From Nannocystis bainbridge (GTDB lineage Bacteria; Myxococcota_A; Polyangia; Nannocystales; Nannocystaceae): 64,000 nt of DNA. The notes beneath the pieces are model-generated. The model did not search any database, was not told where the DNA came from, and worked only from the letters and a program-made list of their open reading frames with translations. Location: the NCBI RefSeq assembly GCF_028368995.1, contig NZ_JAQNDL010000001.1, positions 3,872,001 through 3,936,000 on the forward strand. Direction: 5' to 3'. The position numbers were made by a program, and so were the translations under genes. Of the stretch, positions 1 through 64,000 are shown one piece after another (the stretch's first letter is position 1; the number at the start of each line of letters is the position of its first letter).

Positions 1-13
1 TTCGCATGGTCAT
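1..13 (-). CDS. 5' start of next gene, truncated by window edge (probably a DUF1592/DUF1588-type partner of DUF1552)
   Basis: Minus strand reads TGAGGAGGACG-ATGACCATGCGA: strong SD overlapping the DUF1552 stop; product inferred from usual operon context only. Confidence 0.35.
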
Positions 14-21
14 CGTCCTCC

Positions 22-1308
22 TCACACCAGGCTCGGGAGCGGGCCGTTGCCGACCATGGAGTTGCCGAAGGTCTCGTTGCTCAGGCCCATCGCCTGACAC
101 AGCGAGACCATCAGCTTGCCGTGCGACTCGCCGGCGAACTTGAGGTAACGACCGGTCTGCCAGCGCCCGCCCGCGCCGCCGGCAATCACGAACGGCACGC
201 CGGAGCAGGTGTGCAGCCGCGAGTCGCCCATCTCCTTGGCCCACACCACCACCGAGTTGTCGAGCATCGAGCCCTGCATGTCGGCCTCGGGCGTCATCGC
301 CAGCTTCTGCACGAGGTACTTGAACTGCTCGGCCATCCACCGCTCGCACTCGACGAACTGGGCCACGCCGGCCACGTTCGAGTCGTCGATGTGCGACAGC
401 GAGTGGTGACCCTCGGACACGCCGAGCCACGAGCACACCGTCGGGCTGACCGTGTGCGACAGCTGCAGCGAGGCCACGCGCGTCATGTCGCACGCCAGCG
501 CCGCCACCATCATGTCGATCTGCGCCGCGGTGATGTTCGGGAAGTTGGCGTTGTCCTGCGTGCCCCCGCCCATCGGCGCGTCGGGCAAGCCGCAGCCGAC
601 CGCGCCCATCAAGCCCTTCTCGACCTTGGCCAGCGCGTCGAGGTGAGCGTCGAGCTTGGGCCGCTCCTCGCTGCCGAGCCGCCCGCGCAGGCTGGTAGCC
701 TCGTCGACCAGCAGGTCGACCACCCGCTGCCGCCGGGCTCGCAGCGCCGCCGCGGCCTCGTCCCCGCCCATGAAGTCGCCGAACAGCCGGCCGTACACGT
801 GCATCGGGTCGTCGTCGGGCGTGACCCACGCGCCCGGACCCGAGTACGACATGCGCGTCTGCACGCCGCCGCCCCACGCCGACGTCTGGACCCCGAACTC
901 GAGCGAGGAGAAGCGCGTGTCCTGACCGATCTGCGCCGCCACGTATTGATCGATCGACATCCCGCCCGACTCGTCGGAGGCGGTGCCGCTGGCGGTCAAC
1001 ATCGCCGCCATGCCGCCCTCATGGTTGTCGGCGCCGAAGAAATCGAGGCCCTCGACCACGATCAGCTGATCTTGGATCTCCGTCAGCGGCTCGAGGATCG
1101 AGCCCGGCGGAAAGCTGAAGTTCGTCTCGGTCCCGCTCGGCTTCCACTGCTGCGGGATGGTGCCGTTGGGGCTGAAGAACACGATCAGCCGCTTGGCGGT
1201 CGGTCCGCCGTCAGCCCGACTGCTCGGCGCCGACAGCAGGTTCAAAAACGGGGCGGCGACCAGACCGATCCCGAGGCCGTGCAAGACGCTTCGACGACGT
1301 ATCGACAT
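22..1308 (-). CDS. DUF1552 domain protein with Tat signal
   Basis: MSIRRRSVLHGLG twin-Arg; KRLIVFFSPNG, SIDQYVA, ALACDMTRVA, HHSLSH, LDNSVVVW, PFVIAGG motifs; start moved to ATG 1308. Confidence 0.85.
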   Translation of the reverse strand: MSIRRRSVLHGLGIGLVAAPFLNLLSAPSSRADGGPTAKRLIVFFSPNGTIPQQWKPSGTETNFSFPPGSILEPLTEIQDQLIVVEGLDFFGADNHEGGMAAMLTASGTASDESGGMSIDQYVAAQIGQDTRFSSLEFGVQTSAWGGGVQTRMSYSGPGAWVTPDDDPMHVYGRLFGDFMGGDEAAAALRARRQRVVDLLVDEATSLRGRLGSEERPKLDAHLDALAKVEKGLMGAVGCGLPDAPMGGGTQDNANFPNITAAQIDMMVAALACDMTRVASLQLSHTVSPTVCSWLGVSEGHHSLSHIDDSNVAGVAQFVECERWMAEQFKYLVQKLAMTPEADMQGSMLDNSVVVWAKEMGDSRLHTCSGVPFVIAGGAGGRWQTGRYLKFAGESHGKLMVSLCQAMGLSNETFGNSMVGNGPLPSLV

Positions 1309-1779
1309 AGACTCGCACCTGAATAGCGAGGAGCGGCAGCTCTGTCGATACGCGTCGATTCGGGACATGGCGGGTCGTGTAAGCGAGCCCAGGCGCAGGC
1401 CCGCGCCGCTGCTCGCAGTTCACGCGCCCCGAGCCGCGCTCGCAGACTCCGCACAATGACAGCAGCGGGCGAGCGCATCGATCTGTCTCTCGGGACAGCA
1501 CGCCTCCGCGCCGCAGCCATGATTCGCGACGCGCCGCGGGGGGCCTGTCCCCCGGGACATGTCAGCTCCACGGCCGAGCCCGCCGGACCGTCGGCCGGAC
1601 ACGGCGCGAGGTCACCGGACCGCCGCTGCGTGCAATCGGCTCCTGGGGATCCGCCCGAGCTTCGCGCGTACCATATGTCCCAAGAGACATATGAATTGCG
1701 GTCGCTGACCTCGCATGGCCGCGAGGACAGGTCGAGTCCGCCGGAGACGATGTCCCCGAGTCACTCCGGACGCTCGCGC

Positions 1780-3153
1780 TCACCCGCGCGGGCGCACGTG
1801 CATGAGGATGCTGCCGCGCGGGCCGACGGGGATGTTGAAGCGGTGGCGGGCGTCGCTGTTCTCGGCGACCGGCGCGAACTCGTAGCGCAGCGCCAGGCGC
1901 GACAGCACGATCTTCGCCTCGAGCAGCGAGAAGTGCTGGCCGACGCAGCTGCGCGGGCCGGTGATGAAGGGCAGCCAGCGGTGGCCGACCGGCTCGTCGC
2001 CGAGGAAGCGGTCGGGGCGGAACGCCTCGGGCTCGGGCCAGTGGCGCGGGTCCTTGTGCAGCGCCTGCATGTGCACCATCACCTTGGTGCCGCGCGGGAT
2101 GACGAGCTCGCCGAAGCGGTCGTCGACGATCGCCTCGCGCACGACGATCGGCACGATGTTGTAGAGCCGCAGCGCCTCCTTGAGGCACGCGCCGGCGAAA
2201 TCGAGGCGCTTGAGCTGCTCGTAGTCGGGCACGCCGTCGCCCTTGAACACCAGGGCCGCGTCGGCGCGCAGCCGCTCGAGCTCGGCCGGCTGCTGCGTCA
2301 ACGCGTGCAGCGTCCACGTCAGCATCGCGCTCGAGGTGTCGTGGCCGGCGAACAGCATGGTCTTGAGCTCGTCGCTGACGAGCCGCTCGCTGTCCTCGGA
2401 CCAGGTGCCGTCGTCGAGGCTGGCGAGCAGCATGTCGAGCATGTCGCTCGGGCGCGCCTTGGGGTCGGCGCGCCGCTTCTGCATGCGCGCGCGGATCTTC
2501 TCGAGCAAAAAGGCGTCGAGCTGGGCCAGCGAGCGGTCGTAGCGGAACTTCGCGGGCGTCGGTAAATAGCCGCGGAAGGGCAGCCAGACCCGCTTGTTGG
2601 CCTCTTCGACGAGGGGCTCGTAGAGCCGCGGCAGCACGTCGTCGCTCTGGTGCGGCGGCATCTGCAGCGTCGCCTCGGCGATCACCTGCAGGGTCACCCG
2701 CCGCATCTGCGCGCCGATGTCGACCGGGAGGCCGCTGCGCGCGTGGGCGTCGAGCACCGCCCCCATGCGGTCGACCGCGCGGATCGACGCCTCGGCGACG
2801 TTGCGCAGCGCGTCGATGCGGAACGCCCGGGCCAGCACCGCCCGCTGGCGCTTCCACAGCTCGCCGTCGCTGGTCAAAAGGCCATGTCCGAGGATGTCGA
2901 GGAAGGCGCCCATGGCGCGCAGATCCTTGACGTAGTGATCGGCGGCGCCGACGATCACGTGGCGGATGAACTCGGGGTCCGAGGTGACGAGGTAGCTGGC
3001 GCCGGGGATCCGCAGCCGCACGGTGGGCCCGCGCTCCCGCAGCCAGCGCTCCGTCACGTCCCACGGCGCGCCCGCCATGAGCGCGGCCATGTGACCGACG
3101 ACGGGCAGCTTCTGCGGCGCATGCGGGACCTGATCGAGCATGCGGCGGAGCAT
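1780..3153 (-). CDS. Cytochrome P450
   Basis: I-helix FAGHDT, ExxR (EALR), PDRF, heme motif FITGPRSCVG. Confidence 0.95.
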   Translation of the reverse strand: MLRRMLDQVPHAPQKLPVVGHMAALMAGAPWDVTERWLRERGPTVRLRIPGASYLVTSDPEFIRHVIVGAADHYVKDLRAMGAFLDILGHGLLTSDGELWKRQRAVLARAFRIDALRNVAEASIRAVDRMGAVLDAHARSGLPVDIGAQMRRVTLQVIAEATLQMPPHQSDDVLPRLYEPLVEEANKRVWLPFRGYLPTPAKFRYDRSLAQLDAFLLEKIRARMQKRRADPKARPSDMLDMLLASLDDGTWSEDSERLVSDELKTMLFAGHDTSSAMLTWTLHALTQQPAELERLRADAALVFKGDGVPDYEQLKRLDFAGACLKEALRLYNIVPIVVREAIVDDRFGELVIPRGTKVMVHMQALHKDPRHWPEPEAFRPDRFLGDEPVGHRWLPFITGPRSCVGQHFSLLEAKIVLSRLALRYEFAPVAENSDARHRFNIPVGPRGSILMHVRPRG

Positions 3154-3275
3154 CGACCCCAGGCCCGGGCCCGCGCAAGACCGGCCGGCCCCGAGTGTGC
3201 GGTGAGCCCGCTCAAGATCACGCGGATGCTCGCGAATTTGCCCGGGGTGCGCCTCCCTGTGCTAGAAACCCGGGC

Positions 3276-3731
3276 ATGCGCGCCCTCGGCCTCGACGTCG
3301 GTAGCAAGACGATCGGCGTCGCCGTGTCCGACCCGAGCGGCACGATCGCCAGCCCGCGCGAGGTCCTCACGCGCCGGGGTCACGCGGAGGACGCAGCCGC
3401 CATCGCCGCGCTCGCCCGCGACCTCGAAGCCGCCGACGTCGTCGTCGGCCTCCCGCTCGAGCTCGACGGCTCGGTCGGCCACCGCGCCCGCCAGGTCCAG
3501 CGCTTCCTCGCCGTCCTCGAGCCCCTGCTCGCCGCGCTGCCCGGCTCGCCGCGCGCGTCCACCTGGGACGAGCGCTTCAGCACCGCCGGGGCCGAGCGCG
3601 CCCTGCTGCAGGCCGACGTGTCCCGCACCCGCCGCAAGCAGGTCATCGACGCCGCCGCGGCCCAGTTCATCCTCGAGGGCTGGCTCGAAGGCCAGCGCCG
3701 AAGGGACATGTCCGGAGGGACAGGTACATGA
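3276..3731 (+). CDS. ruvX: Holliday junction resolvase RuvX/YqgF
   Basis: [41 protein letters not shown]; overlaps mltG start (ATGA). Confidence 0.93.
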
Positions 3732-4909
3732 CGCGGGCCGCCGGCAAGCGCCTGCCGTGGTGGCGCCCGCGACGGTCCCGCTGGGCGCAGTACGTCGCCC
3801 TCGCGGTGGTGGCGGTCACGCTGGTGGTCGGCGGCGTGTGGCTGTCGCGCACGTACCAGCGGGTGATCGACTATCCGGAGCGGCCGGGGGTCGGCAGCGC
3901 CGAGCCGATCGCCGTCGAGGTCGCCAAGGGCGCCAGCTTCCCGCAGGTGTTGACGCAGCTGCTCGAGGCCGGCGTGATCCCCGAGGACGAGGGCCTCTAC
4001 TTCAAGCTGTTCGTGCTCCACCGCGGCGCCGCCGGCAAGATCACCGCCGGCGCGCACAGCTTCCGCGGCGACATGACGCCCGAGCAGGTGCTCGCCGAGC
4101 TGATCCGGGCCCAGCGCACCGAAGAGACGCGGGTGACGATCCCCGAGGGCCGCAACATCCTCGAGGTCGCCGACATCCTCGCGGTCGCCGGCTACGGCGA
4201 CGCCTCGGTGATCCTGGCCGCGATGCGCGATCCTGCCCTGCTCAAGGAGTTCGGGATCGAGGGCGAGAGCGTCGAGGGTTACCTCTACCCCGACACTTAC
4301 AAGTTCCCGACCGAGGCCACGCCCGAGCAGGTGGTCCGCCGCATGGTCGAGCAGCACCGCAAGGTCTACGACAACCTCAAGCGCAGCCATCGCGAGGCGC
4401 TCGAGGAGCTGCGCAAGACCCTCGGCTGGGGCGACCGCGAGATCATCATCATGGCGTCGCTGGTCGAGAAGGAGACCGCCGCCAAGCACGAGCGGCCGCT
4501 CATCGCCGGCGTGTTCCTCAACCGCCTGCGCTTCTCGTCGTTCCAGCCCAAGCGGCTCGAGACCGACCCGACGATCATCTACGGCTGCACGGCGGCGGTG
4601 AAGAAGTCGGCGGCCTGCGAGAAGTTCGAGGGCCGCATCCGCCGGATCCACCTGCGCGACCCCGACAACCCGTACAACACATACACGCACGAGGGCCTGC
4701 CGCCGGGCCCGATCACGAACGCCGGCAAGTCCGCGTTCGAGGCCGTGCTGGCGCCGAAGAAGTCGCGCTTCCTGTACTTCGTGTCGCGCAACGACAAGAC
4801 CCACCAGTTCTCGAAGACGCTCGCCGAGCACGAGGCCGCGGTCGAGAAGTACATGCGCCAGGGCGCCGTGGGCGACGGCTCCGCCGCTGGCGCCGCCGAC
4901 GCCGAGTGA
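3728..4909 (+). CDS. mltG: Endolytic transglycosylase MltG
   Basis: N-terminal [43 protein letters not shown]. Confidence 0.95.
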
Positions 4910-4912
4910 CGG

Positions 4913-5000
4913 CATGTCCCTCGGGGCATGTCGATCTCAACATGCCCGAAACGCCATGTCCGAAGAGACATGGCCGGTCGCGCATGTCCCTCGGGACACG
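4913..5000. repeat. 14-bp-period palindromic array (TGTC-N6-GACA units)
   Basis: CATG/CACG cores at 4913, 4927, 4941, 4955, 4969, 4983, 4997. Confidence 0.9.
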
Positions 5001-5019
5001 TAGCGAGGACGCCGCGGGC

Positions 5020-5778
5020 TCAGGGCTTCGGCGCGCTCGCCAGGGCGAGCTGCAGCTCGACGAGGGCCCAGCGATCGCCGGTGCGGGCGAACGTCAGCCG
5101 GTGCGGTGGTTCACGCGTCGTCACGATCACCCGCCGCTCGCCGACCGGCTCGCGCGAGGCGATCACCAGCTCGCCGGCGAGGGCTGCCAGCAGCCCGGGC
5201 AGGCGGTTCTCGGTGAACAGCAGGTGATCGTCGAGCGCGCGCGTGAGGCTGGCCAGGGCCTCCGCGCGCAGCTCCGGGCTGGCGGCCTCGTCGCGGACCG
5301 TCGCCGCCAGGCGCTGCAATTCGGCGACGATCGCCTCCGGCTCGCCGTCGAGGCCGCGCATGCGCACGAACTCGTTGCCCGGGCGGGCGATCGCCGTGCG
5401 AATCGCGTCGAGCTGACCGCGGGCCTCGCGGGGCGCGTCGAGGGCGACCAGCTCGCGCGCCTCGCCGACCCGCTGAAGCCGCTCTTTCGGGTTGTTCTGG
5501 CTGAATTCCCACACTTCGAGCCGCGGCGCCGCGCCCGGACTCGCCACCGCCACGCCGATCTCCGCCCGGCCCTTGTGACCGTCGGCGAGCTCGAACACCG
5601 GGCGAACCGCGAGCCCCGCCGGAATCGCCTCGTGCAGCGCCGGCGCGTACAGCCACGGCTCGGGCGCGCGTGCGGGGGTCTGCGCGGGCGGCGGCGGCAG
5701 GTCGACCGCGGGCCCTTGCGGGCAGCCGGGCGCGAACGCGAGCGAAGCGGCGAGCAGAGCGGTGCGGAGGGGAGTCAC
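5020..5778 (-). CDS. Hypothetical lipoprotein
   Basis: Signal peptide ending APGC, Pro-rich linker, coding-like codon bias. Confidence 0.65.
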   Translation of the reverse strand: MTPLRTALLAASLAFAPGCPQGPAVDLPPPPAQTPARAPEPWLYAPALHEAIPAGLAVRPVFELADGHKGRAEIGVAVASPGAAPRLEVWEFSQNNPKERLQRVGEARELVALDAPREARGQLDAIRTAIARPGNEFVRMRGLDGEPEAIVAELQRLAATVRDEAASPELRAEALASLTRALDDHLLFTENRLPGLLAALAGELVIASREPVGERRVIVTTREPPHRLTFARTGDRWALVELQLALASAPKP

Positions 5779-5840
5779 CGGGCTTGCACAGGGTGGGACG
5801 GTGGAGGCGCCAAGGTCAAGCGTGATAGCCTCGGCTCGAG

Positions 5841-6950
5841 ATGGACCTCGCGCGACGGAGCCTTGCGGTGGCGATGGCCGCCAGTGTGTGCCTCAGCACT
5901 TCGGGGATCGGTGAGGCAGCCGCGGCGGCCTCGCGGCCCGTGCTGGCGCTCGCGGCCCCTGGCGAGGGTGGCGAGCAGCAGGGGTCCAAGCTGGCGATCT
6001 TGCCGCTGGTGGTCGAGGGTTCGCTGAGCGAGGCCGACCAGAACTCGCTGACGCAATCGCTCATCAGCGGCCTGCAGCGCGGCAGCTTCACCGTCCTCGC
6101 GCCCGAGCAGGTCATCGCCGCCGACAGCGGCGCCGCCAGCTGCGACAACGCCGTCTGTTACAAGTCGATCGCCACCAAGACCAGCGCCGCCTACATCGTC
6201 CGCGCCGCCGTCACCGTGCGCGACCGCGACTACAACGTCCACGTCGACCTCTTCAACGGCGCCGACGGTCAGCGCATCGCCGCCACCCAGGATGGTTGCG
6301 AGATCTGCGGCGTCGTCGACGCCAGCGGTCTCATCGACTCCGCCGCCGCCACCCTGCGCCTCAAGCTCGACGCCCTCGCCAAGGGTCCGGCCTCCTTCAA
6401 GCTGCAGACCGACCCGCCCGGCGCGCTCGTCACCATCGACGGCGAGATCGCCGGCACCACCCCGCTGAACCGCCCCACGGTCCCCGGCAAGCACATCATC
6501 CGGATCAGCAAGGAGGGCTTCATCGCCCTCGAGCGCGAGGTGACCTTCGTCGAGGGCGTCGGCGAGGAGCTGCAGTACTCGCTGGAGAAGCTGCCGAGCC
6601 GTCTGCCCGGCAAGCGCTGGGGCTACGCCTCGATCGCCGTCGGCATCCTCGGGATCGGCGGCGGCATCGCCCTCACCGCCATCGACGGCCGCAACTACTC
6701 GCTCGACTGCGCCGGCGAGAACGTGATGAACCCCGGCATCACCGGCGAAAAGGAGTGCAAGTACCTCTTCAACACGAAGTGGTACGGCGTCGCCGCCACC
6801 CTCGCCGGCGCGGCCCTCCTCACCCTCGGCACCGTCATCCTCATCAACTCCCGCTCCAAGACCGACGCCGGTGACAAGCGCGCCGCTCGCCGCGGCACCC
6901 GGCAGCTCGGCATCGGCCCGGGCAGCCTGATCTTCCGCGGACAATTCTGA
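5841..6950 (+). CDS. PEGA-domain membrane/exported protein
   Basis: TDPPGALVTIDGEIAGTTPL..PGKHIIRISKEGF PEGA motif; signal peptide; two C-terminal hydrophobic helices. Confidence 0.85.
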   Translation: MDLARRSLAVAMAASVCLSTSGIGEAAAAASRPVLALAAPGEGGEQQGSKLAILPLVVEGSLSEADQNSLTQSLISGLQRGSFTVLAPEQVIAADSGAASCDNAVCYKSIATKTSAAYIVRAAVTVRDRDYNVHVDLFNGADGQRIAATQDGCEICGVVDASGLIDSAAATLRLKLDALAKGPASFKLQTDPPGALVTIDGEIAGTTPLNRPTVPGKHIIRISKEGFIALEREVTFVEGVGEELQYSLEKLPSRLPGKRWGYASIAVGILGIGGGIALTAIDGRNYSLDCAGENVMNPGITGEKECKYLFNTKWYGVAATLAGAALLTLGTVILINSRSKTDAGDKRAARRGTRQLGIGPGSLIFRGQF

Positions 6951-7143
6951 TCGCTGCCTGCCTGAGCTTCGGGACATGTCCGATGCGGCATGTCCTGAGA
7001 GTCAGCTGAACGCTCGCCGACCCGGGCGGCTGCCCGCGGGACCACGAGGCTGAATCAGCCCGTCGCGGCCCGTTTGGGTCACGAGCGGCGAGTGCAGCGA
7101 GCCTTCGCTGTCCCAGGTCTCGTGCCGATTCACCGGCCCGCGC

Positions 7144-7848
7144 TCACGCGCCGGTCATCTGCGCCCACGCGTCCACCGCCAGCCACGTCGTGCTCGTCGC
7201 CGCGAACGGCATCACCCCCAGGCACGGCAGCCCGCTCGCCGCCGCGATCACGGCCGGGTTGTGGGTGCGCGCCGCGTCCGGGCTGCTGTGCGTGTCGACC
7301 AGGAAGAACCCACGCGGCGGCAGGCCCAGCGCCCGCAGGCCGAAGATCGTCAGCAGCGCGTGGTTGACCCCGCCGAGGCCGAGGCGGCCGACCACCACCG
7401 GCGCCGCGGCCAGCCCGGCGATCCACGCCGGCAGCCACGTCCCGCCGGGCATCGGCACCCACAGCCCGCCCGCGCCCTCGATCAGCGTCACCGCGGGCCG
7501 GTGCTTCGCCTCGAGCGCCTCCATGGTCCTTCGGACATGCCCGATCGGCCCTGTCTCTCGCAGCATGTCCTGGGAGACATCCAGCCGCGGACCCTGCGAG
7601 AACCTCTGCGCGTCCTCGACGATGCCGGGCGCCAGCGGCTCGGCGAAGCGCAGCGGGCAGATCTCGCTGGCGGTCACGCCGAGGTCGCTGGCGGCGGCGA
7701 GGCGCTCGGGGTCACCGCTCGGCCCCTCGGGTCCGCTCGCGGCCGGCTTGAACGGCAGCGCACGCAGGCCCGCCCCCGCGGCCGCTCGCAGGAGCGCGCA
7801 CGCGAGGGTCGTCTTGCCGCAGTCGGTGTCGGTGCCGACCAGGAACAC
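7144..7848 (-). CDS. bioD: Dethiobiotin synthase
   Basis: FLVGTDTDCGKT P-loop, FKPAASG, EPLAP, IEGAGGLWVP, LGGVNHALLT. Confidence 0.9.
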   Translation of the reverse strand: MFLVGTDTDCGKTTLACALLRAAAGAGLRALPFKPAASGPEGPSGDPERLAAASDLGVTASEICPLRFAEPLAPGIVEDAQRFSQGPRLDVSQDMLRETGPIGHVRRTMEALEAKHRPAVTLIEGAGGLWVPMPGGTWLPAWIAGLAAAPVVVGRLGLGGVNHALLTIFGLRALGLPPRGFFLVDTHSSPDAARTHNPAVIAAASGLPCLGVMPFAATSTTWLAVDAWAQMTGA

Positions 7849-7895
7849 CCGCGGCGGGCCTGCCCACGCGGCAGGCCCGGGGTCGCCGCTCGGGC

Positions 7896-8972
<1,077 letters not shown>

Positions 8973-9022
8973 GGTCGCTCCGGTGCTGCTGGTGGTTCGA
9001 GGGGGTGATGCGGCCGGTGGTT

Positions 9023-9400
9023 TCAGGCCAGGCCCGCGCCGAGGGCCTCGGTCTCGAGCTCGACGAACTCGAGGTTGCTCAGGCCGAACACATCGGCGAG
9101 CTCGGCGAGCGCGCGGCGCTCGGCCAGGCTGGTGTGCCCGTCACGGTGGACCAGGGCGATCGCGGTCTTGAGGAAGATCCGCCGCAGGTAGGTCTTGTCG
9201 AGCACCTGCACCGCCTCGAACTTGCTGAAGCTGCTGGCCTTCAGGTCGTCGAGCGTGATCTCTGCCCCCGACTCGCGCAGGAATTCGCCGATGAGCTCCG
9301 CCTCCCGCGGATCGATGCCGTCGACGCTGGCGAGGTGGTGCAGACCGCGGGCGAACACGTCGATCTCCTCGGGGGTCATGCTGCCTTGCTGGCTCTCCAT
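9023..9400 (-). CDS. TerB-like (tellurite-resistance family) protein
   Basis: LASVDGIDPRE and VHRDGHTSLAERRAL repeats typical of TerB fold; start ATG 9400. Confidence 0.7.
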   Translation of the reverse strand: MESQQGSMTPEEIDVFARGLHHLASVDGIDPREAELIGEFLRESGAEITLDDLKASSFSKFEAVQVLDKTYLRRIFLKTAIALVHRDGHTSLAERRALAELADVFGLSNLEFVELETEALGAGLA

Positions 9401-9520
9401 GGCCCGGAATGGTACGGGCATGGCACCGTCGCCGCCAGCGCCGGCCGCAAATAGAAAACGCCCGCGGTCCAGCTTGGACCGCGGGCGTCGCACGACTCGA
9501 CGCCACCAAGCAGAGAGCGT

Positions 9521-10048
9521 CTAGAGAACCTCGAATTCGCGGGTGAGCAGCAGTTGCGCGGGCTCGTCCCCCGCCAGCGTGAACACTTCGACCTTCCACG
9601 GGCCGCGCTGCTCAGGCCCCAGCGGATGGCTGGCCGCGAGCGCGAGCGTGGTCGTCGGCGCGAGGACGCCCGGGACCTCTTCGCGCGAGTCACCGTACGT
9701 CCACACGAAAGTCACGGGCCGCGGCTCGAGCAGCCTGTCGGCGCGCAGGTGCAGGTGCACCGAGCCCGACTCGGCCGGGAACGTCGCAGCGTCGACCAGC
9801 GGCCCGGCCGCCTGCGCCGCCAGCACGGCCGCGACCTGCACGGCGTGTCCGACCGGGCGGGCGGGCGTGGCCGCGAACGCGGCCTGGGACGACGAGAGAT
9901 CGGAGCGGAGTTGCCCGTCGGGCAGGATGTGCTCGGGAGTGATGGGCGCGTCGACGCAGCCCACCACGAGCACGGCCGTAACCAGGGAGAGCAGGTTCGT
10001 GGTCCGCAAGCAGAAAACTTGACATGCCGGTCCCGTGCCAGGGCCCAT
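9521..10048 (-). CDS. Putative lipoprotein with DUF2914-like C-terminal domain (start uncertain)
   Basis: VLVVGC lipobox; VTFVW..G.WKVEV..L..REFEV pattern. Confidence 0.6.
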   Translation of the reverse strand: MGPGTGPACQVFCLRTTNLLSLVTAVLVVGCVDAPITPEHILPDGQLRSDLSSSQAAFAATPARPVGHAVQVAAVLAAQAAGPLVDAATFPAESGSVHLHLRADRLLEPRPVTFVWTYGDSREEVPGVLAPTTTLALAASHPLGPEQRGPWKVEVFTLAGDEPAQLLLTREFEVL

Positions 10049-10178
10049 GATCAGTGTTTCAGGTGACTTGGCTATGAGCGCGAGAACCGCTCGCGACAAA
10101 AACCATCATGGTCGCGATGATTCGTAGATTTGCGCCGGAGGCCCCTACATCGACCCTCGGCTGGGGCCGGCGAACGTT

Positions 10179-13100
10179 ATGCTAGCGCCGATGGTCGCTC
10201 GTCGCCTCGCCGCGGGTCTCGCCTCCGTTTTGCTCTGCGCCTGCTCCGCGAAGCACCCCGGCGAGGCCGCGGCGGCCGCCCGCCCGGCGGAGGAAGTGGC
10301 CGAGCCCGAAGTCGACGTCGCCACGCGCCTGCAGCTCGACCGCCGTCGCTTCCCGCTGACCGTGTGGACCGCCTACGTGGTCCAGCAGGACTACTTCGAC
10401 AAGGAGCGCATCGACCCGCGCGAGCAGTTCGCCGAGGCCCTGCGCCACCTCGGCCTCAACACGCCGGAGTTCTTCGCCACCGTCGCCGGCGACACCGCCA
10501 CCGTCACCGTCGCCGATTTCCGCCGCGAGTTCTCGCTGGCCGGTCTCGGCGACCTGCCGGCCGTCGCCGACCGCCTCGAGGAGGTGCTCGCGTTCGTGCA
10601 GGAGAGCCTGCGCCTCGACGCCGAGGCCACGCACAAGGTCGAGTACGCGGCGATCAACGGCATGCTCGCGCCGCTCGACCCGCACACGATCCTCCTGACG
10701 CCCGAGGAGCACACCGACCTGGGCGTCAAGACGCGCGGTCAGTTCGGCGGGATCGGGGCCGAGATCCGCGAGGACGAGCGGCGGATCCGGATCGTCAAGG
10801 TCCTGCCGAACAGCCCGGCCGCGGCCGCGGGCCTCAAGGACGGCGACCTGCTGCTGCAGATCGACAAGCAGAGCACGGTCAACCTGCGCTCGTCCGACGC
10901 GCAACTGCTGCTGCGCGGGCCGATCGACACCAAGGTGTCGGTCAAGATCCAGCGCGGCCAGGAGACGCTGACGCTGACGATCACGCGCAAGATCATCCGC
11001 GTCGACAGCGTCACCGCCTCGCTGCTGCCGGGCAAGATCGCCCTGCTCGAGATCTCGACCTTCCAGGAGAACACCGGCGAGCAAGTGCGCAAGGCCATCG
11101 CCGAGCTCACGCCGGAGGGCGAGGCGCTGCGCGGGCTGGTGCTCGACCTGCGCGACAACAGCGGCGGGCTGCTCACGCAGGCGGTCGAGGTCGTCGACGC
11201 GCTGGTCGCCGCGGGCGAGCTGGTGATCGTGCGCTCGGCGCTCGGCCGCGAGGCGGAGGACGCCAAGCCCGAGGTCAACCTGCCGGCCGACGCCGCCGTG
11301 GTCGCGCTGATCAACGAGGACTCGGCGTCGGCGGCGGAGATCGTCAGCGGCGGCGTCAAGGCGCTCGGCCGCGGCGTCGTGCTCGGCCGCCCGAGCTTCG
11401 GCAAGGGCACCGTGCAGCTGCTCAAGCCGCAGAACCTGTACGGCCGCGAGCTCGCGCTCAAGATGACGATCGCCGAATACCGCGTCGCCGGCGACACCAA
11501 GATCCAGACCGTCGGCGTGCGCCCCGACCTCTCGCTCTACCCGGTCGAGCTCAGCGAGATCGTCGCCGTCGCCAACTACTACGATACCGAGCGGTTCGAG
11601 CGCCGCCGCGAGTCGACCCAGGTCGCGCACCTGCCCTCGGGCAAGCACGAGGCCGCGTTCGCCGGCAAGGCCGCCGGCGACGGGCCGCGCCTGCGCTACT
11701 TCGCCGGCCGCCAGGGCACGCCGCTGCCGCGCCCCGCCGAGGGTCCGGCGGCGATGGCCGATCCGGAGGTCCAGCTCGCCCGCGACGTGGCCGACGCGCT
11801 GGCTGGCCTTTCGGACAGCAAGCAACGGACCGAGCGCCTGGCCGCGCTCACCGGCGAGCTCGCCGCGCGCGAGGACGAGAAGATCGCCGCCGGCATCGCC
11901 GCCACCAAGATCGACTGGGCCGGCACGCTCGGGCTCGGCAGCGACCCCACGCTCGAGCTGCGCGCCCGCGTGGTCGACGACAAGAAGATCGCCGCCGGTC
12001 AGCCGTTCACGCTGCGCGTCGAGGTCACCAACAGCGGCAGCGAGGCCGCCGAGCGCGTCCACGTGATCACCGACTGCCTGCGCGACGAACTCGACGGCAT
12101 CGAGCTGCTGCTCGGCCGCATCGAGCCCGGCGCGACCGTGACCCGCGACGTCCGCCTCTACGTCATGGCCTGGCACACCGACCTCGTCGACACCCTGCGC
12201 GTCGACCTCCACGCCGGCGAGCCGGGCCCACAGGCCGACGCCAGCACCACGGTGCGCTTCGACATCGGCGGCCTGCCGCGACCGCGCTTCGCCTACGACT
12301 ACTGGATCGTCGACGACCCCGAGCTGGTGGCCGCCGCGCCGCAGCGGCCCAAGTCGCCGCCGATCCCGGGCGAGCCGCCGTTCGTGGTCAAGGGCAACGG
12401 CGACGGCGTGCTGCAACCCGGCGAGCAGGTCCTGCTCGCGCTCGAGATCCGCAACGACAGCGGCGCCGACAGCTCCGACGCGCGCGCCCTCATCCACAAC
12501 ATGTCCGGCGCCCAGGTGCTGCTCGAAGAGGGCTTCTTGCAGCTGGGGAAGATCCCCGCCAAGGGCGCGGTGCGCGGCGCGTTCGGCCTCAGCGTCAGCG
12601 AGCAGGCCGACCCGAGCAAACCCGTCGAGCTCGAGGTCATCGTCGCCGACGTCGTCGTCCGCGAGAGCGTGCGCCACAAGTTCGAGGTCCCGCTCGGCCC
12701 GCCCGCCTCCGGGTTCGTCGCCGGGCCCGCGCGCGTGGTCGCCGGCGAGGAGCCGGTGCGGCTCTACAACGCGGCCGACAGCGGCTCGCGCCAGCTCTCC
12801 GAGGTCGCCGGCGGCACCGCGCTCGACATCCTGGGCGCCGCCGGCGGATGGAGCGCCGTCGCGGCCGGTCCGGGCCGCCGCGCCTGGCTCCCCAGCGATC
12901 TCGTGAAGATCGGCGGCGCCGTCGGCAAGGGCAGCAAGCTGCCGGAGCGGCCGGCCCTGCTGGTGCAGCCGCCGGTGATCGAGGTCGAACCGGTGGCACC
13001 CGTGGCTGCGGGCGAGACGGTGGAGCTCCGCGGGACGGCCCGCCACGAGGGTCGGGTCCGCGACGTCGTCATCGCTGTCAAACCGCCGGGCACGGCCCAG

Positions 13101-13274
13101 GTCGAGCGCAAACTCGACTATCGGGCCAATCCCGCGCATCAGGGCGCCGCCGCCCGCAGCCTCCAGTTCTCCGCGCAGGTGCCGCTGGAGCCCGGGAGCA
13201 ACCGGATCCTCGTCACCGCCCGCGACGGCGACGATATCGAGGCGACCCGCGAAGTATGGGTCTTTCGCGAGTGA
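10179..13274 (+). CDS. S41 family C-terminal processing protease, MXAN_5808-type (PDZ + S41 + Ig-like/SH3 domains), lipoprotein
   Basis: LDPHT, FGGIG PDZ, LDLRDNSGG, SASAAEIV, SFGKGTVQ; LCAC lipobox. Confidence 0.92.
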   Translation: MLAPMVARRLAAGLASVLLCACSAKHPGEAAAAARPAEEVAEPEVDVATRLQLDRRRFPLTVWTAYVVQQDYFDKERIDPREQFAEALRHLGLNTPEFFATVAGDTATVTVADFRREFSLAGLGDLPAVADRLEEVLAFVQESLRLDAEATHKVEYAAINGMLAPLDPHTILLTPEEHTDLGVKTRGQFGGIGAEIREDERRIRIVKVLPNSPAAAAGLKDGDLLLQIDKQSTVNLRSSDAQLLLRGPIDTKVSVKIQRGQETLTLTITRKIIRVDSVTASLLPGKIALLEISTFQENTGEQVRKAIAELTPEGEALRGLVLDLRDNSGGLLTQAVEVVDALVAAGELVIVRSALGREAEDAKPEVNLPADAAVVALINEDSASAAEIVSGGVKALGRGVVLGRPSFGKGTVQLLKPQNLYGRELALKMTIAEYRVAGDTKIQTVGVRPDLSLYPVELSEIVAVANYYDTERFERRRESTQVAHLPSGKHEAAFAGKAAGDGPRLRYFAGRQGTPLPRPAEGPAAMADPEVQLARDVADALAGLSDSKQRTERLAALTGELAAREDEKIAAGIAATKIDWAGTLGLGSDPTLELRARVVDDKKIAAGQPFTLRVEVTNSGSEAAERVHVITDCLRDELDGIELLLGRIEPGATVTRDVRLYVMAWHTDLVDTLRVDLHAGEPGPQADASTTVRFDIGGLPRPRFAYDYWIVDDPELVAAAPQRPKSPPIPGEPPFVVKGNGDGVLQPGEQVLLALEIRNDSGADSSDARALIHNMSGAQVLLEEGFLQLGKIPAKGAVRGAFGLSVSEQADPSKPVELEVIVADVVVRESVRHKFEVPLGPPASGFVAGPARVVAGEEPVRLYNAADSGSRQLSEVAGGTALDILGAAGGWSAVAAGPGRRAWLPSDLVKIGGAVGKGSKLPERPALLVQPPVIEVEPVAPVAAGETVELRGTARHEGRVRDVVIAVKPPGTAQVERKLDYRANPAHQGAAARSLQFSAQVPLEPGSNRILVTARDGDDIEATREVWVFRE

Positions 13275-13330
13275 CGGGGGAACCTCCCCCCGCGGCGACG
13301 GTCCCACGGCCACACGCCACGTGTGATATA

Positions 13331-13403
13331 GCTGCACGGGCCTCCGGCCCTGGCGGCTGCACGGGCCTCCGGCCCTGGCGGCTGCACGGGCCTCCGGCCC
13401 TGG
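13331..13403. repeat. 25-bp tandem repeat x2.9
   Basis: GCTGCACGGGCCTCCGGCCCTGGCG exact copies at 13331 and 13356, partial copy at 13381. Confidence 0.95.
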
Positions 13404-13419
13404 ATTTTGCGAGGTTGTC

Positions 13420-14622
13420 GTGAGCGAAGCGACGGATCCAGCAGACGACTTTCCCCCGGCCGATGCCCCGCGTCGGCGCCGTTCTCCGATCATCGATGTC
13501 GCGGTGGTCGCGCTCGGCGGCTACATGCTGTTCTGGATGTTCGGCGACGTCCGCTACTTCCTCCAGGGTAGCGAGCCGCGCGACCTCGGCGACGCCGCCG
13601 CCCTGGTCGCCAAGGGCGTCGATCCCGGCCTCGACGACACCTTCGTCGTCCTCCGCGGCACCCCCGACGTCCAGCACGCCGCCCGCCTGCGCATCGAGCC
13701 CAAGTCCGGCCAGGCCGGGCGGACGATCGGCTACCTGCGCCTCATCGAGGGCGGCGGCAGCCTGTTCGCCGCCATCCCGCGGACCACCGAGGCCGCGCCG
13801 CAGCAGTTCGAGGGCGTGTTCGAGGGCCGCATGCGCCGGCTTTCCGAGTCGCCCAACTTCGCCGCCATCCAGCAGCACTTTGACGGCGAGCGCATCGTCG
13901 AGGGCCGCGACGCCACCCCCGCGGCCCTGCTCGAAGCGCTCGGCAAGCGCCAGGGCGACGGCATCACCGTCGTCGACACCGACGGCCAGAGCATCACGCT
14001 CGGCACCAAGGCCACCGTCACCATCGTGGTCGAGCAGCCCGACGTGCAGGCCCAGCTCGGGCGCAGCAGCTTCGACTCGCCGGCCGCCGCGGAGGCCGCC
14101 GTGGCCGCGCTCGGCTTCCCGTACTACGCCCCGCCCGAGCAGAGCAGCGCCCGCTTCTACAACTTCTACGTGCGCTTGCCCGCGGGCGAGCGTGAGTCGG
14201 CGCAGGCCAAGCTGTCGGCCGCCGCGGTCATCCCCGCGGACGCCAAGCCGGCCGACCCGAGCGTGGGCGCGGCGATCTTGCCGTGGATCACCAGCTACCC
14301 GGTGCCTGCGAGTGACATCACTGGCGACGGCGGCAAGTTCGGCTTCGTGCCCGGCGACAACGCCAAGCCGGGCTTCGACCTCCAGGACGGCAAGCTCGTC
14401 CCGCGGCCCCTGCAGGCCGGCCGGCTCGTGCTCGATCCCGGCGACGTCAAGGCCGTGCGGCTCGAGCGGCCCGTCACCGTCGACCCGCAGGGCTACGTGA
14501 TCGACGTCGGCGTCCGCCCGCGCGACCGCTGGCTCGAGGTCGTGATGTGGTGCCTGGTGCTGATCGTCGTCGGCTGGAACGTCACCAGCCTGGTCGCCGG
14601 GTGGCGCGCGCGGCGGGCTTGA
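13420..14622 (+). CDS. Hypothetical membrane protein (N- and C-terminal TM)
   Basis: Strong GC3 bias, two hydrophobic helices, operon with cysS. Confidence 0.75.
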   Translation: MSEATDPADDFPPADAPRRRRSPIIDVAVVALGGYMLFWMFGDVRYFLQGSEPRDLGDAAALVAKGVDPGLDDTFVVLRGTPDVQHAARLRIEPKSGQAGRTIGYLRLIEGGGSLFAAIPRTTEAAPQQFEGVFEGRMRRLSESPNFAAIQQHFDGERIVEGRDATPAALLEALGKRQGDGITVVDTDGQSITLGTKATVTIVVEQPDVQAQLGRSSFDSPAAAEAAVAALGFPYYAPPEQSSARFYNFYVRLPAGERESAQAKLSAAAVIPADAKPADPSVGAAILPWITSYPVPASDITGDGGKFGFVPGDNAKPGFDLQDGKLVPRPLQAGRLVLDPGDVKAVRLERPVTVDPQGYVIDVGVRPRDRWLEVVMWCLVLIVVGWNVTSLVAGWRARRA

Positions 14623-14642
14623 GGCACACTGCCTCGCCCGAG

Positions 14643-16223
<1,581 letters not shown>

Positions 16224-16296
16224 GCCCGTCCCCCCGGCCCCGTGGCCCGGGGGCTTGCATCCCCGCAGCCGAGCGCTTCACTACAACCTCAAGGTC

Positions 16297-17175
16297 GTGT
16301 CCGCCAGCAGTCAAACCATCTCGCTGCGCCTGTTCGGGGCCGGCGGCGCGTTCTCCCGTCGCTACGGGACGACCTGCTCGATGGTCACCCTGCGCGACGG
16401 CAAGCGGTGGCTCATCGACTGCGGGCGTCAGGCGCCGGACCAGCTGTACGCGGCCGGCTACGCCTGGCACGACATCCACGGCCAGATCATCACCCACTGC
16501 CACGGCGACCACGTCTTCGGCCTCGAGGACTTCGCTTTCGTCCGCTACTTCGAGACCCACGCCGAGGTGATGGCCTCGAGCCGCGGCGGGCCGCTGCCCA
16601 AGTACGTCTCGCACAGCGCCGTGCGCGACGAGGTGTGGGAGACGCTGGCGCCCTCGCTGCGCTACGTCCAGGACGGCCGCGGCAACCTGCGCAGCGGCAC
16701 CCTGCAGCACTTCTTTCAGGTCATCCCTCCGGCCGCGGTCGAGCCGCCGCGCAAGAACCCCTGGAACCACGCCGAGGCCTTCGAGGTCGACGGCCTGCGC
16801 GTGGTCACCCGCGAGAACGAGCACGTGCCCGGCAAGCCGTCGTGCGCGCTCGAGCTGCACGTCGGCGAGGACCCGCGGGACCCGCGGATCGCCTGGTGGT
16901 CCGGCGACGGCGTCGTCGACCCCGCCTTCCTCCACAGCATCGAGCCGCGCACCAGCATCTTCTTCCACGACTGCACCTTCATCGACTACCCCGGTCAGGT
17001 CCACGGCTTCTTCGACCGGCTCGAGGCCCTGCCCGAGGCGGTCCGGCGCAAGCTCGTGATCATGCACCACGAGGACAACCTCGAGCTCTACCGCCCGCGC
17101 GTCGAGGCGGCGGGCTTCCGGATCGCCCTGCCCGGCCACGTCTTCGACCTGGTCGCCGGCCAGCAGATGCTGTAG
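16297..17175 (+). CDS. MBL-fold metallo-hydrolase (RNase Z/cAMP PDE-like); start uncertain
   Basis: [33 protein letters not shown]. Confidence 0.85.
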
Positions 17176-17178
17176 CGG

Positions 17179-17254
17179 CCTGTCCTCGGGGACATGCCCC
17201 CGGGAGCATGCCCGAGCGAGCATGTCCCGCGAGACATGTCCACGGCGACATGTC
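17179..17254. repeat. 14-bp-period palindromic array
   Basis: CCTG/CATG cores at 17179, 17193, 17207, 17221, 17235, 17249. Confidence 0.9.
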
Positions 17255-17269
17255 CCGATTGTCGGCCGC

Positions 17270-17803
17270 TCAGCCCGGCCGTTCGCCGCGGATGCGCGGC
17301 AGCAGCTCGACGAAGTTGCAGGGCTTGTGGCGGTGGTCGAGCTGCTGCAGCAGGATCTTGTCGAACGCCGTGCGCACCGCCCCGGTCGAGCCGGGCAGCA
17401 GGAACACGTAGGTCGTGCCGCACAGGGCCGCCTCGGCGCGGCTCTGGATCGTCGAAGTCCCGATCTCCGCGAAGCTGAGCCAGCGGAACAGCTCGCCGAA
17501 GCCGGGGATCGGCTTGGTCACCAGGGGCGCCAGCGCCTCGGGCGTCACGTCGCGCGGCGTCACCCCGGTGCCGCCGGTGGTGATCACCACCTCGACCTCC
17601 GGGTCGTCGATGAAGCCTTGCAGGGCTGCGCGGATCTCCTCGCGGTCGTCGCGGACGATCGCGCGGCGGACCACCTTGTGCCCGGCCTCGGTGAGGCGGT
17701 CGACCGCCGTCTGGCCTGACGTATCGGTCGCCAGCGTGCGGGTGTCGGAGACCGTCAGCACGGCGGCGTGCACGGGGATGAACTCGCGGACGGCTTGGTT
17801 CAT
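17270..17803 (-). CDS. moaB: Molybdenum cofactor biosynthesis protein B
   Basis: [44 protein letters not shown]. Confidence 0.95.
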
Positions 17804-17809
17804 GGCGCG

Positions 17810-18694
17810 TCAGTACTCCTGGATCTCCGGCGCCACCACGAACTCCAGCTCCTGGATGCTCGCCGGCTCGCCGAACGTGCTCAGCTCGATGTGGACCAAC
17901 CCGGGCTTGTTCGTCAGCGTCTGCGGGTCGGCGATCGCGTCGGGCACGATGATGGCGATGTACATGTGCTCGAGCGTGCCCATGCCGTCCCCTATCGGAT
18001 AGAAGCCGACCGAATAGTTGTTGAGGCGGGCGAAGTGGCCGCCGAAGCCGACGTTGTGGCCCTCGATATCGACCCACATGTCCACGTGCGGCATCTTCGG
18101 GTTGTCCCAGTCGTTGGGGTCCTCGGTGATCACGAAGTTCTTGCCGCGCAGGCTGAACGCCAGCATCAGCAGCCCCTGACCGCCGCGAACCACCGGCAGC
18201 GTCCCCCCGGCTTCGAGTTTCGCGTACACCGGCGGCAGGAACGGGTCGACCGGGTCGAACACTGCCTGCCCGATCTCGAACTCGACGTCCGAAACGATCC
18301 CCTCGTCCTCGCAGGCTGTGAGGTCGGGGAACGCCGCCGCGTAGTTGCGCAGCTGCGCGTCGCACAGCGCCAGGCAGTCGGCCGCCTCCTCTTCGTTGCC
18401 CGACCAGCAGCTGCCCTCCGCCCCGTGGGTCGCCTCGGCCTCGGCTCCGGCGGCGGCGTCGACCTCCTTCAGGCAGGCCACGTAGCGCAGGCACACCTCT
18501 GGCGCGCCATCGCCGGCCGAGGTCGCCTCGCTGCTGCTGTCGCTCTCGCTCGCCGTCTCGTTGTGCACGCGGAGCTCGCACGCGAGGCAGGCGATCCCGG
18601 CGAGCAGCGGCAGGACGGCCGCCCGCCACCTCTCGGTGAAGACGCCGGGCGGGCGGGCTCCTGGGGCCTCGCGCGGCGAAATAAGCGAAGTCAT
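17810..18694 (-). CDS. Hypothetical Cys-rich lipoprotein
   Basis: LAC lipobox, Cys-rich helical segment, GGQG motif common in myxobacterial lipoproteins; start ATG 18694. Confidence 0.7.
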
Positions 18695-18820
18695 GGCTGG
18701 ATGGTGCGCCAGGCGCCGGGCGGCGGCAACACACATCGCGGGCGGCGGCCGGGCCGCGCGGATTTTCGCTATGATGGCGCCGCCTTGCTCGTCGCCGGTC
18801 GTCGCCTCGTCACCGCACGG

Positions 18821-19783
18821 ATGCGCCCCGCGCTGGCGCTCGCGGTCGGCCTCCTCGGCGGCTGTTACAGCAGCGACTACCTCGAGGGCCTGTGCGCAAA
18901 CACGGGCGTCTGTCCTGACCCGCCGCCCGAGAGCCCCGTCGCGTTTCGGATCACCTCGCTCGAGCTCGTCGACCCGCACACCTACACCTTCGACCCCGTG
19001 CTCGGCGTGTGCACCGATTCGACCGCCACCCTCAACGGCTTCATCGCCCAGGGCATCGCCGACTACGACGTCAGCAACGTGCTCGTGCTGCGCCCGCTCG
19101 ACCTCAAGAGCGCCGTCGCCAAGCTGCAGTTCGTCTCGGCGCTGTGCATCGCCGGCTCGCCGACCAACTGCACCGACCGCATGATCGCCGGCACCCACAC
19201 CGTCGACATCGACGCCTTCAACCGCGAGGCCGGCGCCTGCGGGAACACCGAGCCCAACTCGCTCAACGCCGCCTACGACGCCCCGCCGCGGCCCCCCGCG
19301 CCGTGCCTCGTCAGCGCCAAGATCGCCGGCACCCCCGTGCGGCTGGCGGCGCAGGCCGGCATGACCCCGCTCGACCTCGCCCTCGTCGAGGTCGAGATCG
19401 CCGCCGCCTACGCGATCGACGGCCAGCCGCAGAAGCTCGTCCAGGGCGTCCTGCGCGGCTTCATGCCCGCGGCCACCGCCATGCTGGCGGCCGGGCAGGC
19501 CAACGGCATCAGCTTCGTCCCGTGGAACGTCCTCGCTGGCGGCGCCGGCTGCCAGGCCGACGCCATGAACACCTTCAGCGACATCGACAACCACGGCCTC
19601 TACGGCCAGGGCGTGTGGATGTACTTCAACTTCACGGCCGAGCGCGTGCAGTGGGCCACCGACCGCCCCGAGCCGATGGCCGAGACCGCTGGCACCGGCG
19701 ACACCGACGGCACCGGCGGCACCGCGGCCACCACGGGCGCCACCGCAGATGGTACGGCGACGACGGTTGGCACCGGCCCGTGA
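18821..19783 (+). CDS. Hypothetical lipoprotein
   Basis: MRPALALAVGLLGGC lipobox, paired Cys, Thr/Gly tail. Confidence 0.75.
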   Translation: MRPALALAVGLLGGCYSSDYLEGLCANTGVCPDPPPESPVAFRITSLELVDPHTYTFDPVLGVCTDSTATLNGFIAQGIADYDVSNVLVLRPLDLKSAVAKLQFVSALCIAGSPTNCTDRMIAGTHTVDIDAFNREAGACGNTEPNSLNAAYDAPPRPPAPCLVSAKIAGTPVRLAAQAGMTPLDLALVEVEIAAAYAIDGQPQKLVQGVLRGFMPAATAMLAAGQANGISFVPWNVLAGGAGCQADAMNTFSDIDNHGLYGQGVWMYFNFTAERVQWATDRPEPMAETAGTGDTDGTGGTAATTGATADGTATTVGTGP

Positions 19784-19805
19784 ATCACGCATCCTCACCC
19801 ATCGG

Positions 19806-21047
19806 ATGGCCGAGACGCCGCAGGACCCGAAGATCGAGCCCACTGAAGCCAGCGCCGTCCCGCCCGCGCCGCCCGTGCCGCCCGTGGGCACGCCGACCGC
19901 CGCGCTGAGCCCCGAGCTGCAGGTCGCCGCCGCCGAGCTGGCGCAGGTCGGCGACGAGACCGGCGAGCCTGTCGATGTCCCCAAGGACATGACGGCCGGC
20001 GAGATCGCCACCGTCAAGCGCTTCGCCAGGTTCCGCGCCTTCTTTGCCAAGCACGGTCACCTGCTGTGGTGGCTGCACTCGGCCTACGCCATGACCTTCG
20101 GCGCGTTCGTCATGATGTACGCCGCCGAGGGCTACGACCGCGCCCGCTGGATGGTCGTGCTGTTGTGCGCCGGCTGGCTGGTGATCGTCATGTTCTTCCG
20201 CCACTTCGGCCAGGGCCGCGGGCAGAAGGACAGGGTCACCGACGCCAAGTCGAAGCTGCGCTTCTACGTGATGACCACGGCGCTGAAGAACCTCTACCAG
20301 AGCATGCTGTTCTTCCTGGTGCCCTTCTATTGGAAGGCCGCCACGCTCGACGCCGACAACCGCTTCTTCCTCTACCTGCTCGGCCTGCTCGCGCTGCTGT
20401 CGACCGTCGACGTCGTGTTCGACCAGGTCTTGATGCGCTACAAGGCCCCGGCCTCGGTCGTCTACCTGTTCATCCTGTTCGCCTGCCTCAACCTGGTGTT
20501 GCCGGCGATCTTCCCTGACACGCGCACGCTCGTCACCTTGCTGGCCGCAGCCGCGCTGGCGACGGTGGTGTTCTTCACCATGCACGTGCCGTTCAAGAAC
20601 CTGCTCAAGCCGGCGTGGTTCTTCGCCCTGGTGGCCGCCGTCGGCATGGCCGTGTTCATCGCCTACGCCGGCCGGCGCGGCATCCCGCCGGTGCCGATGT
20701 ACGTCGCCGTCGGCGCGGTCGGCCCGACCCTCTTGCCCGACGGTCGCCTCAGCATGCACGTCAGCGCCCTCCACGAGTCGCTGATCACCGAGATGCACGC
20801 GATCACCGACGTCGTCACCCCGGGCGGCCGCGGCGACAACCTCCTGCACGTCTGGCGTCACCGCGGCCTCGAGGTCCAGCGCGGCGCCAGCGAGCCCGCC
20901 GTCGACCCACCGCCCGGCAGCGTCCGCCTGCGTTCCACCTTGCGTTCGTTCCACATCCCCTCGGACCGCACCGGCCCGTGGAGCATCGACGTCGTCACCG
21001 AGGACGACCAGTTGGTCGGGCGCGTCGAATTCGAGGTCATCCAATGA
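19806..21047 (+). CDS. Multi-TM protein with C-terminal DUF2914 domain (DUF5924-like)
   Basis: About 8 TM helices, YQSMLFFLVPFYW, IPPVP, HVWRH..G.WSIDVVTEDDQLVGRVEFEV. Confidence 0.75.
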   Translation: MAETPQDPKIEPTEASAVPPAPPVPPVGTPTAALSPELQVAAAELAQVGDETGEPVDVPKDMTAGEIATVKRFARFRAFFAKHGHLLWWLHSAYAMTFGAFVMMYAAEGYDRARWMVVLLCAGWLVIVMFFRHFGQGRGQKDRVTDAKSKLRFYVMTTALKNLYQSMLFFLVPFYWKAATLDADNRFFLYLLGLLALLSTVDVVFDQVLMRYKAPASVVYLFILFACLNLVLPAIFPDTRTLVTLLAAAALATVVFFTMHVPFKNLLKPAWFFALVAAVGMAVFIAYAGRRGIPPVPMYVAVGAVGPTLLPDGRLSMHVSALHESLITEMHAITDVVTPGGRGDNLLHVWRHRGLEVQRGASEPAVDPPPGSVRLRSTLRSFHIPSDRTGPWSIDVVTEDDQLVGRVEFEVIQ

Positions 21048-22330
21048 CGAGCGAAGTCCGCGTCCGCCCCCCACCCGGCCCGATCTTGGCCGCCCTCACC
21101 CCGCCTGGCTCGAAGAGCCTGACCAACCGCGCGCTTGTCCTTGCGGCCATGTCCGAAGGGACATCCATGCTGCGCGGCTGCCTCGACTCCGAGGACACCC
21201 AGGTCATGCGCGCCGCGCTGGCCCGCTGCGGCGTCGTCTGCGAGGCCAGCGAGGACGCCAGCGAGGTCCGCGTCACCGGCGTCGGCGGCCCGCTGACGCG
21301 CGTCGACGAGCCCGAGCGGCCGATCGACGTCGCCACCGCCGGCACCGCCGCTCGCTTCCTCGCCGCCGTGTTCGCCGCCTCGCCGATCACCTGCCTCGTC
21401 GACGGCAGCGCGCGCATGCGCGAACGGCCCATGGAGGGCCTCCTGCAGGCTCTGCGGGCCCAGGGCGCCGACATCCGCTGCACCGCCGCCGAGGACATGT
21501 TGCCGTGCGAGATCCGCGGCGCTCGCCTGCGCGGCGGCGAGATCCGCCTCGCTCGCCCGCCCAGCTCCCAGTTCATCTCCGCCCTCCTGATCGCCGCCCC
21601 GCTCGCCGACGCTCCGCTGCGCATCGTGCTCGAGCAGGGCACCCCCGCGCGGCCCTACGTCGACATGACCCTCGCCTGCCTGCGTGACTTCGGGGCCGAC
21701 GCGCGCTGGCTCGAGCGAGATGTGCTCGAGGTCAGCCCCACCACCTTGCGCGGCCGCGACTACCACGTCGAGCCCGACGCCTCCGCCGCCACCTACTTGC
21801 TGTCGCTGGCCGCGATCTTCGGCGGCGAGGTGCGCGTCCCCGGCCTCGGTCGCGCCAGCCAGCAGGGCGACACCCGCTTCTGCGACGTGCTCGGGCGCAT
21901 GGGCGCGAGCGTCCTCCAGGGCCCCGAGATCACCCTCGTGCGCGGCGCCGGCACCCTGCACGGCGTCGACCTCGACCTCTCCGACATGCCCGACACCACG
22001 CTGACCGCCGCCGTGCTCGCGCTGCACGCCGTCGGGCCGACGCGGATCCGCGGCGTCGAGGTCCTGCGTCACCACGAGAGCGACCGGATCGCCGCTGCCG
22101 CCACCGAGCTGCGCAAGCTCGGCGCCGAGGTCGTCGAGCACGAAGACGGCCTCGACATCACCCCGCCGGCGCAGATCGTCGCTGGCGCCGCGATCGACAC
22201 CTACCGCGACCACCGCGTCGCCATGGCCTTCAGTCTCGCCGGCCACGTCACGATCCGCGACCCCGGCTGCGTCGCCAAGACCTTCCCCAAGTACTTCGAG
22301 GTCCTCGCCGGCCTCGGCATGGTCGAGTGA
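21044..22330 (+). CDS. aroA: 3-phosphoshikimate 1-carboxyvinyltransferase
   Basis: PGSKSLTNR, AGTAARF, RMRERP, SSQF, EPDAS, ESDRI, DHRVAM, CVAKTFP. Confidence 0.96.
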   Translation: MTSEVRVRPPPGPILAALTPPGSKSLTNRALVLAAMSEGTSMLRGCLDSEDTQVMRAALARCGVVCEASEDASEVRVTGVGGPLTRVDEPERPIDVATAGTAARFLAAVFAASPITCLVDGSARMRERPMEGLLQALRAQGADIRCTAAEDMLPCEIRGARLRGGEIRLARPPSSQFISALLIAAPLADAPLRIVLEQGTPARPYVDMTLACLRDFGADARWLERDVLEVSPTTLRGRDYHVEPDASAATYLLSLAAIFGGEVRVPGLGRASQQGDTRFCDVLGRMGASVLQGPEITLVRGAGTLHGVDLDLSDMPDTTLTAAVLALHAVGPTRIRGVEVLRHHESDRIAAAATELRKLGAEVVEHEDGLDITPPAQIVAGAAIDTYRDHRVAMAFSLAGHVTIRDPGCVAKTFPKYFEVLAGLGMVE

Positions 22331-23658
22331 GCGTGCGCGCCGGCGACCTCGTCACCGTCGACCTCGAGGTGCTCACGCCCGAGGGCGACGGGCTGTCCGA
22401 AAGCACAGGTACTTCGGTCCATGTCCCCGGGGTTTATCCCGGCGAGCGCGCCGAGGTCCGGGTCGAGCACGTCTCGCGCCAGACCCCGCGGGCCCACGCC
22501 CGCCTGCGCACGCTGCTGCAGGCCCACCCGGCCCGGGTCGCGCCGCCCTGCCCGCACAGCGACGCCGGCATCGCCCCCCGCCGCGGCGCCTGCTCCGGCT
22601 GCCCGCTGCAGGCCCTCGACCTCGCCGCCCAGCGCGAGCTCAAGCGCGCGGCTCTGGTCCGCCGCCACGGCCTCGACCCCGGCCCGCTGGTCGCCGGCCC
22701 CGACGCCTGGGGTTATCGGTGGTCGAGCAAGCGGATCATCACAGGTACTTCGGGACATGTCCTCGTGGGCAGCTACCACCGCGGCTCGCACGCCCCGGCC
22801 GCCATGAATGACTGCCGCGTCGACCACCCGAGCATCGCCGCCGCCGCGCGCGAGCTGCAGGCCGCCGCCTCGGCCCTGGCGATCGTCCCCTACGACGAGG
22901 CCACCGGCAGCGGCGACCTGCGCTACGCCTGGTTCAAGACCGACGGCCGGGACGTCCTCCTCACCCTCATCACCGCCGCCAGCCCGAGCCCCGCGGCCGA
23001 GCTGCTACCCGCCGCCCTGAAGCTGCCCGCCGGCGTCGCCTGGAGCGTGCAGGCCGGCCGCGGCAACGCCGTGCGCGGCGAGCCGCCCGTGCAGCTGCGC
23101 GGACGACCTGTCCTTTCAGTCAGCCTCGCCGGCGTCCCCGTCGAGGTCGGCCCGCTCGGGTTCTTGCAGCCCAATCCGCGCGTCGCCGAGCTCGCCTATC
23201 GCGACCTCGTCGCCGACGAGGCCGGCGCCCCGCACCGCGGCAAACTCGCCTTCGACCTCTACGCCGGCGCCGGGGTGACGACTGCCTTGCTGCGGCGCGA
23301 GTTCGCCGAGGTCGTCCCGTGCGAGGTCTACCCCGAGAGCGCCGCCGCGCTGGGCGTCCCCGCCGAACCCGCCGAGGTCTTCCTCGCCCGCCAGCAGGCC
23401 GAAGGTCGCCACCCCGAGCTCGTCGTCGCCAACCCGCCGCGCGGCGGCATGGGCCCCGCCGTGTGCGCCGCCCTGGTCCGCCAGGCCGCCCCGCGCCTGC
23501 AGATCATGAGCTGCAGCGCCGACGCCCTGGTCCGCGACCTCGCCACGCTGCAGGCCGGCGGCTACGTCCTCCGCCGCCTGCGCGCCTACGACACCCTGCC
23601 CCACACCCCACACCTCGAGCTCGTCGCCTGGCTGTCCCACGGGACAGGCGACGACTGA
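22327..23658 (+). CDS. RlmD/TrmA-family RNA (uracil-5)-methyltransferase with TRAM domain
   Basis: TRAM N-terminus, CPH..CSGC Fe-S motif, FLQPN, DLYAGAG, NPPR.G, SCS, P.TPHLE. Confidence 0.85.
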   Translation: MSVRAGDLVTVDLEVLTPEGDGLSESTGTSVHVPGVYPGERAEVRVEHVSRQTPRAHARLRTLLQAHPARVAPPCPHSDAGIAPRRGACSGCPLQALDLAAQRELKRAALVRRHGLDPGPLVAGPDAWGYRWSSKRIITGTSGHVLVGSYHRGSHAPAAMNDCRVDHPSIAAAARELQAAASALAIVPYDEATGSGDLRYAWFKTDGRDVLLTLITAASPSPAAELLPAALKLPAGVAWSVQAGRGNAVRGEPPVQLRGRPVLSVSLAGVPVEVGPLGFLQPNPRVAELAYRDLVADEAGAPHRGKLAFDLYAGAGVTTALLRREFAEVVPCEVYPESAAALGVPAEPAEVFLARQQAEGRHPELVVANPPRGGMGPAVCAALVRQAAPRLQIMSCSADALVRDLATLQAGGYVLRRLRAYDTLPHTPHLELVAWLSHGTGDD

Positions 23659-23765
23659 GCCTCAAGATCACCGCCGCGTCACCTCGACCGACGACCTCGC
23701 TTCGGACGAGCGTCGGCTCGCATCCGGGCGGCGGATCTCTCGGAGTTCATCGACCCCGAATTCAA

Positions 23766-23811
23766 CATGTCTTTCGGAACATGCCCCCACGGGCATGTCC
23801 CTTAAAACAGC
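23766..23811. repeat. 14-bp-period palindromic array (degenerate)
   Basis: CATG at 23766, 23780, 23794; CAGC at 23808. Confidence 0.75.
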
Positions 23812-23812
23812 A

Positions 23813-24469
23813 TCAGAGCTCGGCCTCGATCTCGCGCAGCAGCCCCGGCAGCGCGCGCAGATCGGCGGCCAGCCAGCGAGCGCCGGCTGCGCGCAGCTCG
23901 TCCTCGCTGCCCATCCCGTGCAGCACCCCGATGGTCGGGATCCCGTGGACCTGCGCGCCGGCCACGTCGTGGCGGCGGTCGCCGACCATCACCAGCCCCT
24001 CGGCGCGGCCGGCGAACGAATGCAGCGCGCGGGCGATCACCGCCGCCTTGGGCTCCACGTCGAGGGCGAGCGAGCGGCCGCAGATCGCCTTGAACAGGTG
24101 CGCCACCCCGAGGCCGGCGAGGATCGGTCGCGCGTACACCTCGGGCTTGCTGGTCGCCACGGCCAGCTCGGTGCGCTGCGCCAGCTCCGTCACCACCTCG
24201 ACCAAACCGGCGGCCGGCCGCGTCTCGTCGACCGAGGTCGCCGCGTAGCGCTCGCGATACGCCGCGATGAAGCGCGCGAGCAGCTGCGGATCGTCGCCGA
24301 TCACCGACTGCGCGCTCTCCTCGAGCGGCGGCCCGATCAGCGGCCGCAGCGACGTCAGGGTCAGCGGCGGGCGGCCGAGCGTCTGGAGCGCGTGGTTGAA
24401 GCAAGCGCCGATCGAGGCCAGCGAGTCGACCAGCACGCCGTCGAGGTCGAAGAGGACGCCGCGGAGCAC
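23813..24469 (-). CDS. HAD-IA hydrolase (phosphoglycolate phosphatase/5'-nucleotidase-like)
   Basis: FDLDGVLVDS, IGPPL, ATSK, MVGDRRHD. Confidence 0.9.
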   Translation of the reverse strand: MLRGVLFDLDGVLVDSLASIGACFNHALQTLGRPPLTLTSLRPLIGPPLEESAQSVIGDDPQLLARFIAAYRERYAATSVDETRPAAGLVEVVTELAQRTELAVATSKPEVYARPILAGLGVAHLFKAICGRSLALDVEPKAAVIARALHSFAGRAEGLVMVGDRRHDVAGAQVHGIPTIGVLHGMGSEDELRAAGARWLAADLRALPGLLREIEAEL

Positions 24470-24547
24470 GAGGGCTGTCTAGCACTCGCAGCGGCTTGAA
24501 GTCGCGCTCGGCGGGAGATCCGGAACTGTGGGACAGATCGTCGTGTG

Positions 24548-24565
24548 GATGCACACGATTGCATC
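24548..24565. promoter_or_regulatory. Palindrome GATGCA-N6-TGCATC, resembling a BzdR/BoxR operator (TGCA-N6-TGCA)
   Basis: GATGCACACGATTGCATC in the 500-bp intergenic region upstream of boxC. Confidence 0.35.
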
Positions 24566-24975
24566 GCAGCGCCAGGCGGCGGCCGACGCACGCATCGCAG
24601 CGCGTGTCGACTTCGCGACTGCGAAGCTCGCGACGAATGCAGCGCGCTCCGCAGTCGTGATGCGGCGCGGCGAGTCAGCACACGAATTGTCCCGAAGGAC
24701 AGGTTGCGAGCCGCCGGCCGAGCGCCGAGAGAAGTCGTTGAACATCGCCGTAGAACGCCGTTGGAGCCCGAAATTCCGCGATCCGTGCGAGCGCACACGC
24801 GTGCGCGTCCACACGGTTTTGCGACGATCCATGACGACTTCGAGAGTCGCGCGACGATCGCCGATGTTCGCCAAGCAGCTCCCCCGGCCCACCGCACGCA
24901 TCGCGCGAATCGTGCGAGAGCACACGATGCACAGCGGCACACGAAGCGACGAGCCCATGTAATTTTTTGTCTGCG

Positions 24976-26649
<1,674 letters not shown>

Positions 26650-26703
26650 GCACCCCCGACTTCACCCCCGCTCTCCCGCCCGTCTTCGGAGCACACGGAT
26701 CCC

Positions 26704-28128
<1,425 letters not shown>

Positions 28129-28344
28129 TTCGTCGCTCGCTCCACGCCCACGGCCTCGGTTCTCGCGAACCGGGGCCGTTCGCATTTCGCGGCCTCGTCT
28201 TCGGCGTCGCGACGAAACAGGCCCCGCGCTGCGCGAGCCGGCTCCGGCTCACCGAACCGGGGCCGCTTCTGCGTCGCGCTCACAATGGGGGCAGGAGAGG
28301 TCGCCGCTGCGTCGTTCGAGCAGCGGCGCGACCTGTCCTTTCGC

Positions 28345-29034
28345 TCAGGAGCGGCCGTAGACCGGCACGATCGCCCCGCTCGTCACCCCGAGGCCCGGGG
28401 ACACCAGCGCGTGCACCGTGCGGGCGATCTCCGTCGGCTTGGTCCAGCGCGAGAAGTCGGCGTCCGGCATGCTCTTGCGGTTGATCGGCGTGTCGATGAG
28501 GCCCGGGGCGATCGCGTTGACCGTGATGCCCTCCTCGCGCAGTTCCTCGGCGAGCTGGCCGGTGAGCGCCGCGATGGCTCCCTTGGCCATCGCGTAGGCG
28601 GACAGGCCGGCGGCCGGCTGGCTGACCGCGCGGGCGACGGTGTTGACGATGCGCCCGCCCTGCCCGCCGCTCGCCCGGATCTTCGCCACCGCCGCGCGGC
28701 TGCACAGGAACGCCGTCACCGCGTTGAGCGTCCACTGGCCCTGGACCGTCGCCAGGTCGGTGTCCGCGAGCTTGGCCCAGGTGAAGCCGCCGGCCAGGTG
28801 GACCGAGGCCCACAGCGCCGGCAGCTCGCCGTAGAACCCGGCCACGGCTGCCTCTTGAGACAGGTCGACGCGCGGCACGTAGCGCACCCCGCCGACCCGC
28901 TCACCCGGCCCGTCGTCGATCGCCGGCACCACCACGTTCGCGCCGGCGTCAGCCAGCTCCTGGACGACGGCCCCACCGAGCGCGCCTGCGCCTCCGGTGA
29001 CGACGATGGTGAGCCCCTCGAGATCGCGCTGCAT
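28345..29034 (-). CDS. SDR family oxidoreductase
   Basis: TGGAGALG, YAMAK, VNAIAPGLIDTP.NR. Confidence 0.9.
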   Translation of the reverse strand: MQRDLEGLTIVVTGGAGALGGAVVQELADAGANVVVPAIDDGPGERVGGVRYVPRVDLSQEAAVAGFYGELPALWASVHLAGGFTWAKLADTDLATVQGQWTLNAVTAFLCSRAAVAKIRASGGQGGRIVNTVARAVSQPAAGLSAYAMAKGAIAALTGQLAEELREEGITVNAIAPGLIDTPINRKSMPDADFSRWTKPTEIARTVHALVSPGLGVTSGAIVPVYGRS

Positions 29035-29107
29035 GTCCTGAGATCCTTCCGTGTCTCTCGTTGTTGTCGCTGTCCGAAAGTACTTGTCCGAACGGTCACC
29101 CGCGGTG

Positions 29108-30184
29108 TCACCCGCGGTGGACGAATACCTTGATCATGTGCCACTCGATGAGGGTCACCTGCTCGGGCGTCACCTTCATCTCGTTGTCGTCGACCATGCG
29201 GCGGATGACCTCGACGACCTCGCCCTCGCTGGTCGGCGGCGCCTTCTCGACCTCCGACAGCTCGTGGCACTGGCTGCACACGCTCTCGTAGGTCTTGCGC
29301 GCGGCGACCTCGTCGACCGGGCGCGGCGCGGCCGGCTCGGTCGCGGTGGCGACGGCCTCGGCCGACGGCGGCGGCGCGGCCAGGGCGGCGTCGGCCTGCA
29401 CGCGCTGCTCCTCCTGGGCCCGGCGCTCCTTGAGCGAGCGCTGGAGGTCGCGCGAGATGGCGATCATGTAGGCCGTGACCTGCCAGCCCTCGAACTCGGA
29501 GATCGGCTCGTTGAAGCTGGGCTTGATGACCATGCGGTCGACGGTGCCGACCCAGTCGAGCGGCGAGCGCGGCCGGTCGAGGATCGTCTTGAGGTCGTGG
29601 CAGGCGACGCACTTCTTGAGCAGCACCTGGCGGCCCGCCTGCAGCGAGTCGACCGTCGACAGCTCGTCGACCGGCGCCTCTTCAGGCAGCTTGGCCGACT
29701 CGAGCAGCCGCTTCACGCGGGCCCGGTTGTCGTCGCCGTAGACGTCGCCCATCTCGCTGGCGAGCACCATCTCGCGGAACGCGTGCGGCATCGACAGCCC
29801 GGCGAGCATGATCGTGCATACCAGCAGCGCCGTGCCCAGCGCCGGCATCCACTCCTCGAGGTGGCGGAAGAACCGCAAGATCGCCACCTTGACCAGCAGG
29901 ATGAAGCCCACCCCCATGCCGAGGCACATGTGCGCGACGGTCCGCGCCGGCCACTCGACCTGGTAGTTCCACATCCGCGGCACCATCTCGAACATCAAGA
30001 CGATGTAGATCAGGACGTAGAACCACCCGAGCTGTCGGTGCAGCCGCATCAGCGACGGCGGGGCCGCGCTCGTGCGCGTGGCTTTGTCGAACGGAAAGCC
30101 CCAGAGGTAGTACATCAGGAACACGGCAGCCGTGCCGACGACCAAAAACAGGAGCCCGAGCGAGGCGCTGAGAATGACGTCCAT
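29108..30184 (-). CDS. Membrane-bound diheme cytochrome c protein
   Basis: 4 N-terminal TMs; CVACH and CSQCH heme-binding motifs. Confidence 0.8.
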   Translation of the reverse strand: MDVILSASLGLLFLVVGTAAVFLMYYLWGFPFDKATRTSAAPPSLMRLHRQLGWFYVLIYIVLMFEMVPRMWNYQVEWPARTVAHMCLGMGVGFILLVKVAILRFFRHLEEWMPALGTALLVCTIMLAGLSMPHAFREMVLASEMGDVYGDDNRARVKRLLESAKLPEEAPVDELSTVDSLQAGRQVLLKKCVACHDLKTILDRPRSPLDWVGTVDRMVIKPSFNEPISEFEGWQVTAYMIAISRDLQRSLKERRAQEEQRVQADAALAAPPPSAEAVATATEPAAPRPVDEVAARKTYESVCSQCHELSEVEKAPPTSEGEVVEVIRRMVDDNEMKVTPEQVTLIEWHMIKVFVHRG

Positions 30185-30202
30185 GTCGTTCGCCTGCGCC
30201 CA

Positions 30203-31063
30203 TCATAACCCCGGGCCGTGCGCCCCGGCGAGGGCGTACAGCAGGATCGCGGTGGCGGCCGCGACCCCCAGCGAGTCGACCCCCGGGCGCATCGGGATCG
30301 CGACCTCGTCGTCGCCGACCGCGCGCAACGCCGCCGGCAGCCCCTGGCCCTCGCTGCCGACCAGGATCACCAGCCGCGCCGGTCGCACCACCGCCCCCAG
30401 GGGCCGCGCTCGCGGACCGGGCGTGGCCGCCAGCACGGTGGCCCCCGCCCCGCGCAGCCGCTGGACCGCCCCGACGAGGTCACCGACGCCGAGGGTCGCC
30501 TGGGCGAACACGTTCCCGGCCGCGGCGCGGATCGCCCGCCGACTCAGTGGGTCCGCGCCGGCGCGGTCGAGCAGGAGCAGGTCGACGCCAAAAGCCCGGG
30601 CAGCCCGGACGATGGCGCCGACATTGGCCGGGTCGGCCAGGCCCTGGGCGAGCAAGACGGTGTACGCCGGGCGCCCGGCGACATCTTCTAAAAGGGTGTC
30701 CTCGAGGACAGGTTGACGATCTGTCTCCGGGGACATGTCATTCCAGCGCAGCCCCGCAGGCCGCAGCCCGCAGGCCGCGACGCCGCGGTGGAAATTCTGG
30801 CCGACGGCCTGCCGCAGCACCGCCTGCTCGCCGACGTAGACCGGGACCTCGGGCCGGGCCGCCAAGATCGGCGCGAGCCGCTCGCAGTGACTGGCCGTCG
30901 TCAGCACCGAGGCCACGCCGTAGTCGCTCCGCAGCAAGCGCTCGACCACCAGCTCGCTCTCGGCGACGAAGCGGTGCGGGTCGGAGCGGTGAGCGAGCGC
31001 CTCCAGAGCCCTGTAGTCGGCGAGGCGCGGGTCGTCGGGATCGTCGACGCGAACCGGGATCAT
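30203..31063 (-). CDS. TrmH/SpoU family RNA methyltransferase
   Basis: DPANVGAIVR, DPLSRRAIR, GSEGQGL, IPM..GVDSL.VA. Confidence 0.92.
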   Translation of the reverse strand: MIPVRVDDPDDPRLADYRALEALAHRSDPHRFVAESELVVERLLRSDYGVASVLTTASHCERLAPILAARPEVPVYVGEQAVLRQAVGQNFHRGVAACGLRPAGLRWNDMSPETDRQPVLEDTLLEDVAGRPAYTVLLAQGLADPANVGAIVRAARAFGVDLLLLDRAGADPLSRRAIRAAAGNVFAQATLGVGDLVGAVQRLRGAGATVLAATPGPRARPLGAVVRPARLVILVGSEGQGLPAALRAVGDDEVAIPMRPGVDSLGVAAATAILLYALAGAHGPGL

Positions 31064-31130
31064 GCTCGGCCTTGTAACAGCGCGGCGAACTCAGGGAGCC
31101 CGAACGAGTCGCAGGCCCGCCAGGCGCCCC

Positions 31131-32714
31131 TCACCGGCCCTGGACCAGCCGGTGCCAGGTCCGCACCCACGTCGCCCGGCTCGCCGTCCCCGGCATGCCG
31201 CTTCCGGCGAGCAGAGCCACGCAGGCGGGGAACAGCCACGCCTCGCCGGACTCGGCCGCGGCGATCGCCGCGCGCACGTCCGGGTGCTCGCGGCCGAGGT
31301 AGAGCGCCGGCGGCTCCCCGACCACGCGCGGCGAGCCGGCACCAGCGCACAGCTCGACCCGCTCGGGCGACCCGGCCCCGCCATGCACGGCCGCGCGCAG
31401 CGCCGCCAGGAATTGCCGCTCGGCCGACGACAGCGCCGAGTCCGGCAACGGCCGCCGCGCCCCGCCGAACGCCTGCGAGAGCCGCCGCCAGCCGCGCGCC
31501 AGGCTTGCCGAGGCCGGCAACTGCTCGTTTCCGCGCGGCGGTGGCGAGCGAAACCGCAAGTTCAATAATTCGGCCAGGATCCCGCGCTCGGCCGTGCCGA
31601 GGAGCAGGACCGGCGGTCCGGGCAGGGCGAACGCCTCGGGGTCCTGGTCGGGGTCGAGGGCGAACGCCGGCTCCGGTCGGGCCAGCGCCGGCAGGCTCTC
31701 GATCGGCAACCATCGCCGCTCGTCGCGGCTCACCAGCGCCGGCACCACTGGCAGCGCCAGCACCTCGGCCGCGCGTCGCCGCGAGCGCAGCGCCTGCAGC
31801 AGCAGGTGCAGCACCCGCGCCTGGCTGACGGTCGGCAGGCTGGCCGAGCGCGCCCCGGTGGCCAGCATCAACTGCACACCGGCGTCGACGATCGCCTCGA
31901 GCGCCGGTGCGATCGCCTCGCGCAGGTCGGCCGCGGTCGCGGAAGGGGTCAGCTCGCCGGCCGCGATCTTGTCCGCCAGCTCGACCACCGCCTCGAAGCA
32001 CGGCGCGCGCGTGACCCCCACGTGCGTCGACACCACCCCGTCGACCAGCAGCCAGATCCGCGCCGGCTCGCCGCGATGGGCCAGCCCCACGTGCCCGCGC
32101 AGCTTGAACTGCGGCAGCTCGAGCTCGGCGCGCGCGAGGAACTGGCGCAGGCCGTCGCCGAGCGCCGCCCCGTCGACGCGGATCGCCGCCGGCGCGAAGC
32201 GGGCCACGTCGGCCAGGTAGCTGCGCGCGCGAGCCGGCTCGAGCTCGGCTCCGCGGACCACGAACTCGGTCCCGCGGCCGCCGGACGGATCTGCCCCTTC
32301 GGACAGGTTCGCCCGCCCTGGCCCCGCGAACTCGAGGCGACGCACCAGCCCGTGCGAGCGCGCGACGATCTCGACCCGCCCCGGGCGCAGCGCCGGCAGG
32401 GCCAGCAGCGCCAGCGCCCCGGCCTGCTCGAGCGCCAGCAGGGCCCGGTGCCGCCGCTCGGCCGGGACCCCGGCGTCGAGCAGGTCCGCCACCGCCAGCA
32501 GCAGCTCGCGCCCGATCGCCGCCCCGTCGTCGCGCACGCGCACCGACGCCCGCCCGAGCTCGACCTCGACCGTGCGGGCCCCGGCCGCCAGCGCCCGCCG
32601 CACCAGCTCCGCCGGCAGCTGCCACGGCCCCTGCAGCTGCGCCGTCGCCAGCTTGCGCAGCTCGGCCTCGATGTCGATCGCCAACAGCTGGCGCAGGTCG
32701 ACCGTCTCGCTCAC
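31131..32714 (-). CDS. GHKL/Hsp90-like ATPase-fold protein, degenerate
   Basis: ELVRRALAAGA, VRVRDDG, GRGTEF motifs; GTG start 32714. Confidence 0.65.
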   Translation of the reverse strand: MSETVDLRQLLAIDIEAELRKLATAQLQGPWQLPAELVRRALAAGARTVEVELGRASVRVRDDGAAIGRELLLAVADLLDAGVPAERRHRALLALEQAGALALLALPALRPGRVEIVARSHGLVRRLEFAGPGRANLSEGADPSGGRGTEFVVRGAELEPARARSYLADVARFAPAAIRVDGAALGDGLRQFLARAELELPQFKLRGHVGLAHRGEPARIWLLVDGVVSTHVGVTRAPCFEAVVELADKIAAGELTPSATAADLREAIAPALEAIVDAGVQLMLATGARSASLPTVSQARVLHLLLQALRSRRRAAEVLALPVVPALVSRDERRWLPIESLPALARPEPAFALDPDQDPEAFALPGPPVLLLGTAERGILAELLNLRFRSPPPRGNEQLPASASLARGWRRLSQAFGGARRPLPDSALSSAERQFLAALRAAVHGGAGSPERVELCAGAGSPRVVGEPPALYLGREHPDVRAAIAAAESGEAWLFPACVALLAGSGMPGTASRATWVRTWHRLVQGR

Positions 32715-32748
32715 CCAGGCCTCCTCGCGCTGGCTCGCTTCCCCCAGA

Positions 32749-33014
32749 TGTCCCGAAGGACATGTCTCGAAACAACCTCGCTTAACATGTCCCGAAGGAC
32801 ATGTCGCGGAGCAACCTCGAAGGACATGTCCCGAGCGACAGCCATGATCTCGAGCCGACACCCGGCCCGGAGTCCATTCTGCTCGCTCGCTTCGAGCCGA
32901 CGCGCCCTGCCCGCGCGCTGCCTGTCCCGAGAGACATCCCGCCCGCTCACGCCGAGCCCGCGCGCCTCGCCCGCCCGTTGCCTGTCCCGAGAGACATCCA
33001 GTCCGCTCACGCCG
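32749..33014. repeat. 39-bp x3 and 60-bp x2 tandem repeats, each carrying TGTC-N6-GACA
   Basis: Motif copies at 32749, 32788, 32827 (period 39) and 32923, 32983 (period 60). Confidence 0.85.
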
Positions 33015-35967
33015 GCCTCCCGCGGGCCGCCTCGTGCACCGCGTCGCGGGCCGCCGCGCGCAGCAGGCGGGCCGTGCGTTCCGGGCCGAGGTCGAGGCGG
33101 TCGAGCAGATAGTCGAGCGCCGCGAACACGGCCGCCGCCGGGCGACTCGCCAGCGCCCCCGCGGCGTCCTGCAGCCACGGGTTGTGCGCCCCGACCACCA
33201 CCACCCGGCGCCCGCGCAGCGGTGATTTGCGCAAGCGCAGCGGCGCCAGGTCGAGGCTTCGCAGCTCCTCGCTGCCGAGCGAAGGGCTGGCCAGCGCCTG
33301 CCACGGCTCGCCGGCCGCGGTCAGGCGCGCGCTCACGGCCCTGAGCAATTCGGTCTCCTGCGCGCTCGCCAGCAGCGCGTCCCACAGATCGAGGTCGGTC
33401 GCGCCGAGCGCATCGGCGACCGCGCGGGCCTCGGCGCGCTCCTCGTCGAGCACCGCCGCGTCGCCGGCCAGCGCGTCGACGGCCAGCGGCGTGCGCCGGC
33501 GCGTGCGGTACAGCCGGCCGCGGGCCGCCAGCCGCTTGGCCTGCGCCAGCGACAGCGCCCCGCCGGCGGCCGTCGGCACCAGCGGCCGCTCGAACACCGC
33601 CGGCACCGCCTGGAACACCTCCGGCTGCTGCAGCGCCCCCTGCAGCAGCCGCGACAGATCGCCCGTCGCGTCGAGCGCCACCCGCCGGCGCGTCCGCTCG
33701 CGCAGCAGCCCCAGCAGCGCCACCGCGAACAGCGCCGCCGCCCCGATCGCCAGCCCCCACGGCGCCAGCGCGCGCGGCGGTGACATGACCCTTTCGACAT
33801 GTTCTGAAGAACCTGCCCCGACGGCCATCTCCGCCGGCCCGTCGCTCGCCGCGCCCGCCGGTTCGCCGGCAGTCTCGTCCGTCGCCCCGACCGTCTCCCA
33901 CGCCGCGTCGATCTCCCCCGGCTCGACCGGCCCCGCCGGCGTCCCGAGAGCGATCCCCGTGCTCGCGTCGGCCACCGCCCACTCGCCGTCCTGCCCGCGG
34001 TACTCCGCCCACGCGTGCAGCCACGGGTTGACCCGCCCGTTTTGGCCCACGAACCCGATCGCCAGCCGCGACTCGACCCCCGCCTCCTGCAGCAGCGCCG
34101 TCAGCAGCCCGTTCTGCACGTCGCAGTCGCCTTGCCCGATCTCGAGCGCGCGGGTGATGAAGTGCTCGCCAGCCAGCGCCCGGTGCTGCGCCGCCACCTC
34201 GGGCGCCGTGCTGTACGCCACCAGCTCGCGGGTCAGCCGCGTCAGCGCCGACACCCGCGCGGCGATCGCTCGTCCGCGCAGCGCTCGCGCCTCGCGGCGC
34301 ACGTCGGCTGGCAGCAGCCCCGACGACACCGGCCGGATCGGCCTGCCCGCCGGCGCCGGCGCGGTGCGGTAGCGCAGCGTCCCGTCCGACGGCGCCGCCA
34401 GCATCAGCAGCGCGTCGTCGTCGGCCCCGCGCTGCAGCACCACCGGCGCGCCCTCGGGGTGGTCGGCGTCGCTCAGCGCCGCGCTGCCGTCGACCACCCG
34501 GTGGCCGGTCGGCACCGGCAGCCGCATCGGCCCGGCCGGCGCGCCGAGCCGCAGCTCGACCTCCGGGCACACCTGTCCTTCGAGACATGTCGTGAAGACA
34601 TAATCACCGCCCGGCGCCGGCGCCCGCGCCTCGGCCGCGTCGCCCAGGCGGGTGAACAGCAGCGCCGCGAAGTGCAGGCGCAGGTCGGCCGGGCGGAACG
34701 TCAGCGGCGGCTCGCGGGCCCCGGCCCCGGTCAGCACGTCGACCTGCGGCCCGCGGTAGCGCGCCGCCAGGTCGGAGTAACGGGCCGGCAGGTTGGCGCT
34801 GGCCGTTTCGCCATGTTCGATGGGACCTGTCCCGTAGGACATCCCGGGCGCCGGCCGGAAGCGGGCCCACACGCGGTCGCCCCACAGCGCCCACGCCGCC
34901 CCGCCGGCCAGCGCCGCCCCCAGCAGCGCCGCCAGGAACATGCGCACCGCCAGCGAGCGGCGGACCAGCCCGCGCAGCGCCGCCCACGGCCGCTGCCACA
35001 GCGGCAGCGGCCGGATCGCGTCGAGCTGGCGGGCGATCAGCCCCTCGAGCTCCCGCTGGGCCAGGTCGACCAGCCGGCGCAGCGCCTTGTTGTCGCGCGC
35101 GTCGGAGCGCGACAGCATCAGCTCGAGCGCGTCGCTCTCGAGCAGCGCCTGCGGGGCCAGCCGCCCCGGCAGCTCGGTGAACTGGACCCGGCTGTTGTCG
35201 GTGCTGCGGCCGCCGGCCACCACGAAATCGGAGAGCGAAGCCGCCGAGCGGACCCGGAGCCCGCGCGAGAACAGCTCGACCCGCGCCGCCTCGCCGAGCC
35301 CCACCACCCCGCGCACCCGCCCGCGGCGGAAGCTCGCGCTCGGGGCCGGCAGCGCGAACGGCTTGTTGACCTTGCGGCCGTTGACCGTCACCGTCAGCGG
35401 CCGCTCCGGATCGTCGCGCGTCGCCAGGAACCGCGCGTTCTGCAGCGCCGCGTCGAACACCCGCCGCTCGAGCGCCTCGTCGACTGCCGCCCGCTCGAGC
35501 TCGATCTCCGTGCCCGGCAGGCTCGGCGGCGTCGTCTTGCGCGCCGTCGAAAGATCGCCGTCGAGCTCGAGCGCCCACGCCCCCGACCTGTCCTCCGGGT
35601 CAGGTGAGTTCGGGTCCGGGCGCCGCGCCCGCGAGCGGATCGCTATCCGCTCCGGCTCGAAGCGCAGCACCGACCAGAAGCCGACCCCGAAGCGCCCGAC
35701 CTGGTCGCGGCGCGACTCCTTGCTCGACGCGTACAGCGCGAACAAATAGCGGCGCGCGTGGGCGAAGGTCATGCCCTCGCCGTCGTCGCGGCAGCGCAGC
35801 ACCCACCGACCGCCGCGCGCCTCGGCCGTGAACTCGACCTTCGTCGCCCCGGCGTCGCGGGCGTTCTGCAGCAGCTCGCGCACGAACACCCACGGGTCGG
35901 GCCCGTAGCGGTCGGCCTCGGCGCGGGCGCGGGCCCGGAACTCGGAGCCAGGCGGCGCGCCTGTCAT
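33007..35967 (-). CDS. GHKL (HATPase_c) ATPase fused to a transglutaminase-like domain, 2 TM
   Basis: VRELLQNARDA, DDGEGM, GRFGVGF, PGTEI; GDCDV..LHAWAE..VADA Cys-His-Asp triad. Confidence 0.85.
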   Translation of the reverse strand: MTGAPPGSEFRARARAEADRYGPDPWVFVRELLQNARDAGATKVEFTAEARGGRWVLRCRDDGEGMTFAHARRYLFALYASSKESRRDQVGRFGVGFWSVLRFEPERIAIRSRARRPDPNSPDPEDRSGAWALELDGDLSTARKTTPPSLPGTEIELERAAVDEALERRVFDAALQNARFLATRDDPERPLTVTVNGRKVNKPFALPAPSASFRRGRVRGVVGLGEAARVELFSRGLRVRSAASLSDFVVAGGRSTDNSRVQFTELPGRLAPQALLESDALELMLSRSDARDNKALRRLVDLAQRELEGLIARQLDAIRPLPLWQRPWAALRGLVRRSLAVRMFLAALLGAALAGGAAWALWGDRVWARFRPAPGMSYGTGPIEHGETASANLPARYSDLAARYRGPQVDVLTGAGAREPPLTFRPADLRLHFAALLFTRLGDAAEARAPAPGGDYVFTTCLEGQVCPEVELRLGAPAGPMRLPVPTGHRVVDGSAALSDADHPEGAPVVLQRGADDDALLMLAAPSDGTLRYRTAPAPAGRPIRPVSSGLLPADVRREARALRGRAIAARVSALTRLTRELVAYSTAPEVAAQHRALAGEHFITRALEIGQGDCDVQNGLLTALLQEAGVESRLAIGFVGQNGRVNPWLHAWAEYRGQDGEWAVADASTGIALGTPAGPVEPGEIDAAWETVGATDETAGEPAGAASDGPAEMAVGAGSSEHVERVMSPPRALAPWGLAIGAAALFAVALLGLLRERTRRRVALDATGDLSRLLQGALQQPEVFQAVPAVFERPLVPTAAGGALSLAQAKRLAARGRLYRTRRRTPLAVDALAGDAAVLDEERAEARAVADALGATDLDLWDALLASAQETELLRAVSARLTAAGEPWQALASPSLGSEELRSLDLAPLRLRKSPLRGRRVVVVGAHNPWLQDAAGALASRPAAAVFAALDYLLDRLDLGPERTARLLRAAARDAVHEAARGRPA

Positions 35968-36230
35968 CCTGCGGCCTCGAGCCGGCCGTGGTGCGGCGGG
36001 GACACGCGAGCAGTGTACCGGCTCGCGCGGCCGGGACGAGCGCGCTCGGCTTCAGGCCGGCGTTCGCGCCCGCGGCGAGCTTTCTGCCCGTCCTCGCGGC
36101 GGACCCGGGCGCCTCCCCGGCGCTCCGCGGGGCCGCGCTGCTCGCTCGGCGGCCCACCGGGCACGACTTCGCTCCGCCCCGTGTCGTCCTCGACCTTACC
36201 CGCCCGCCGCCACGCCGCCGGCCGGAGGCG

Positions 36231-36722
36231 TCAGAGCTCGAACTTCACCGGTCCCTCGTCGCTGTGCACCAACAGGTGCGCGCTGGCCACCGCGATCGGC
36301 CGCGCGCGGTCGTCCTGCCACGCCTCCACGCGGACATTGGTGACGCGGCGGCCCTGGCGGGTCGGCACCCCGCGGGCGAACGTATCGACGGGCCGACCGG
36401 AGCGCAGGTACTCCACGGTGAGACTGATCGTGCGCGGCGTCGCTGGAGGCGCGCTCTCCCACAGCAGCTGGAAGATCGCCGTCGACTCGAGCAGCGCGCA
36501 CAGGGCTCCCCCGTGCAGCGCCGGCAGCATCGGATTGCCGATCAGCTGCTCGCCGAACCGCATCACCCCCTGCAGCTCCCCCGCGTGCGGCCCATCCGGC
36601 GCCAGCCGCAGCGAGATCCCCATCGTCTGCGCGTATGGGATCACCGCGGCCAGGCGGCCCGGATCGCCGGCCGCGCGGGCCTCGGCCACCACCTGCTGCA
36701 ACCACGCGTCGGTCGGGCTCAC
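36231..36722 (-). CDS. PaaI family thioesterase
   Basis: IGNP..ALHGGAL..LE, TISLTVEYLR, GRRVTNV; GTGA overlap with upstream gene. Confidence 0.88.
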   Translation of the reverse strand: MSPTDAWLQQVVAEARAAGDPGRLAAVIPYAQTMGISLRLAPDGPHAGELQGVMRFGEQLIGNPMLPALHGGALCALLESTAIFQLLWESAPPATPRTISLTVEYLRSGRPVDTFARGVPTRQGRRVTNVRVEAWQDDRARPIAVASAHLLVHSDEGPVKFEL

Positions 36723-37195
36723 GCGGCCCCCTCGGTGCGGCTGGTGGTGCGCGTGCCGAGCATGAAGGTCCCGGCGCTGGTGGCGATCGGGTCGTCCTCG
36801 CTGTCGAGGAACGCCACCCCGCGGACGAACGCCACGTGGCGCGTCACCTTGTAGCAGTGCGCGCGGGCGATCACCGCGCGGCCTGGCGCGGCCGGCTTGA
36901 GGTAATCGATGCGGAGGTCGAGCGTGGCGATCGCCATCGGCTTCTGCAGCGCCTGGAACACCGCCGCCCCGCAGCAGGCGTCGATCAGCGCCGAGATCGC
37001 CCCGCCGTGCAGCACCCCGGTCTCGGGGTTGCCGACCAGGCGGGGGTCGTACGGCAGCAACAGCTCGGCTCGCGCGTCGCTCATCGCCCGCAGCTCGAGG
37101 CCGAGCGCCTTGTTGTGCGGCACCCCCCGCATGAACCGCTGGCCCAGCTCGCGCAGGCGCGCGAGCTCTTCCGCGTCGAGTCGCTCGTCGGGCAT
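36719..37195 (-). CDS. PaaI family thioesterase
   Basis: VGNPETGVLHGGAI..LID, ATLDLRIDYLKP. Confidence 0.92.
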   Translation of the reverse strand: MPDERLDAEELARLRELGQRFMRGVPHNKALGLELRAMSDARAELLLPYDPRLVGNPETGVLHGGAISALIDACCGAAVFQALQKPMAIATLDLRIDYLKPAAPGRAVIARAHCYKVTRHVAFVRGVAFLDSEDDPIATSAGTFMLGTRTTSRTEGAA

Positions 37196-37204
37196 CGATC
37201 GTGG

Positions 37205-37621
37205 TTATGCCACGACCTCGACCGGCACGGCGTGCTTGGGATTGAGCCCGGGGATCTCGGTCTCGGCGATGACCACGTAGCGCAGGTTCTCCGCGTTCGG
37301 CGCCAGATCGGCCGGCAGCGTGAGGACCACCGGCATCTCCAGCTGCTCGTCCTTGCCGAGCGTGCGGCCGCCCAGCGGGATCGTCACGTTGGCGTGTTGC
37401 TGCCAGAACGCGAAGTCGCCGCGGCCCTGCGCAGTGTACACCATGCGCTCCTCGTCGAAGTGCAGGCGCACGTCCTGGACCGCCACGTCGTAGTCTCCGC
37501 CGCGCAAGGTCACGGTGGCGTGCAGCTCGGCCCCCGCGCGCACCGGCGTGTCGACCCGCGACAGCTCGATCGTCGCCTTGCCGATCCCCACGATGCTCTT
37601 GAGTCGGTCCAGGATCTCCAT
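37205..37621 (-). CDS. Spo0M-like (arrestin-N fold) protein
   Basis: LKSIVGIGKATIEL, L.GG..D, F..LP.D, EIPGLNP pattern. Confidence 0.55.
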   Translation of the reverse strand: MEILDRLKSIVGIGKATIELSRVDTPVRAGAELHATVTLRGGDYDVAVQDVRLHFDEERMVYTAQGRGDFAFWQQHANVTIPLGGRTLGKDEQLEMPVVLTLPADLAPNAENLRYVVIAETEIPGLNPKHAVPVEVVA

Positions 37622-37790
37622 GCTTCGCACTTAGCCGAACCCGGCCCGCGCGGCACGTGAATCTCGGTTCATACGCTGCGCCGCGCTCGCGGGGTGGCCG
37701 GGTGTGCGACCCGGCCCGCTCGCTCGCCCGCGATCGCGGCACGGCCCGCTCGCCCGTGATCGCAGGACGGCCCGCTCGCCGGCGGTCGCG

Positions 37791-37922
37791 GGTCTTGTTC
37801 GTGCTGCCGCTCGCGCGGTCGCTCGCCGCGTGCGACCTGGCGCGCTCGCTCGGCCCGCTCGCTCGGCTTGCCGGGGATCGCAGGTCTTGTTCGTGCTGCC
37901 GCTCGCGGGGTCGCTCGCCGCG
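37791..37922. repeat. About 40-bp direct repeat x2 (period 92) in intergenic region
   Basis: GGTCTTGTTCGTGCTGCCGCTCGCG(C/G)GGTCGCTCGCCGCG at 37791 and 37883. Confidence 0.8.
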
Positions 37923-38149
37923 CGCGACCCGGCCGCGCTCGGCCGCCAGTAACCGCCGCGCGTCGGCCTCGCCTTCGCTTCGCGCTCGCGTGCACATCCG
38001 GCGCGACGTCGCGGCGGCCGGCGCTCGCCGGGCCCCCTCGTTCCGCGCCCGCTTGCCGATCGCGGCGGCCGAGCTCGGTGGACCGCCTCCCTCCGCCCGG
38101 TCCGTTTCTTGAGCGAGCGGCCGGCCCGCGCTAAAAGCTGAGCTGCGCC

Positions 38150-38944
38150 ATGCGTGCAATCACTCCTGCCCTGCTCGGTCTGTGCGTCCTCGGCCTCGCC
38201 TGCGCCCGGTCCCGGCCGGACGCGACTGCCTCTGCGGCCCCTGCCGCTCCCACCGTCGCCAGCGGCCCCGGGAGCGACCCGTGCGCCGTCTACATCGAGC
38301 GCGTCGCCCCGGGCGTGCGCTGCGCCGCCGTCGACGACGCCCACTGCACCTGCGAGCTCGTCGCTGCTGCGAGCGCGTCAGCGCCGGACGTCGCCGCGAA
38401 TTCGAGCAGCGCTTCCGGCGCACCCACCGCTCCGACCGGCGACGCTGCCGTCGCCAACCTCGAATTTGCGAGGGGCCCGCAGAACACGATCGTGCAGTGC
38501 GTGAGCGGCCCGTGTCCGACGCGCTCGGCCGACTTCATCACCGGCGTCTATCCGCCGATCGCCATCCCGGCCGCCGGCGCGACCGTGCAGCTCGAGTTCC
38601 GGGCGATGCACTACAAGCCCTACGTCGGCAGCTACAACCTCGTGCCCGGCCGCAACTTCATTCAGTTCGCGCTCGAGCGGGAGTTCGGCGCCCCCGAGAG
38701 CGCCGTGTTCCAGTTCGAGGGCGCCCCCGCCGGCACCACCGTCGAGTGCGTCAGCGGGCCGTGCGTCAACAACAAGCCTTACACGGTCGACAAGTTCCCC
38801 GAGCTCCCGCTCAAGGACGACGGCGCGACCTTGCTGCTCCGCTTCAACGCCCCCGGCTACCGCACCGCCATGACCTCGTTCCAGGTCCGCCGCGGCCCCA
38901 ACGCCGTGCCGGTGCTGATGGAGAAGGCCCCTCTCGGCAGGTGA
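38150..38944 (+). CDS. Hypothetical lipoprotein with internal duplication
   Basis: GLAC lipobox; repeated T.V.CVSGPC..L.F.A..Y units. Confidence 0.75.
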   Translation: MRAITPALLGLCVLGLACARSRPDATASAAPAAPTVASGPGSDPCAVYIERVAPGVRCAAVDDAHCTCELVAAASASAPDVAANSSSASGAPTAPTGDAAVANLEFARGPQNTIVQCVSGPCPTRSADFITGVYPPIAIPAAGATVQLEFRAMHYKPYVGSYNLVPGRNFIQFALEREFGAPESAVFQFEGAPAGTTVECVSGPCVNNKPYTVDKFPELPLKDDGATLLLRFNAPGYRTAMTSFQVRRGPNAVPVLMEKAPLGR

Positions 38945-39272
38945 CGACCGGGCTCGGCGAACGCTGCGAGTGATTCGCCTCGCCATCACTGCGGGGCGCA
39001 CGGCGAGCCGCCCCGCCGGCATGTCGACCGCGAGATCACGGCCCGCCGCTGCGCGACGAATGATCCGCCGCGGCGCGAGCGATCGCTTCGACACCCGCCC
39101 TGTGAGCCGTCCCCGCGACCGCGCCCCGTCGACGCGGACCTGCGAGGTCACGTCTGCGCCGCGCCGCGCCACGCGTGATGCGATGGAGCCTCCGCACGAG
39201 TGAGCTCCGCTGCGCTGCCGTCGACCGGCATGCCAGCCCTTCGCCGCGGTCATCGCTTATGCTTCGCCGCTC

Positions 39273-41099
39273 ATGGCGACCCGACCCACCGCTCCGGACC
39301 AGGCAGCGAACACGCGGCGTGAACCCGTTCCGGGCGAGACGACGACCGCCCCGCATGAGCCATCCGGGCTCGCTCCGAGCAGCGCAGCGACCGCCCAGCG
39401 CCACGAGCCCGCCCCGCTCCTGCCCCAGCGCCGCGAGAGCCTCGCGCGCGCCGTCGTCGACCTCGGCTACACGCCGGGCCGCGCCGACATGCGCGACGTC
39501 GTCGAGCTGCTCGGCGACGACGAGGACCTCGCCGTCCACGTCGAGCGCGCCCTCCTGCGGGCCGGCGCCGCCGCGGCTCCGGCCCTCCTGCGCCGCCTGC
39601 CCGGGGCAGAGCCGCCGCTGCGCCCGCGCCTCGTCCGCGTGCTCGGCCGCCTGCCTGCCGACCCCGCCATTGACATGTCCTTAAAAACATGTCTCGAAGA
39701 CCATGACCCGAAGACCAGGCGCAACGCCATCGGCGCGCTCGGCAAGCGCGGCGGCGAGGGCGTCGCCACCGCCCTGCTGACTTGCGCCCGCGCCGAGACC
39801 TCGCTGCCGCACCTGCGCAGCCTGGTCGAGGCGCTCGGCAAGGTCGGCGACGCCGACGCCCTCGCCTGGCTCGACCGCCTCGAGGCCGACGACCCCGAGC
39901 TGCAGCGCCTGACCGCGCGCGCCCGCCTGATGCTCGGCCGCAGCCTCGGCCGCGGCGAGGTCGACTCCGCGATCGACCTCGAAGCCGTCGCCCCGGCCCC
40001 GCGCCCGCTGGTGCTCGGCTGCCGCCCCGGCCTCGAGACGCTGCTCGCCGAGGCCCTCGGCGCCGCCTTCGCCCCCCGCGTCGTCGCCCCCGGCCGCGTC
40101 ACCGCGACCCTGCGCGGCCCGCTGCGCGAGCTGCTCGCCGTGCGCCTGTGGACCGAGGTCGGCCTGCCGCTGCCGCCCCTGTCCGCCGGGACAGATCTGT
40201 CCGCGGCCGTGGCGGCGCTGCTGACCGGCCCCGAGGCGCGCCTGGTCTTTGGGACATATACCAAGGGACAGGTCCGCTATCGGCTCGCCTGGGCCCGCGG
40301 CGGCCACCGCCGCGCCCTCGTGTGGCAGGTCGCCGCCGCCGCCGCCGCGCTGTGGCCGGAGCTGGTCAACGACCCACGCGAGACGACCTGGGAGGTCGTG
40401 GTCGACGACGCCGGTCTGCTCGTCCGCGCCGAGCTGCGCCCGCGCCGGTGGAGCGCCGAACGCCCGCCCGCCGACCTCACCAGCGCCAGCGCCGACGACC
40501 TCGCCAGCGACGACAAGCCCGCGCTCGAGACCACCGACCCGCGGTTCGCCTACCGCAGCGGCGACGTCCCCGCCGCCTCGCACCCGACGATCGCCGCCGC
40601 CCTCGCGCAGCTCGCCGAGGTCCGCCCCGACGACGTCGTCTGGGACCCGTTCGTCGGCTCCGGCCTCGAGCTGTGCGAGCGCGGCCTGCTCGGCCCCGCC
40701 ACGACCCTGCTCGGCACCGACCTCGACCCACGCGCCCTCGCCGTCGCCGCCACCAACCTGCGCAACGCCGGCCTGCGCGCCGACCTCCGCCAGGCCGACG
40801 CGACCACCCACCGACCGCCGGGCGTCACCCTCGTCATCACCAACCCGCCGATGGGCCGCCGCGTCCATCGCGGCGACGTCGGCCCGCTGCTGACGGCCTT
40901 CATCGCCAACGCGGCCGCGACCCTGGCCCCCGGCGGCCGCCTGGCGTGGATCTCGCCGATCCCCCGGACCACCGACCCGGCAGCCGAGGCGGCCGGCCTG
41001 GTCCTGCGCCGCTCGCTGAACCTCGACATGGGCGGCTTCACGGCCCAGCTCCAGCTGTGGGACAAGCCGTCGCGCCTGGGCCGCCGCGCCCGCGCGTGA
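39273..41099 (+). CDS. HEAT-repeat + class I SAM methyltransferase (RlmL/Trm11-like, UPF0020); start uncertain
   Basis: HEAT-like RRNAIGALGK, VEALGKVGD; ASHPTIAAALA, WDPFVGSG, GTDLD, ITNPPMG. Confidence 0.82.
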   Translation: MATRPTAPDQAANTRREPVPGETTTAPHEPSGLAPSSAATAQRHEPAPLLPQRRESLARAVVDLGYTPGRADMRDVVELLGDDEDLAVHVERALLRAGAAAAPALLRRLPGAEPPLRPRLVRVLGRLPADPAIDMSLKTCLEDHDPKTRRNAIGALGKRGGEGVATALLTCARAETSLPHLRSLVEALGKVGDADALAWLDRLEADDPELQRLTARARLMLGRSLGRGEVDSAIDLEAVAPAPRPLVLGCRPGLETLLAEALGAAFAPRVVAPGRVTATLRGPLRELLAVRLWTEVGLPLPPLSAGTDLSAAVAALLTGPEARLVFGTYTKGQVRYRLAWARGGHRRALVWQVAAAAAALWPELVNDPRETTWEVVVDDAGLLVRAELRPRRWSAERPPADLTSASADDLASDDKPALETTDPRFAYRSGDVPAASHPTIAAALAQLAEVRPDDVVWDPFVGSGLELCERGLLGPATTLLGTDLDPRALAVAATNLRNAGLRADLRQADATTHRPPGVTLVITNPPMGRRVHRGDVGPLLTAFIANAAATLAPGGRLAWISPIPRTTDPAAEAAGLVLRRSLNLDMGGFTAQLQLWDKPSRLGRRARA

Positions 41100-41110
41100 G
41101 ACCCAAAAGC

Positions 41111-41143
41111 GAAGAGGCGGGGCGCCAGGCGCTCCGCCTCTTC
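41111..41143. terminator. Stem-loop terminator between convergent methyltransferase gene and tRNA
   Basis: GAAGAGGCGGGGCGC-CAG-GCGCTCCGCCTCTTC 15-bp stem with T-rich flanks. Confidence 0.75.
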
Positions 41144-41162
41144 TGCTGTCTGTTTTTGAGAG

Positions 41163-41235
41163 TGCCCAGGGACGGAATCGAACCGCCGACACGGGGATTT
41201 TCAGTCCCCTGCTCTACCGACTGAGCTACCTGGGC
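41163..41235 (-). tRNA. tRNA-Phe (GAA), CCA not encoded
   Basis: GCCCAGGTAGCTCAGTCGGTAGAGCAGGGGACTGAAAATCCCCGTGTCGGCGGTTCGATTCCGTCCCTGGGCA cloverleaf. Confidence 0.97.
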
Positions 41236-41797
41236 GCGGGGGCGCAGTGGTACGAGATCCGGGGCCGGCCGTCAAGCTCCCGGCGAGCCTCCGGCGGGCG
41301 GGCCGCCACGAGACCGGAGACATTTCTCACCACCTTCGCGGACTCGTGCACCGCGCGCCCCGGCGAGGTCCCAGTCTTCACGGGGTTCGGGGCTGCGTCC
41401 GAGCGACTCATGGCCTCGTCGGTGAACCAGTTTCTCGTGCATGCAATGGTGATACGCGAGTCCAGGTCCGGCTCGCAGAAAGCATGGTTCGGCTCAGCCG
41501 GGCCTCATCGCCGATCTCCACCGGGTGTGAGCACCTCAAAACGTATATGAAGAGGCGAGCTCGACTCACTGGCAACTATTCGCAAAATTCCGAATAGTTC
41601 GTACCGACGATCACCAATGTGTGGTCCCTCGAGGGTTTTGCGAGCGACGCTTCCGCCCGAAGATCCATGATAGCGACGCCGAGCGCAGCATCGACGACGA
41701 GCTCAATGCAGGCGAGCGTACCCGTCGACGGACGAGCGCACGACCCCCGGCGAAGAGGGCCGCGAGCAAGAAGCGCTGAGTCGCCGGGCGAGCGGCC

Positions 41798-43666
41798 TCA
41801 GTACTTCGGGAACACCGCCGTCAGCAGCAGCGCCTCGACGTCGTCGCTGCGCATCACCCGGCCCAGCGTCTCATTGAACAGCTCCGAGAACGCCAGCGAG
41901 CCGAGCGCGCGCGTGCGGATGAACTCGAGGTCGAGCTCGTGGCGGATGTCGACCTTGTAGTCGTGGCGGCTGGGCGTCAGCGTCGGCACCCACGAGCCGT
42001 GGATCGTGAACGAGAAATCGAGCTCGGAGTGGCCCAGGCGGACGATCGGGCCCTTCGTGATGTCGGCGGCGTCGAACAGCCACAGCTCCTCGCCGGTCGA
42101 CCCCAGCGTGCGCGGCACCGAGTCCGACGCGTGGGCCAGCACCGCGATGTAGCCGTCGCGCGCGTGGCGGGGCCCGCCGCGGCGGGGCACGAAGTTGGGC
42201 GACAGCAAGCTCCAGCCGTTCGGCGCCGTATAGCTGCGCAGCGCCCCCGTCTCGGTGTCGATCTCGAGCAGCCGCGGCGGCTCGCCGTCGGCCAGCGGCA
42301 GCGCCGCGATGTCGACGCGCGGCGCGTACGCGGACAGCAGGCGCGCCGGCACCAGCTCCGGCGCGAACCCGCTGGTGTTGTAATAGACGACCTCGATCGG
42401 GTCCTCGCGGCTGCGGCGGGCGTATGTCCCGAGGGCCAGGCCCCAGGTCTCGCGGCCCTCGACGAAGCGTGACTCCGTCTTACCCGACGGCACGTGGACC
42501 TTGTGGATCCCCAGCCGCCCGCGGGCCAGCGCGCAGGGGATCTGCATGCCCGCGACCTCGATCCCGGCCTCACCGCCGCTCAGCAGGTCGTCCCCCTGGT
42601 GGATCCACTCCGACACGTCGAGCGTCGGCGTGTGCGGCACGATCAGCCGCACCGTCTCGCCGTCGTCCTCGAAGTCGGCGTAGAAGTGCACCGACTCGCC
42701 CTCGAGCTCGATGCGGTGGGCCATCACCGGCGTCGGGTGGTCCGCGAACCCGCCCGCGCGCGGCCGCAGGTCGCGGCGGCGGATCGCGTAGATCACCGTG
42801 CTCGGCCGCTGCGTCCGCATCGTGCTCGCGCCCAGCAGGTCGCGCAGCGGCCCGACCGGCAGCACCTGCCCCAGCACGTCGAGCGCCAGCTGCCGCATCT
42901 CGACCACGAACGCCGAGTCCTGCACGAGGACCCAGTTGCGCGTCACCTGGATCTGGTGGACGCACTGGTGGATCTGGACCGGCTCGCCGTCGCCATCGAT
43001 CAGGCTGAAGTGCTCGAGCGCCTTGCCTGTCCAGCGGACCAGGTGGGAAAAGCCAGCCCGGCCGCCGGGCGCCGGGTTGGAGAAGTTGACCGAGAACAGC
43101 TCGCCGGTCGCCTCGTCCTCGGCGGGGTGGGCGGTGCTCAGCACCAGCGGGAAGGGCCACGGCAGCGGGATCGAGCCCAGCCACTCGTCGGCCTTGCCGA
43201 TCGGGGTCACGAGCTCGAGCGTGACCGGGTCGAACTCCCACGGGCGGCCGGCGTCGGTCGTCACGATCATGCGGTCGCGCAGCGGGATCGGCGAATTGCT
43301 CAGCACCGTGCGGACCCCCAGCAGCGGCGAGATCCGCGACAGGCCGATGTCGCGGAACTGCATCAGCTCGCCGAAGTTGGTGGCCGCCCGGTCGGCGTAG
43401 TGACACGGCGGCCGCATGATGTTCTGGGCCAGGCGCACGCGGTCGGGCGCGAGGTCGAAGCGATAGATCGTGCCCTCGCCGGTGAAGGCCGGGCGCCCGA
43501 GCGAGGCGATCGAGCCGGCGATGAACAGGTGCCCGTGGATGTCCGCCGGCAGCGCCCCGTCCAGCACGTTCAGCTCGAGCTCGCGTCCCAGGCAGTCGAG
43601 GTCCTCAGCGCCGCTGCTGAGCATCGACGTCGGCATGATGCGGCTGGGTCCCTGCGGGATCTCCAT
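41798..43666 (-). CDS. Carotenoid oxygenase (RPE65/CCD) family protein
   Basis: GALPADIHG, DAGRPWEFDPVTLE, four Fe-ligand His (TAHP, VHQ, VHF, IHGSW), P.FVPR..DGY. Confidence 0.85.
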   Translation of the reverse strand: MEIPQGPSRIMPTSMLSSGAEDLDCLGRELELNVLDGALPADIHGHLFIAGSIASLGRPAFTGEGTIYRFDLAPDRVRLAQNIMRPPCHYADRAATNFGELMQFRDIGLSRISPLLGVRTVLSNSPIPLRDRMIVTTDAGRPWEFDPVTLELVTPIGKADEWLGSIPLPWPFPLVLSTAHPAEDEATGELFSVNFSNPAPGGRAGFSHLVRWTGKALEHFSLIDGDGEPVQIHQCVHQIQVTRNWVLVQDSAFVVEMRQLALDVLGQVLPVGPLRDLLGASTMRTQRPSTVIYAIRRRDLRPRAGGFADHPTPVMAHRIELEGESVHFYADFEDDGETVRLIVPHTPTLDVSEWIHQGDDLLSGGEAGIEVAGMQIPCALARGRLGIHKVHVPSGKTESRFVEGRETWGLALGTYARRSREDPIEVVYYNTSGFAPELVPARLLSAYAPRVDIAALPLADGEPPRLLEIDTETGALRSYTAPNGWSLLSPNFVPRRGGPRHARDGYIAVLAHASDSVPRTLGSTGEELWLFDAADITKGPIVRLGHSELDFSFTIHGSWVPTLTPSRHDYKVDIRHELDLEFIRTRALGSLAFSELFNETLGRVMRSDDVEALLLTAVFPKY

Positions 43667-43796
43667 GGGCCACATCGTCCAGGATCGGCGGCGCAAAGCC
43701 CCCGCTTCGGTCCGCGCGCGGCCGTGTGGATCCTCAAGACATTACCGCGCGCGAACGCGCTGGAGGACATGTCCCGAAGTACACGTGACGGGCGCT

Positions 43797-45416
43797 TCAC
43801 TTTTGGCTCAGCGTCTCGCTGTACGCGTCCTGTCCGCTGTCGGGGTCGATGAAGCGCACCAGCACCTCGTCGGCGGCCGGGTCGAACGTGATGATGCAAC
43901 CGTGCGGGCTCGCCGAGCCGAACGAGAACTGCGACCCGGCGAGGAAGTCGCCGAGGATGTTGGTGTTGCCGCCGGTCACGGCGATCTCGCGCGTCTTGGC
44001 GACCACCCCGTCACCGTCCGGCTCGATGTGGCTGATGAAGCACGTGTGGAAGTCCCCCGACAGGAACCAGACGTTGGCGACCGCCTCGCTGGCGATGAAA
44101 TCGAGCAGCTCCTGGCGCTGCAGCGGGTAGCCCTCCCAGCGGTCGTTGGCCGCGAAGTCCCACGGGATCGTCGGCATGTCGGTGATCGGCACCGAGTTGA
44201 GGATCACCTTGAAGTGACACGGGCTCGTCTGCAGCCGCTGCTTGAGCCACGCCATCTGCTCCTTGCTGATGTAGATCGGGTCGCCCGAGTTCGCGGTCGA
44301 CGGCTTCCGCTCGGTCCGGCAGTCGAGCACGATGAACTCGACCGTCAGGCCCCAGCGGAAGCTCTGCCACACGCGGAAGTCCTGCGGCGCATCGGTCACA
44401 GGGATGGCCTCGAAGTACGAGGTCATCGCGTCCTGCAGCCGCTGCGGATCGATCGTCTCCGGGTTGAAGTCGTTGGTGACCTCGTGGTCGTCGAGCGTGC
44501 AATAGAGGCCGGCGCGCGCGTAAGCCAGGGCCATGCCGCCGGCGTCGGCGACCGCGAGGTACGACTGCCAGCTGCTGCGATAGTCCGCCAGCGACATCTC
44601 GCCGTCGTTGTAGGCCATGTCGCCGAGGTGGAGGAAGACGTCGTAGTACTCGTCGCTGGTCCGCTGCAGCGCCGGCCACGGGAAGTTGTCGAGCCCGTTG
44701 CAGCACGAGATCGCCACCGTGATCGGCTCGAGCGCGTCGTCGGCGATCGCGGTGCGGAACTCGCCCAGCATCCCCCGCGCGATCGGCTCGCCGCCGTCGG
44801 TGGTGAAGAAGCCGTAGCGGTACCACTGGCCCGGACACAGCCCGTCGACGAGCTGCCGCAAGTAGCCGCTCTCGTCGGGCATCACCTCGAGCTCGTGGAC
44901 CACCCGCACCGTGCCGGGCGCGTCGCCCGGCTGCCACACGCGCAGCAGCGCCGGCTCCGGCAGCTCGCTGCGGCCGTGCAGCAGCGCCGACTCCTGCCGC
45001 ATCGCGCCGGCCATCACCGCGGTCGGGAACCGGGCCAGATCCTCGGCCAGCGCGTCGGGGGCGAAGGCGATCTCGCGGCCCTCGCAGGCCTGCGGCTCGG
45101 CGCCCATGTCGCTCGGCTCGCCGGTGCTGCTGGAGGTCGTGCTGTCGTCGCCGGTGGTGGTCGAGTCGACGCCGGTGGTCGTCGTCCCGTCGGTGCCGGT
45201 GGCCGACGTGCTCGTGGTCGGCGCGTCGGTGGTCGGCACCTCGCCGCCGGTCGTGCTGCTGCCGGCGCCGGTGCTGCTGCCGTCGGGCCCCTCGGTGCCC
45301 GCCATCACGTCGTCGGCGCAGGCCGGCACCGCCACCAGCGTCGCACCTGCGAGTTTTAAAAAGTCTCGCCGCGCGAGCTTTCGTGGGCCCCCGGTCTCGT
45401 CATCGTGGTCGGACAT
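43797..45416 (-). CDS. phoD: Alkaline phosphatase D (PhoD) family, Tat lipoprotein
   Basis: RRDFLK + PAC lipobox, LHLGDMAY, DDHEVTND, LDCR, DRWEGY, LSGDFH. Confidence 0.88.
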   Translation of the reverse strand: MSDHDDETGGPRKLARRDFLKLAGATLVAVPACADDVMAGTEGPDGSSTGAGSSTTGGEVPTTDAPTTSTSATGTDGTTTTGVDSTTTGDDSTTSSSTGEPSDMGAEPQACEGREIAFAPDALAEDLARFPTAVMAGAMRQESALLHGRSELPEPALLRVWQPGDAPGTVRVVHELEVMPDESGYLRQLVDGLCPGQWYRYGFFTTDGGEPIARGMLGEFRTAIADDALEPITVAISCCNGLDNFPWPALQRTSDEYYDVFLHLGDMAYNDGEMSLADYRSSWQSYLAVADAGGMALAYARAGLYCTLDDHEVTNDFNPETIDPQRLQDAMTSYFEAIPVTDAPQDFRVWQSFRWGLTVEFIVLDCRTERKPSTANSGDPIYISKEQMAWLKQRLQTSPCHFKVILNSVPITDMPTIPWDFAANDRWEGYPLQRQELLDFIASEAVANVWFLSGDFHTCFISHIEPDGDGVVAKTREIAVTGGNTNILGDFLAGSQFSFGSASPHGCIITFDPAADEVLVRFIDPDSGQDAYSETLSQK

Positions 45417-45836
45417 CGCGGGCCCGACTTTATGGGCACTCCGCATCACATCGCTGCGAACTCGGCGTGACCTTCAGCGCGCGGCTGCCCGGGCCCGGCG
45501 GATGCAGAAGCGCCGAGCATGGCCGCGAAGACACGCCGCGCGGTTCGTGCGAGGTCCCGATCCCGGGGCCCCGTCGGGCCTGTTTGCGGCGCTCGAAGGC
45601 GGCGGGATGGAAGGTGCCGGGGGTGACAGGCGCGCTCTCGAGTCTCGCGGGGTGTCGGACCTGCTCGCGGCGCTCGCCGTCATTGATGATATGTCCTAAA
45701 AGACATATCAATGCATCCCGGTGCGCAGGCCTGCGGCTGGAGGGCGACGCCGAGCGGGGGCGCTTGCCGACAGGCGTGAAACGCGCTGTGGCCGGCCGTA
45801 TTGGTCGATCGGCGCTCCTCGTGGTACCGTGGCGCG

Positions 45837-46709
45837 GTGTCGCGCAGCGTCTTCATCGCGCTCGTCGCCCTCGCCGGGTGCACGGCGCCCGGGCTCGATC
45901 ACTTCCTGACCGCTCCGCCGCAGCAGGACGCGACCACCCGCGCGGAGTCCTCGAGCTCCGGTTCGACGGGCGGCGACCCGGACTCGAGCACGGGGACCTC
46001 GGTCATGACCTCGACGACCTCGACCGGCACCACGGACGGCCCGGGCGGCTCCGAGACGGACAGCGACGGCAGCAGCGGCGACGGCAGCAGCAGCAGCACG
46101 ACCGGCAGCGTCGGCGAGTGCGGGGACGGCCTCGTCGACGTCGACGAGGAGTGCGACGACGCCAACGCCGACCCCGACGACGGCTGCGCCGCCTGCTTTC
46201 GCGACCGGTGGGTCTTCGCCACCAGCATGATGTTCCAGCCCGACCTCATCGGCGGCCTCGCCGGGGCCGACAGCCTGTGCGGCCAGCTCGCCAACCAGGC
46301 CGGCCTCGGCGACAATTGGCAGAGCTACCGCGCCTGGCTCAGCGACAGCAGCACCAGCGCCGGCGAGCGCATCTTCGCCGGCATGGGTCGCTACCGCCGC
46401 CGCGACGGCGTGGTCATCGCCGAGAACTTCGAGCAGTTCCTCTCGGGCACGCTCAGCGCCACCTTCGACGTCGACGAGTTCGGCCAGACCGCCCTCGGCG
46501 GTGCCTGGACCGGCACCCTGCCCGACGGCACCGCTGCTGTCGGCGTCAGCCACTGCGACGACTGGACGATCGACGACCTGGCGGCGATCCAGGGCCACTA
46601 CGGTCAGAGTGGCGCGATCGACGGCCGCTGGACCTTCGATCCCGACGCCGCTTTCAACCCGACCAGTTGCGCCGGGACGCTGCGGCTCTACTGCTTCGAG
46701 GGCGCCTGA
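45837..46709 (+). CDS. Lipoprotein with Myxococcus Cys-rich (DUF4215) repeat + DUF1554-like domain
   Basis: LAGC lipobox, CGDG..EECDD.N..DGC, GGLAGADSLC, YRAWLSD, WTGT, LYCFE. Confidence 0.85.
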   Translation: MSRSVFIALVALAGCTAPGLDHFLTAPPQQDATTRAESSSSGSTGGDPDSSTGTSVMTSTTSTGTTDGPGGSETDSDGSSGDGSSSSTTGSVGECGDGLVDVDEECDDANADPDDGCAACFRDRWVFATSMMFQPDLIGGLAGADSLCGQLANQAGLGDNWQSYRAWLSDSSTSAGERIFAGMGRYRRRDGVVIAENFEQFLSGTLSATFDVDEFGQTALGGAWTGTLPDGTAAVGVSHCDDWTIDDLAAIQGHYGQSGAIDGRWTFDPDAAFNPTSCAGTLRLYCFEGA

Positions 46710-46712
46710 GCC

Positions 46713-47800
46713 ATGAAGCTCCGCGCCGCCCTCGGCCTGGCCCTGCCGCTCGCGCCGGCGTGCCTGCCCACCCACGAGCCCGGCGCGGGCGCGACCTCGT
46801 CGACGACGAGCAGCGGTACCTCGAGCTTCGGCGATCTCTCTCAAACCGCCGCGCCGACCACGACGGCGATCGACCCGACCCCGACCACCACGACGACGAG
46901 CAGCACCACCGACGCGTCGACCGGCGACCCTGGCCCGGCCTGCGGCGACGGTCAGGTCGACCTCGGCGAGGACTGCGACCTCGGCCCGGACAACAGCAAC
47001 AATGGCGCGTGCACGCTGATGTGCGACCCGGCGACCTGCGGCGACGGCCTGTTGTGGCTCGGCGAGGAGGACTGCGACTTCGGCCCGGGCAACGTCGGCG
47101 AGTACGGCGGCTGCCGCCCGGACTGCACGTGGGCGCCCCGCTGCGGCGACGGCAAGCTCGACGCGGGCCTCGAAGAGTGCGACCTCGGCCTCCTCAACGG
47201 CACCGGCATGGGGCTCGAGGACAGGGTCCCCCTTGCAGCGCCACGTGCCGCTGGCAAGGCCGAATGGTGTTCCTCAGCAGCGCGACCTACGACGGCGACC
47301 TCGGCGGCCTGTCCGGCGCCGACCTCCGCTGCCGCAACCTGGCCGCGGCCGCCGGCCTCGAGCACGCGCAGAGCTTCCGCGCCTGGCTGAGCGACGGCGT
47401 CGACGCGCCGCTGAGCCGCTTTGAGCAGGTCGACCTGCAAGGCGCGCCCTACGTGCTGCCGAACGGACGGATCGTCGCCGCCGACTTCACCGAGTTGATC
47501 GAGCAGGGGCCACGCACCGGGATCGCGCTGACCGAGACGGGCGCGCATGTGACGGAACAATTCGTGTGGACCAATACGTCGGCGTTCGGCGAACCGTTCA
47601 GCGCGGCCGACCACTGCGCCGGCTGGACCACCAACAGCAACCTCGCCGCCGCCCGCACCGGCTACAACGCGCTGGAGCTCGAGATGGGACCCGCCTGGGA
47701 CGCCTGGCGCGACGAACGCCAGTGGACCAGCGTCCTCGCCTGGAAGTGCGACAAGCTGTGGCCCCTCTACTGCTTCGAGGACGGCGACCTCGAGGATTAA
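46713..47800 (+). pseudogene. DUF4215 + DUF1554-like lipoprotein split by a 1-bp frameshift (or sequencing error)
   Basis: Frame changes at about 47219-47232: ...GMGLE / QGPPCSATCRWQGRMVFLSS..GGLSGADLRC..LYCFED. Confidence 0.8.
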
Positions 47801-47816
47801 AGGTTGACCGATCGGA

Positions 47817-47878
47817 CCTGCCTGATCGGTCATGTCCGAAACGACATGCTCTACCGAGCATGTCCCCTCGAACATGCT
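47817..47878. repeat. 14-bp-period palindromic array
   Basis: CCTG/CATG cores at 47817, 47831, 47845, 47859, 47873. Confidence 0.88.
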
Positions 47879-48023
47879 CCGTCGGCCACCCTCAGATCTC
47901 GTGGGCCTGCGGCGGCTGAGCGCCGAGTAGCTCCCCCCGGCGCGGGTCTTATGGCCTCACCGGCCGAGCTCGACCCTCAGGCCCAGCTCGGCGTCGGCGC
48001 GCGCGACCGCCTCCGCGCGGCCC

Positions 48024-49820
48024 TCAGTACACGCGGAAGCCGTAGTCGAAGAACGCGTGTTTAAAGCTGCTGCCGGCCGGCACTGGCAGGCGGGCGTCGC
48101 GGATCAGCTCGATCATGCAGACCGCGGCGGGATCGCTGGCGGGGCGGCCGACCGGCTTGATCTGCGTCAGGCGGCCGTCCTTCGTCAGCATGAACTTGAA
48201 CGTCACCGTCGACTCGAGCTCGACCCCGTGCTGGCGCCCGCACTGGGCCGCGGCCGGGCGGAAGGGCTTCAGCAGGTCGTCGATCTGGCCCTCGGTGACC
48301 ACCGTCGCCTCGTTCGGGTCGTCGACGATGTCGTAGTTGACCGGCTCCTTCGCGCCTGTCTCGGAGGACTTGATCGTTCGGCCGGCCTTGAGCGCCGTCG
48401 GCTCGGGGTGGCTCGGCGGCAGCGGCTCGGGCGGCGTGCTCGGCAGCGCCACCGGTGGGTCGTCCGGCTCGGGCGGCGGCTCCTGGGGCTCGCCTGCGGC
48501 CTCGATCGGCGGGTCCTGCGACGGCACCGGCGGCGTGGTCTCGAGCACGCGTGGGTCGGTCGCGGCCGGGGGTTGGCCGTCGAGCGGGGCCACGGCCGCA
48601 GCCGGCGCGACCATGGGCGCGGGGCCCGGCGGTGGGGCGCCGGTGACGTACTCGAGGCCCGGGGTGCCGACGAGGACCCACGCGATCAGGCCTGCGGCGA
48701 TCAGCGCCAGGACGATCGTGACGCCGACGCTGCTCTCTTTGACCGGCGCGGAGCCGCTGGTGGCGCTCTTGATCGGTCCGGACGAGATCTTGGCGGGTAC
48801 GGCGGAGGCTTCGGCGCGGCCGATGCGGTTGTCGTCGAGCAGGGCGAGGCGCAGTTCCATGATGTTTTGATAGCGCTCCTCGGGGGCCTTGCTCAGGGCC
48901 TTGAGGATCACCCGCTCGACCACGCCGGGGATGTTGGCGTCGGGCGCGACCCGCCGCGGCGGGATCGGCGTGTCGAGCAGCTGCATCGCCAGCACGGTCG
49001 TCTGCTTGCCGCTCTTGAACGGGCACGAACCGGTCAGCAATTCGTAGAGGAGCACGCCGACGGCGTAGATGTCGACGCGTGGGTCGGGCTTGGACCCGCG
49101 GATCAGCTCCGGCGCCATGTACTCCGGCGTCGAAAGCAGCACGCCGCCGGCCAGCAGGCCCTCGGGCAGATCTTCGTCGACGATGCGCGCGAGGCCGAAG
49201 TCGACCACCTTCACATAATCGTCGCTGCTGGCGTGGCGCACCCGGTACACGTTGCTCGGCTTGAGGTCGCGGTGGATCACCCCTTGCGCGTGGGCCGCCT
49301 CGAGCGCGTCGCAGATGTGCAGGAACATCGGCAGCACGCGCGTCCACGGCAGCGGCCCGTGGCGGGTCAACGTCTCGCGCAGGCTCTCGCCCTCGAGCAG
49401 CTCCGTGACGATGTACGCCAGCACGGCGTCGGTGCCGAAGTCGACCACGTCGCCGATGTGCGGGTGATGCAGGCGCGACGCGACGCGCGCCTCCTGGACG
49501 AACCGTCGCTGCACGACATCGAGCGCGCCGCGGTTAAAGTTGGCGTTGCGCAGGACCTTGACCGCGAACCGGCGGTCGCCGCCGGCCACGGCCCGGGCCT
49601 CGTACACGGTCGCCAGCCCGCGCCCGCCGAGCGATCGCACCAGCCGGTAGTTGCCGACGGTGCGCTCGATCAGGTCGTCGGGCTCATCGGGCTCGGCGAG
49701 CTTGGCGAAGCGATTGCCGCTGCGCGACGCCGGGTCCGCCTCCTGCGCGAGGCTGGGAATTTTGATGACTCCCGAGGATTCACCGGGGGCCGGCTCGAGC
49801 GTGTGGGACGACGGGTCCAT
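48024..49820 (-). CDS. Hanks-type Ser/Thr protein kinase, TM, Pro-rich periplasmic part
   Basis: AVKVL, HRDLKPSN, DFG, TPEYMAPE, DIYAVG; TM helix. Confidence 0.93.
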   Translation of the reverse strand: MDPSSHTLEPAPGESSGVIKIPSLAQEADPASRSGNRFAKLAEPDEPDDLIERTVGNYRLVRSLGGRGLATVYEARAVAGGDRRFAVKVLRNANFNRGALDVVQRRFVQEARVASRLHHPHIGDVVDFGTDAVLAYIVTELLEGESLRETLTRHGPLPWTRVLPMFLHICDALEAAHAQGVIHRDLKPSNVYRVRHASSDDYVKVVDFGLARIVDEDLPEGLLAGGVLLSTPEYMAPELIRGSKPDPRVDIYAVGVLLYELLTGSCPFKSGKQTTVLAMQLLDTPIPPRRVAPDANIPGVVERVILKALSKAPEERYQNIMELRLALLDDNRIGRAEASAVPAKISSGPIKSATSGSAPVKESSVGVTIVLALIAAGLIAWVLVGTPGLEYVTGAPPPGPAPMVAPAAAVAPLDGQPPAATDPRVLETTPPVPSQDPPIEAAGEPQEPPPEPDDPPVALPSTPPEPLPPSHPEPTALKAGRTIKSSETGAKEPVNYDIVDDPNEATVVTEGQIDDLLKPFRPAAAQCGRQHGVELESTVTFKFMLTKDGRLTQIKPVGRPASDPAAVCMIELIRDARLPVPAGSSFKHAFFDYGFRVY

Positions 49821-50111
49821 AAGACGGGAGCAGCGGGAGCGATCCGAATCATAACCGAGGCAGGCGACATGGATCGAATCCGTCGCCAGAACGCGAGCGC
49901 CCGCGCGTTATCGCACAATCGCTCCGGCGAAGAAAGCAGCTTGCCGCAGGGGCGCGACTCGAAGCTGTCCCTCGGGACAGGAACTCGGGCGCGCGCAGGT
50001 CGAGATCCGTCACCGATCTGCGAGCCTCGCCGTCGATGCCTGCGCACACCTCCCGGCGTCGGACTCGGCTTGTAATCACCGGGTCGGTCACGCATCGTAC
50101 TCGAGCCCGTG

Positions 50112-51413
50112 ATGCCCTCTGCCCGTCGCGCTGCGTTGTCTCTGGCCTGTCTCGGCGCGCTGGCGCTCGCCTGGGCCGCCCCGGCGCTGGCGAACGCCGC
50201 TCCGGTCGGGCCACCGCCCAAGCTGCCCGACGTGGGTCCGCCGCCGGCCCTGCCGGACTTCGGCTCGCAGAACGTCCCGCCCCAGAGCCCTGGCCCGACC
50301 GCGCCGCCGACCACCGCCGCGCCGACGCCCGTCAAGCCCGCCCCCGGGCCGCCGGTGATGCGCCCGTCCGTACGGCCCGCGCCCGCGCCGGTCCCGACGC
50401 CGCCGCCGCCTGCCGCTGAACCTCCCGTCGAGTCGGTGCCGCCGCCGGCCGCGCCGGGCTCGCCGCCGCCGGTGACGAGCCCGGTGCCGACCCCGCCGCC
50501 ACCTGTCCCTTCGGTCAGCTCGCCCGGCGCCGACCCGACGCAGCCGGCGCCCGAGGGTCCGGCGCCGCAGGGCACGCGGGCGCCGATGATCGCGGGCGCC
50601 GACCCGACCGGGTCCGACGCCAAGCCGGACAAGCCGGCCGAGCCGAAGTCGCAGGAGGAGATCGAAGAAGAGGCGGCCCGGGCCCGGCGCAAGCAGCCGA
50701 AGAAATGGCGCCACGCCGGCCTCATCCTCGAGCCGCGGTTCGGCACCCTCGGCTGCACGCGGGAGTTCTGCGCCGGCAGTGCCGGCCACCACGAGCGGCC
50801 CGGCGCGCTGCTCGGCGGCTTCGTCGGCGGCAACCTGCTCGGCCTGGTCGACCTCGGCATCGAGGCCCAGTGGGGCACGCTGCGGCCGGGCGACCTCGCG
50901 GGCAAGAACGCCGTGACGCTCTACGGCATCGACCCGGCCCGCCTCGAGCAGGCGCTGTCGGAGCGGCTCGGCACCGAGGTCGACGTCGACTTCAACCAGC
51001 TGACCGTCGAGAGCGCCAAGGCGCGGGCCGTCAGCGCCGGCCCGGCCCTGCGGATCCACTTCCTCCGCAAGGGCCGCGGCGTCGCGTACATCGGCACCGG
51101 CATCCACTACCAGCTGTGGCGCAACCGCTACGAGACCACCGGCGGCCCGACCCGCATGGACTTCCACGGCTTCGTCGCCCCGTTCCGCGTCGGCGGCGGC
51201 GCCTTCGTCCACCCCAACATCGCCGTCACCGGCGAGTTCGCCTATCACTACGCGTTCTATGTCATCACCGGGGTCAGTCACCCCGAGCTGTCCGGGGTGG
51301 CCCCGCTGTCGATCATCGAGGGCGCGGCGCTCGACGCCGGCACCAACCTCCGCAAGGGGCTGCCGCACTTCTGGTCGTTCTCCGTCAGCGTCCGCTTCCG
51401 CCTGGGCCTGTGA
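50112..51413 (+). CDS. Exported Pro-rich protein with C-terminal beta-barrel-like domain
   Basis: Signal peptide, long Pro-rich region, amphipathic strands ending SFSVSVRFRLGL. Confidence 0.7.
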   Translation: MPSARRAALSLACLGALALAWAAPALANAAPVGPPPKLPDVGPPPALPDFGSQNVPPQSPGPTAPPTTAAPTPVKPAPGPPVMRPSVRPAPAPVPTPPPPAAEPPVESVPPPAAPGSPPPVTSPVPTPPPPVPSVSSPGADPTQPAPEGPAPQGTRAPMIAGADPTGSDAKPDKPAEPKSQEEIEEEAARARRKQPKKWRHAGLILEPRFGTLGCTREFCAGSAGHHERPGALLGGFVGGNLLGLVDLGIEAQWGTLRPGDLAGKNAVTLYGIDPARLEQALSERLGTEVDVDFNQLTVESAKARAVSAGPALRIHFLRKGRGVAYIGTGIHYQLWRNRYETTGGPTRMDFHGFVAPFRVGGGAFVHPNIAVTGEFAYHYAFYVITGVSHPELSGVAPLSIIEGAALDAGTNLRKGLPHFWSFSVSVRFRLGL

Positions 51414-51557
51414 GCGACGACGTCGCCGCCGCCCAGCCCGCAGTTCGGCCCGCAGTTGGCCTGCACGGCCCTGCCGGCCCGCGAGATTCGGACCGCGCTC
51501 TTTACGCACGCCGCCCGGATTTGACGCTCGCGGGACCCCGCTCTAAAGTCCGCGGCG

Positions 51558-52553
51558 ATGCTCCGCGGTCTGGTTCACCGTCTCGCCCCCCTCGGCTTCG
51601 CCTCCATGCTGGCCGTCTCCCTGTCGGCCGTCGCCGCTTGTGACGGCGCCGGCTCGTCCCCGCCGACCGTCGAGGTCACGAGCGACCAGCTCAAGCCGGG
51701 CGGCGTGTTCATCACCTACGTCAACGGCTGCGAGAAGGGCTGCGACCAGCTCGGCCGCGGCGACCTCGTGCTCGAGCTGAACGGCCAGCCGGTGTCGACC
51801 GCCAAGGACCTGCGCGTCAGCCAGATCGCCACCGGTCAGCCGGTCAAGCTCAAGGTGCAGAAGAAGGGCGGCCAGGTGGTCGAGGTCGAGATCGTCGCCA
51901 CCCCGAGCGAGAAGCTGCCGCCGATCAAGGAGGCCCCGCCGTTCTGGTCGGTGGGCGCCGCCGAGCTCGACAAGGCGCCCTTGTGGGCCCGCCGCAACCT
52001 GTACGGCCACGCCAGCCTCATGGCGATGCTCGTCAACATGGACGGCGGCATCACCGACGGCCGCCAGCTGGTCGGCAAGAAGCGCCTGATGCTGTTCTGG
52101 GACTGGGCGACCCGCGAGGAGCAGGCCCAGGCCGCCAACATGCTGCGCGTGCTGCAGATGGCCCGCGACGACCTGCAGAACTCGGGCGTGGAGATCATGT
52201 TCACGCACATCCAGTTCCCGTCCAACACCCGCGTGGCGCCGATGAACGACTCCGGCCTCCGCCAGTGGCAGAAGACCAGCGGCCTGCCCGACAAGGGCAC
52301 GCTGCCGACCTACCGCTTCCCCAACGCCACCGAGTACCAGCCGTCCCGCGAGCTCGGCCTCGAGGGCGCGACGACCTACCAGCAGTACCTGCGCCAGCCG
52401 CCGGCGATCGTCCTCCTCGACGAGGACGGCATCGTCCGCTGGCACTCCGAGGGCATCCAGACCCCGCCCGCCGGCGACGAGCTGGCCGGCAAGGGCAAGG
52501 ACGACCAGTGGACGATCATCCAGGCGATCGAGTTCGCCAAGAAGGAGCTCTGA
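51558..52553 (+). CDS. Lipoprotein with PDZ-like and thioredoxin-like domains
   Basis: VAAC lipobox, LGRGDLVLELNGQPV PDZ, LMLFW and P.IVLLDEDGIVRW Trx/redoxin signatures. Confidence 0.7.
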   Translation: MLRGLVHRLAPLGFASMLAVSLSAVAACDGAGSSPPTVEVTSDQLKPGGVFITYVNGCEKGCDQLGRGDLVLELNGQPVSTAKDLRVSQIATGQPVKLKVQKKGGQVVEVEIVATPSEKLPPIKEAPPFWSVGAAELDKAPLWARRNLYGHASLMAMLVNMDGGITDGRQLVGKKRLMLFWDWATREEQAQAANMLRVLQMARDDLQNSGVEIMFTHIQFPSNTRVAPMNDSGLRQWQKTSGLPDKGTLPTYRFPNATEYQPSRELGLEGATTYQQYLRQPPAIVLLDEDGIVRWHSEGIQTPPAGDELAGKGKDDQWTIIQAIEFAKKEL

Positions 52554-52684
52554 GCCGCTGACGCCGGCCTGAGCCGCATGGCCCTTCGGACCTGTCCGAA
52601 GGGCCATTTGCATTTAAGCCGGCCGAACTCGGGTCGCGAGGTCATCACGCCGGCTCGCCCGGGCCGTGGCCCCGATGGCCAGGA

Positions 52685-52747
52685 CATGTCCTCCGGGACA
52701 TGTCCATGTGAATATGTTCATCTGGACATGTCTATCGGGACATGTCC
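52685..52747. repeat. 14-bp-period palindromic array
   Basis: CATG/TATG cores at 52685, 52699, 52713, 52727, 52741. Confidence 0.92.
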
Positions 52748-52763
52748 ACGATCATCTCGCTGC

Positions 52764-54008
52764 TCACCCGAGCGCGCGCCGCAGCTCGGCCAGCTCGCGG
52801 CGCTGCCTGGCCGTCGGCGCCGCGGTCTGCAGGCGCAGCAGCGCCCCGCGCGGCGCCTTGAGCTGCAGGTCGAGCAGCAGGGCCGGGCGGCGGCGCATCG
52901 GCCCGCTCGTCAGCGCCTCGATCACCCCGGCGCGCGCCCGCGGCTCGCCTTGCAGGTAGCGCTGACCATCCGCGAAGCGCGGGCGCTGGCGCAGCCACCA
53001 CTGCATGGCAGGCAGCGGATCGGGCCGCGCCAGGTCGTGCTCGGGCGTGTGCTCCGTCGCCTCGTCCTCGACCGTCGCCGTCACCCCGGCCTCGTCGAGG
53101 TCGAGGCCCGTGAGCGCCTGCATCGCCTCGCCGACGAGCGGCCCGCAGTCGCCGTCGTCGAGCCACTCGAGGCAAGCGTCGACCAGCTCCGGCGCGCCGA
53201 CGTGGCCGAGCGCGTAGATCGCCGCCGGGCGCCGCGACGCGTCGCCCAGGGCCGCCAGCAGCGCCGCGCGGTCGCCGGGGCCATCGCGCAGCGCCAGCAG
53301 CAGCAGCGCCAGCGCCCCGTCCGGCTGCTCGGCCCGCGAGCGCACGCGCGTCCACGTCGGCGCCGGCGCCAGCACCAGGCCGGCCGCGATCGCGGCGTCG
53401 ACCACCTGCGGCGCCTCGTCGGCCAGCGCCGCCTGGATCGCCCGCACCTGCCCCGCGCCCCCGGGCTCGCCCGCCAGCGCCCGCAGCCCGAGGCCGCGCA
53501 GCGCCGGCTCGTCGCTGGCCAGCAGCACCGACAGCGCCTCGCCGAGCGGCTCGTGGCGGAACACCAGCGCCTCCGCGGCCGCGCCGACGATCGCCTCGTC
53601 GACGTCGGTCAGGCACGCGCGCAGGCGCGGCAGCAGCTCGGCGCGGTCGATGCACGCGAACGCCCGCACCAGCGCCGGCCTCGCCGCCGGCAGCTCGTGC
53701 AGCGCCGCGAACAACGTCGAGAGCGCCGTCTCGTCCGGCCCCAGCAGCAGCGCCGCCGCCGCCGCCGCGACCCGGCCCGATTCATCCGACTCGAGCGCGG
53801 GTACCAACAATTGCTGCGCCGCCACCGGCCCGCCGATCACCAGACCGTCGAGGTGCGCGTGCAGCCGCGATTCGACGTTCGCCTCGACCTCGGCGAGCGT
53901 GTAGTTGGGGGCGACCAGGCTGCCCTCCCACGACTCCCACAGGAACTCGGCCTCGTCGAGGTGCTCCTCGAGCACGTCCCACAGCGGCTCGTCGTCGCTC
54001 GCGCGCAT
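52764..54008 (-). CDS. TIGR02270 family protein (T6SS-associated, HEAT-like)
   Basis: WDVLEEHLDEAEFLW, ESRLHAHLDGL, VGEAMQALTGLD, LARPDP..WW, RYLQG, GPMRRR. Confidence 0.88.
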   Translation of the reverse strand: MRASDDEPLWDVLEEHLDEAEFLWESWEGSLVAPNYTLAEVEANVESRLHAHLDGLVIGGPVAAQQLLVPALESDESGRVAAAAAALLLGPDETALSTLFAALHELPAARPALVRAFACIDRAELLPRLRACLTDVDEAIVGAAAEALVFRHEPLGEALSVLLASDEPALRGLGLRALAGEPGGAGQVRAIQAALADEAPQVVDAAIAAGLVLAPAPTWTRVRSRAEQPDGALALLLLALRDGPGDRAALLAALGDASRRPAAIYALGHVGAPELVDACLEWLDDGDCGPLVGEAMQALTGLDLDEAGVTATVEDEATEHTPEHDLARPDPLPAMQWWLRQRPRFADGQRYLQGEPRARAGVIEALTSGPMRRRPALLLDLQLKAPRGALLRLQTAAPTARQRRELAELRRALG

Positions 54009-54010
54009 GC

Positions 54011-54481
54011 TCAGTTGATCTGCACCGAACCGCCCTTGATGCGATTCGTGCCCTTCGCGCGGGTCTCGACGTAGGCGCCGCGGATCACCAGCTTGCCGTC
54101 CTTCTTCAGCGAGATGCTGGCCTCGCCGCAGCGCAGCTCGACCTCCTCGGTGCCGGTCAGGACCACGCGCTTGCCGTCGACGCGGGCCTCGCTCCCCGAG
54201 CCCGGCGCCTGCACCAGACCGACCACCAGCGGCCGCGCCGGGTCGCCGCCCTCGAACATCAGGGCCGCCGGCTGCCGCGTCGCCACCGCGTTCGTCAGCG
54301 CCCGCGTATCGAGCTCGATCAGCAGGCGCACCGGCACCGGGCCGGCGGCGTTGCCGGGGAAATCGACCAACGGCGGCTCGGCGGCGGTCAGCCACCCGAG
54401 GATCACCGCAGGCAGCGCTGGCGCCGGGGTCGGCGGGACGATGGGGACGACGCGGGACGATGCGGGGCGACGTGCGGCCAT
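54011..54481 (-). CDS. DUF6484 family protein
   Basis: PLVDFPG, LMFEGGDPARPLVVG, DGKRVVL..EVELRCGEASISL.KDG..RIKGGSVQIN. Confidence 0.82.
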   Translation of the reverse strand: MAARRPASSRVVPIVPPTPAPALPAVILGWLTAAEPPLVDFPGNAAGPVPVRLLIELDTRALTNAVATRQPAALMFEGGDPARPLVVGLVQAPGSGSEARVDGKRVVLTGTEEVELRCGEASISLKKDGKLVIRGAYVETRAKGTNRIKGGSVQIN

Positions 54482-54588
54482 GACAGTTGCTCCTCGGTTC
54501 GTGAGACTCGATCAAAGAGGGCCCACGGGCCCGTGAAACGCGCTGGCGGGGCTCGTGGAACGCTCCGGCGAATGGCGGCGGCGTGGCA

Positions 54589-56811
54589 TCAATTGAGCTT
54601 GATCTTCGAGCCCTTGACGGTGACCTCGCCCGAGGCCTTGATGCTGAGCTTCTTGGCCTGGATCGTGACGTCGCCGTTCTTCTTGAGCACGACCGTCGCG
54701 CCCCCGCACTGGATCGTCAACTGGTCGGCGGCGACGATCGCCGCCTTCTTGCCGGCGGCCGCGTTGAAGTTCTCGCCGGCGGTGAGGTTGACGTGCTTGC
54801 CGGCCTGGAGGGCGATGTTCTGGCCAGCGCTCTCGGTGAGGTTGCCGGCCACGCTGACGCTCTTGGCCCCGCCGACGCTCTCGGAGCTGCTGCCGCCGAC
54901 GCTGACGGCCCGGGCCAGCCCGACCGTCTCCGACTTGGCGAGGCCGACCGTCTCGGTCATCGCCCCGCCGACGGTCACCGCATAGGCCGCGCCGACCGTC
55001 AGCATGCTGGCGATGCCGACCGTCTCGGCCTTGTTGGCGCCGATCGACTCGGTCTGGTCGGCGGCCACCGTGAAGGTCGCGCTAGCGCCGACCGACTCGG
55101 TGAGGTTCTGGCCGACCCCGATCGACATGTTGGCGCCGATGCGCTCGACGTGCATCTTGCCGACCGTGATCGTGCGGTCGTTGCCGACCTCGATCGCCTC
55201 GTCGTGGCCGATCGCCACGCTGCTGTCGTGCCCGACCGAGCGCGCCTCGTCGTGGCCGACCGACTGGCCCTTGTCGTGCTCGATGACGATGTTCCAGTCC
55301 TTCTGCCCGTGGAGGAAGATCTCCTCGCTGCCCTTCGCGTCCTCGAAGCGCAGCTCGTTGGATCCGCCGCCGCCCGGGCTCGACTCCGACTTGATGGTGC
55401 TCTTCGTCTTCTGATCCGGCAGCGGATAGGGCGGGGTGTTGACGCCGGTGTAGATCCGCCCGGTGATGATCGGTCGGTCGGGGTCGCCCTCGATGAAGTC
55501 GACGATCACCTCGTGACCGATGCGCGGCAAAAACATCGCCCCGAAGCCATTGCCGGCCCACATCTGACTGACACGGACCCAGCACGAGCTGCCGTCGTCG
55601 TAGGCCCCGCGGCGGTCCCAATGGAACTGCACCTTGACGCGGCCGTGCTCGTCGCAGTGGATCTCCTCGCTGCCGGGGCCGACCACCGTCGCCGTCTGCA
55701 CCCCGTGCACCGTCGGCCTGCGGGTGGTCCGCGGCGCGCGGTACGGCAGATCGGCGGCCGCGCACTCGAAGCGGTTGGTGTACGAGAACTCGCCGACCGC
55801 GCCCTCGTCGAGCACCTGCGGCTGCTCGCCGCGGTGGCGGACGCGGAGCAGGCGGTACTCGCCCTCGAGGTGCGGCCGCGACTCGTCGGCGACGTGAAAG
55901 AAGCAGCCGGGGGTGAGGCGCGGGCTGTCGCTCTCGCCGGTGCCGGCGCGGCGGGTCGCCTGGACCGCCTCGAGGCGCATGCGCGCCTGCTTGCCCGCCG
56001 TCTCCGGCCCGCCGCGGCCGCCGGTCTGGAAGCCGCCGGGGTAGTCGTAGAGCTCGCGCGCGTCGCCCTGCCCCTCCTCGGCCTCGACCTCCTCGGCGGG
56101 CGTGTGCAGGTTGCGATCGCGCAGCGACACCCGCTGCGGGCGGATGCTCTCGCCGAGCGAAAATCGCAGCAGCCGCTCGCGCTCGCGGGTGGCGTTGAAC
56201 CCGAGCGCCGGATCTTCGGCGATCGGCGTCCCGCCGTCGGCCTGATCGGTGATCACGAGGACGTGGCTGTCCTCGTGGTGCTCGAAGAAATAATACATGC
56301 CGTCGGCTTCGAGCAGCCGACTGACGAACGCGAAGTCGGTCTCGCGGTATTGTACGCAGTAGTCGCGCGGGGCGTAGGTCGCGTGCAGCTGCATCCGCAC
56401 GCCCGCGCGCGGGATCCCGGCCGTCTCGAGCACCTTGGCGACGATCTCGGGCGTCGATTGGCCCTGGAAGATCCGGCTGCCCGCGCGCTGCTGCAGGCTC
56501 CAGACCTCGGGCACCAGCGTGACCTCGTGCAGGGTGTAGCTCGACGATTCACCGATGTAGCGGGCGTCGCACACCAGCCCGTGGACGTGGCGCAGGCCCT
56601 CGCGGCCGTGGATCGTCAACACCGCCGCGTGGCCGACCAGGTCGTCGAGCGGGATCGTCGTCGACGCCAGCTCGAAGCGGAACTCGAACAGCGAGGAGAC
56701 GGCCTCCTCGCCGCCGAAGCGGACCACCCGCAGCTCCTCGCCGCAGCCGTCCACCGTGAATGTGAACATCGATCGATTGCCCAGCAGGGCCGTGCTGCCA
56801 CTTTCCGTCAT
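54589..56811 (-). CDS. vgrG: Type VI secretion tip protein VgrG/TssI
   Basis: GEEAVSSLF, RIFQ, YCVQYRETDFAFVSRL, G.QTATVVG, DEHGRVKVQFHWDR, SCWVRVSQ, PRIGHEV, NELRFED, gp5 repeats. Confidence 0.96.
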   Translation of the reverse strand: MTESGSTALLGNRSMFTFTVDGCGEELRVVRFGGEEAVSSLFEFRFELASTTIPLDDLVGHAAVLTIHGREGLRHVHGLVCDARYIGESSSYTLHEVTLVPEVWSLQQRAGSRIFQGQSTPEIVAKVLETAGIPRAGVRMQLHATYAPRDYCVQYRETDFAFVSRLLEADGMYYFFEHHEDSHVLVITDQADGGTPIAEDPALGFNATRERERLLRFSLGESIRPQRVSLRDRNLHTPAEEVEAEEGQGDARELYDYPGGFQTGGRGGPETAGKQARMRLEAVQATRRAGTGESDSPRLTPGCFFHVADESRPHLEGEYRLLRVRHRGEQPQVLDEGAVGEFSYTNRFECAAADLPYRAPRTTRRPTVHGVQTATVVGPGSEEIHCDEHGRVKVQFHWDRRGAYDDGSSCWVRVSQMWAGNGFGAMFLPRIGHEVIVDFIEGDPDRPIITGRIYTGVNTPPYPLPDQKTKSTIKSESSPGGGGSNELRFEDAKGSEEIFLHGQKDWNIVIEHDKGQSVGHDEARSVGHDSSVAIGHDEAIEVGNDRTITVGKMHVERIGANMSIGVGQNLTESVGASATFTVAADQTESIGANKAETVGIASMLTVGAAYAVTVGGAMTETVGLAKSETVGLARAVSVGGSSSESVGGAKSVSVAGNLTESAGQNIALQAGKHVNLTAGENFNAAAGKKAAIVAADQLTIQCGGATVVLKKNGDVTIQAKKLSIKASGEVTVKGSKIKLN

Positions 56812-56966
56812 GAGCGCTCGAACGGAGCCAAAAAGCTACTACATGCGATCGGCCTCGACAAGGCGCCGCGGCGCCGCGACAAAACCGCACCGTTTGCACG
56901 CGCGCGACTTCGGTCACCGCATATGCGGTTGAAAGCCTGCGCCGATCCGTAGATGCTCGCTCGGTC

Positions 56967-58940
56967 GTGACGGACGCCGAGACCAGAGCCAAGGTCGGAG
57001 ACGTGCTCGGCGAGCGTTGGGAGCTGCGCGAATCGATCGATACGAGCGGCCCCGGCCGGGTCTTCTTCGCCTGGGACCGCGAGCGCCGCCAGCCCTGCGC
57101 GCTCAAGCTGTTCGACCCCGGCGCCGTCACCCCCGACGCGTTCCGCCGGTTCGCCGAGGCCGTGCGCAGCGCCGCCGCGGCGCGTCACCCCGCGCTCGTG
57201 CTGCCCGCGACACCCACCGTCGCCGGGGGCCCGCGCATCGCGGTGCGCGAATGGCTGGAGGGCCTCGACCTCGACGGCCTGCGCGGCCGCGACGGGGCGC
57301 TGCAATGGTCGCGGGCCGCCGAGATCGTGAGCACCTGCGCGGACGCGCTCGCGGTCGTTCACGAGGCCACAGGGCTCGCGCACCGCGCGCTGAAGCCTGG
57401 CAATGTGTTCATCACCGGGGACTCGCAGGTGCGGCTCCTGGACCTCGGGATCGCCGAGCTCGGCGTGACGCCGGTGCCGGCCCGCCCCGGCGGCGTGTTC
57501 GTCGAATACCGGGCGCCGGAGCAGCTCGAGGGCCACGCCGGCGACGCCCGCTCCGACGTGTTCACGCTCGCGGTGCTGCTATTCGAATCGACGACCGGGG
57601 TCCATCCATTCACCGGCGCCTCCGCGTTCAAGGCGGCCCACAAGGCGCTGCAGTCGGCGCCCGACCTGGCGACCGCCGGCCTGCCGGCCCAGGCCCGGCC
57701 GCTGCTGGTCCGCGCGCTGGCGCGGCGCCCGGAGGAGCGTCACGCCAATGCGCGCGAGTTCCTGCGCGCATTGACGCTGGTGCGGCAATCGGTCGGCAGC
57801 GCCGCCCCGCGCCCGGCCGCCGCCGTCGACAATGCACATACCGCGGAGCCCGCCGAGCCCGTCGTCGATCCGACCACGCAGCTGCGGATCCCCGTGCAGC
57901 GCCCCCAACCCGCCGCGGCGATCGAGGCGCCCGCCCGCGGCGCCAGCCAGGCCTTCATGGCCCCCGTCGCGCCGTTCACCGCCGACCCGCCCGACCTCCG
58001 CGCGGCCGACGAGCCGGCGCTGCTGGGCACCGGACGCGAGCGAGCCACCCCGACGCGCACGCCGACCACTCCTCAACCTCCGCCCTCCGCCCTGCCCCGG
58101 CTCGATCCCGAGCCGAGCACCGAACGCGACGCCCGCCGCTCCGCGCCCGCCGAGCCGACGATCTCGCTGCCCGAATCTCCACGCATGTCCCGAAAGACAG
58201 GTTCACTCGAGCCCGTCGCCCGCCAGCTCCAGGCCTCGAAGTCCGCCCGGCCCACCGCTAACTACGTCCCCGGTCCGCCCGATCTTCCCGCCGACTGGAT
58301 CACCACCGAGCGCGACCCCACCCGTCCGCCGCGAAAGCCCCTCACGCCGTCCGTCGATGACCTGGCGCGAAAGCCAGGTTCAACTCCCGGGCGCGACGAC
58401 CGACGCCAGCCCGAGCGGCCGAACCCCACCACCGACGAAGACGCGGCGACCACCGCCATGCCGACGCTGCGGCGCCCGCCGCTGAATTCCGCCGCCGGCG
58501 ACCTGCCCGACGGCCCCGGCGACGACGAAACGCGCGCGCTGCCCCGCCGCGGCCCCGGCTCGACCGTGATCGATGATGAACCGAGGGACATGCCCGCAAG
58601 GACAGGTCCACGCCCCGCCGAGGCGACGCTCGCCCTGACCGACCCATCCGTGCTCTCGCCCGGCAAGCGCCCCGAAGCGACCGTGGTCCTCGATCAACCC
58701 GGCTCCCTGCCCGCCGAATCGACGCTGGCCCTGTCTGACCCCAGGGACATGCCCCATCGGCCATCCCATGAATCACGCGACCTCGAGGATGCGCCACCGA
58801 CAGCGACCGCGCCCATCGCCCGAGCCCGCCCCGAATCCGCCCTCGACAAGCCCTGGCTGTCCCCGCGCGGCCTCATCGTCTTCAACGTCGCCCTCGGCGC
58901 CCTGATCCTCACCGCCCTCGCCGTGGTGCTGACGCGCTGA
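56967..58940 (+). CDS. Ser/Thr kinase-like protein (probable pseudokinase), C-terminal TM
   Basis: ALKL, HRALKPGN, DLG, YRAPEQ, SDVFTL; Pro/Thr-rich tail and terminal TM. Confidence 0.85.
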   Translation: MTDAETRAKVGDVLGERWELRESIDTSGPGRVFFAWDRERRQPCALKLFDPGAVTPDAFRRFAEAVRSAAAARHPALVLPATPTVAGGPRIAVREWLEGLDLDGLRGRDGALQWSRAAEIVSTCADALAVVHEATGLAHRALKPGNVFITGDSQVRLLDLGIAELGVTPVPARPGGVFVEYRAPEQLEGHAGDARSDVFTLAVLLFESTTGVHPFTGASAFKAAHKALQSAPDLATAGLPAQARPLLVRALARRPEERHANAREFLRALTLVRQSVGSAAPRPAAAVDNAHTAEPAEPVVDPTTQLRIPVQRPQPAAAIEAPARGASQAFMAPVAPFTADPPDLRAADEPALLGTGRERATPTRTPTTPQPPPSALPRLDPEPSTERDARRSAPAEPTISLPESPRMSRKTGSLEPVARQLQASKSARPTANYVPGPPDLPADWITTERDPTRPPRKPLTPSVDDLARKPGSTPGRDDRRQPERPNPTTDEDAATTAMPTLRRPPLNSAAGDLPDGPGDDETRALPRRGPGSTVIDDEPRDMPARTGPRPAEATLALTDPSVLSPGKRPEATVVLDQPGSLPAESTLALSDPRDMPHRPSHESRDLEDAPPTATAPIARARPESALDKPWLSPRGLIVFNVALGALILTALAVVLTR

Positions 58941-59311
58941 AGCGACACGACAACCTCGAGAGCGCCGCCGCGACCGCCGTCGCCCGGAAGGCCACCCCGT
59001 CAAGGCCCCGAGAAAGCGTCTGTCCGGCGGCCAGCCCTGGCCGTCGAACAGGCGCCCGTCGATCGCCAAACCGGCGACGTCCCGCATCGGAGCCCACGAC
59101 GGGGTGGCGGCCCCTCACGGCTGTAGCCGTGCCAGGGGGTCCGGGGAAGGGACGACGGAGAATTCGAGACATAATGGGAGCGAGGCACGAGCGCCCATTC
59201 TGGCGCTGAACTCTCCGGCGATCCTTCCCCGGACCCCCACGCGAGGCGCAGCCGGCAATTCGCGAAGCACGAACCCCGAGCGAACCCCGAGCCCTCGACT
59301 CGCGAAGCCCT

Positions 59312-61141
59312 CTACTCCAAGTCGCCCGCAGCCGCAGGCGCAGGCGAAGTCTGCCCGCGGCGCAGCGGATGCTCGAGGATCGGCAAGCGCTCGTTCTCGC
59401 TGCGCTCCACCACCAGCTCGAGCCCATCGAGCAGCAGATCGGGCGAGCTCACGCTCACATCGACCGTGTTGCTGAGGATCCCGTCCATCCCCGTCTCCGC
59501 CCCGAAGCCGCCCGTCGCGCCCGGAGCGATCCGCAGCGGCAGCGCCGGCGCGCTGTTGCCGACTGCGCGGATCCGCCGGAGCACTCGCATCGACGCCGGC
59601 GCCAGCATCGCCCCGCGCACCAGCGTCTTCTTGCCCGACGCATCGAGCCGGTAGATCTTCGCCGGCAGCGGCAGCGACACCTTGCGGCCCGTGCTGTAGC
59701 TCGTCGCGCCCTCGCGGTTCACCGGCCCGAGGATGTTCCCGTCGCGCAGCGACTCGACCACGTACGCGTACTCGTAGCCGTCCTCGCGGGCCCGGCGGAG
59801 CAGCTCCTTCTCGAGCGCCTTGCGCGGCGACCCGCGCTTCTTCGACTTGAGCTCGAGGTTCGTGATCGCCGCGCCCCACGCCAGGCCCGGGCTCAGGCGC
59901 GCGCGGCCGTTGCTGTCCTTGCGCTGCGTGTTCGGCGAGCGCGTCATCAGCAGGTCCTGCAGCACCCCGTTCTTCACCAGCGTCAGCGGCTTGGGCGCGA
60001 AGCCCTGCGCGTCGATCGTCACCCGGCCGAAGCCCTCGCGCGGATCGTCCTCGAGGTCGAGGAAGCCCGGCAGCACCGACTTGCCGAGGCTGTCTTGCCA
60101 GTGGGGTTCGAAGTCGCGGACCCGGCCGTTGTCGCCCAGCGGCGCCGGCGTCCCGCCCGTGTGCACCGCGATCGTCGACGCCAGCAGCTGCGCCGAGGCC
60201 GGCCCCGCGAACAGGATCGGCCCGTCGTAGTCGTCGTCGAGCATCGGCGCGTCGGCCATCAGCGTCAGCTCTTTGAGCACCCCGTCGACCAGCTCTTCGC
60301 CGCGCTTGCGCAGCTCCTCCGTCGCGCGTGGCAGCTCTTGCAGATGGATCGCCGCCCCGTGGTCGAGGTGCATCCCGTCGAGCGCGCGCGTGTCGGCCAT
60401 CACCGCCAGCACCGCGCGGTCGCGCTGCTCGTGCAGCACCAACCCCTCGCTCGTGATCGTCGTGACGTGGCTGCGCAGCACTTGCACGAACACGTCGCCG
60501 TTGTCGATCGCCGGGTGGTCGGCGAACCGCTTGCTCAGCGCGCGCACCAGCTCGCGCAGCCCCTCGCGGTCGACCGAGTCGGTCAGCGGCGCCGGCACCG
60601 GCTGGCGCGCCAGCGGCTCAGGCTTGGGCCCGAAGTCGGCCGGCAGCGGCTCACCCGCAAGCCGGGCCAGGATCGCCAGCTTCTGCGCGTACGTGCCGGT
60701 GGCCCGGCGGAACGCCTGGTCGAGCCCGAGCCACAGCTTGTGCCGGGTCAGCTCGGGCGACGGCGCCAGCGACAGGATGAAGCGCGGCCACGCTCCGTCC
60801 TGGCCGAACACCCCCGTCTGGTCGCGCTCGGCCGTGCCGACGCGGATGTCGATGCCCGCGGCCGCCTGGTCCTCGCGCACGTCGGTGATGATGCCGCCGA
60901 AGCTGCCGTCGATGCTGAGCACCTCGGCGCGCACCACATAGACCGTCGCGTGGTACGGCGCCGGCGAGTCCGGCAGGCGCAGCCCCGCGATCCCGCGCGC
61001 GATCTCCTGCTCGATCGCCGCGATCTCGACCTCGGCCGCCTCGGCGCTGACGGGGGTCGTCGGCGCGGCGGGCGTCGGCGCCGGCGCCGGTGCGGCGGCC
61101 GCCGCCGGAGCGAGCGCCAGGGCCAGGACCAGCGGCTTCAT
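59312..61141 (-). CDS. TldE/PmbA-like protein with signal peptide
   Basis: IRVG, YDGPILF, DDP..D.QG..LVKNGVL..SNGRAR; no HExxH. Confidence 0.78.
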   Translation of the reverse strand: MKPLVLALALAPAAAAAPAPAPTPAAPTTPVSAEAAEVEIAAIEQEIARGIAGLRLPDSPAPYHATVYVVRAEVLSIDGSFGGIITDVREDQAAAGIDIRVGTAERDQTGVFGQDGAWPRFILSLAPSPELTRHKLWLGLDQAFRRATGTYAQKLAILARLAGEPLPADFGPKPEPLARQPVPAPLTDSVDREGLRELVRALSKRFADHPAIDNGDVFVQVLRSHVTTITSEGLVLHEQRDRAVLAVMADTRALDGMHLDHGAAIHLQELPRATEELRKRGEELVDGVLKELTLMADAPMLDDDYDGPILFAGPASAQLLASTIAVHTGGTPAPLGDNGRVRDFEPHWQDSLGKSVLPGFLDLEDDPREGFGRVTIDAQGFAPKPLTLVKNGVLQDLLMTRSPNTQRKDSNGRARLSPGLAWGAAITNLELKSKKRGSPRKALEKELLRRAREDGYEYAYVVESLRDGNILGPVNREGATSYSTGRKVSLPLPAKIYRLDASGKKTLVRGAMLAPASMRVLRRIRAVGNSAPALPLRIAPGATGGFGAETGMDGILSNTVDVSVSSPDLLLDGLELVVERSENERLPILEHPLRRGQTSPAPAAAGDLE

Positions 61142-63144
61142 CGCGACCTCCGCGAAGCTGGCGCCGGGGACATGTCCCTTCGGCCATCTAGCGCCGAATT
61201 CACGCTCTTGCGGGCCCCTGCAGCAGATGGCGCCGGGGACATGTTCTTCGGGTCAGCCGCCTTGCCGCTGGTCGGCGGCGGCGGCAGCAGCGGCGGCTTG
61301 CCGCGCTCGTGGGTGGCGCGCTCGACCTCGAGGTTGCGCAGCAGCAGCGACGGGCTGACGGCCGACACCGGCACATCGCCCGACTCCGCGCCGCACATCC
61401 CGTTGAAGATCCCCGGCGTGTCGCCGGTCGCCGCGATCGTCTCGAACGCCGCCAGCGGCGTCCCGACGATGTCGACCCCGCGGACCAGCTCGTCGGGGCG
61501 GCCGTCGGCCCAGATCCGGTAGACCAGCAGCGGCATCACCTTGAACGCCTGCGGGCCCGAGCGCTCGGTCGTGGTGTAGCCGCCCTGGATGTCGGAGAAC
61601 CACAGCCCGTACGGCTTGCCCTGCCGCTTGACCTCGTCGATGAGCGCGCGGCGGAGCTCCTTGTCGGGGATCGTCTTGCGGCTGGTGACGATCAGGTTGC
61701 CCTGGCGGGCCACCGCCTGGTACCCGCGCTCGCGCCGGCCGTGGCCGTTGCTCTTCGTGAACGGCAGCACCGGCGAGCGACCGAGCAGGAACGTGCGCAG
61801 CTTGCCGCGCTCGACCAGCACCACCCGCTCGGCCGGCACCCCCTCGTCGTCGACGTGGTAGTGGCCCGACAGCGGCACGCCGCCGAGCGTCTCGGCCGTG
61901 GGGTCGTCGACCATGTCCAAAAAGACAGGCAGCACCCGCTTGCCGATCATGTTGGCGAAGGTCTGACCCTCGAGGTCGTCCTTCTGCCGGTGGCCCTCGA
62001 GGCGGTGGCCGAAGATCTCGTGGAAGAACACCCCCGCCGCGCGGCCGGCCAGCACCGCCGGCCCGTTGTAGGGCTCGGCCAGCGGCGCCACCCGCAGCGC
62101 CAGCACCTCGTCGCGCAGGCGCTTGGCGGTGGCCACCAGCACCGACTGCGCCGGCATCTGCTCCGGGTCCATCGCCTCGAAGCTCTCGAAGCGGTCGAGC
62201 GTCATGCCGTCGTCGGCCTGGGCCTTGGCCTGCAGCATCAGGCGCAGGCGCACCTGCGAGCCCTGGATCCGCGTGTTCTCGCTGTTGACGTAGGCGCGGT
62301 TGTCGACCCACGCCAGGAACACCGCCTGGCTCTCGAGCACGTGCGGGTCGTCGGCCAGCGCCGCCGAGATCTCGCGCAGCCGCGGCTCCCACAGCTTGCC
62401 CAGCGCGGCGAGGTCGAGGCTGACCGGCGGCTCGGCGTGGATGTTCGGCTTCTCCTCGCTGAAGTCCGGCGACGGCGGCTTGTCCTCGGTCTGGCTCTTC
62501 AGCTGCTCGGCGCTCTCGGCCGCGCTGAAGGCCGCCAGCGCGTCCTTGTACTGCGCCTCGGTGTACTGCCAGAGCGCCTGCGACAGCGCCAGCGGATCGC
62601 TCTGCACCGACACGAACATGCCGCTGCCGAGCCCGTTGCCCGGCCCGTAGTTGGCGTCGCCCGGGTGGCTGTTGTCGAGCTGGCGCGTGCCGACGCGGAC
62701 GTCGACGTCGACCGTGCGGTCGGTGTCGGTCCGGTTGCGCACGATCTGCCCGTTCTGCGCCTCGAGCCACAGGTGGTCGCGGGCGATCAGGTCGTAGGCG
62801 AGGAAGTACGCCGGCACCTCCGCGCCCTCGCCCTGCAGCTGGGTCAGGTTCTTGAGTGTCTCTTGGGCCAGGAAATCAAGGACAGGTTCGGGCAGGCCCA
62901 CCGGGGCCCGCTTGCGCGTGATCGCGTGCTCGCGCGCCGCATCGCCGCCGACCTCCCACACGTCCGCCGCCGGCGACGTGGTCGCCTTGCGCGGCTGGCA
63001 GCTCACCAGCGTCAGCGCCCCGACCAGCGCGGCCAACCACGGGCGCGCCGTCAGGGCACCCGCGCTCGCGGCGTCTCGGCTCGCGCGCGAGAGCGCCGGG
63101 GTCGCCGCGGGTCTGGCCGACATCGGCCGCATGATAACCGACAT
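61138..63144 (-). CDS. TldD-family metallopeptidase, putative lipoprotein; start uncertain
   Basis: GVFFHEIFGHRLEG, DDEG, SNGHGR, GMCGAESG..PVS; LVSC lipobox. Confidence 0.87.
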   Translation of the reverse strand: MSVIMRPMSARPAATPALSRASRDAASAGALTARPWLAALVGALTLVSCQPRKATTSPAADVWEVGGDAAREHAITRKRAPVGLPEPVLDFLAQETLKNLTQLQGEGAEVPAYFLAYDLIARDHLWLEAQNGQIVRNRTDTDRTVDVDVRVGTRQLDNSHPGDANYGPGNGLGSGMFVSVQSDPLALSQALWQYTEAQYKDALAAFSAAESAEQLKSQTEDKPPSPDFSEEKPNIHAEPPVSLDLAALGKLWEPRLREISAALADDPHVLESQAVFLAWVDNRAYVNSENTRIQGSQVRLRLMLQAKAQADDGMTLDRFESFEAMDPEQMPAQSVLVATAKRLRDEVLALRVAPLAEPYNGPAVLAGRAAGVFFHEIFGHRLEGHRQKDDLEGQTFANMIGKRVLPVFLDMVDDPTAETLGGVPLSGHYHVDDEGVPAERVVLVERGKLRTFLLGRSPVLPFTKSNGHGRRERGYQAVARQGNLIVTSRKTIPDKELRRALIDEVKRQGKPYGLWFSDIQGGYTTTERSGPQAFKVMPLLVYRIWADGRPDELVRGVDIVGTPLAAFETIAATGDTPGIFNGMCGAESGDVPVSAVSPSLLLRNLEVERATHERGKPPLLPPPPTSGKAADPKNMSPAPSAAGARKSVNSALDGRRDMSPAPASRRSR

Positions 63145-63147
63145 TGG

Positions 63148-63468
63148 TCAGCGCCGCGGGAGCTCGATCCGCGGGCGCTTCGGATCTTCACGCGAACGGC
63201 GGCGGTAGAGCACGATCACGCGGCCGATCACCTGCACGGCGGCGCTGCCGGTCCCGGCGGCGAGCTCTTCGGCCGCTTCGACCCGCTCGCCGGGGAAGTT
63301 CTGGCCGAGCTTGACCTTGATGAGCTCGTGGTCCTCGAGCGCGATGCTCGTGGCGCGCACGACTTCGGGGGAGATCCCCTCTGCGCCGATCTGCACCACC
63401 GGGGCCAGGGGATGGGCGAGCGACTTGAGGAAGGCGCGGCTGCGGGCGCCGAGGACAGGGCGGTTCAC
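63148..63468 (-). CDS. yhbY: YhbY/CRM RNA-binding protein
   Basis: LKSLAHPL.PVVQIG..G, HELIKVK, QVIGRVIVLYR. Confidence 0.92.
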   Translation of the reverse strand: MNRPVLGARSRAFLKSLAHPLAPVVQIGAEGISPEVVRATSIALEDHELIKVKLGQNFPGERVEAAEELAAGTGSAAVQVIGRVIVLYRRRSREDPKRPRIELPRR

Positions 63469-63537
63469 GCGGCGGAGTGTACCCGTCGCACGCCCGCCGC
63501 GGCCCGGCTCACGCGTGCGCGCGGTCGCGCGCGCGAC

Positions 63538-64000
63538 TCACGCCCCCTGTCGCAGCCACACCAGGAATTCGCGGTTGCCGTCCTGGCCTTCGATCGGCGA
63601 GTCGCACAGGCCCATCTGGCGCAGGCCCAGCGCCTCGGCCGCGGCGACGACCGCGCGGCAGGCTTCGGCGTGGTCCTCGGCCGCGCGCACGATCCCGCCC
63701 TTGCCGACGCGCCCCGGGCCGAGCTCGAACTGCGGCTTGATCAGCGCCACGATGTCCGCGCGGGCCGCCAAGAACGGCAGCACCGACGGCAGCACCTTCG
63801 CCAGCGAGATGAACGAGCAGTCGGCCACCGCCAGGTCGGCCGGCTCCGGGATCGCCTCGCGGGCCAGCGTGCGGATGTTGCTGCGGTCGAGCACGGTCAC
63901 CCGCGGGTCGCTCGCCAGCTTCCACGCCAGCTGCCCGTAGCCGACATCGATCGCGTAGACCCGGGCCGCGCCGGCCTGCAGCAGGCAGTCGGTGAAGCCG
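63538..64000 (-). CDS. tlyA: TlyA family rRNA methyltransferase (5' truncated)
   Basis: [46 protein letters not shown]. Confidence 0.93.

Follow-up and report, generated by a model that had tools for sequence, protein, structure and literature searches.

Several kinds of short, highly repeated sequence in bacteria offer points of comparison for the element described here. REP/BIME sequences, which are associated with RAYT transposases, are short palindromic units that occur in thousands of copies clustered after gene ends. Operators of dimeric helix-turn-helix or ribbon-helix-helix proteins, such as the 14-bp 434-type operators and the tandem met boxes, are found at few sites per genome. CRP/MrpC-type sites have the forms TGTGA-N6-TCACA and GTGTC-N8-GACAC, with a TGT-N10-ACA arm spacing. 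The palindrome HIP1 (GCGATCGC) of the cyanobacteria is described, in the available part of the account of Xu et al. (2018), as hyper-abundant, conserved between genomes and of unresolved function; the available text of a 2026 GBE paper argues that it is a broad uptake sequence. The dRS3/NIME arrays of Neisseria are reported in the accessible part of Schoen et al. (2009) as hundreds of copies of ATTCCC(N8)GGGAAT in intergenic arrays.

The best explanation of the results presented below is that the genome of Nannocystis, a soil myxobacterium, carries a dyad-symmetric, clade-specific DNA signal with the core TGTC-N6-GACA. Literature searches found no description of this Nannocystis element, and the sole Rfam match at gathering score in the window, by which we mean the whole 64,000-nucleotide stretch of DNA that was analysed, is a tRNA (41163-41235); no motif copy was matched. 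The statement in the first-pass annotation that the palindrome matches no known element is in keeping with these searches.

Sequence, spacing and range of the element

The window contains 31 exact TGTC-N6-GACA sites, compared with 0.43 expected from dinucleotide shuffling (maximum of 2 in 100 shuffles), and 73 sites with at most one mismatch, compared with 19.1 expected (largest 32). The first-pass annotation had listed about 30 exact copies and many one-mismatch copies, against an expectation of about 0.4, and had proposed a candidate chromosome-wide element with a spacing of almost always six. All 30 of its coordinates are correct, one copy (40180) had been missed, and its expectation agrees with ours. 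Copies are spread across the whole chromosome with strict spacing: in the 11 Mb genome the exact N6 form occurs 3,663 times, whereas the remaining spacings between N0 and N19 occur 29-175 times each, typically about 80 times. The TGTC-N20-GACA form is found 984 times, an excess that arises because 14-bp units stand head-to-tail. Within 6.06 Mb of confidently coding DNA, 715 N6 copies compare with 48.6 after synonymous-codon shuffling (15-fold), while under the same control N4 (56 versus 53) and N7 (76 versus 57) do not approach this excess. The palindrome is thus many-fold over-represented in coding and non-coding DNA alike.

The earlier description of fixed 4-bp arms around a variable spacer stands in part. 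The arms are indeed fixed, but they reach past 4 bp (ACATGTCC...GGACATGT, with the consensus ACATGTCC-N4-GGACATGT), and the spacer is not wholly variable, starting with C in 75% and ending with G in 72% of the copies. Scanning with a symmetric profile of roughly GGACATGTCC-nnnn-GGACATGTCC yields about 8,700 copies (8,738 matches), compared with 12 in the reversed genome, at a density of about 1 per 1.3 kb. The strongest positions of this profile are two CATG tetramers, and GGACATGTCC itself is found 956 times where 5-10 are expected. The full form consists of two GGACATGTCC-like boxes with CATG centres 14 bp apart and is often extended head-to-tail with a 14-bp period: successive exact copies lie 14, 28, 42 or 56 bp apart, and tandem arrays reach up to six units, some with identical neighbouring units. 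One helical turn (10 bp) separates the centres of the core arms.

Of 73 Nannocystaceae genomes, 23 have an 18-bp form of the element. These are all the genomes of three genera, and the 50 genomes without it belong to 14 other genera. The element is thus confined to Nannocystis and its two sister genera. In a viral contig collection only eight contigs carry the motif, with one match each.

Copies in the window and their conservation

The copies in the window are collected in Table 1. According to Pfam, two of the coding copies fall within domains and some lie outside annotated domains. The copy at 61914 is situated in rare codons within an indel-free block of a TldD-like gene, and as the sole coding copy compared with homologues it was made by substitution and not by insertion.

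Table 1. Copies of the palindrome in the window, with their setting and their state in congeners.
Feature	Position	Setting	State in congeners
Three exact copies (1484, 1546, 1676)	1484..1689	Spacer between two minus-strand genes	Unalignable
One copy	3709..3722	Last codons of RuvX-family gene, residue about 144/151	Arms kept in 5/5, spacer differs
Four-unit cluster (4915, 4929 one-mismatch; 4957, 4985 exact)	4915..4998	Convergent spacer	
Two adjoining one-mismatch units, 14 bp apart	6977..7004	Convergent spacer	
One copy	7566..7579	AAA_26 (dethiobiotin-synthase-like) domain, gene 7144..7848(-)	Exact in 3/5 with three different spacers, decayed in other 2
Six 14-bp units in tandem, 3 exact and 3 degenerate	17181..17264	Between convergent genes	Different arrays in same place
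One copy	19976..19989	N-terminal part of DUF5924/DUF2914 gene	Arms kept, spacers changed in 3 alignable
One-mismatch unit, then exact unit, adjoining	21136..21163	Start of gene 21167..22330	Exact unit identical in 5/5
One copy	23633..23646	Last codons of gene 22327..23658	Of 4 aligned, core exact in 3 with differing spacers; one arm-base change in the fourth (G005)
Lone copy	24688..24701	Divergent spacer	Arms kept in 5/5
Two copies (30697, 30722)	30697..30735	N-terminal region of SpoU-methylase-family gene	Core of 30697 exact in 4/5; 30722 exact in 2/5, at least one arm change in other 3
Five exact copies, 39-96 bp apart	32749..32996	Spacer between two minus-strand genes; no family of longer repeats surrounds them	Spacer unalignable, 3-5 copies in each of four
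Two copies (34574, 34828)	34574..34841	Between annotated domains of 986-aa HATPase/transglutaminase-like gene	
One copy	40180..40193	Between HEAT and methyltransferase domains, gene 39273..41099	Arms kept in 5/5
Lone copy, extended palindrome (flank ATA/TAT)	45692..45705	Divergent spacer	
Exact and one-mismatch copy, 28 bp apart	47833..47874	Convergent spacer	
Lone copy	49966..49979	Divergent spacer	One arm differs in 5/5
52687, 52729 exact; 52715, 52593 one-mismatch	52593..52742	Convergent spacer; 52593 within conserved long hairpin	
One copy	58186..58199	C-terminal region of Ser/Thr kinase gene, outside kinase domain	
One copy, reads CCT GTC TTT TTG GAC ATG (P V F L D M)	61914..61927	Inside conserved PmbA/TldD C-terminal domain	Identical in 5/5; no indel versus 6 homologues

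Conservation was measured on 84 site-by-genome rows, taken from a single 0.58-Mb region and a pair of related genomes. Overall identity to the congeners is 94% for the arms and 86% for the flanks. At third codon positions the difference is larger, with 236 of 241 arm positions identical (97.9%) compared with 1,526 of 1,870 flank positions (81.6%; Fisher p = 5e-14, and 1e-6 and 2e-8 for the single congeners alone). Orthologous copies retain the arms while the spacer changes. Turnover of intergenic copies is fast, 16 of 32 and 18 of 35 sites being unalignable between two congeners. Since the arms are unchanged even where the code permits change, the cell probably reads the element as a DNA signal. 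The results show a purifying constraint that acts at the DNA level, synonymous positions in genes included. They also show that new copies form in situ, by point substitution and local tandem duplication, with no insertion of a mobile unit.

These observations bear on the possibility that the element is a REP-like selfish palindrome, in which a nuclease or transposase spreads hairpin units in trans and the units survive where they are least harmful, after gene ends. A search for the Y1/RAYT transposase (PF01797) gave no matches in this genome, the assembly of which is rated 90% complete (the control was positive in 6 of 14 known genomes). No IS-like repeat ending in the motif was found among the 4 families and 10 copies inspected, and when four spacers rich in the motif were compared with the genome by BLAST, only matches of 24-101 nt were returned, with no larger repeat around the copies; to judge from their length and frequency, these matches are probably motif runs. 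Furthermore, the spacer, or loop, is not copied (its most frequent 6-mer accounts for only 107 of 3,663 copies), and orthologous copies change it. About 28% of the profile matches are intragenic, so copies are not confined to extragenic space, the coding copy that was checked arose by substitution, and the arms of the element are constrained at synonymous sites. We consider the REP-like explanation unlikely, although it would accommodate the thousands of copies with hairpin potential, their clusters and arrays, a preference for 3' ends and convergent spacers of the kind usual in REPs, and the fast turnover of intergenic copies between species.

The substitution patterns show that the element is kept as sequence and not as a base-paired stem. 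Complementarity of spacer and flank pairs is no more frequent than independence predicts, so there is no covariation. Single arm changes occur at 4-5 times background (TGCC..GACA, for example, 673 versus 160), whereas compensated doubles are at background (TGCC..GGCA, 295 versus 298; TGGC..GCCA, 428 versus 435). Loops have no transcription-direction bias (for example CCGAAG 36 versus CTTCGG 28). As single-stranded DNA a full copy is predicted at -7.7 kcal/mol (z = -5.1) and an array at -23 kcal/mol (z = -6.9), a possible fold having an 8-bp stem and a 4-nt loop; because full copies can fold in this way, they may have a structural role. A few long perfect palindromes also occur (32 observed versus 4 expected). 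The proposal in the first-pass annotation of a protein-type site and not a mobile element is in agreement with these data, in which the palindrome behaves as a sequence-specific DNA signal and neither as a paired structure nor as a copy-and-paste unit.

Placement in the genome and possible roles

When gene and intergenic classes are assigned with a codon-usage caller built for this analysis, which is crude and is not curated annotation, profile matches are found in 797 of 1,275 convergent spacers (63%; 9.19/kb), 1,058 of 3,498 tandem spacers (2.82/kb) and 253 of 1,443 divergent spacers (0.97/kb), compared with a density of 0.27/kb inside genes. Convergent spacers are thus 34 times denser than genes, and the convergent-divergent difference is 10-fold. 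Copies in tandem spacers lie, at the median, 74 nt beyond the stop of the preceding gene and 196 nt short of the start of the next. The wholly intragenic matches (2,449 of 8,738) are evenly spread along the predicted genes. Copies therefore concentrate at gene 3' ends and in convergent spacers and avoid divergent promoter spacers.

The first-pass annotation had also raised the mapping of density relative to origin and terminus; the chromosome-wide map finds the element throughout, with no concentration toward either. Motif-free gaps of 30-44 kb are mostly in DNA of lower G+C content (67-70%). Copies are present on both flanks of 245 genes, and 20 translations of the best-flanked genes, judged by eye without a family-library scan, appear to be ordinary metabolic, membrane or unrecognised proteins.

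The pile-up at 3' ends and in convergent spacers, the avoidance of divergent spacers and the 14-bp arrays, none of which was described in the first-pass annotation, are the strongest functional clue.

A position shortly after stop codons and in most convergent spacers could point to an RNA hairpin, acting as a bidirectional terminator that lacks a T tract or as a stabiliser of mRNA 3' ends, perhaps with an RNA-binding protein or RNase; the 8-bp stem with its 4-nt loop would be available, and a palindrome would serve both strands. This is very unlikely in view of the missing compensatory changes and the lack of a sense-strand preference in the loops. Only 285 of 6,019 intergenic copies adjoin a T4 or A4 run, which compares with 2.2% of random intergenic positions, and the three terminator-like sites found in 16001-36000 are not motif copies. 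In addition, some 2,450 copies are distributed evenly within genes, a setting in which termination would do damage, and the arms are kept specific and relatively A+T-rich although any G+C-rich stem would fold better. An intrinsic (Rho-independent) terminator was rejected, as most copies have no T tract and the stem is not maintained by compensatory change.

The first-pass annotation had inferred a nucleoid-organising, anti-transcription or DNA-modification system. Neither a binding protein nor a methylase nor a nucleoid role that would bear this out was found. The genome encodes about 10 N6_N4-type methylases, one D12-type methylase and two type I M+S pairs with no R gene beside them; the search for a C5 methylase was negative. 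Such enzymes would suit a HIP-like palindrome tied to modification, with an orphan methyltransferase acting on CATG or GACA and the sites kept by selection or by methylation-biased repair. The two CATG tetramers at the strongest positions fit this idea, as do hyper-abundance in genes and spacers and conservation between genomes, properties shared with HIP1 as described in the available part of Xu et al. (2018). The D12 family, the one family profiled, is present in 69 of the 73 Nannocystaceae genomes and therefore does not track the element, and the target-recognition halves are dissimilar in both HsdS proteins, which argues against a symmetric target. Since modification would also leave the arrays and the 3'-end bias unexplained, we regard it as highly improbable.

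The element could instead be a self-DNA tag of the USS/DUS kind, maintained by a drive and not by local function, with tagged DNA preferentially taken up and recombined. Uptake bias alone explains neither the 14-bp arrays nor a density 10 times higher in convergent than in divergent spacers, and DUS, in the published descriptions available to us, is an asymmetric contiguous word, unlike a strictly spaced palindrome. A tag is decidedly unlikely on these grounds, even though it would agree with the copy density, the limitation to three genera, the absence from long stretches of lower G+C content and the conservation of orthologous sites. It would also agree with the presence of copies in coding sequence by way of unusual codons, some of those in the window lying outside annotated domains, and the uptake role argued for HIP1 provides an analogy.

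In our view, the most consistent interpretation is that the element is bound by a dimeric or tetrameric protein, is maintained by selection and serves as a barrier at gene ends. We give this reading a probability of roughly 0.4. The reader would be an abundant protein that recognises double-stranded DNA as a dimer or as a pair of dimers, as suggested by arm centres one turn apart together with the strict spacing; the candidate binding is drawn only from this geometry and the pattern of conservation. To judge from their placement, bound copies would hinder transcription, and such interference would explain both the counter-selection in promoter-bearing spacers and the build-up after gene ends. 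In a 72% G+C genome with few T-tract terminators they may serve as bidirectional transcription barriers or, alternatively, as topological or nucleoid anchor points after gene ends. Against the reading of a selected protein site, biased uptake or biased repair (a drive) would conserve the arms too, and REP elements and terminator hairpins likewise show a 3'-end and convergent bias.

A more far-reaching version is a protein-based marking of gene ends in Nannocystis and its two sister genera. An abundant protein would occupy about 8,700 dyad sites and form cooperative arrays of 14-bp period in most convergent spacers, acting as a bidirectional roadblock or insulator and as a boundary of nucleoid or supercoil domains, under a pressure that fixes rare codons in conserved proteins. 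We regard this version as doubtful.

Comparison with known systems

Arms of the TGT(C)/(G)ACA type are common to the Nannocystis element and CRP/MrpC-type sites. A CRP/MrpC-type operator was rejected, as the first-pass annotation had concluded: the enriched form is TGT-N8-ACA, with TGT and ACA 8 bp apart and not 10, and TGTC-N8-GACA occurs only 29 times genome-wide.

As far as the accessible accounts of HIP1 extend, both are lineage-specific, hyper-abundant palindromes found in genes and spacers above a codon-aware expectation, with orthologous sites conserved. HIP1, however, is a contiguous 8-mer, whereas the Nannocystis element is bipartite, with a free centre of 4-6 bp, forms 14-bp tandem arrays and is much denser in convergent spacers than in genes. 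Compared with a contiguous methyltransferase-target palindrome of the HIP1 type, the bipartite motif does contain CATG, but D12 does not track it. The DUS/USS signals, on the evidence of the parts of the literature at hand, are similar in occurring about once per kb, in being clade-specific, in lying within coding sequence as well as at terminator positions and in being absent from foreign DNA; they differ in being asymmetric contiguous words, compared with a strictly spaced palindrome with arrays.

The dRS3 repeats, as portrayed in the available portion of their description, resemble the element in having units of 20 bp, in which the terminal inverted arms are conserved and the centre varies in sequence but not in length, and in forming intergenic arrays. 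The Nannocystis copies differ from dRS3/NIME in lacking interleaved RS-type repeat families of 30-160 bp, as judged by BLAST of four spacers, and in being also intragenic; the eight single matches in the viral contig collection gave no sign of a phage or integrase link. With REP/BIME the element has in common that it is short, palindromic, present in thousands of copies, clustered and located behind gene ends; it differs in the absence of a RAYT gene, in an unconserved loop, in an intragenic share of 28% that is under DNA-level constraint and in a unit of 14-20 bp.

Repressor operators have in common with the element two 4-5 bp arms, centred a helical turn from each other at a strict spacing, with the bases between them unread. 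They differ in number, with few sites per genome compared with about 8,700 here. Tandem boxes of fixed period are common to met-box-type operators and the Nannocystis element and suggest cooperative binding.

Abundance, spacing and anatomy

Exact copies of TGTC-N6-GACA number 31 in the window, where 0.43 are expected and the largest of 100 dinucleotide-preserving shuffles holds two; allowing up to one mismatch gives 73 sites, compared with 19.1 in the shuffles. The first-pass annotation had placed 30 of the exact copies, all of them correctly, and one further site, at 40180, had escaped it. Its claim that the spacing is almost always six is borne out across the whole assembly searched (11.05 Mb in five contigs, 71.5% G+C, with the window at C1:3872001-3936000), which contains 3,663 exact copies at N6 and 29–175 at each of the other spacings from N0 to N19. 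The count at N20, 984, is raised because units stand head to tail with a 14 bp period. With one mismatch, N6 still leads with 8,008 copies, against 1,421–3,428 at N4, N5, N7 and N8. An origin in chance or composition is ruled out by the dinucleotide shuffles, the spacing series, the synonymous shuffling described below and a reversed-genome control. A site of the CRP/MrpC type, which had already been set aside on first reading, is excluded by a spacing that differs by 2 bp. The element is a real, very strong and clade-specific iterated palindrome, and a fresh variant within the class of highly iterated palindromes.

When the copies are aligned, the arms lengthen to ACATGTCC-nnnn-GGACATGT. A symmetric 26-nt profile iterated on the genome converges on GGACATGTCC-nnnn-GGACATGTCC, the most conserved portion of which is a pair of CATG tetramers 14 bp apart. 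At a cut-off of at least 16 bits this profile has about 8,700 hits (8,738–8,762), compared with 12 in the reversed genome. The box GGACATGTCC by itself occurs 956 times against 5–10 expected, and 88% of the 2,237 GACATGTC junctions have a partner arm, with no more than one mismatch, on one or both sides; the unit is therefore present at least as a pair. The commonest distances between successive exact copies are 14, 28, 42 and 56 bp. When units with up to one mismatch are included, 8,866 stand alone and there are 1,036 doubles and 170 triples, together with 33 arrays of four units, 17 of five and one of six. Some neighbours within arrays are identical, which suggests slippage. Four motif-rich spacers, used as BLAST queries on the genome, returned only short hits of 24–101 nt and no longer repeat family, so that a larger composite repeat around these copies is rejected. 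We also note tttt(t)aaaa(a) runs near motif copies in several spacers, for example at 45336–45836 and in the orthologous spacers of three congeners (G001, G003 and G007), and 54 genome-wide occurrences of TTTTAAAA, for which base composition predicts 1.9.

Distribution, conservation and copies inside genes

In the survey of relatives proposed in the first-pass annotation, enrichment was seen in all ten of the genus's other genomes (3,957 copies against a control of 42 in one example) and, to a moderate degree, in some other Nannocystaceae genera, but in none of 12 other families of the class. Of the 73 family genomes, 23 contain the 18-bp form CATGTCC-N4-GGACATG, comprising 11 of 11 in genus g1, five of five in g2 and seven of seven in g4; it occurs in none of the 50 genomes from the 14 other genera of the family, with controls at 0–1. 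In 200 kb sampled from a g4 genome there are 23 copies at N6 and 0–1 at other spacings, with the consensus unchanged, and a g2 sample shows weak enrichment (8 compared with 1–6). The distribution of the element is clade-specific.

Of the 31 window sites, 14 could be aligned to syntenic DNA in five congeners, with identities of 94% for the arms, 86% for the flanks and 79% for the six-base centres. Matching figures were obtained from a larger set (225 sites in 0.58 Mb, 71 of them alignable to at least one of two congeners), whose 133 rows come from one genome region only and are not independent. At third codon positions within genes, identity was retained at 236 of 241 arm positions, 1,526 of 1,870 flank positions and 124 of 168 centre positions; the difference between arms and flanks has a Fisher p of 5e-14, and of 1e-6 and 2e-8 when the congeners are taken singly. 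The 6-bp centre changes faster than the flanks (third-codon identity 73.8% compared with 81.6%, p = 0.018; C1:3.61–4.20 Mb), which could reflect either relaxed constraint or a mutable centre. Intergenic spacers are too diverged to be aligned, yet each species has copies of its own in them; the spacer at 32715–33006, for instance, has five copies in the source genome and three to five in four congeners. When two more closely related congeners are compared, both have an exact copy at 14 of 32 sites, two sites are point-substituted and 16 cannot be aligned (14, 3 and 18 of 35 in the reverse direction); no unit was seen to have been cleanly inserted or deleted. Copies whose origin was examined had arisen by substitution at their present position.

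Every figure given here for genes and intergenic spacers rests on a purpose-written codon-usage ORF caller, which predicts 8,008 genes covering 83% of the genome and places 1,299 of the 3,663 exact copies inside genes. Mis-called genes as the source of these copies are countered by Pfam, which supports the nine copy-bearing window genes checked, and by the even distribution of coding copies along gene length. Two copies in the window lie within domains (AAA_26 at 7566 and PmbA_TldD_3rd at 61914), the rest being in linkers or termini. Coding copies fall 517, 384 and 85 times into the three reading phases, two of which are preferred. In 6.06 Mb of confident coding sequence there are 715 copies compared with 48.6 after synonymous-codon shuffling, so that the N6 excess persists under the codon-preserving control suggested at first reading, and other spacings show little or no excess (56 compared with 53 at N4; 76 compared with 57 at N7). 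As this protein-preserving shuffle abolishes 93% of the coding copies, a peptide motif is ruled out. The copy at 61914 reads CCT GTC TTT TTG GAC ATG (P V F L D M) and the block around it contains no indel relative to six homologues; the copy thus owes its existence to unusual codons rather than to an insertion.

Placement at gene ends and a proposed protein reader

Convergent spacers, 304 kb in total, contain 899 of the exact intergenic copies; tandem spacers (1,018 kb) contain 1,217 and divergent spacers (527 kb) contain 246. At least one profile copy is present in 797 of 1,275 convergent spacers (9.19 per kb), 1,058 of 3,498 tandem spacers (2.82 per kb) and 253 of 1,443 divergent spacers (0.97 per kb), compared with 2,449 copies, or 0.27 per kb, within genes. 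In tandem spacers the copies lie at a median of 74 nt from the upstream stop and 196 nt from the downstream start. Spacers that bear promoters exclude the copies, which build up downstream of gene ends.

The proposed density map relative to ori and ter revealed no gradient along the contigs, every 250-kb bin having 0.13–0.52 per kb. Even spacing of the copies is also ruled out: the gaps between loci are approximately exponential (CV 1.13) with a surplus of long ones, 15 exceeding 30 kb where 1.5 are expected. Nine of the 12 longest gaps have 67–70% G+C and are probably foreign DNA. As a separate observation on the assembly, contig C1 has a self-inverted end that matches the end of contig C2 at about 99.5%; this is an artefact of fold-back assembly or else a genuine long inverted duplication at the terminus.

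Arms with one change occur at four to five times background, and compensated double changes are at background (TGCC..GGCA, 295 compared with 298; TGGC..GCCA, 428 compared with 435; TGAC..GTCA, 116 compared with 84). Paired positions in the six-base centre and in the flanks are complementary no more often than under independence, in genes and intergenic spacers alike. The six bases on each side of GACATGTC junctions give the same result, except for a few long palindromes that are perfect (32 compared with 4). The constraint, which operates at the DNA level, is on the sequence of two arms at a fixed distance; their pairing is not under selection. As single strands, a 24-nt copy folds at -7.7 kcal/mol (z = -5.1) and a 71-nt cluster at -23 kcal/mol (z = -6.9), while a weaker copy folds unremarkably (z = +0.4). 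That the element works as an RNA hairpin is nevertheless very unlikely, given the background level of compensated doubles and a loop that, where the neighbouring genes are co-oriented, shows no bias toward the transcribed strand. A T4 or A4 run adjoins 285 of 6,019 intergenic copies, the figure for random intergenic positions being 2.2%; none of the three terminator-like sites in 16001–36000 is a motif copy, and the sole match in an Rfam search of the window was a tRNA, with none at the element. We note one long perfect hairpin with a 14-bp stem (Table), directly 3' of the stop of the gene at 51558..52553 and enclosing a one-mismatch motif copy. It is found in the same place in all five congeners with small differences, and looks like an ordinary conserved terminator stem.

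The centres of the two arms are 10 bp apart, or one helical turn, and this arrangement, together with strict spacing and a centre that appears to be unread, would fit a DNA-binding protein acting as a dimer. A dimer of dimers and cooperative coating may be indicated by the paired decamer boxes and by the arrays with their 14-bp period, three units spanning 42 bp or four helical turns. The protein-site idea of the first-pass annotation is plausible and unproven. The tenfold contrast between convergent and divergent spacers would imply that a copy interferes with transcription, and, in a genome with few T-tract terminators, this would fit a protein bound at gene ends that serves as a roadblock or insulator or that anchors supercoils or the nucleoid. 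In our view such a barrier is the leading, if tentative, reading, with a probability of roughly 0.4.

A selfish hairpin of the REP type is unlikely, as the genome has no Y1 transposase, which also disposes of a REP/RAYT system. Descent as a MITE from a resident insertion sequence is rejected, since the four IS-like repeat families found by self-BLAST lack the motif at their ends; such repeats are a handful in this 11-Mb genome, 1.3–2.1 kb long with two or three copies each. A phage-borne site is likewise rejected on only eight single matches in a viral contig collection, about chance level by our own uncomputed estimate. A HIP-like signal linked to methylation is very unlikely. The D12 methylase is present in 69 of the 73 family genomes and hence does not track the element in the way that the first reading had envisaged for a co-occurring methylase, and no C5 methylase was found in the genome. 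A symmetric type I target is unlikely because the recognition halves are dissimilar in both pairs of methylase and specificity genes; no obvious restriction subunit gene lies near either pair, the neighbours being judged by length and first residues only. About ten N6_N4 methylases are also present in the genome as possible partners.

A search for a p53-like domain, undertaken solely on account of the resemblance of GGACATGTCC to what we take to be a p53 half-site, gave no match. Reading by eye revealed no DNA-binding candidate among 83 small genes with a copy in their divergent upstream spacer or 245 genes flanked by copies on both sides, the recognisable ones being ordinary metabolic or membrane proteins, and this argues weakly against an autoregulated binder.

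Table. Coordinates of individual features (window positions, or positions on contigs C1–C3 of the source genome)
Feature	Location	Strand	Remark
tRNA gene	41163-41235	-	Rfam
Perfect hairpin	52578-52608
IS-like repeat (example among others)	C1:555903-557318		self-BLAST
IS-like repeat (example among others)	C2:2315113-2316528		self-BLAST
IS-like repeat (example among others)	C3:876248-877661		self-BLAST
Type I methylase and specificity gene pair	C2:1539631-1542280
Type I methylase and specificity gene pair	C1:2005710-2009002
Self-inverted contig end	C1:4515659-4536530
Matching contig end	C2:3021502-3033751

Comparison with known systems

Palindromes iterated throughout a genome, among them HIP1, REPs, dRS3 and uptake sequences, have long been puzzling, and well-defined new cases help to tell selection from drive. 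The present element is an unusually clean case, with strict spacing, a large contrast in placement, constraint at synonymous sites and a sharp split between 23 and 50 genomes. This split should make the reader protein findable by phylogenetic profiling, and a pull-down offers another route. If the reader is a DNA-binding barrier protein, it would represent a sequence-specific means of ending or insulating transcription, of which we know of none in other bacteria, and the element would be a practical tool for the annotation of gene ends and for the engineering of myxobacteria rich in natural products.

No description of the element was found in the literature searched, which did not extend to subscription journals and supplementary files. 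Judged by titles and the opening of abstracts, the papers listed on 'highly iterated palindromes' concern cyanobacteria or mention HIP1 in passing. A 2026 paper makes the case for HIP1 as a possible broad uptake sequence, and this sustains the idea that the present element is an uptake or transfer tag maintained by drive, which we regard as quite unlikely.

HIP1 is hyper-abundant in genes and spacers and conserved between genomes (Xu et al., 2018), and it is in these respects the system closest in behaviour to our element. In architecture the element resembles Neisseria dRS3, a 20-bp sequence with conserved terminal inverted arms and a variable centre that is present in about 700 copies and forms intergenic arrays (Schoen et al., 2009). 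Unlike both HIP1 and dRS3, however, the element has no known link to RS repeats, an integrase or a methylase, and it is bipartite, builds arrays with a 14-bp period and has an extreme bias toward the 3' ends of genes.
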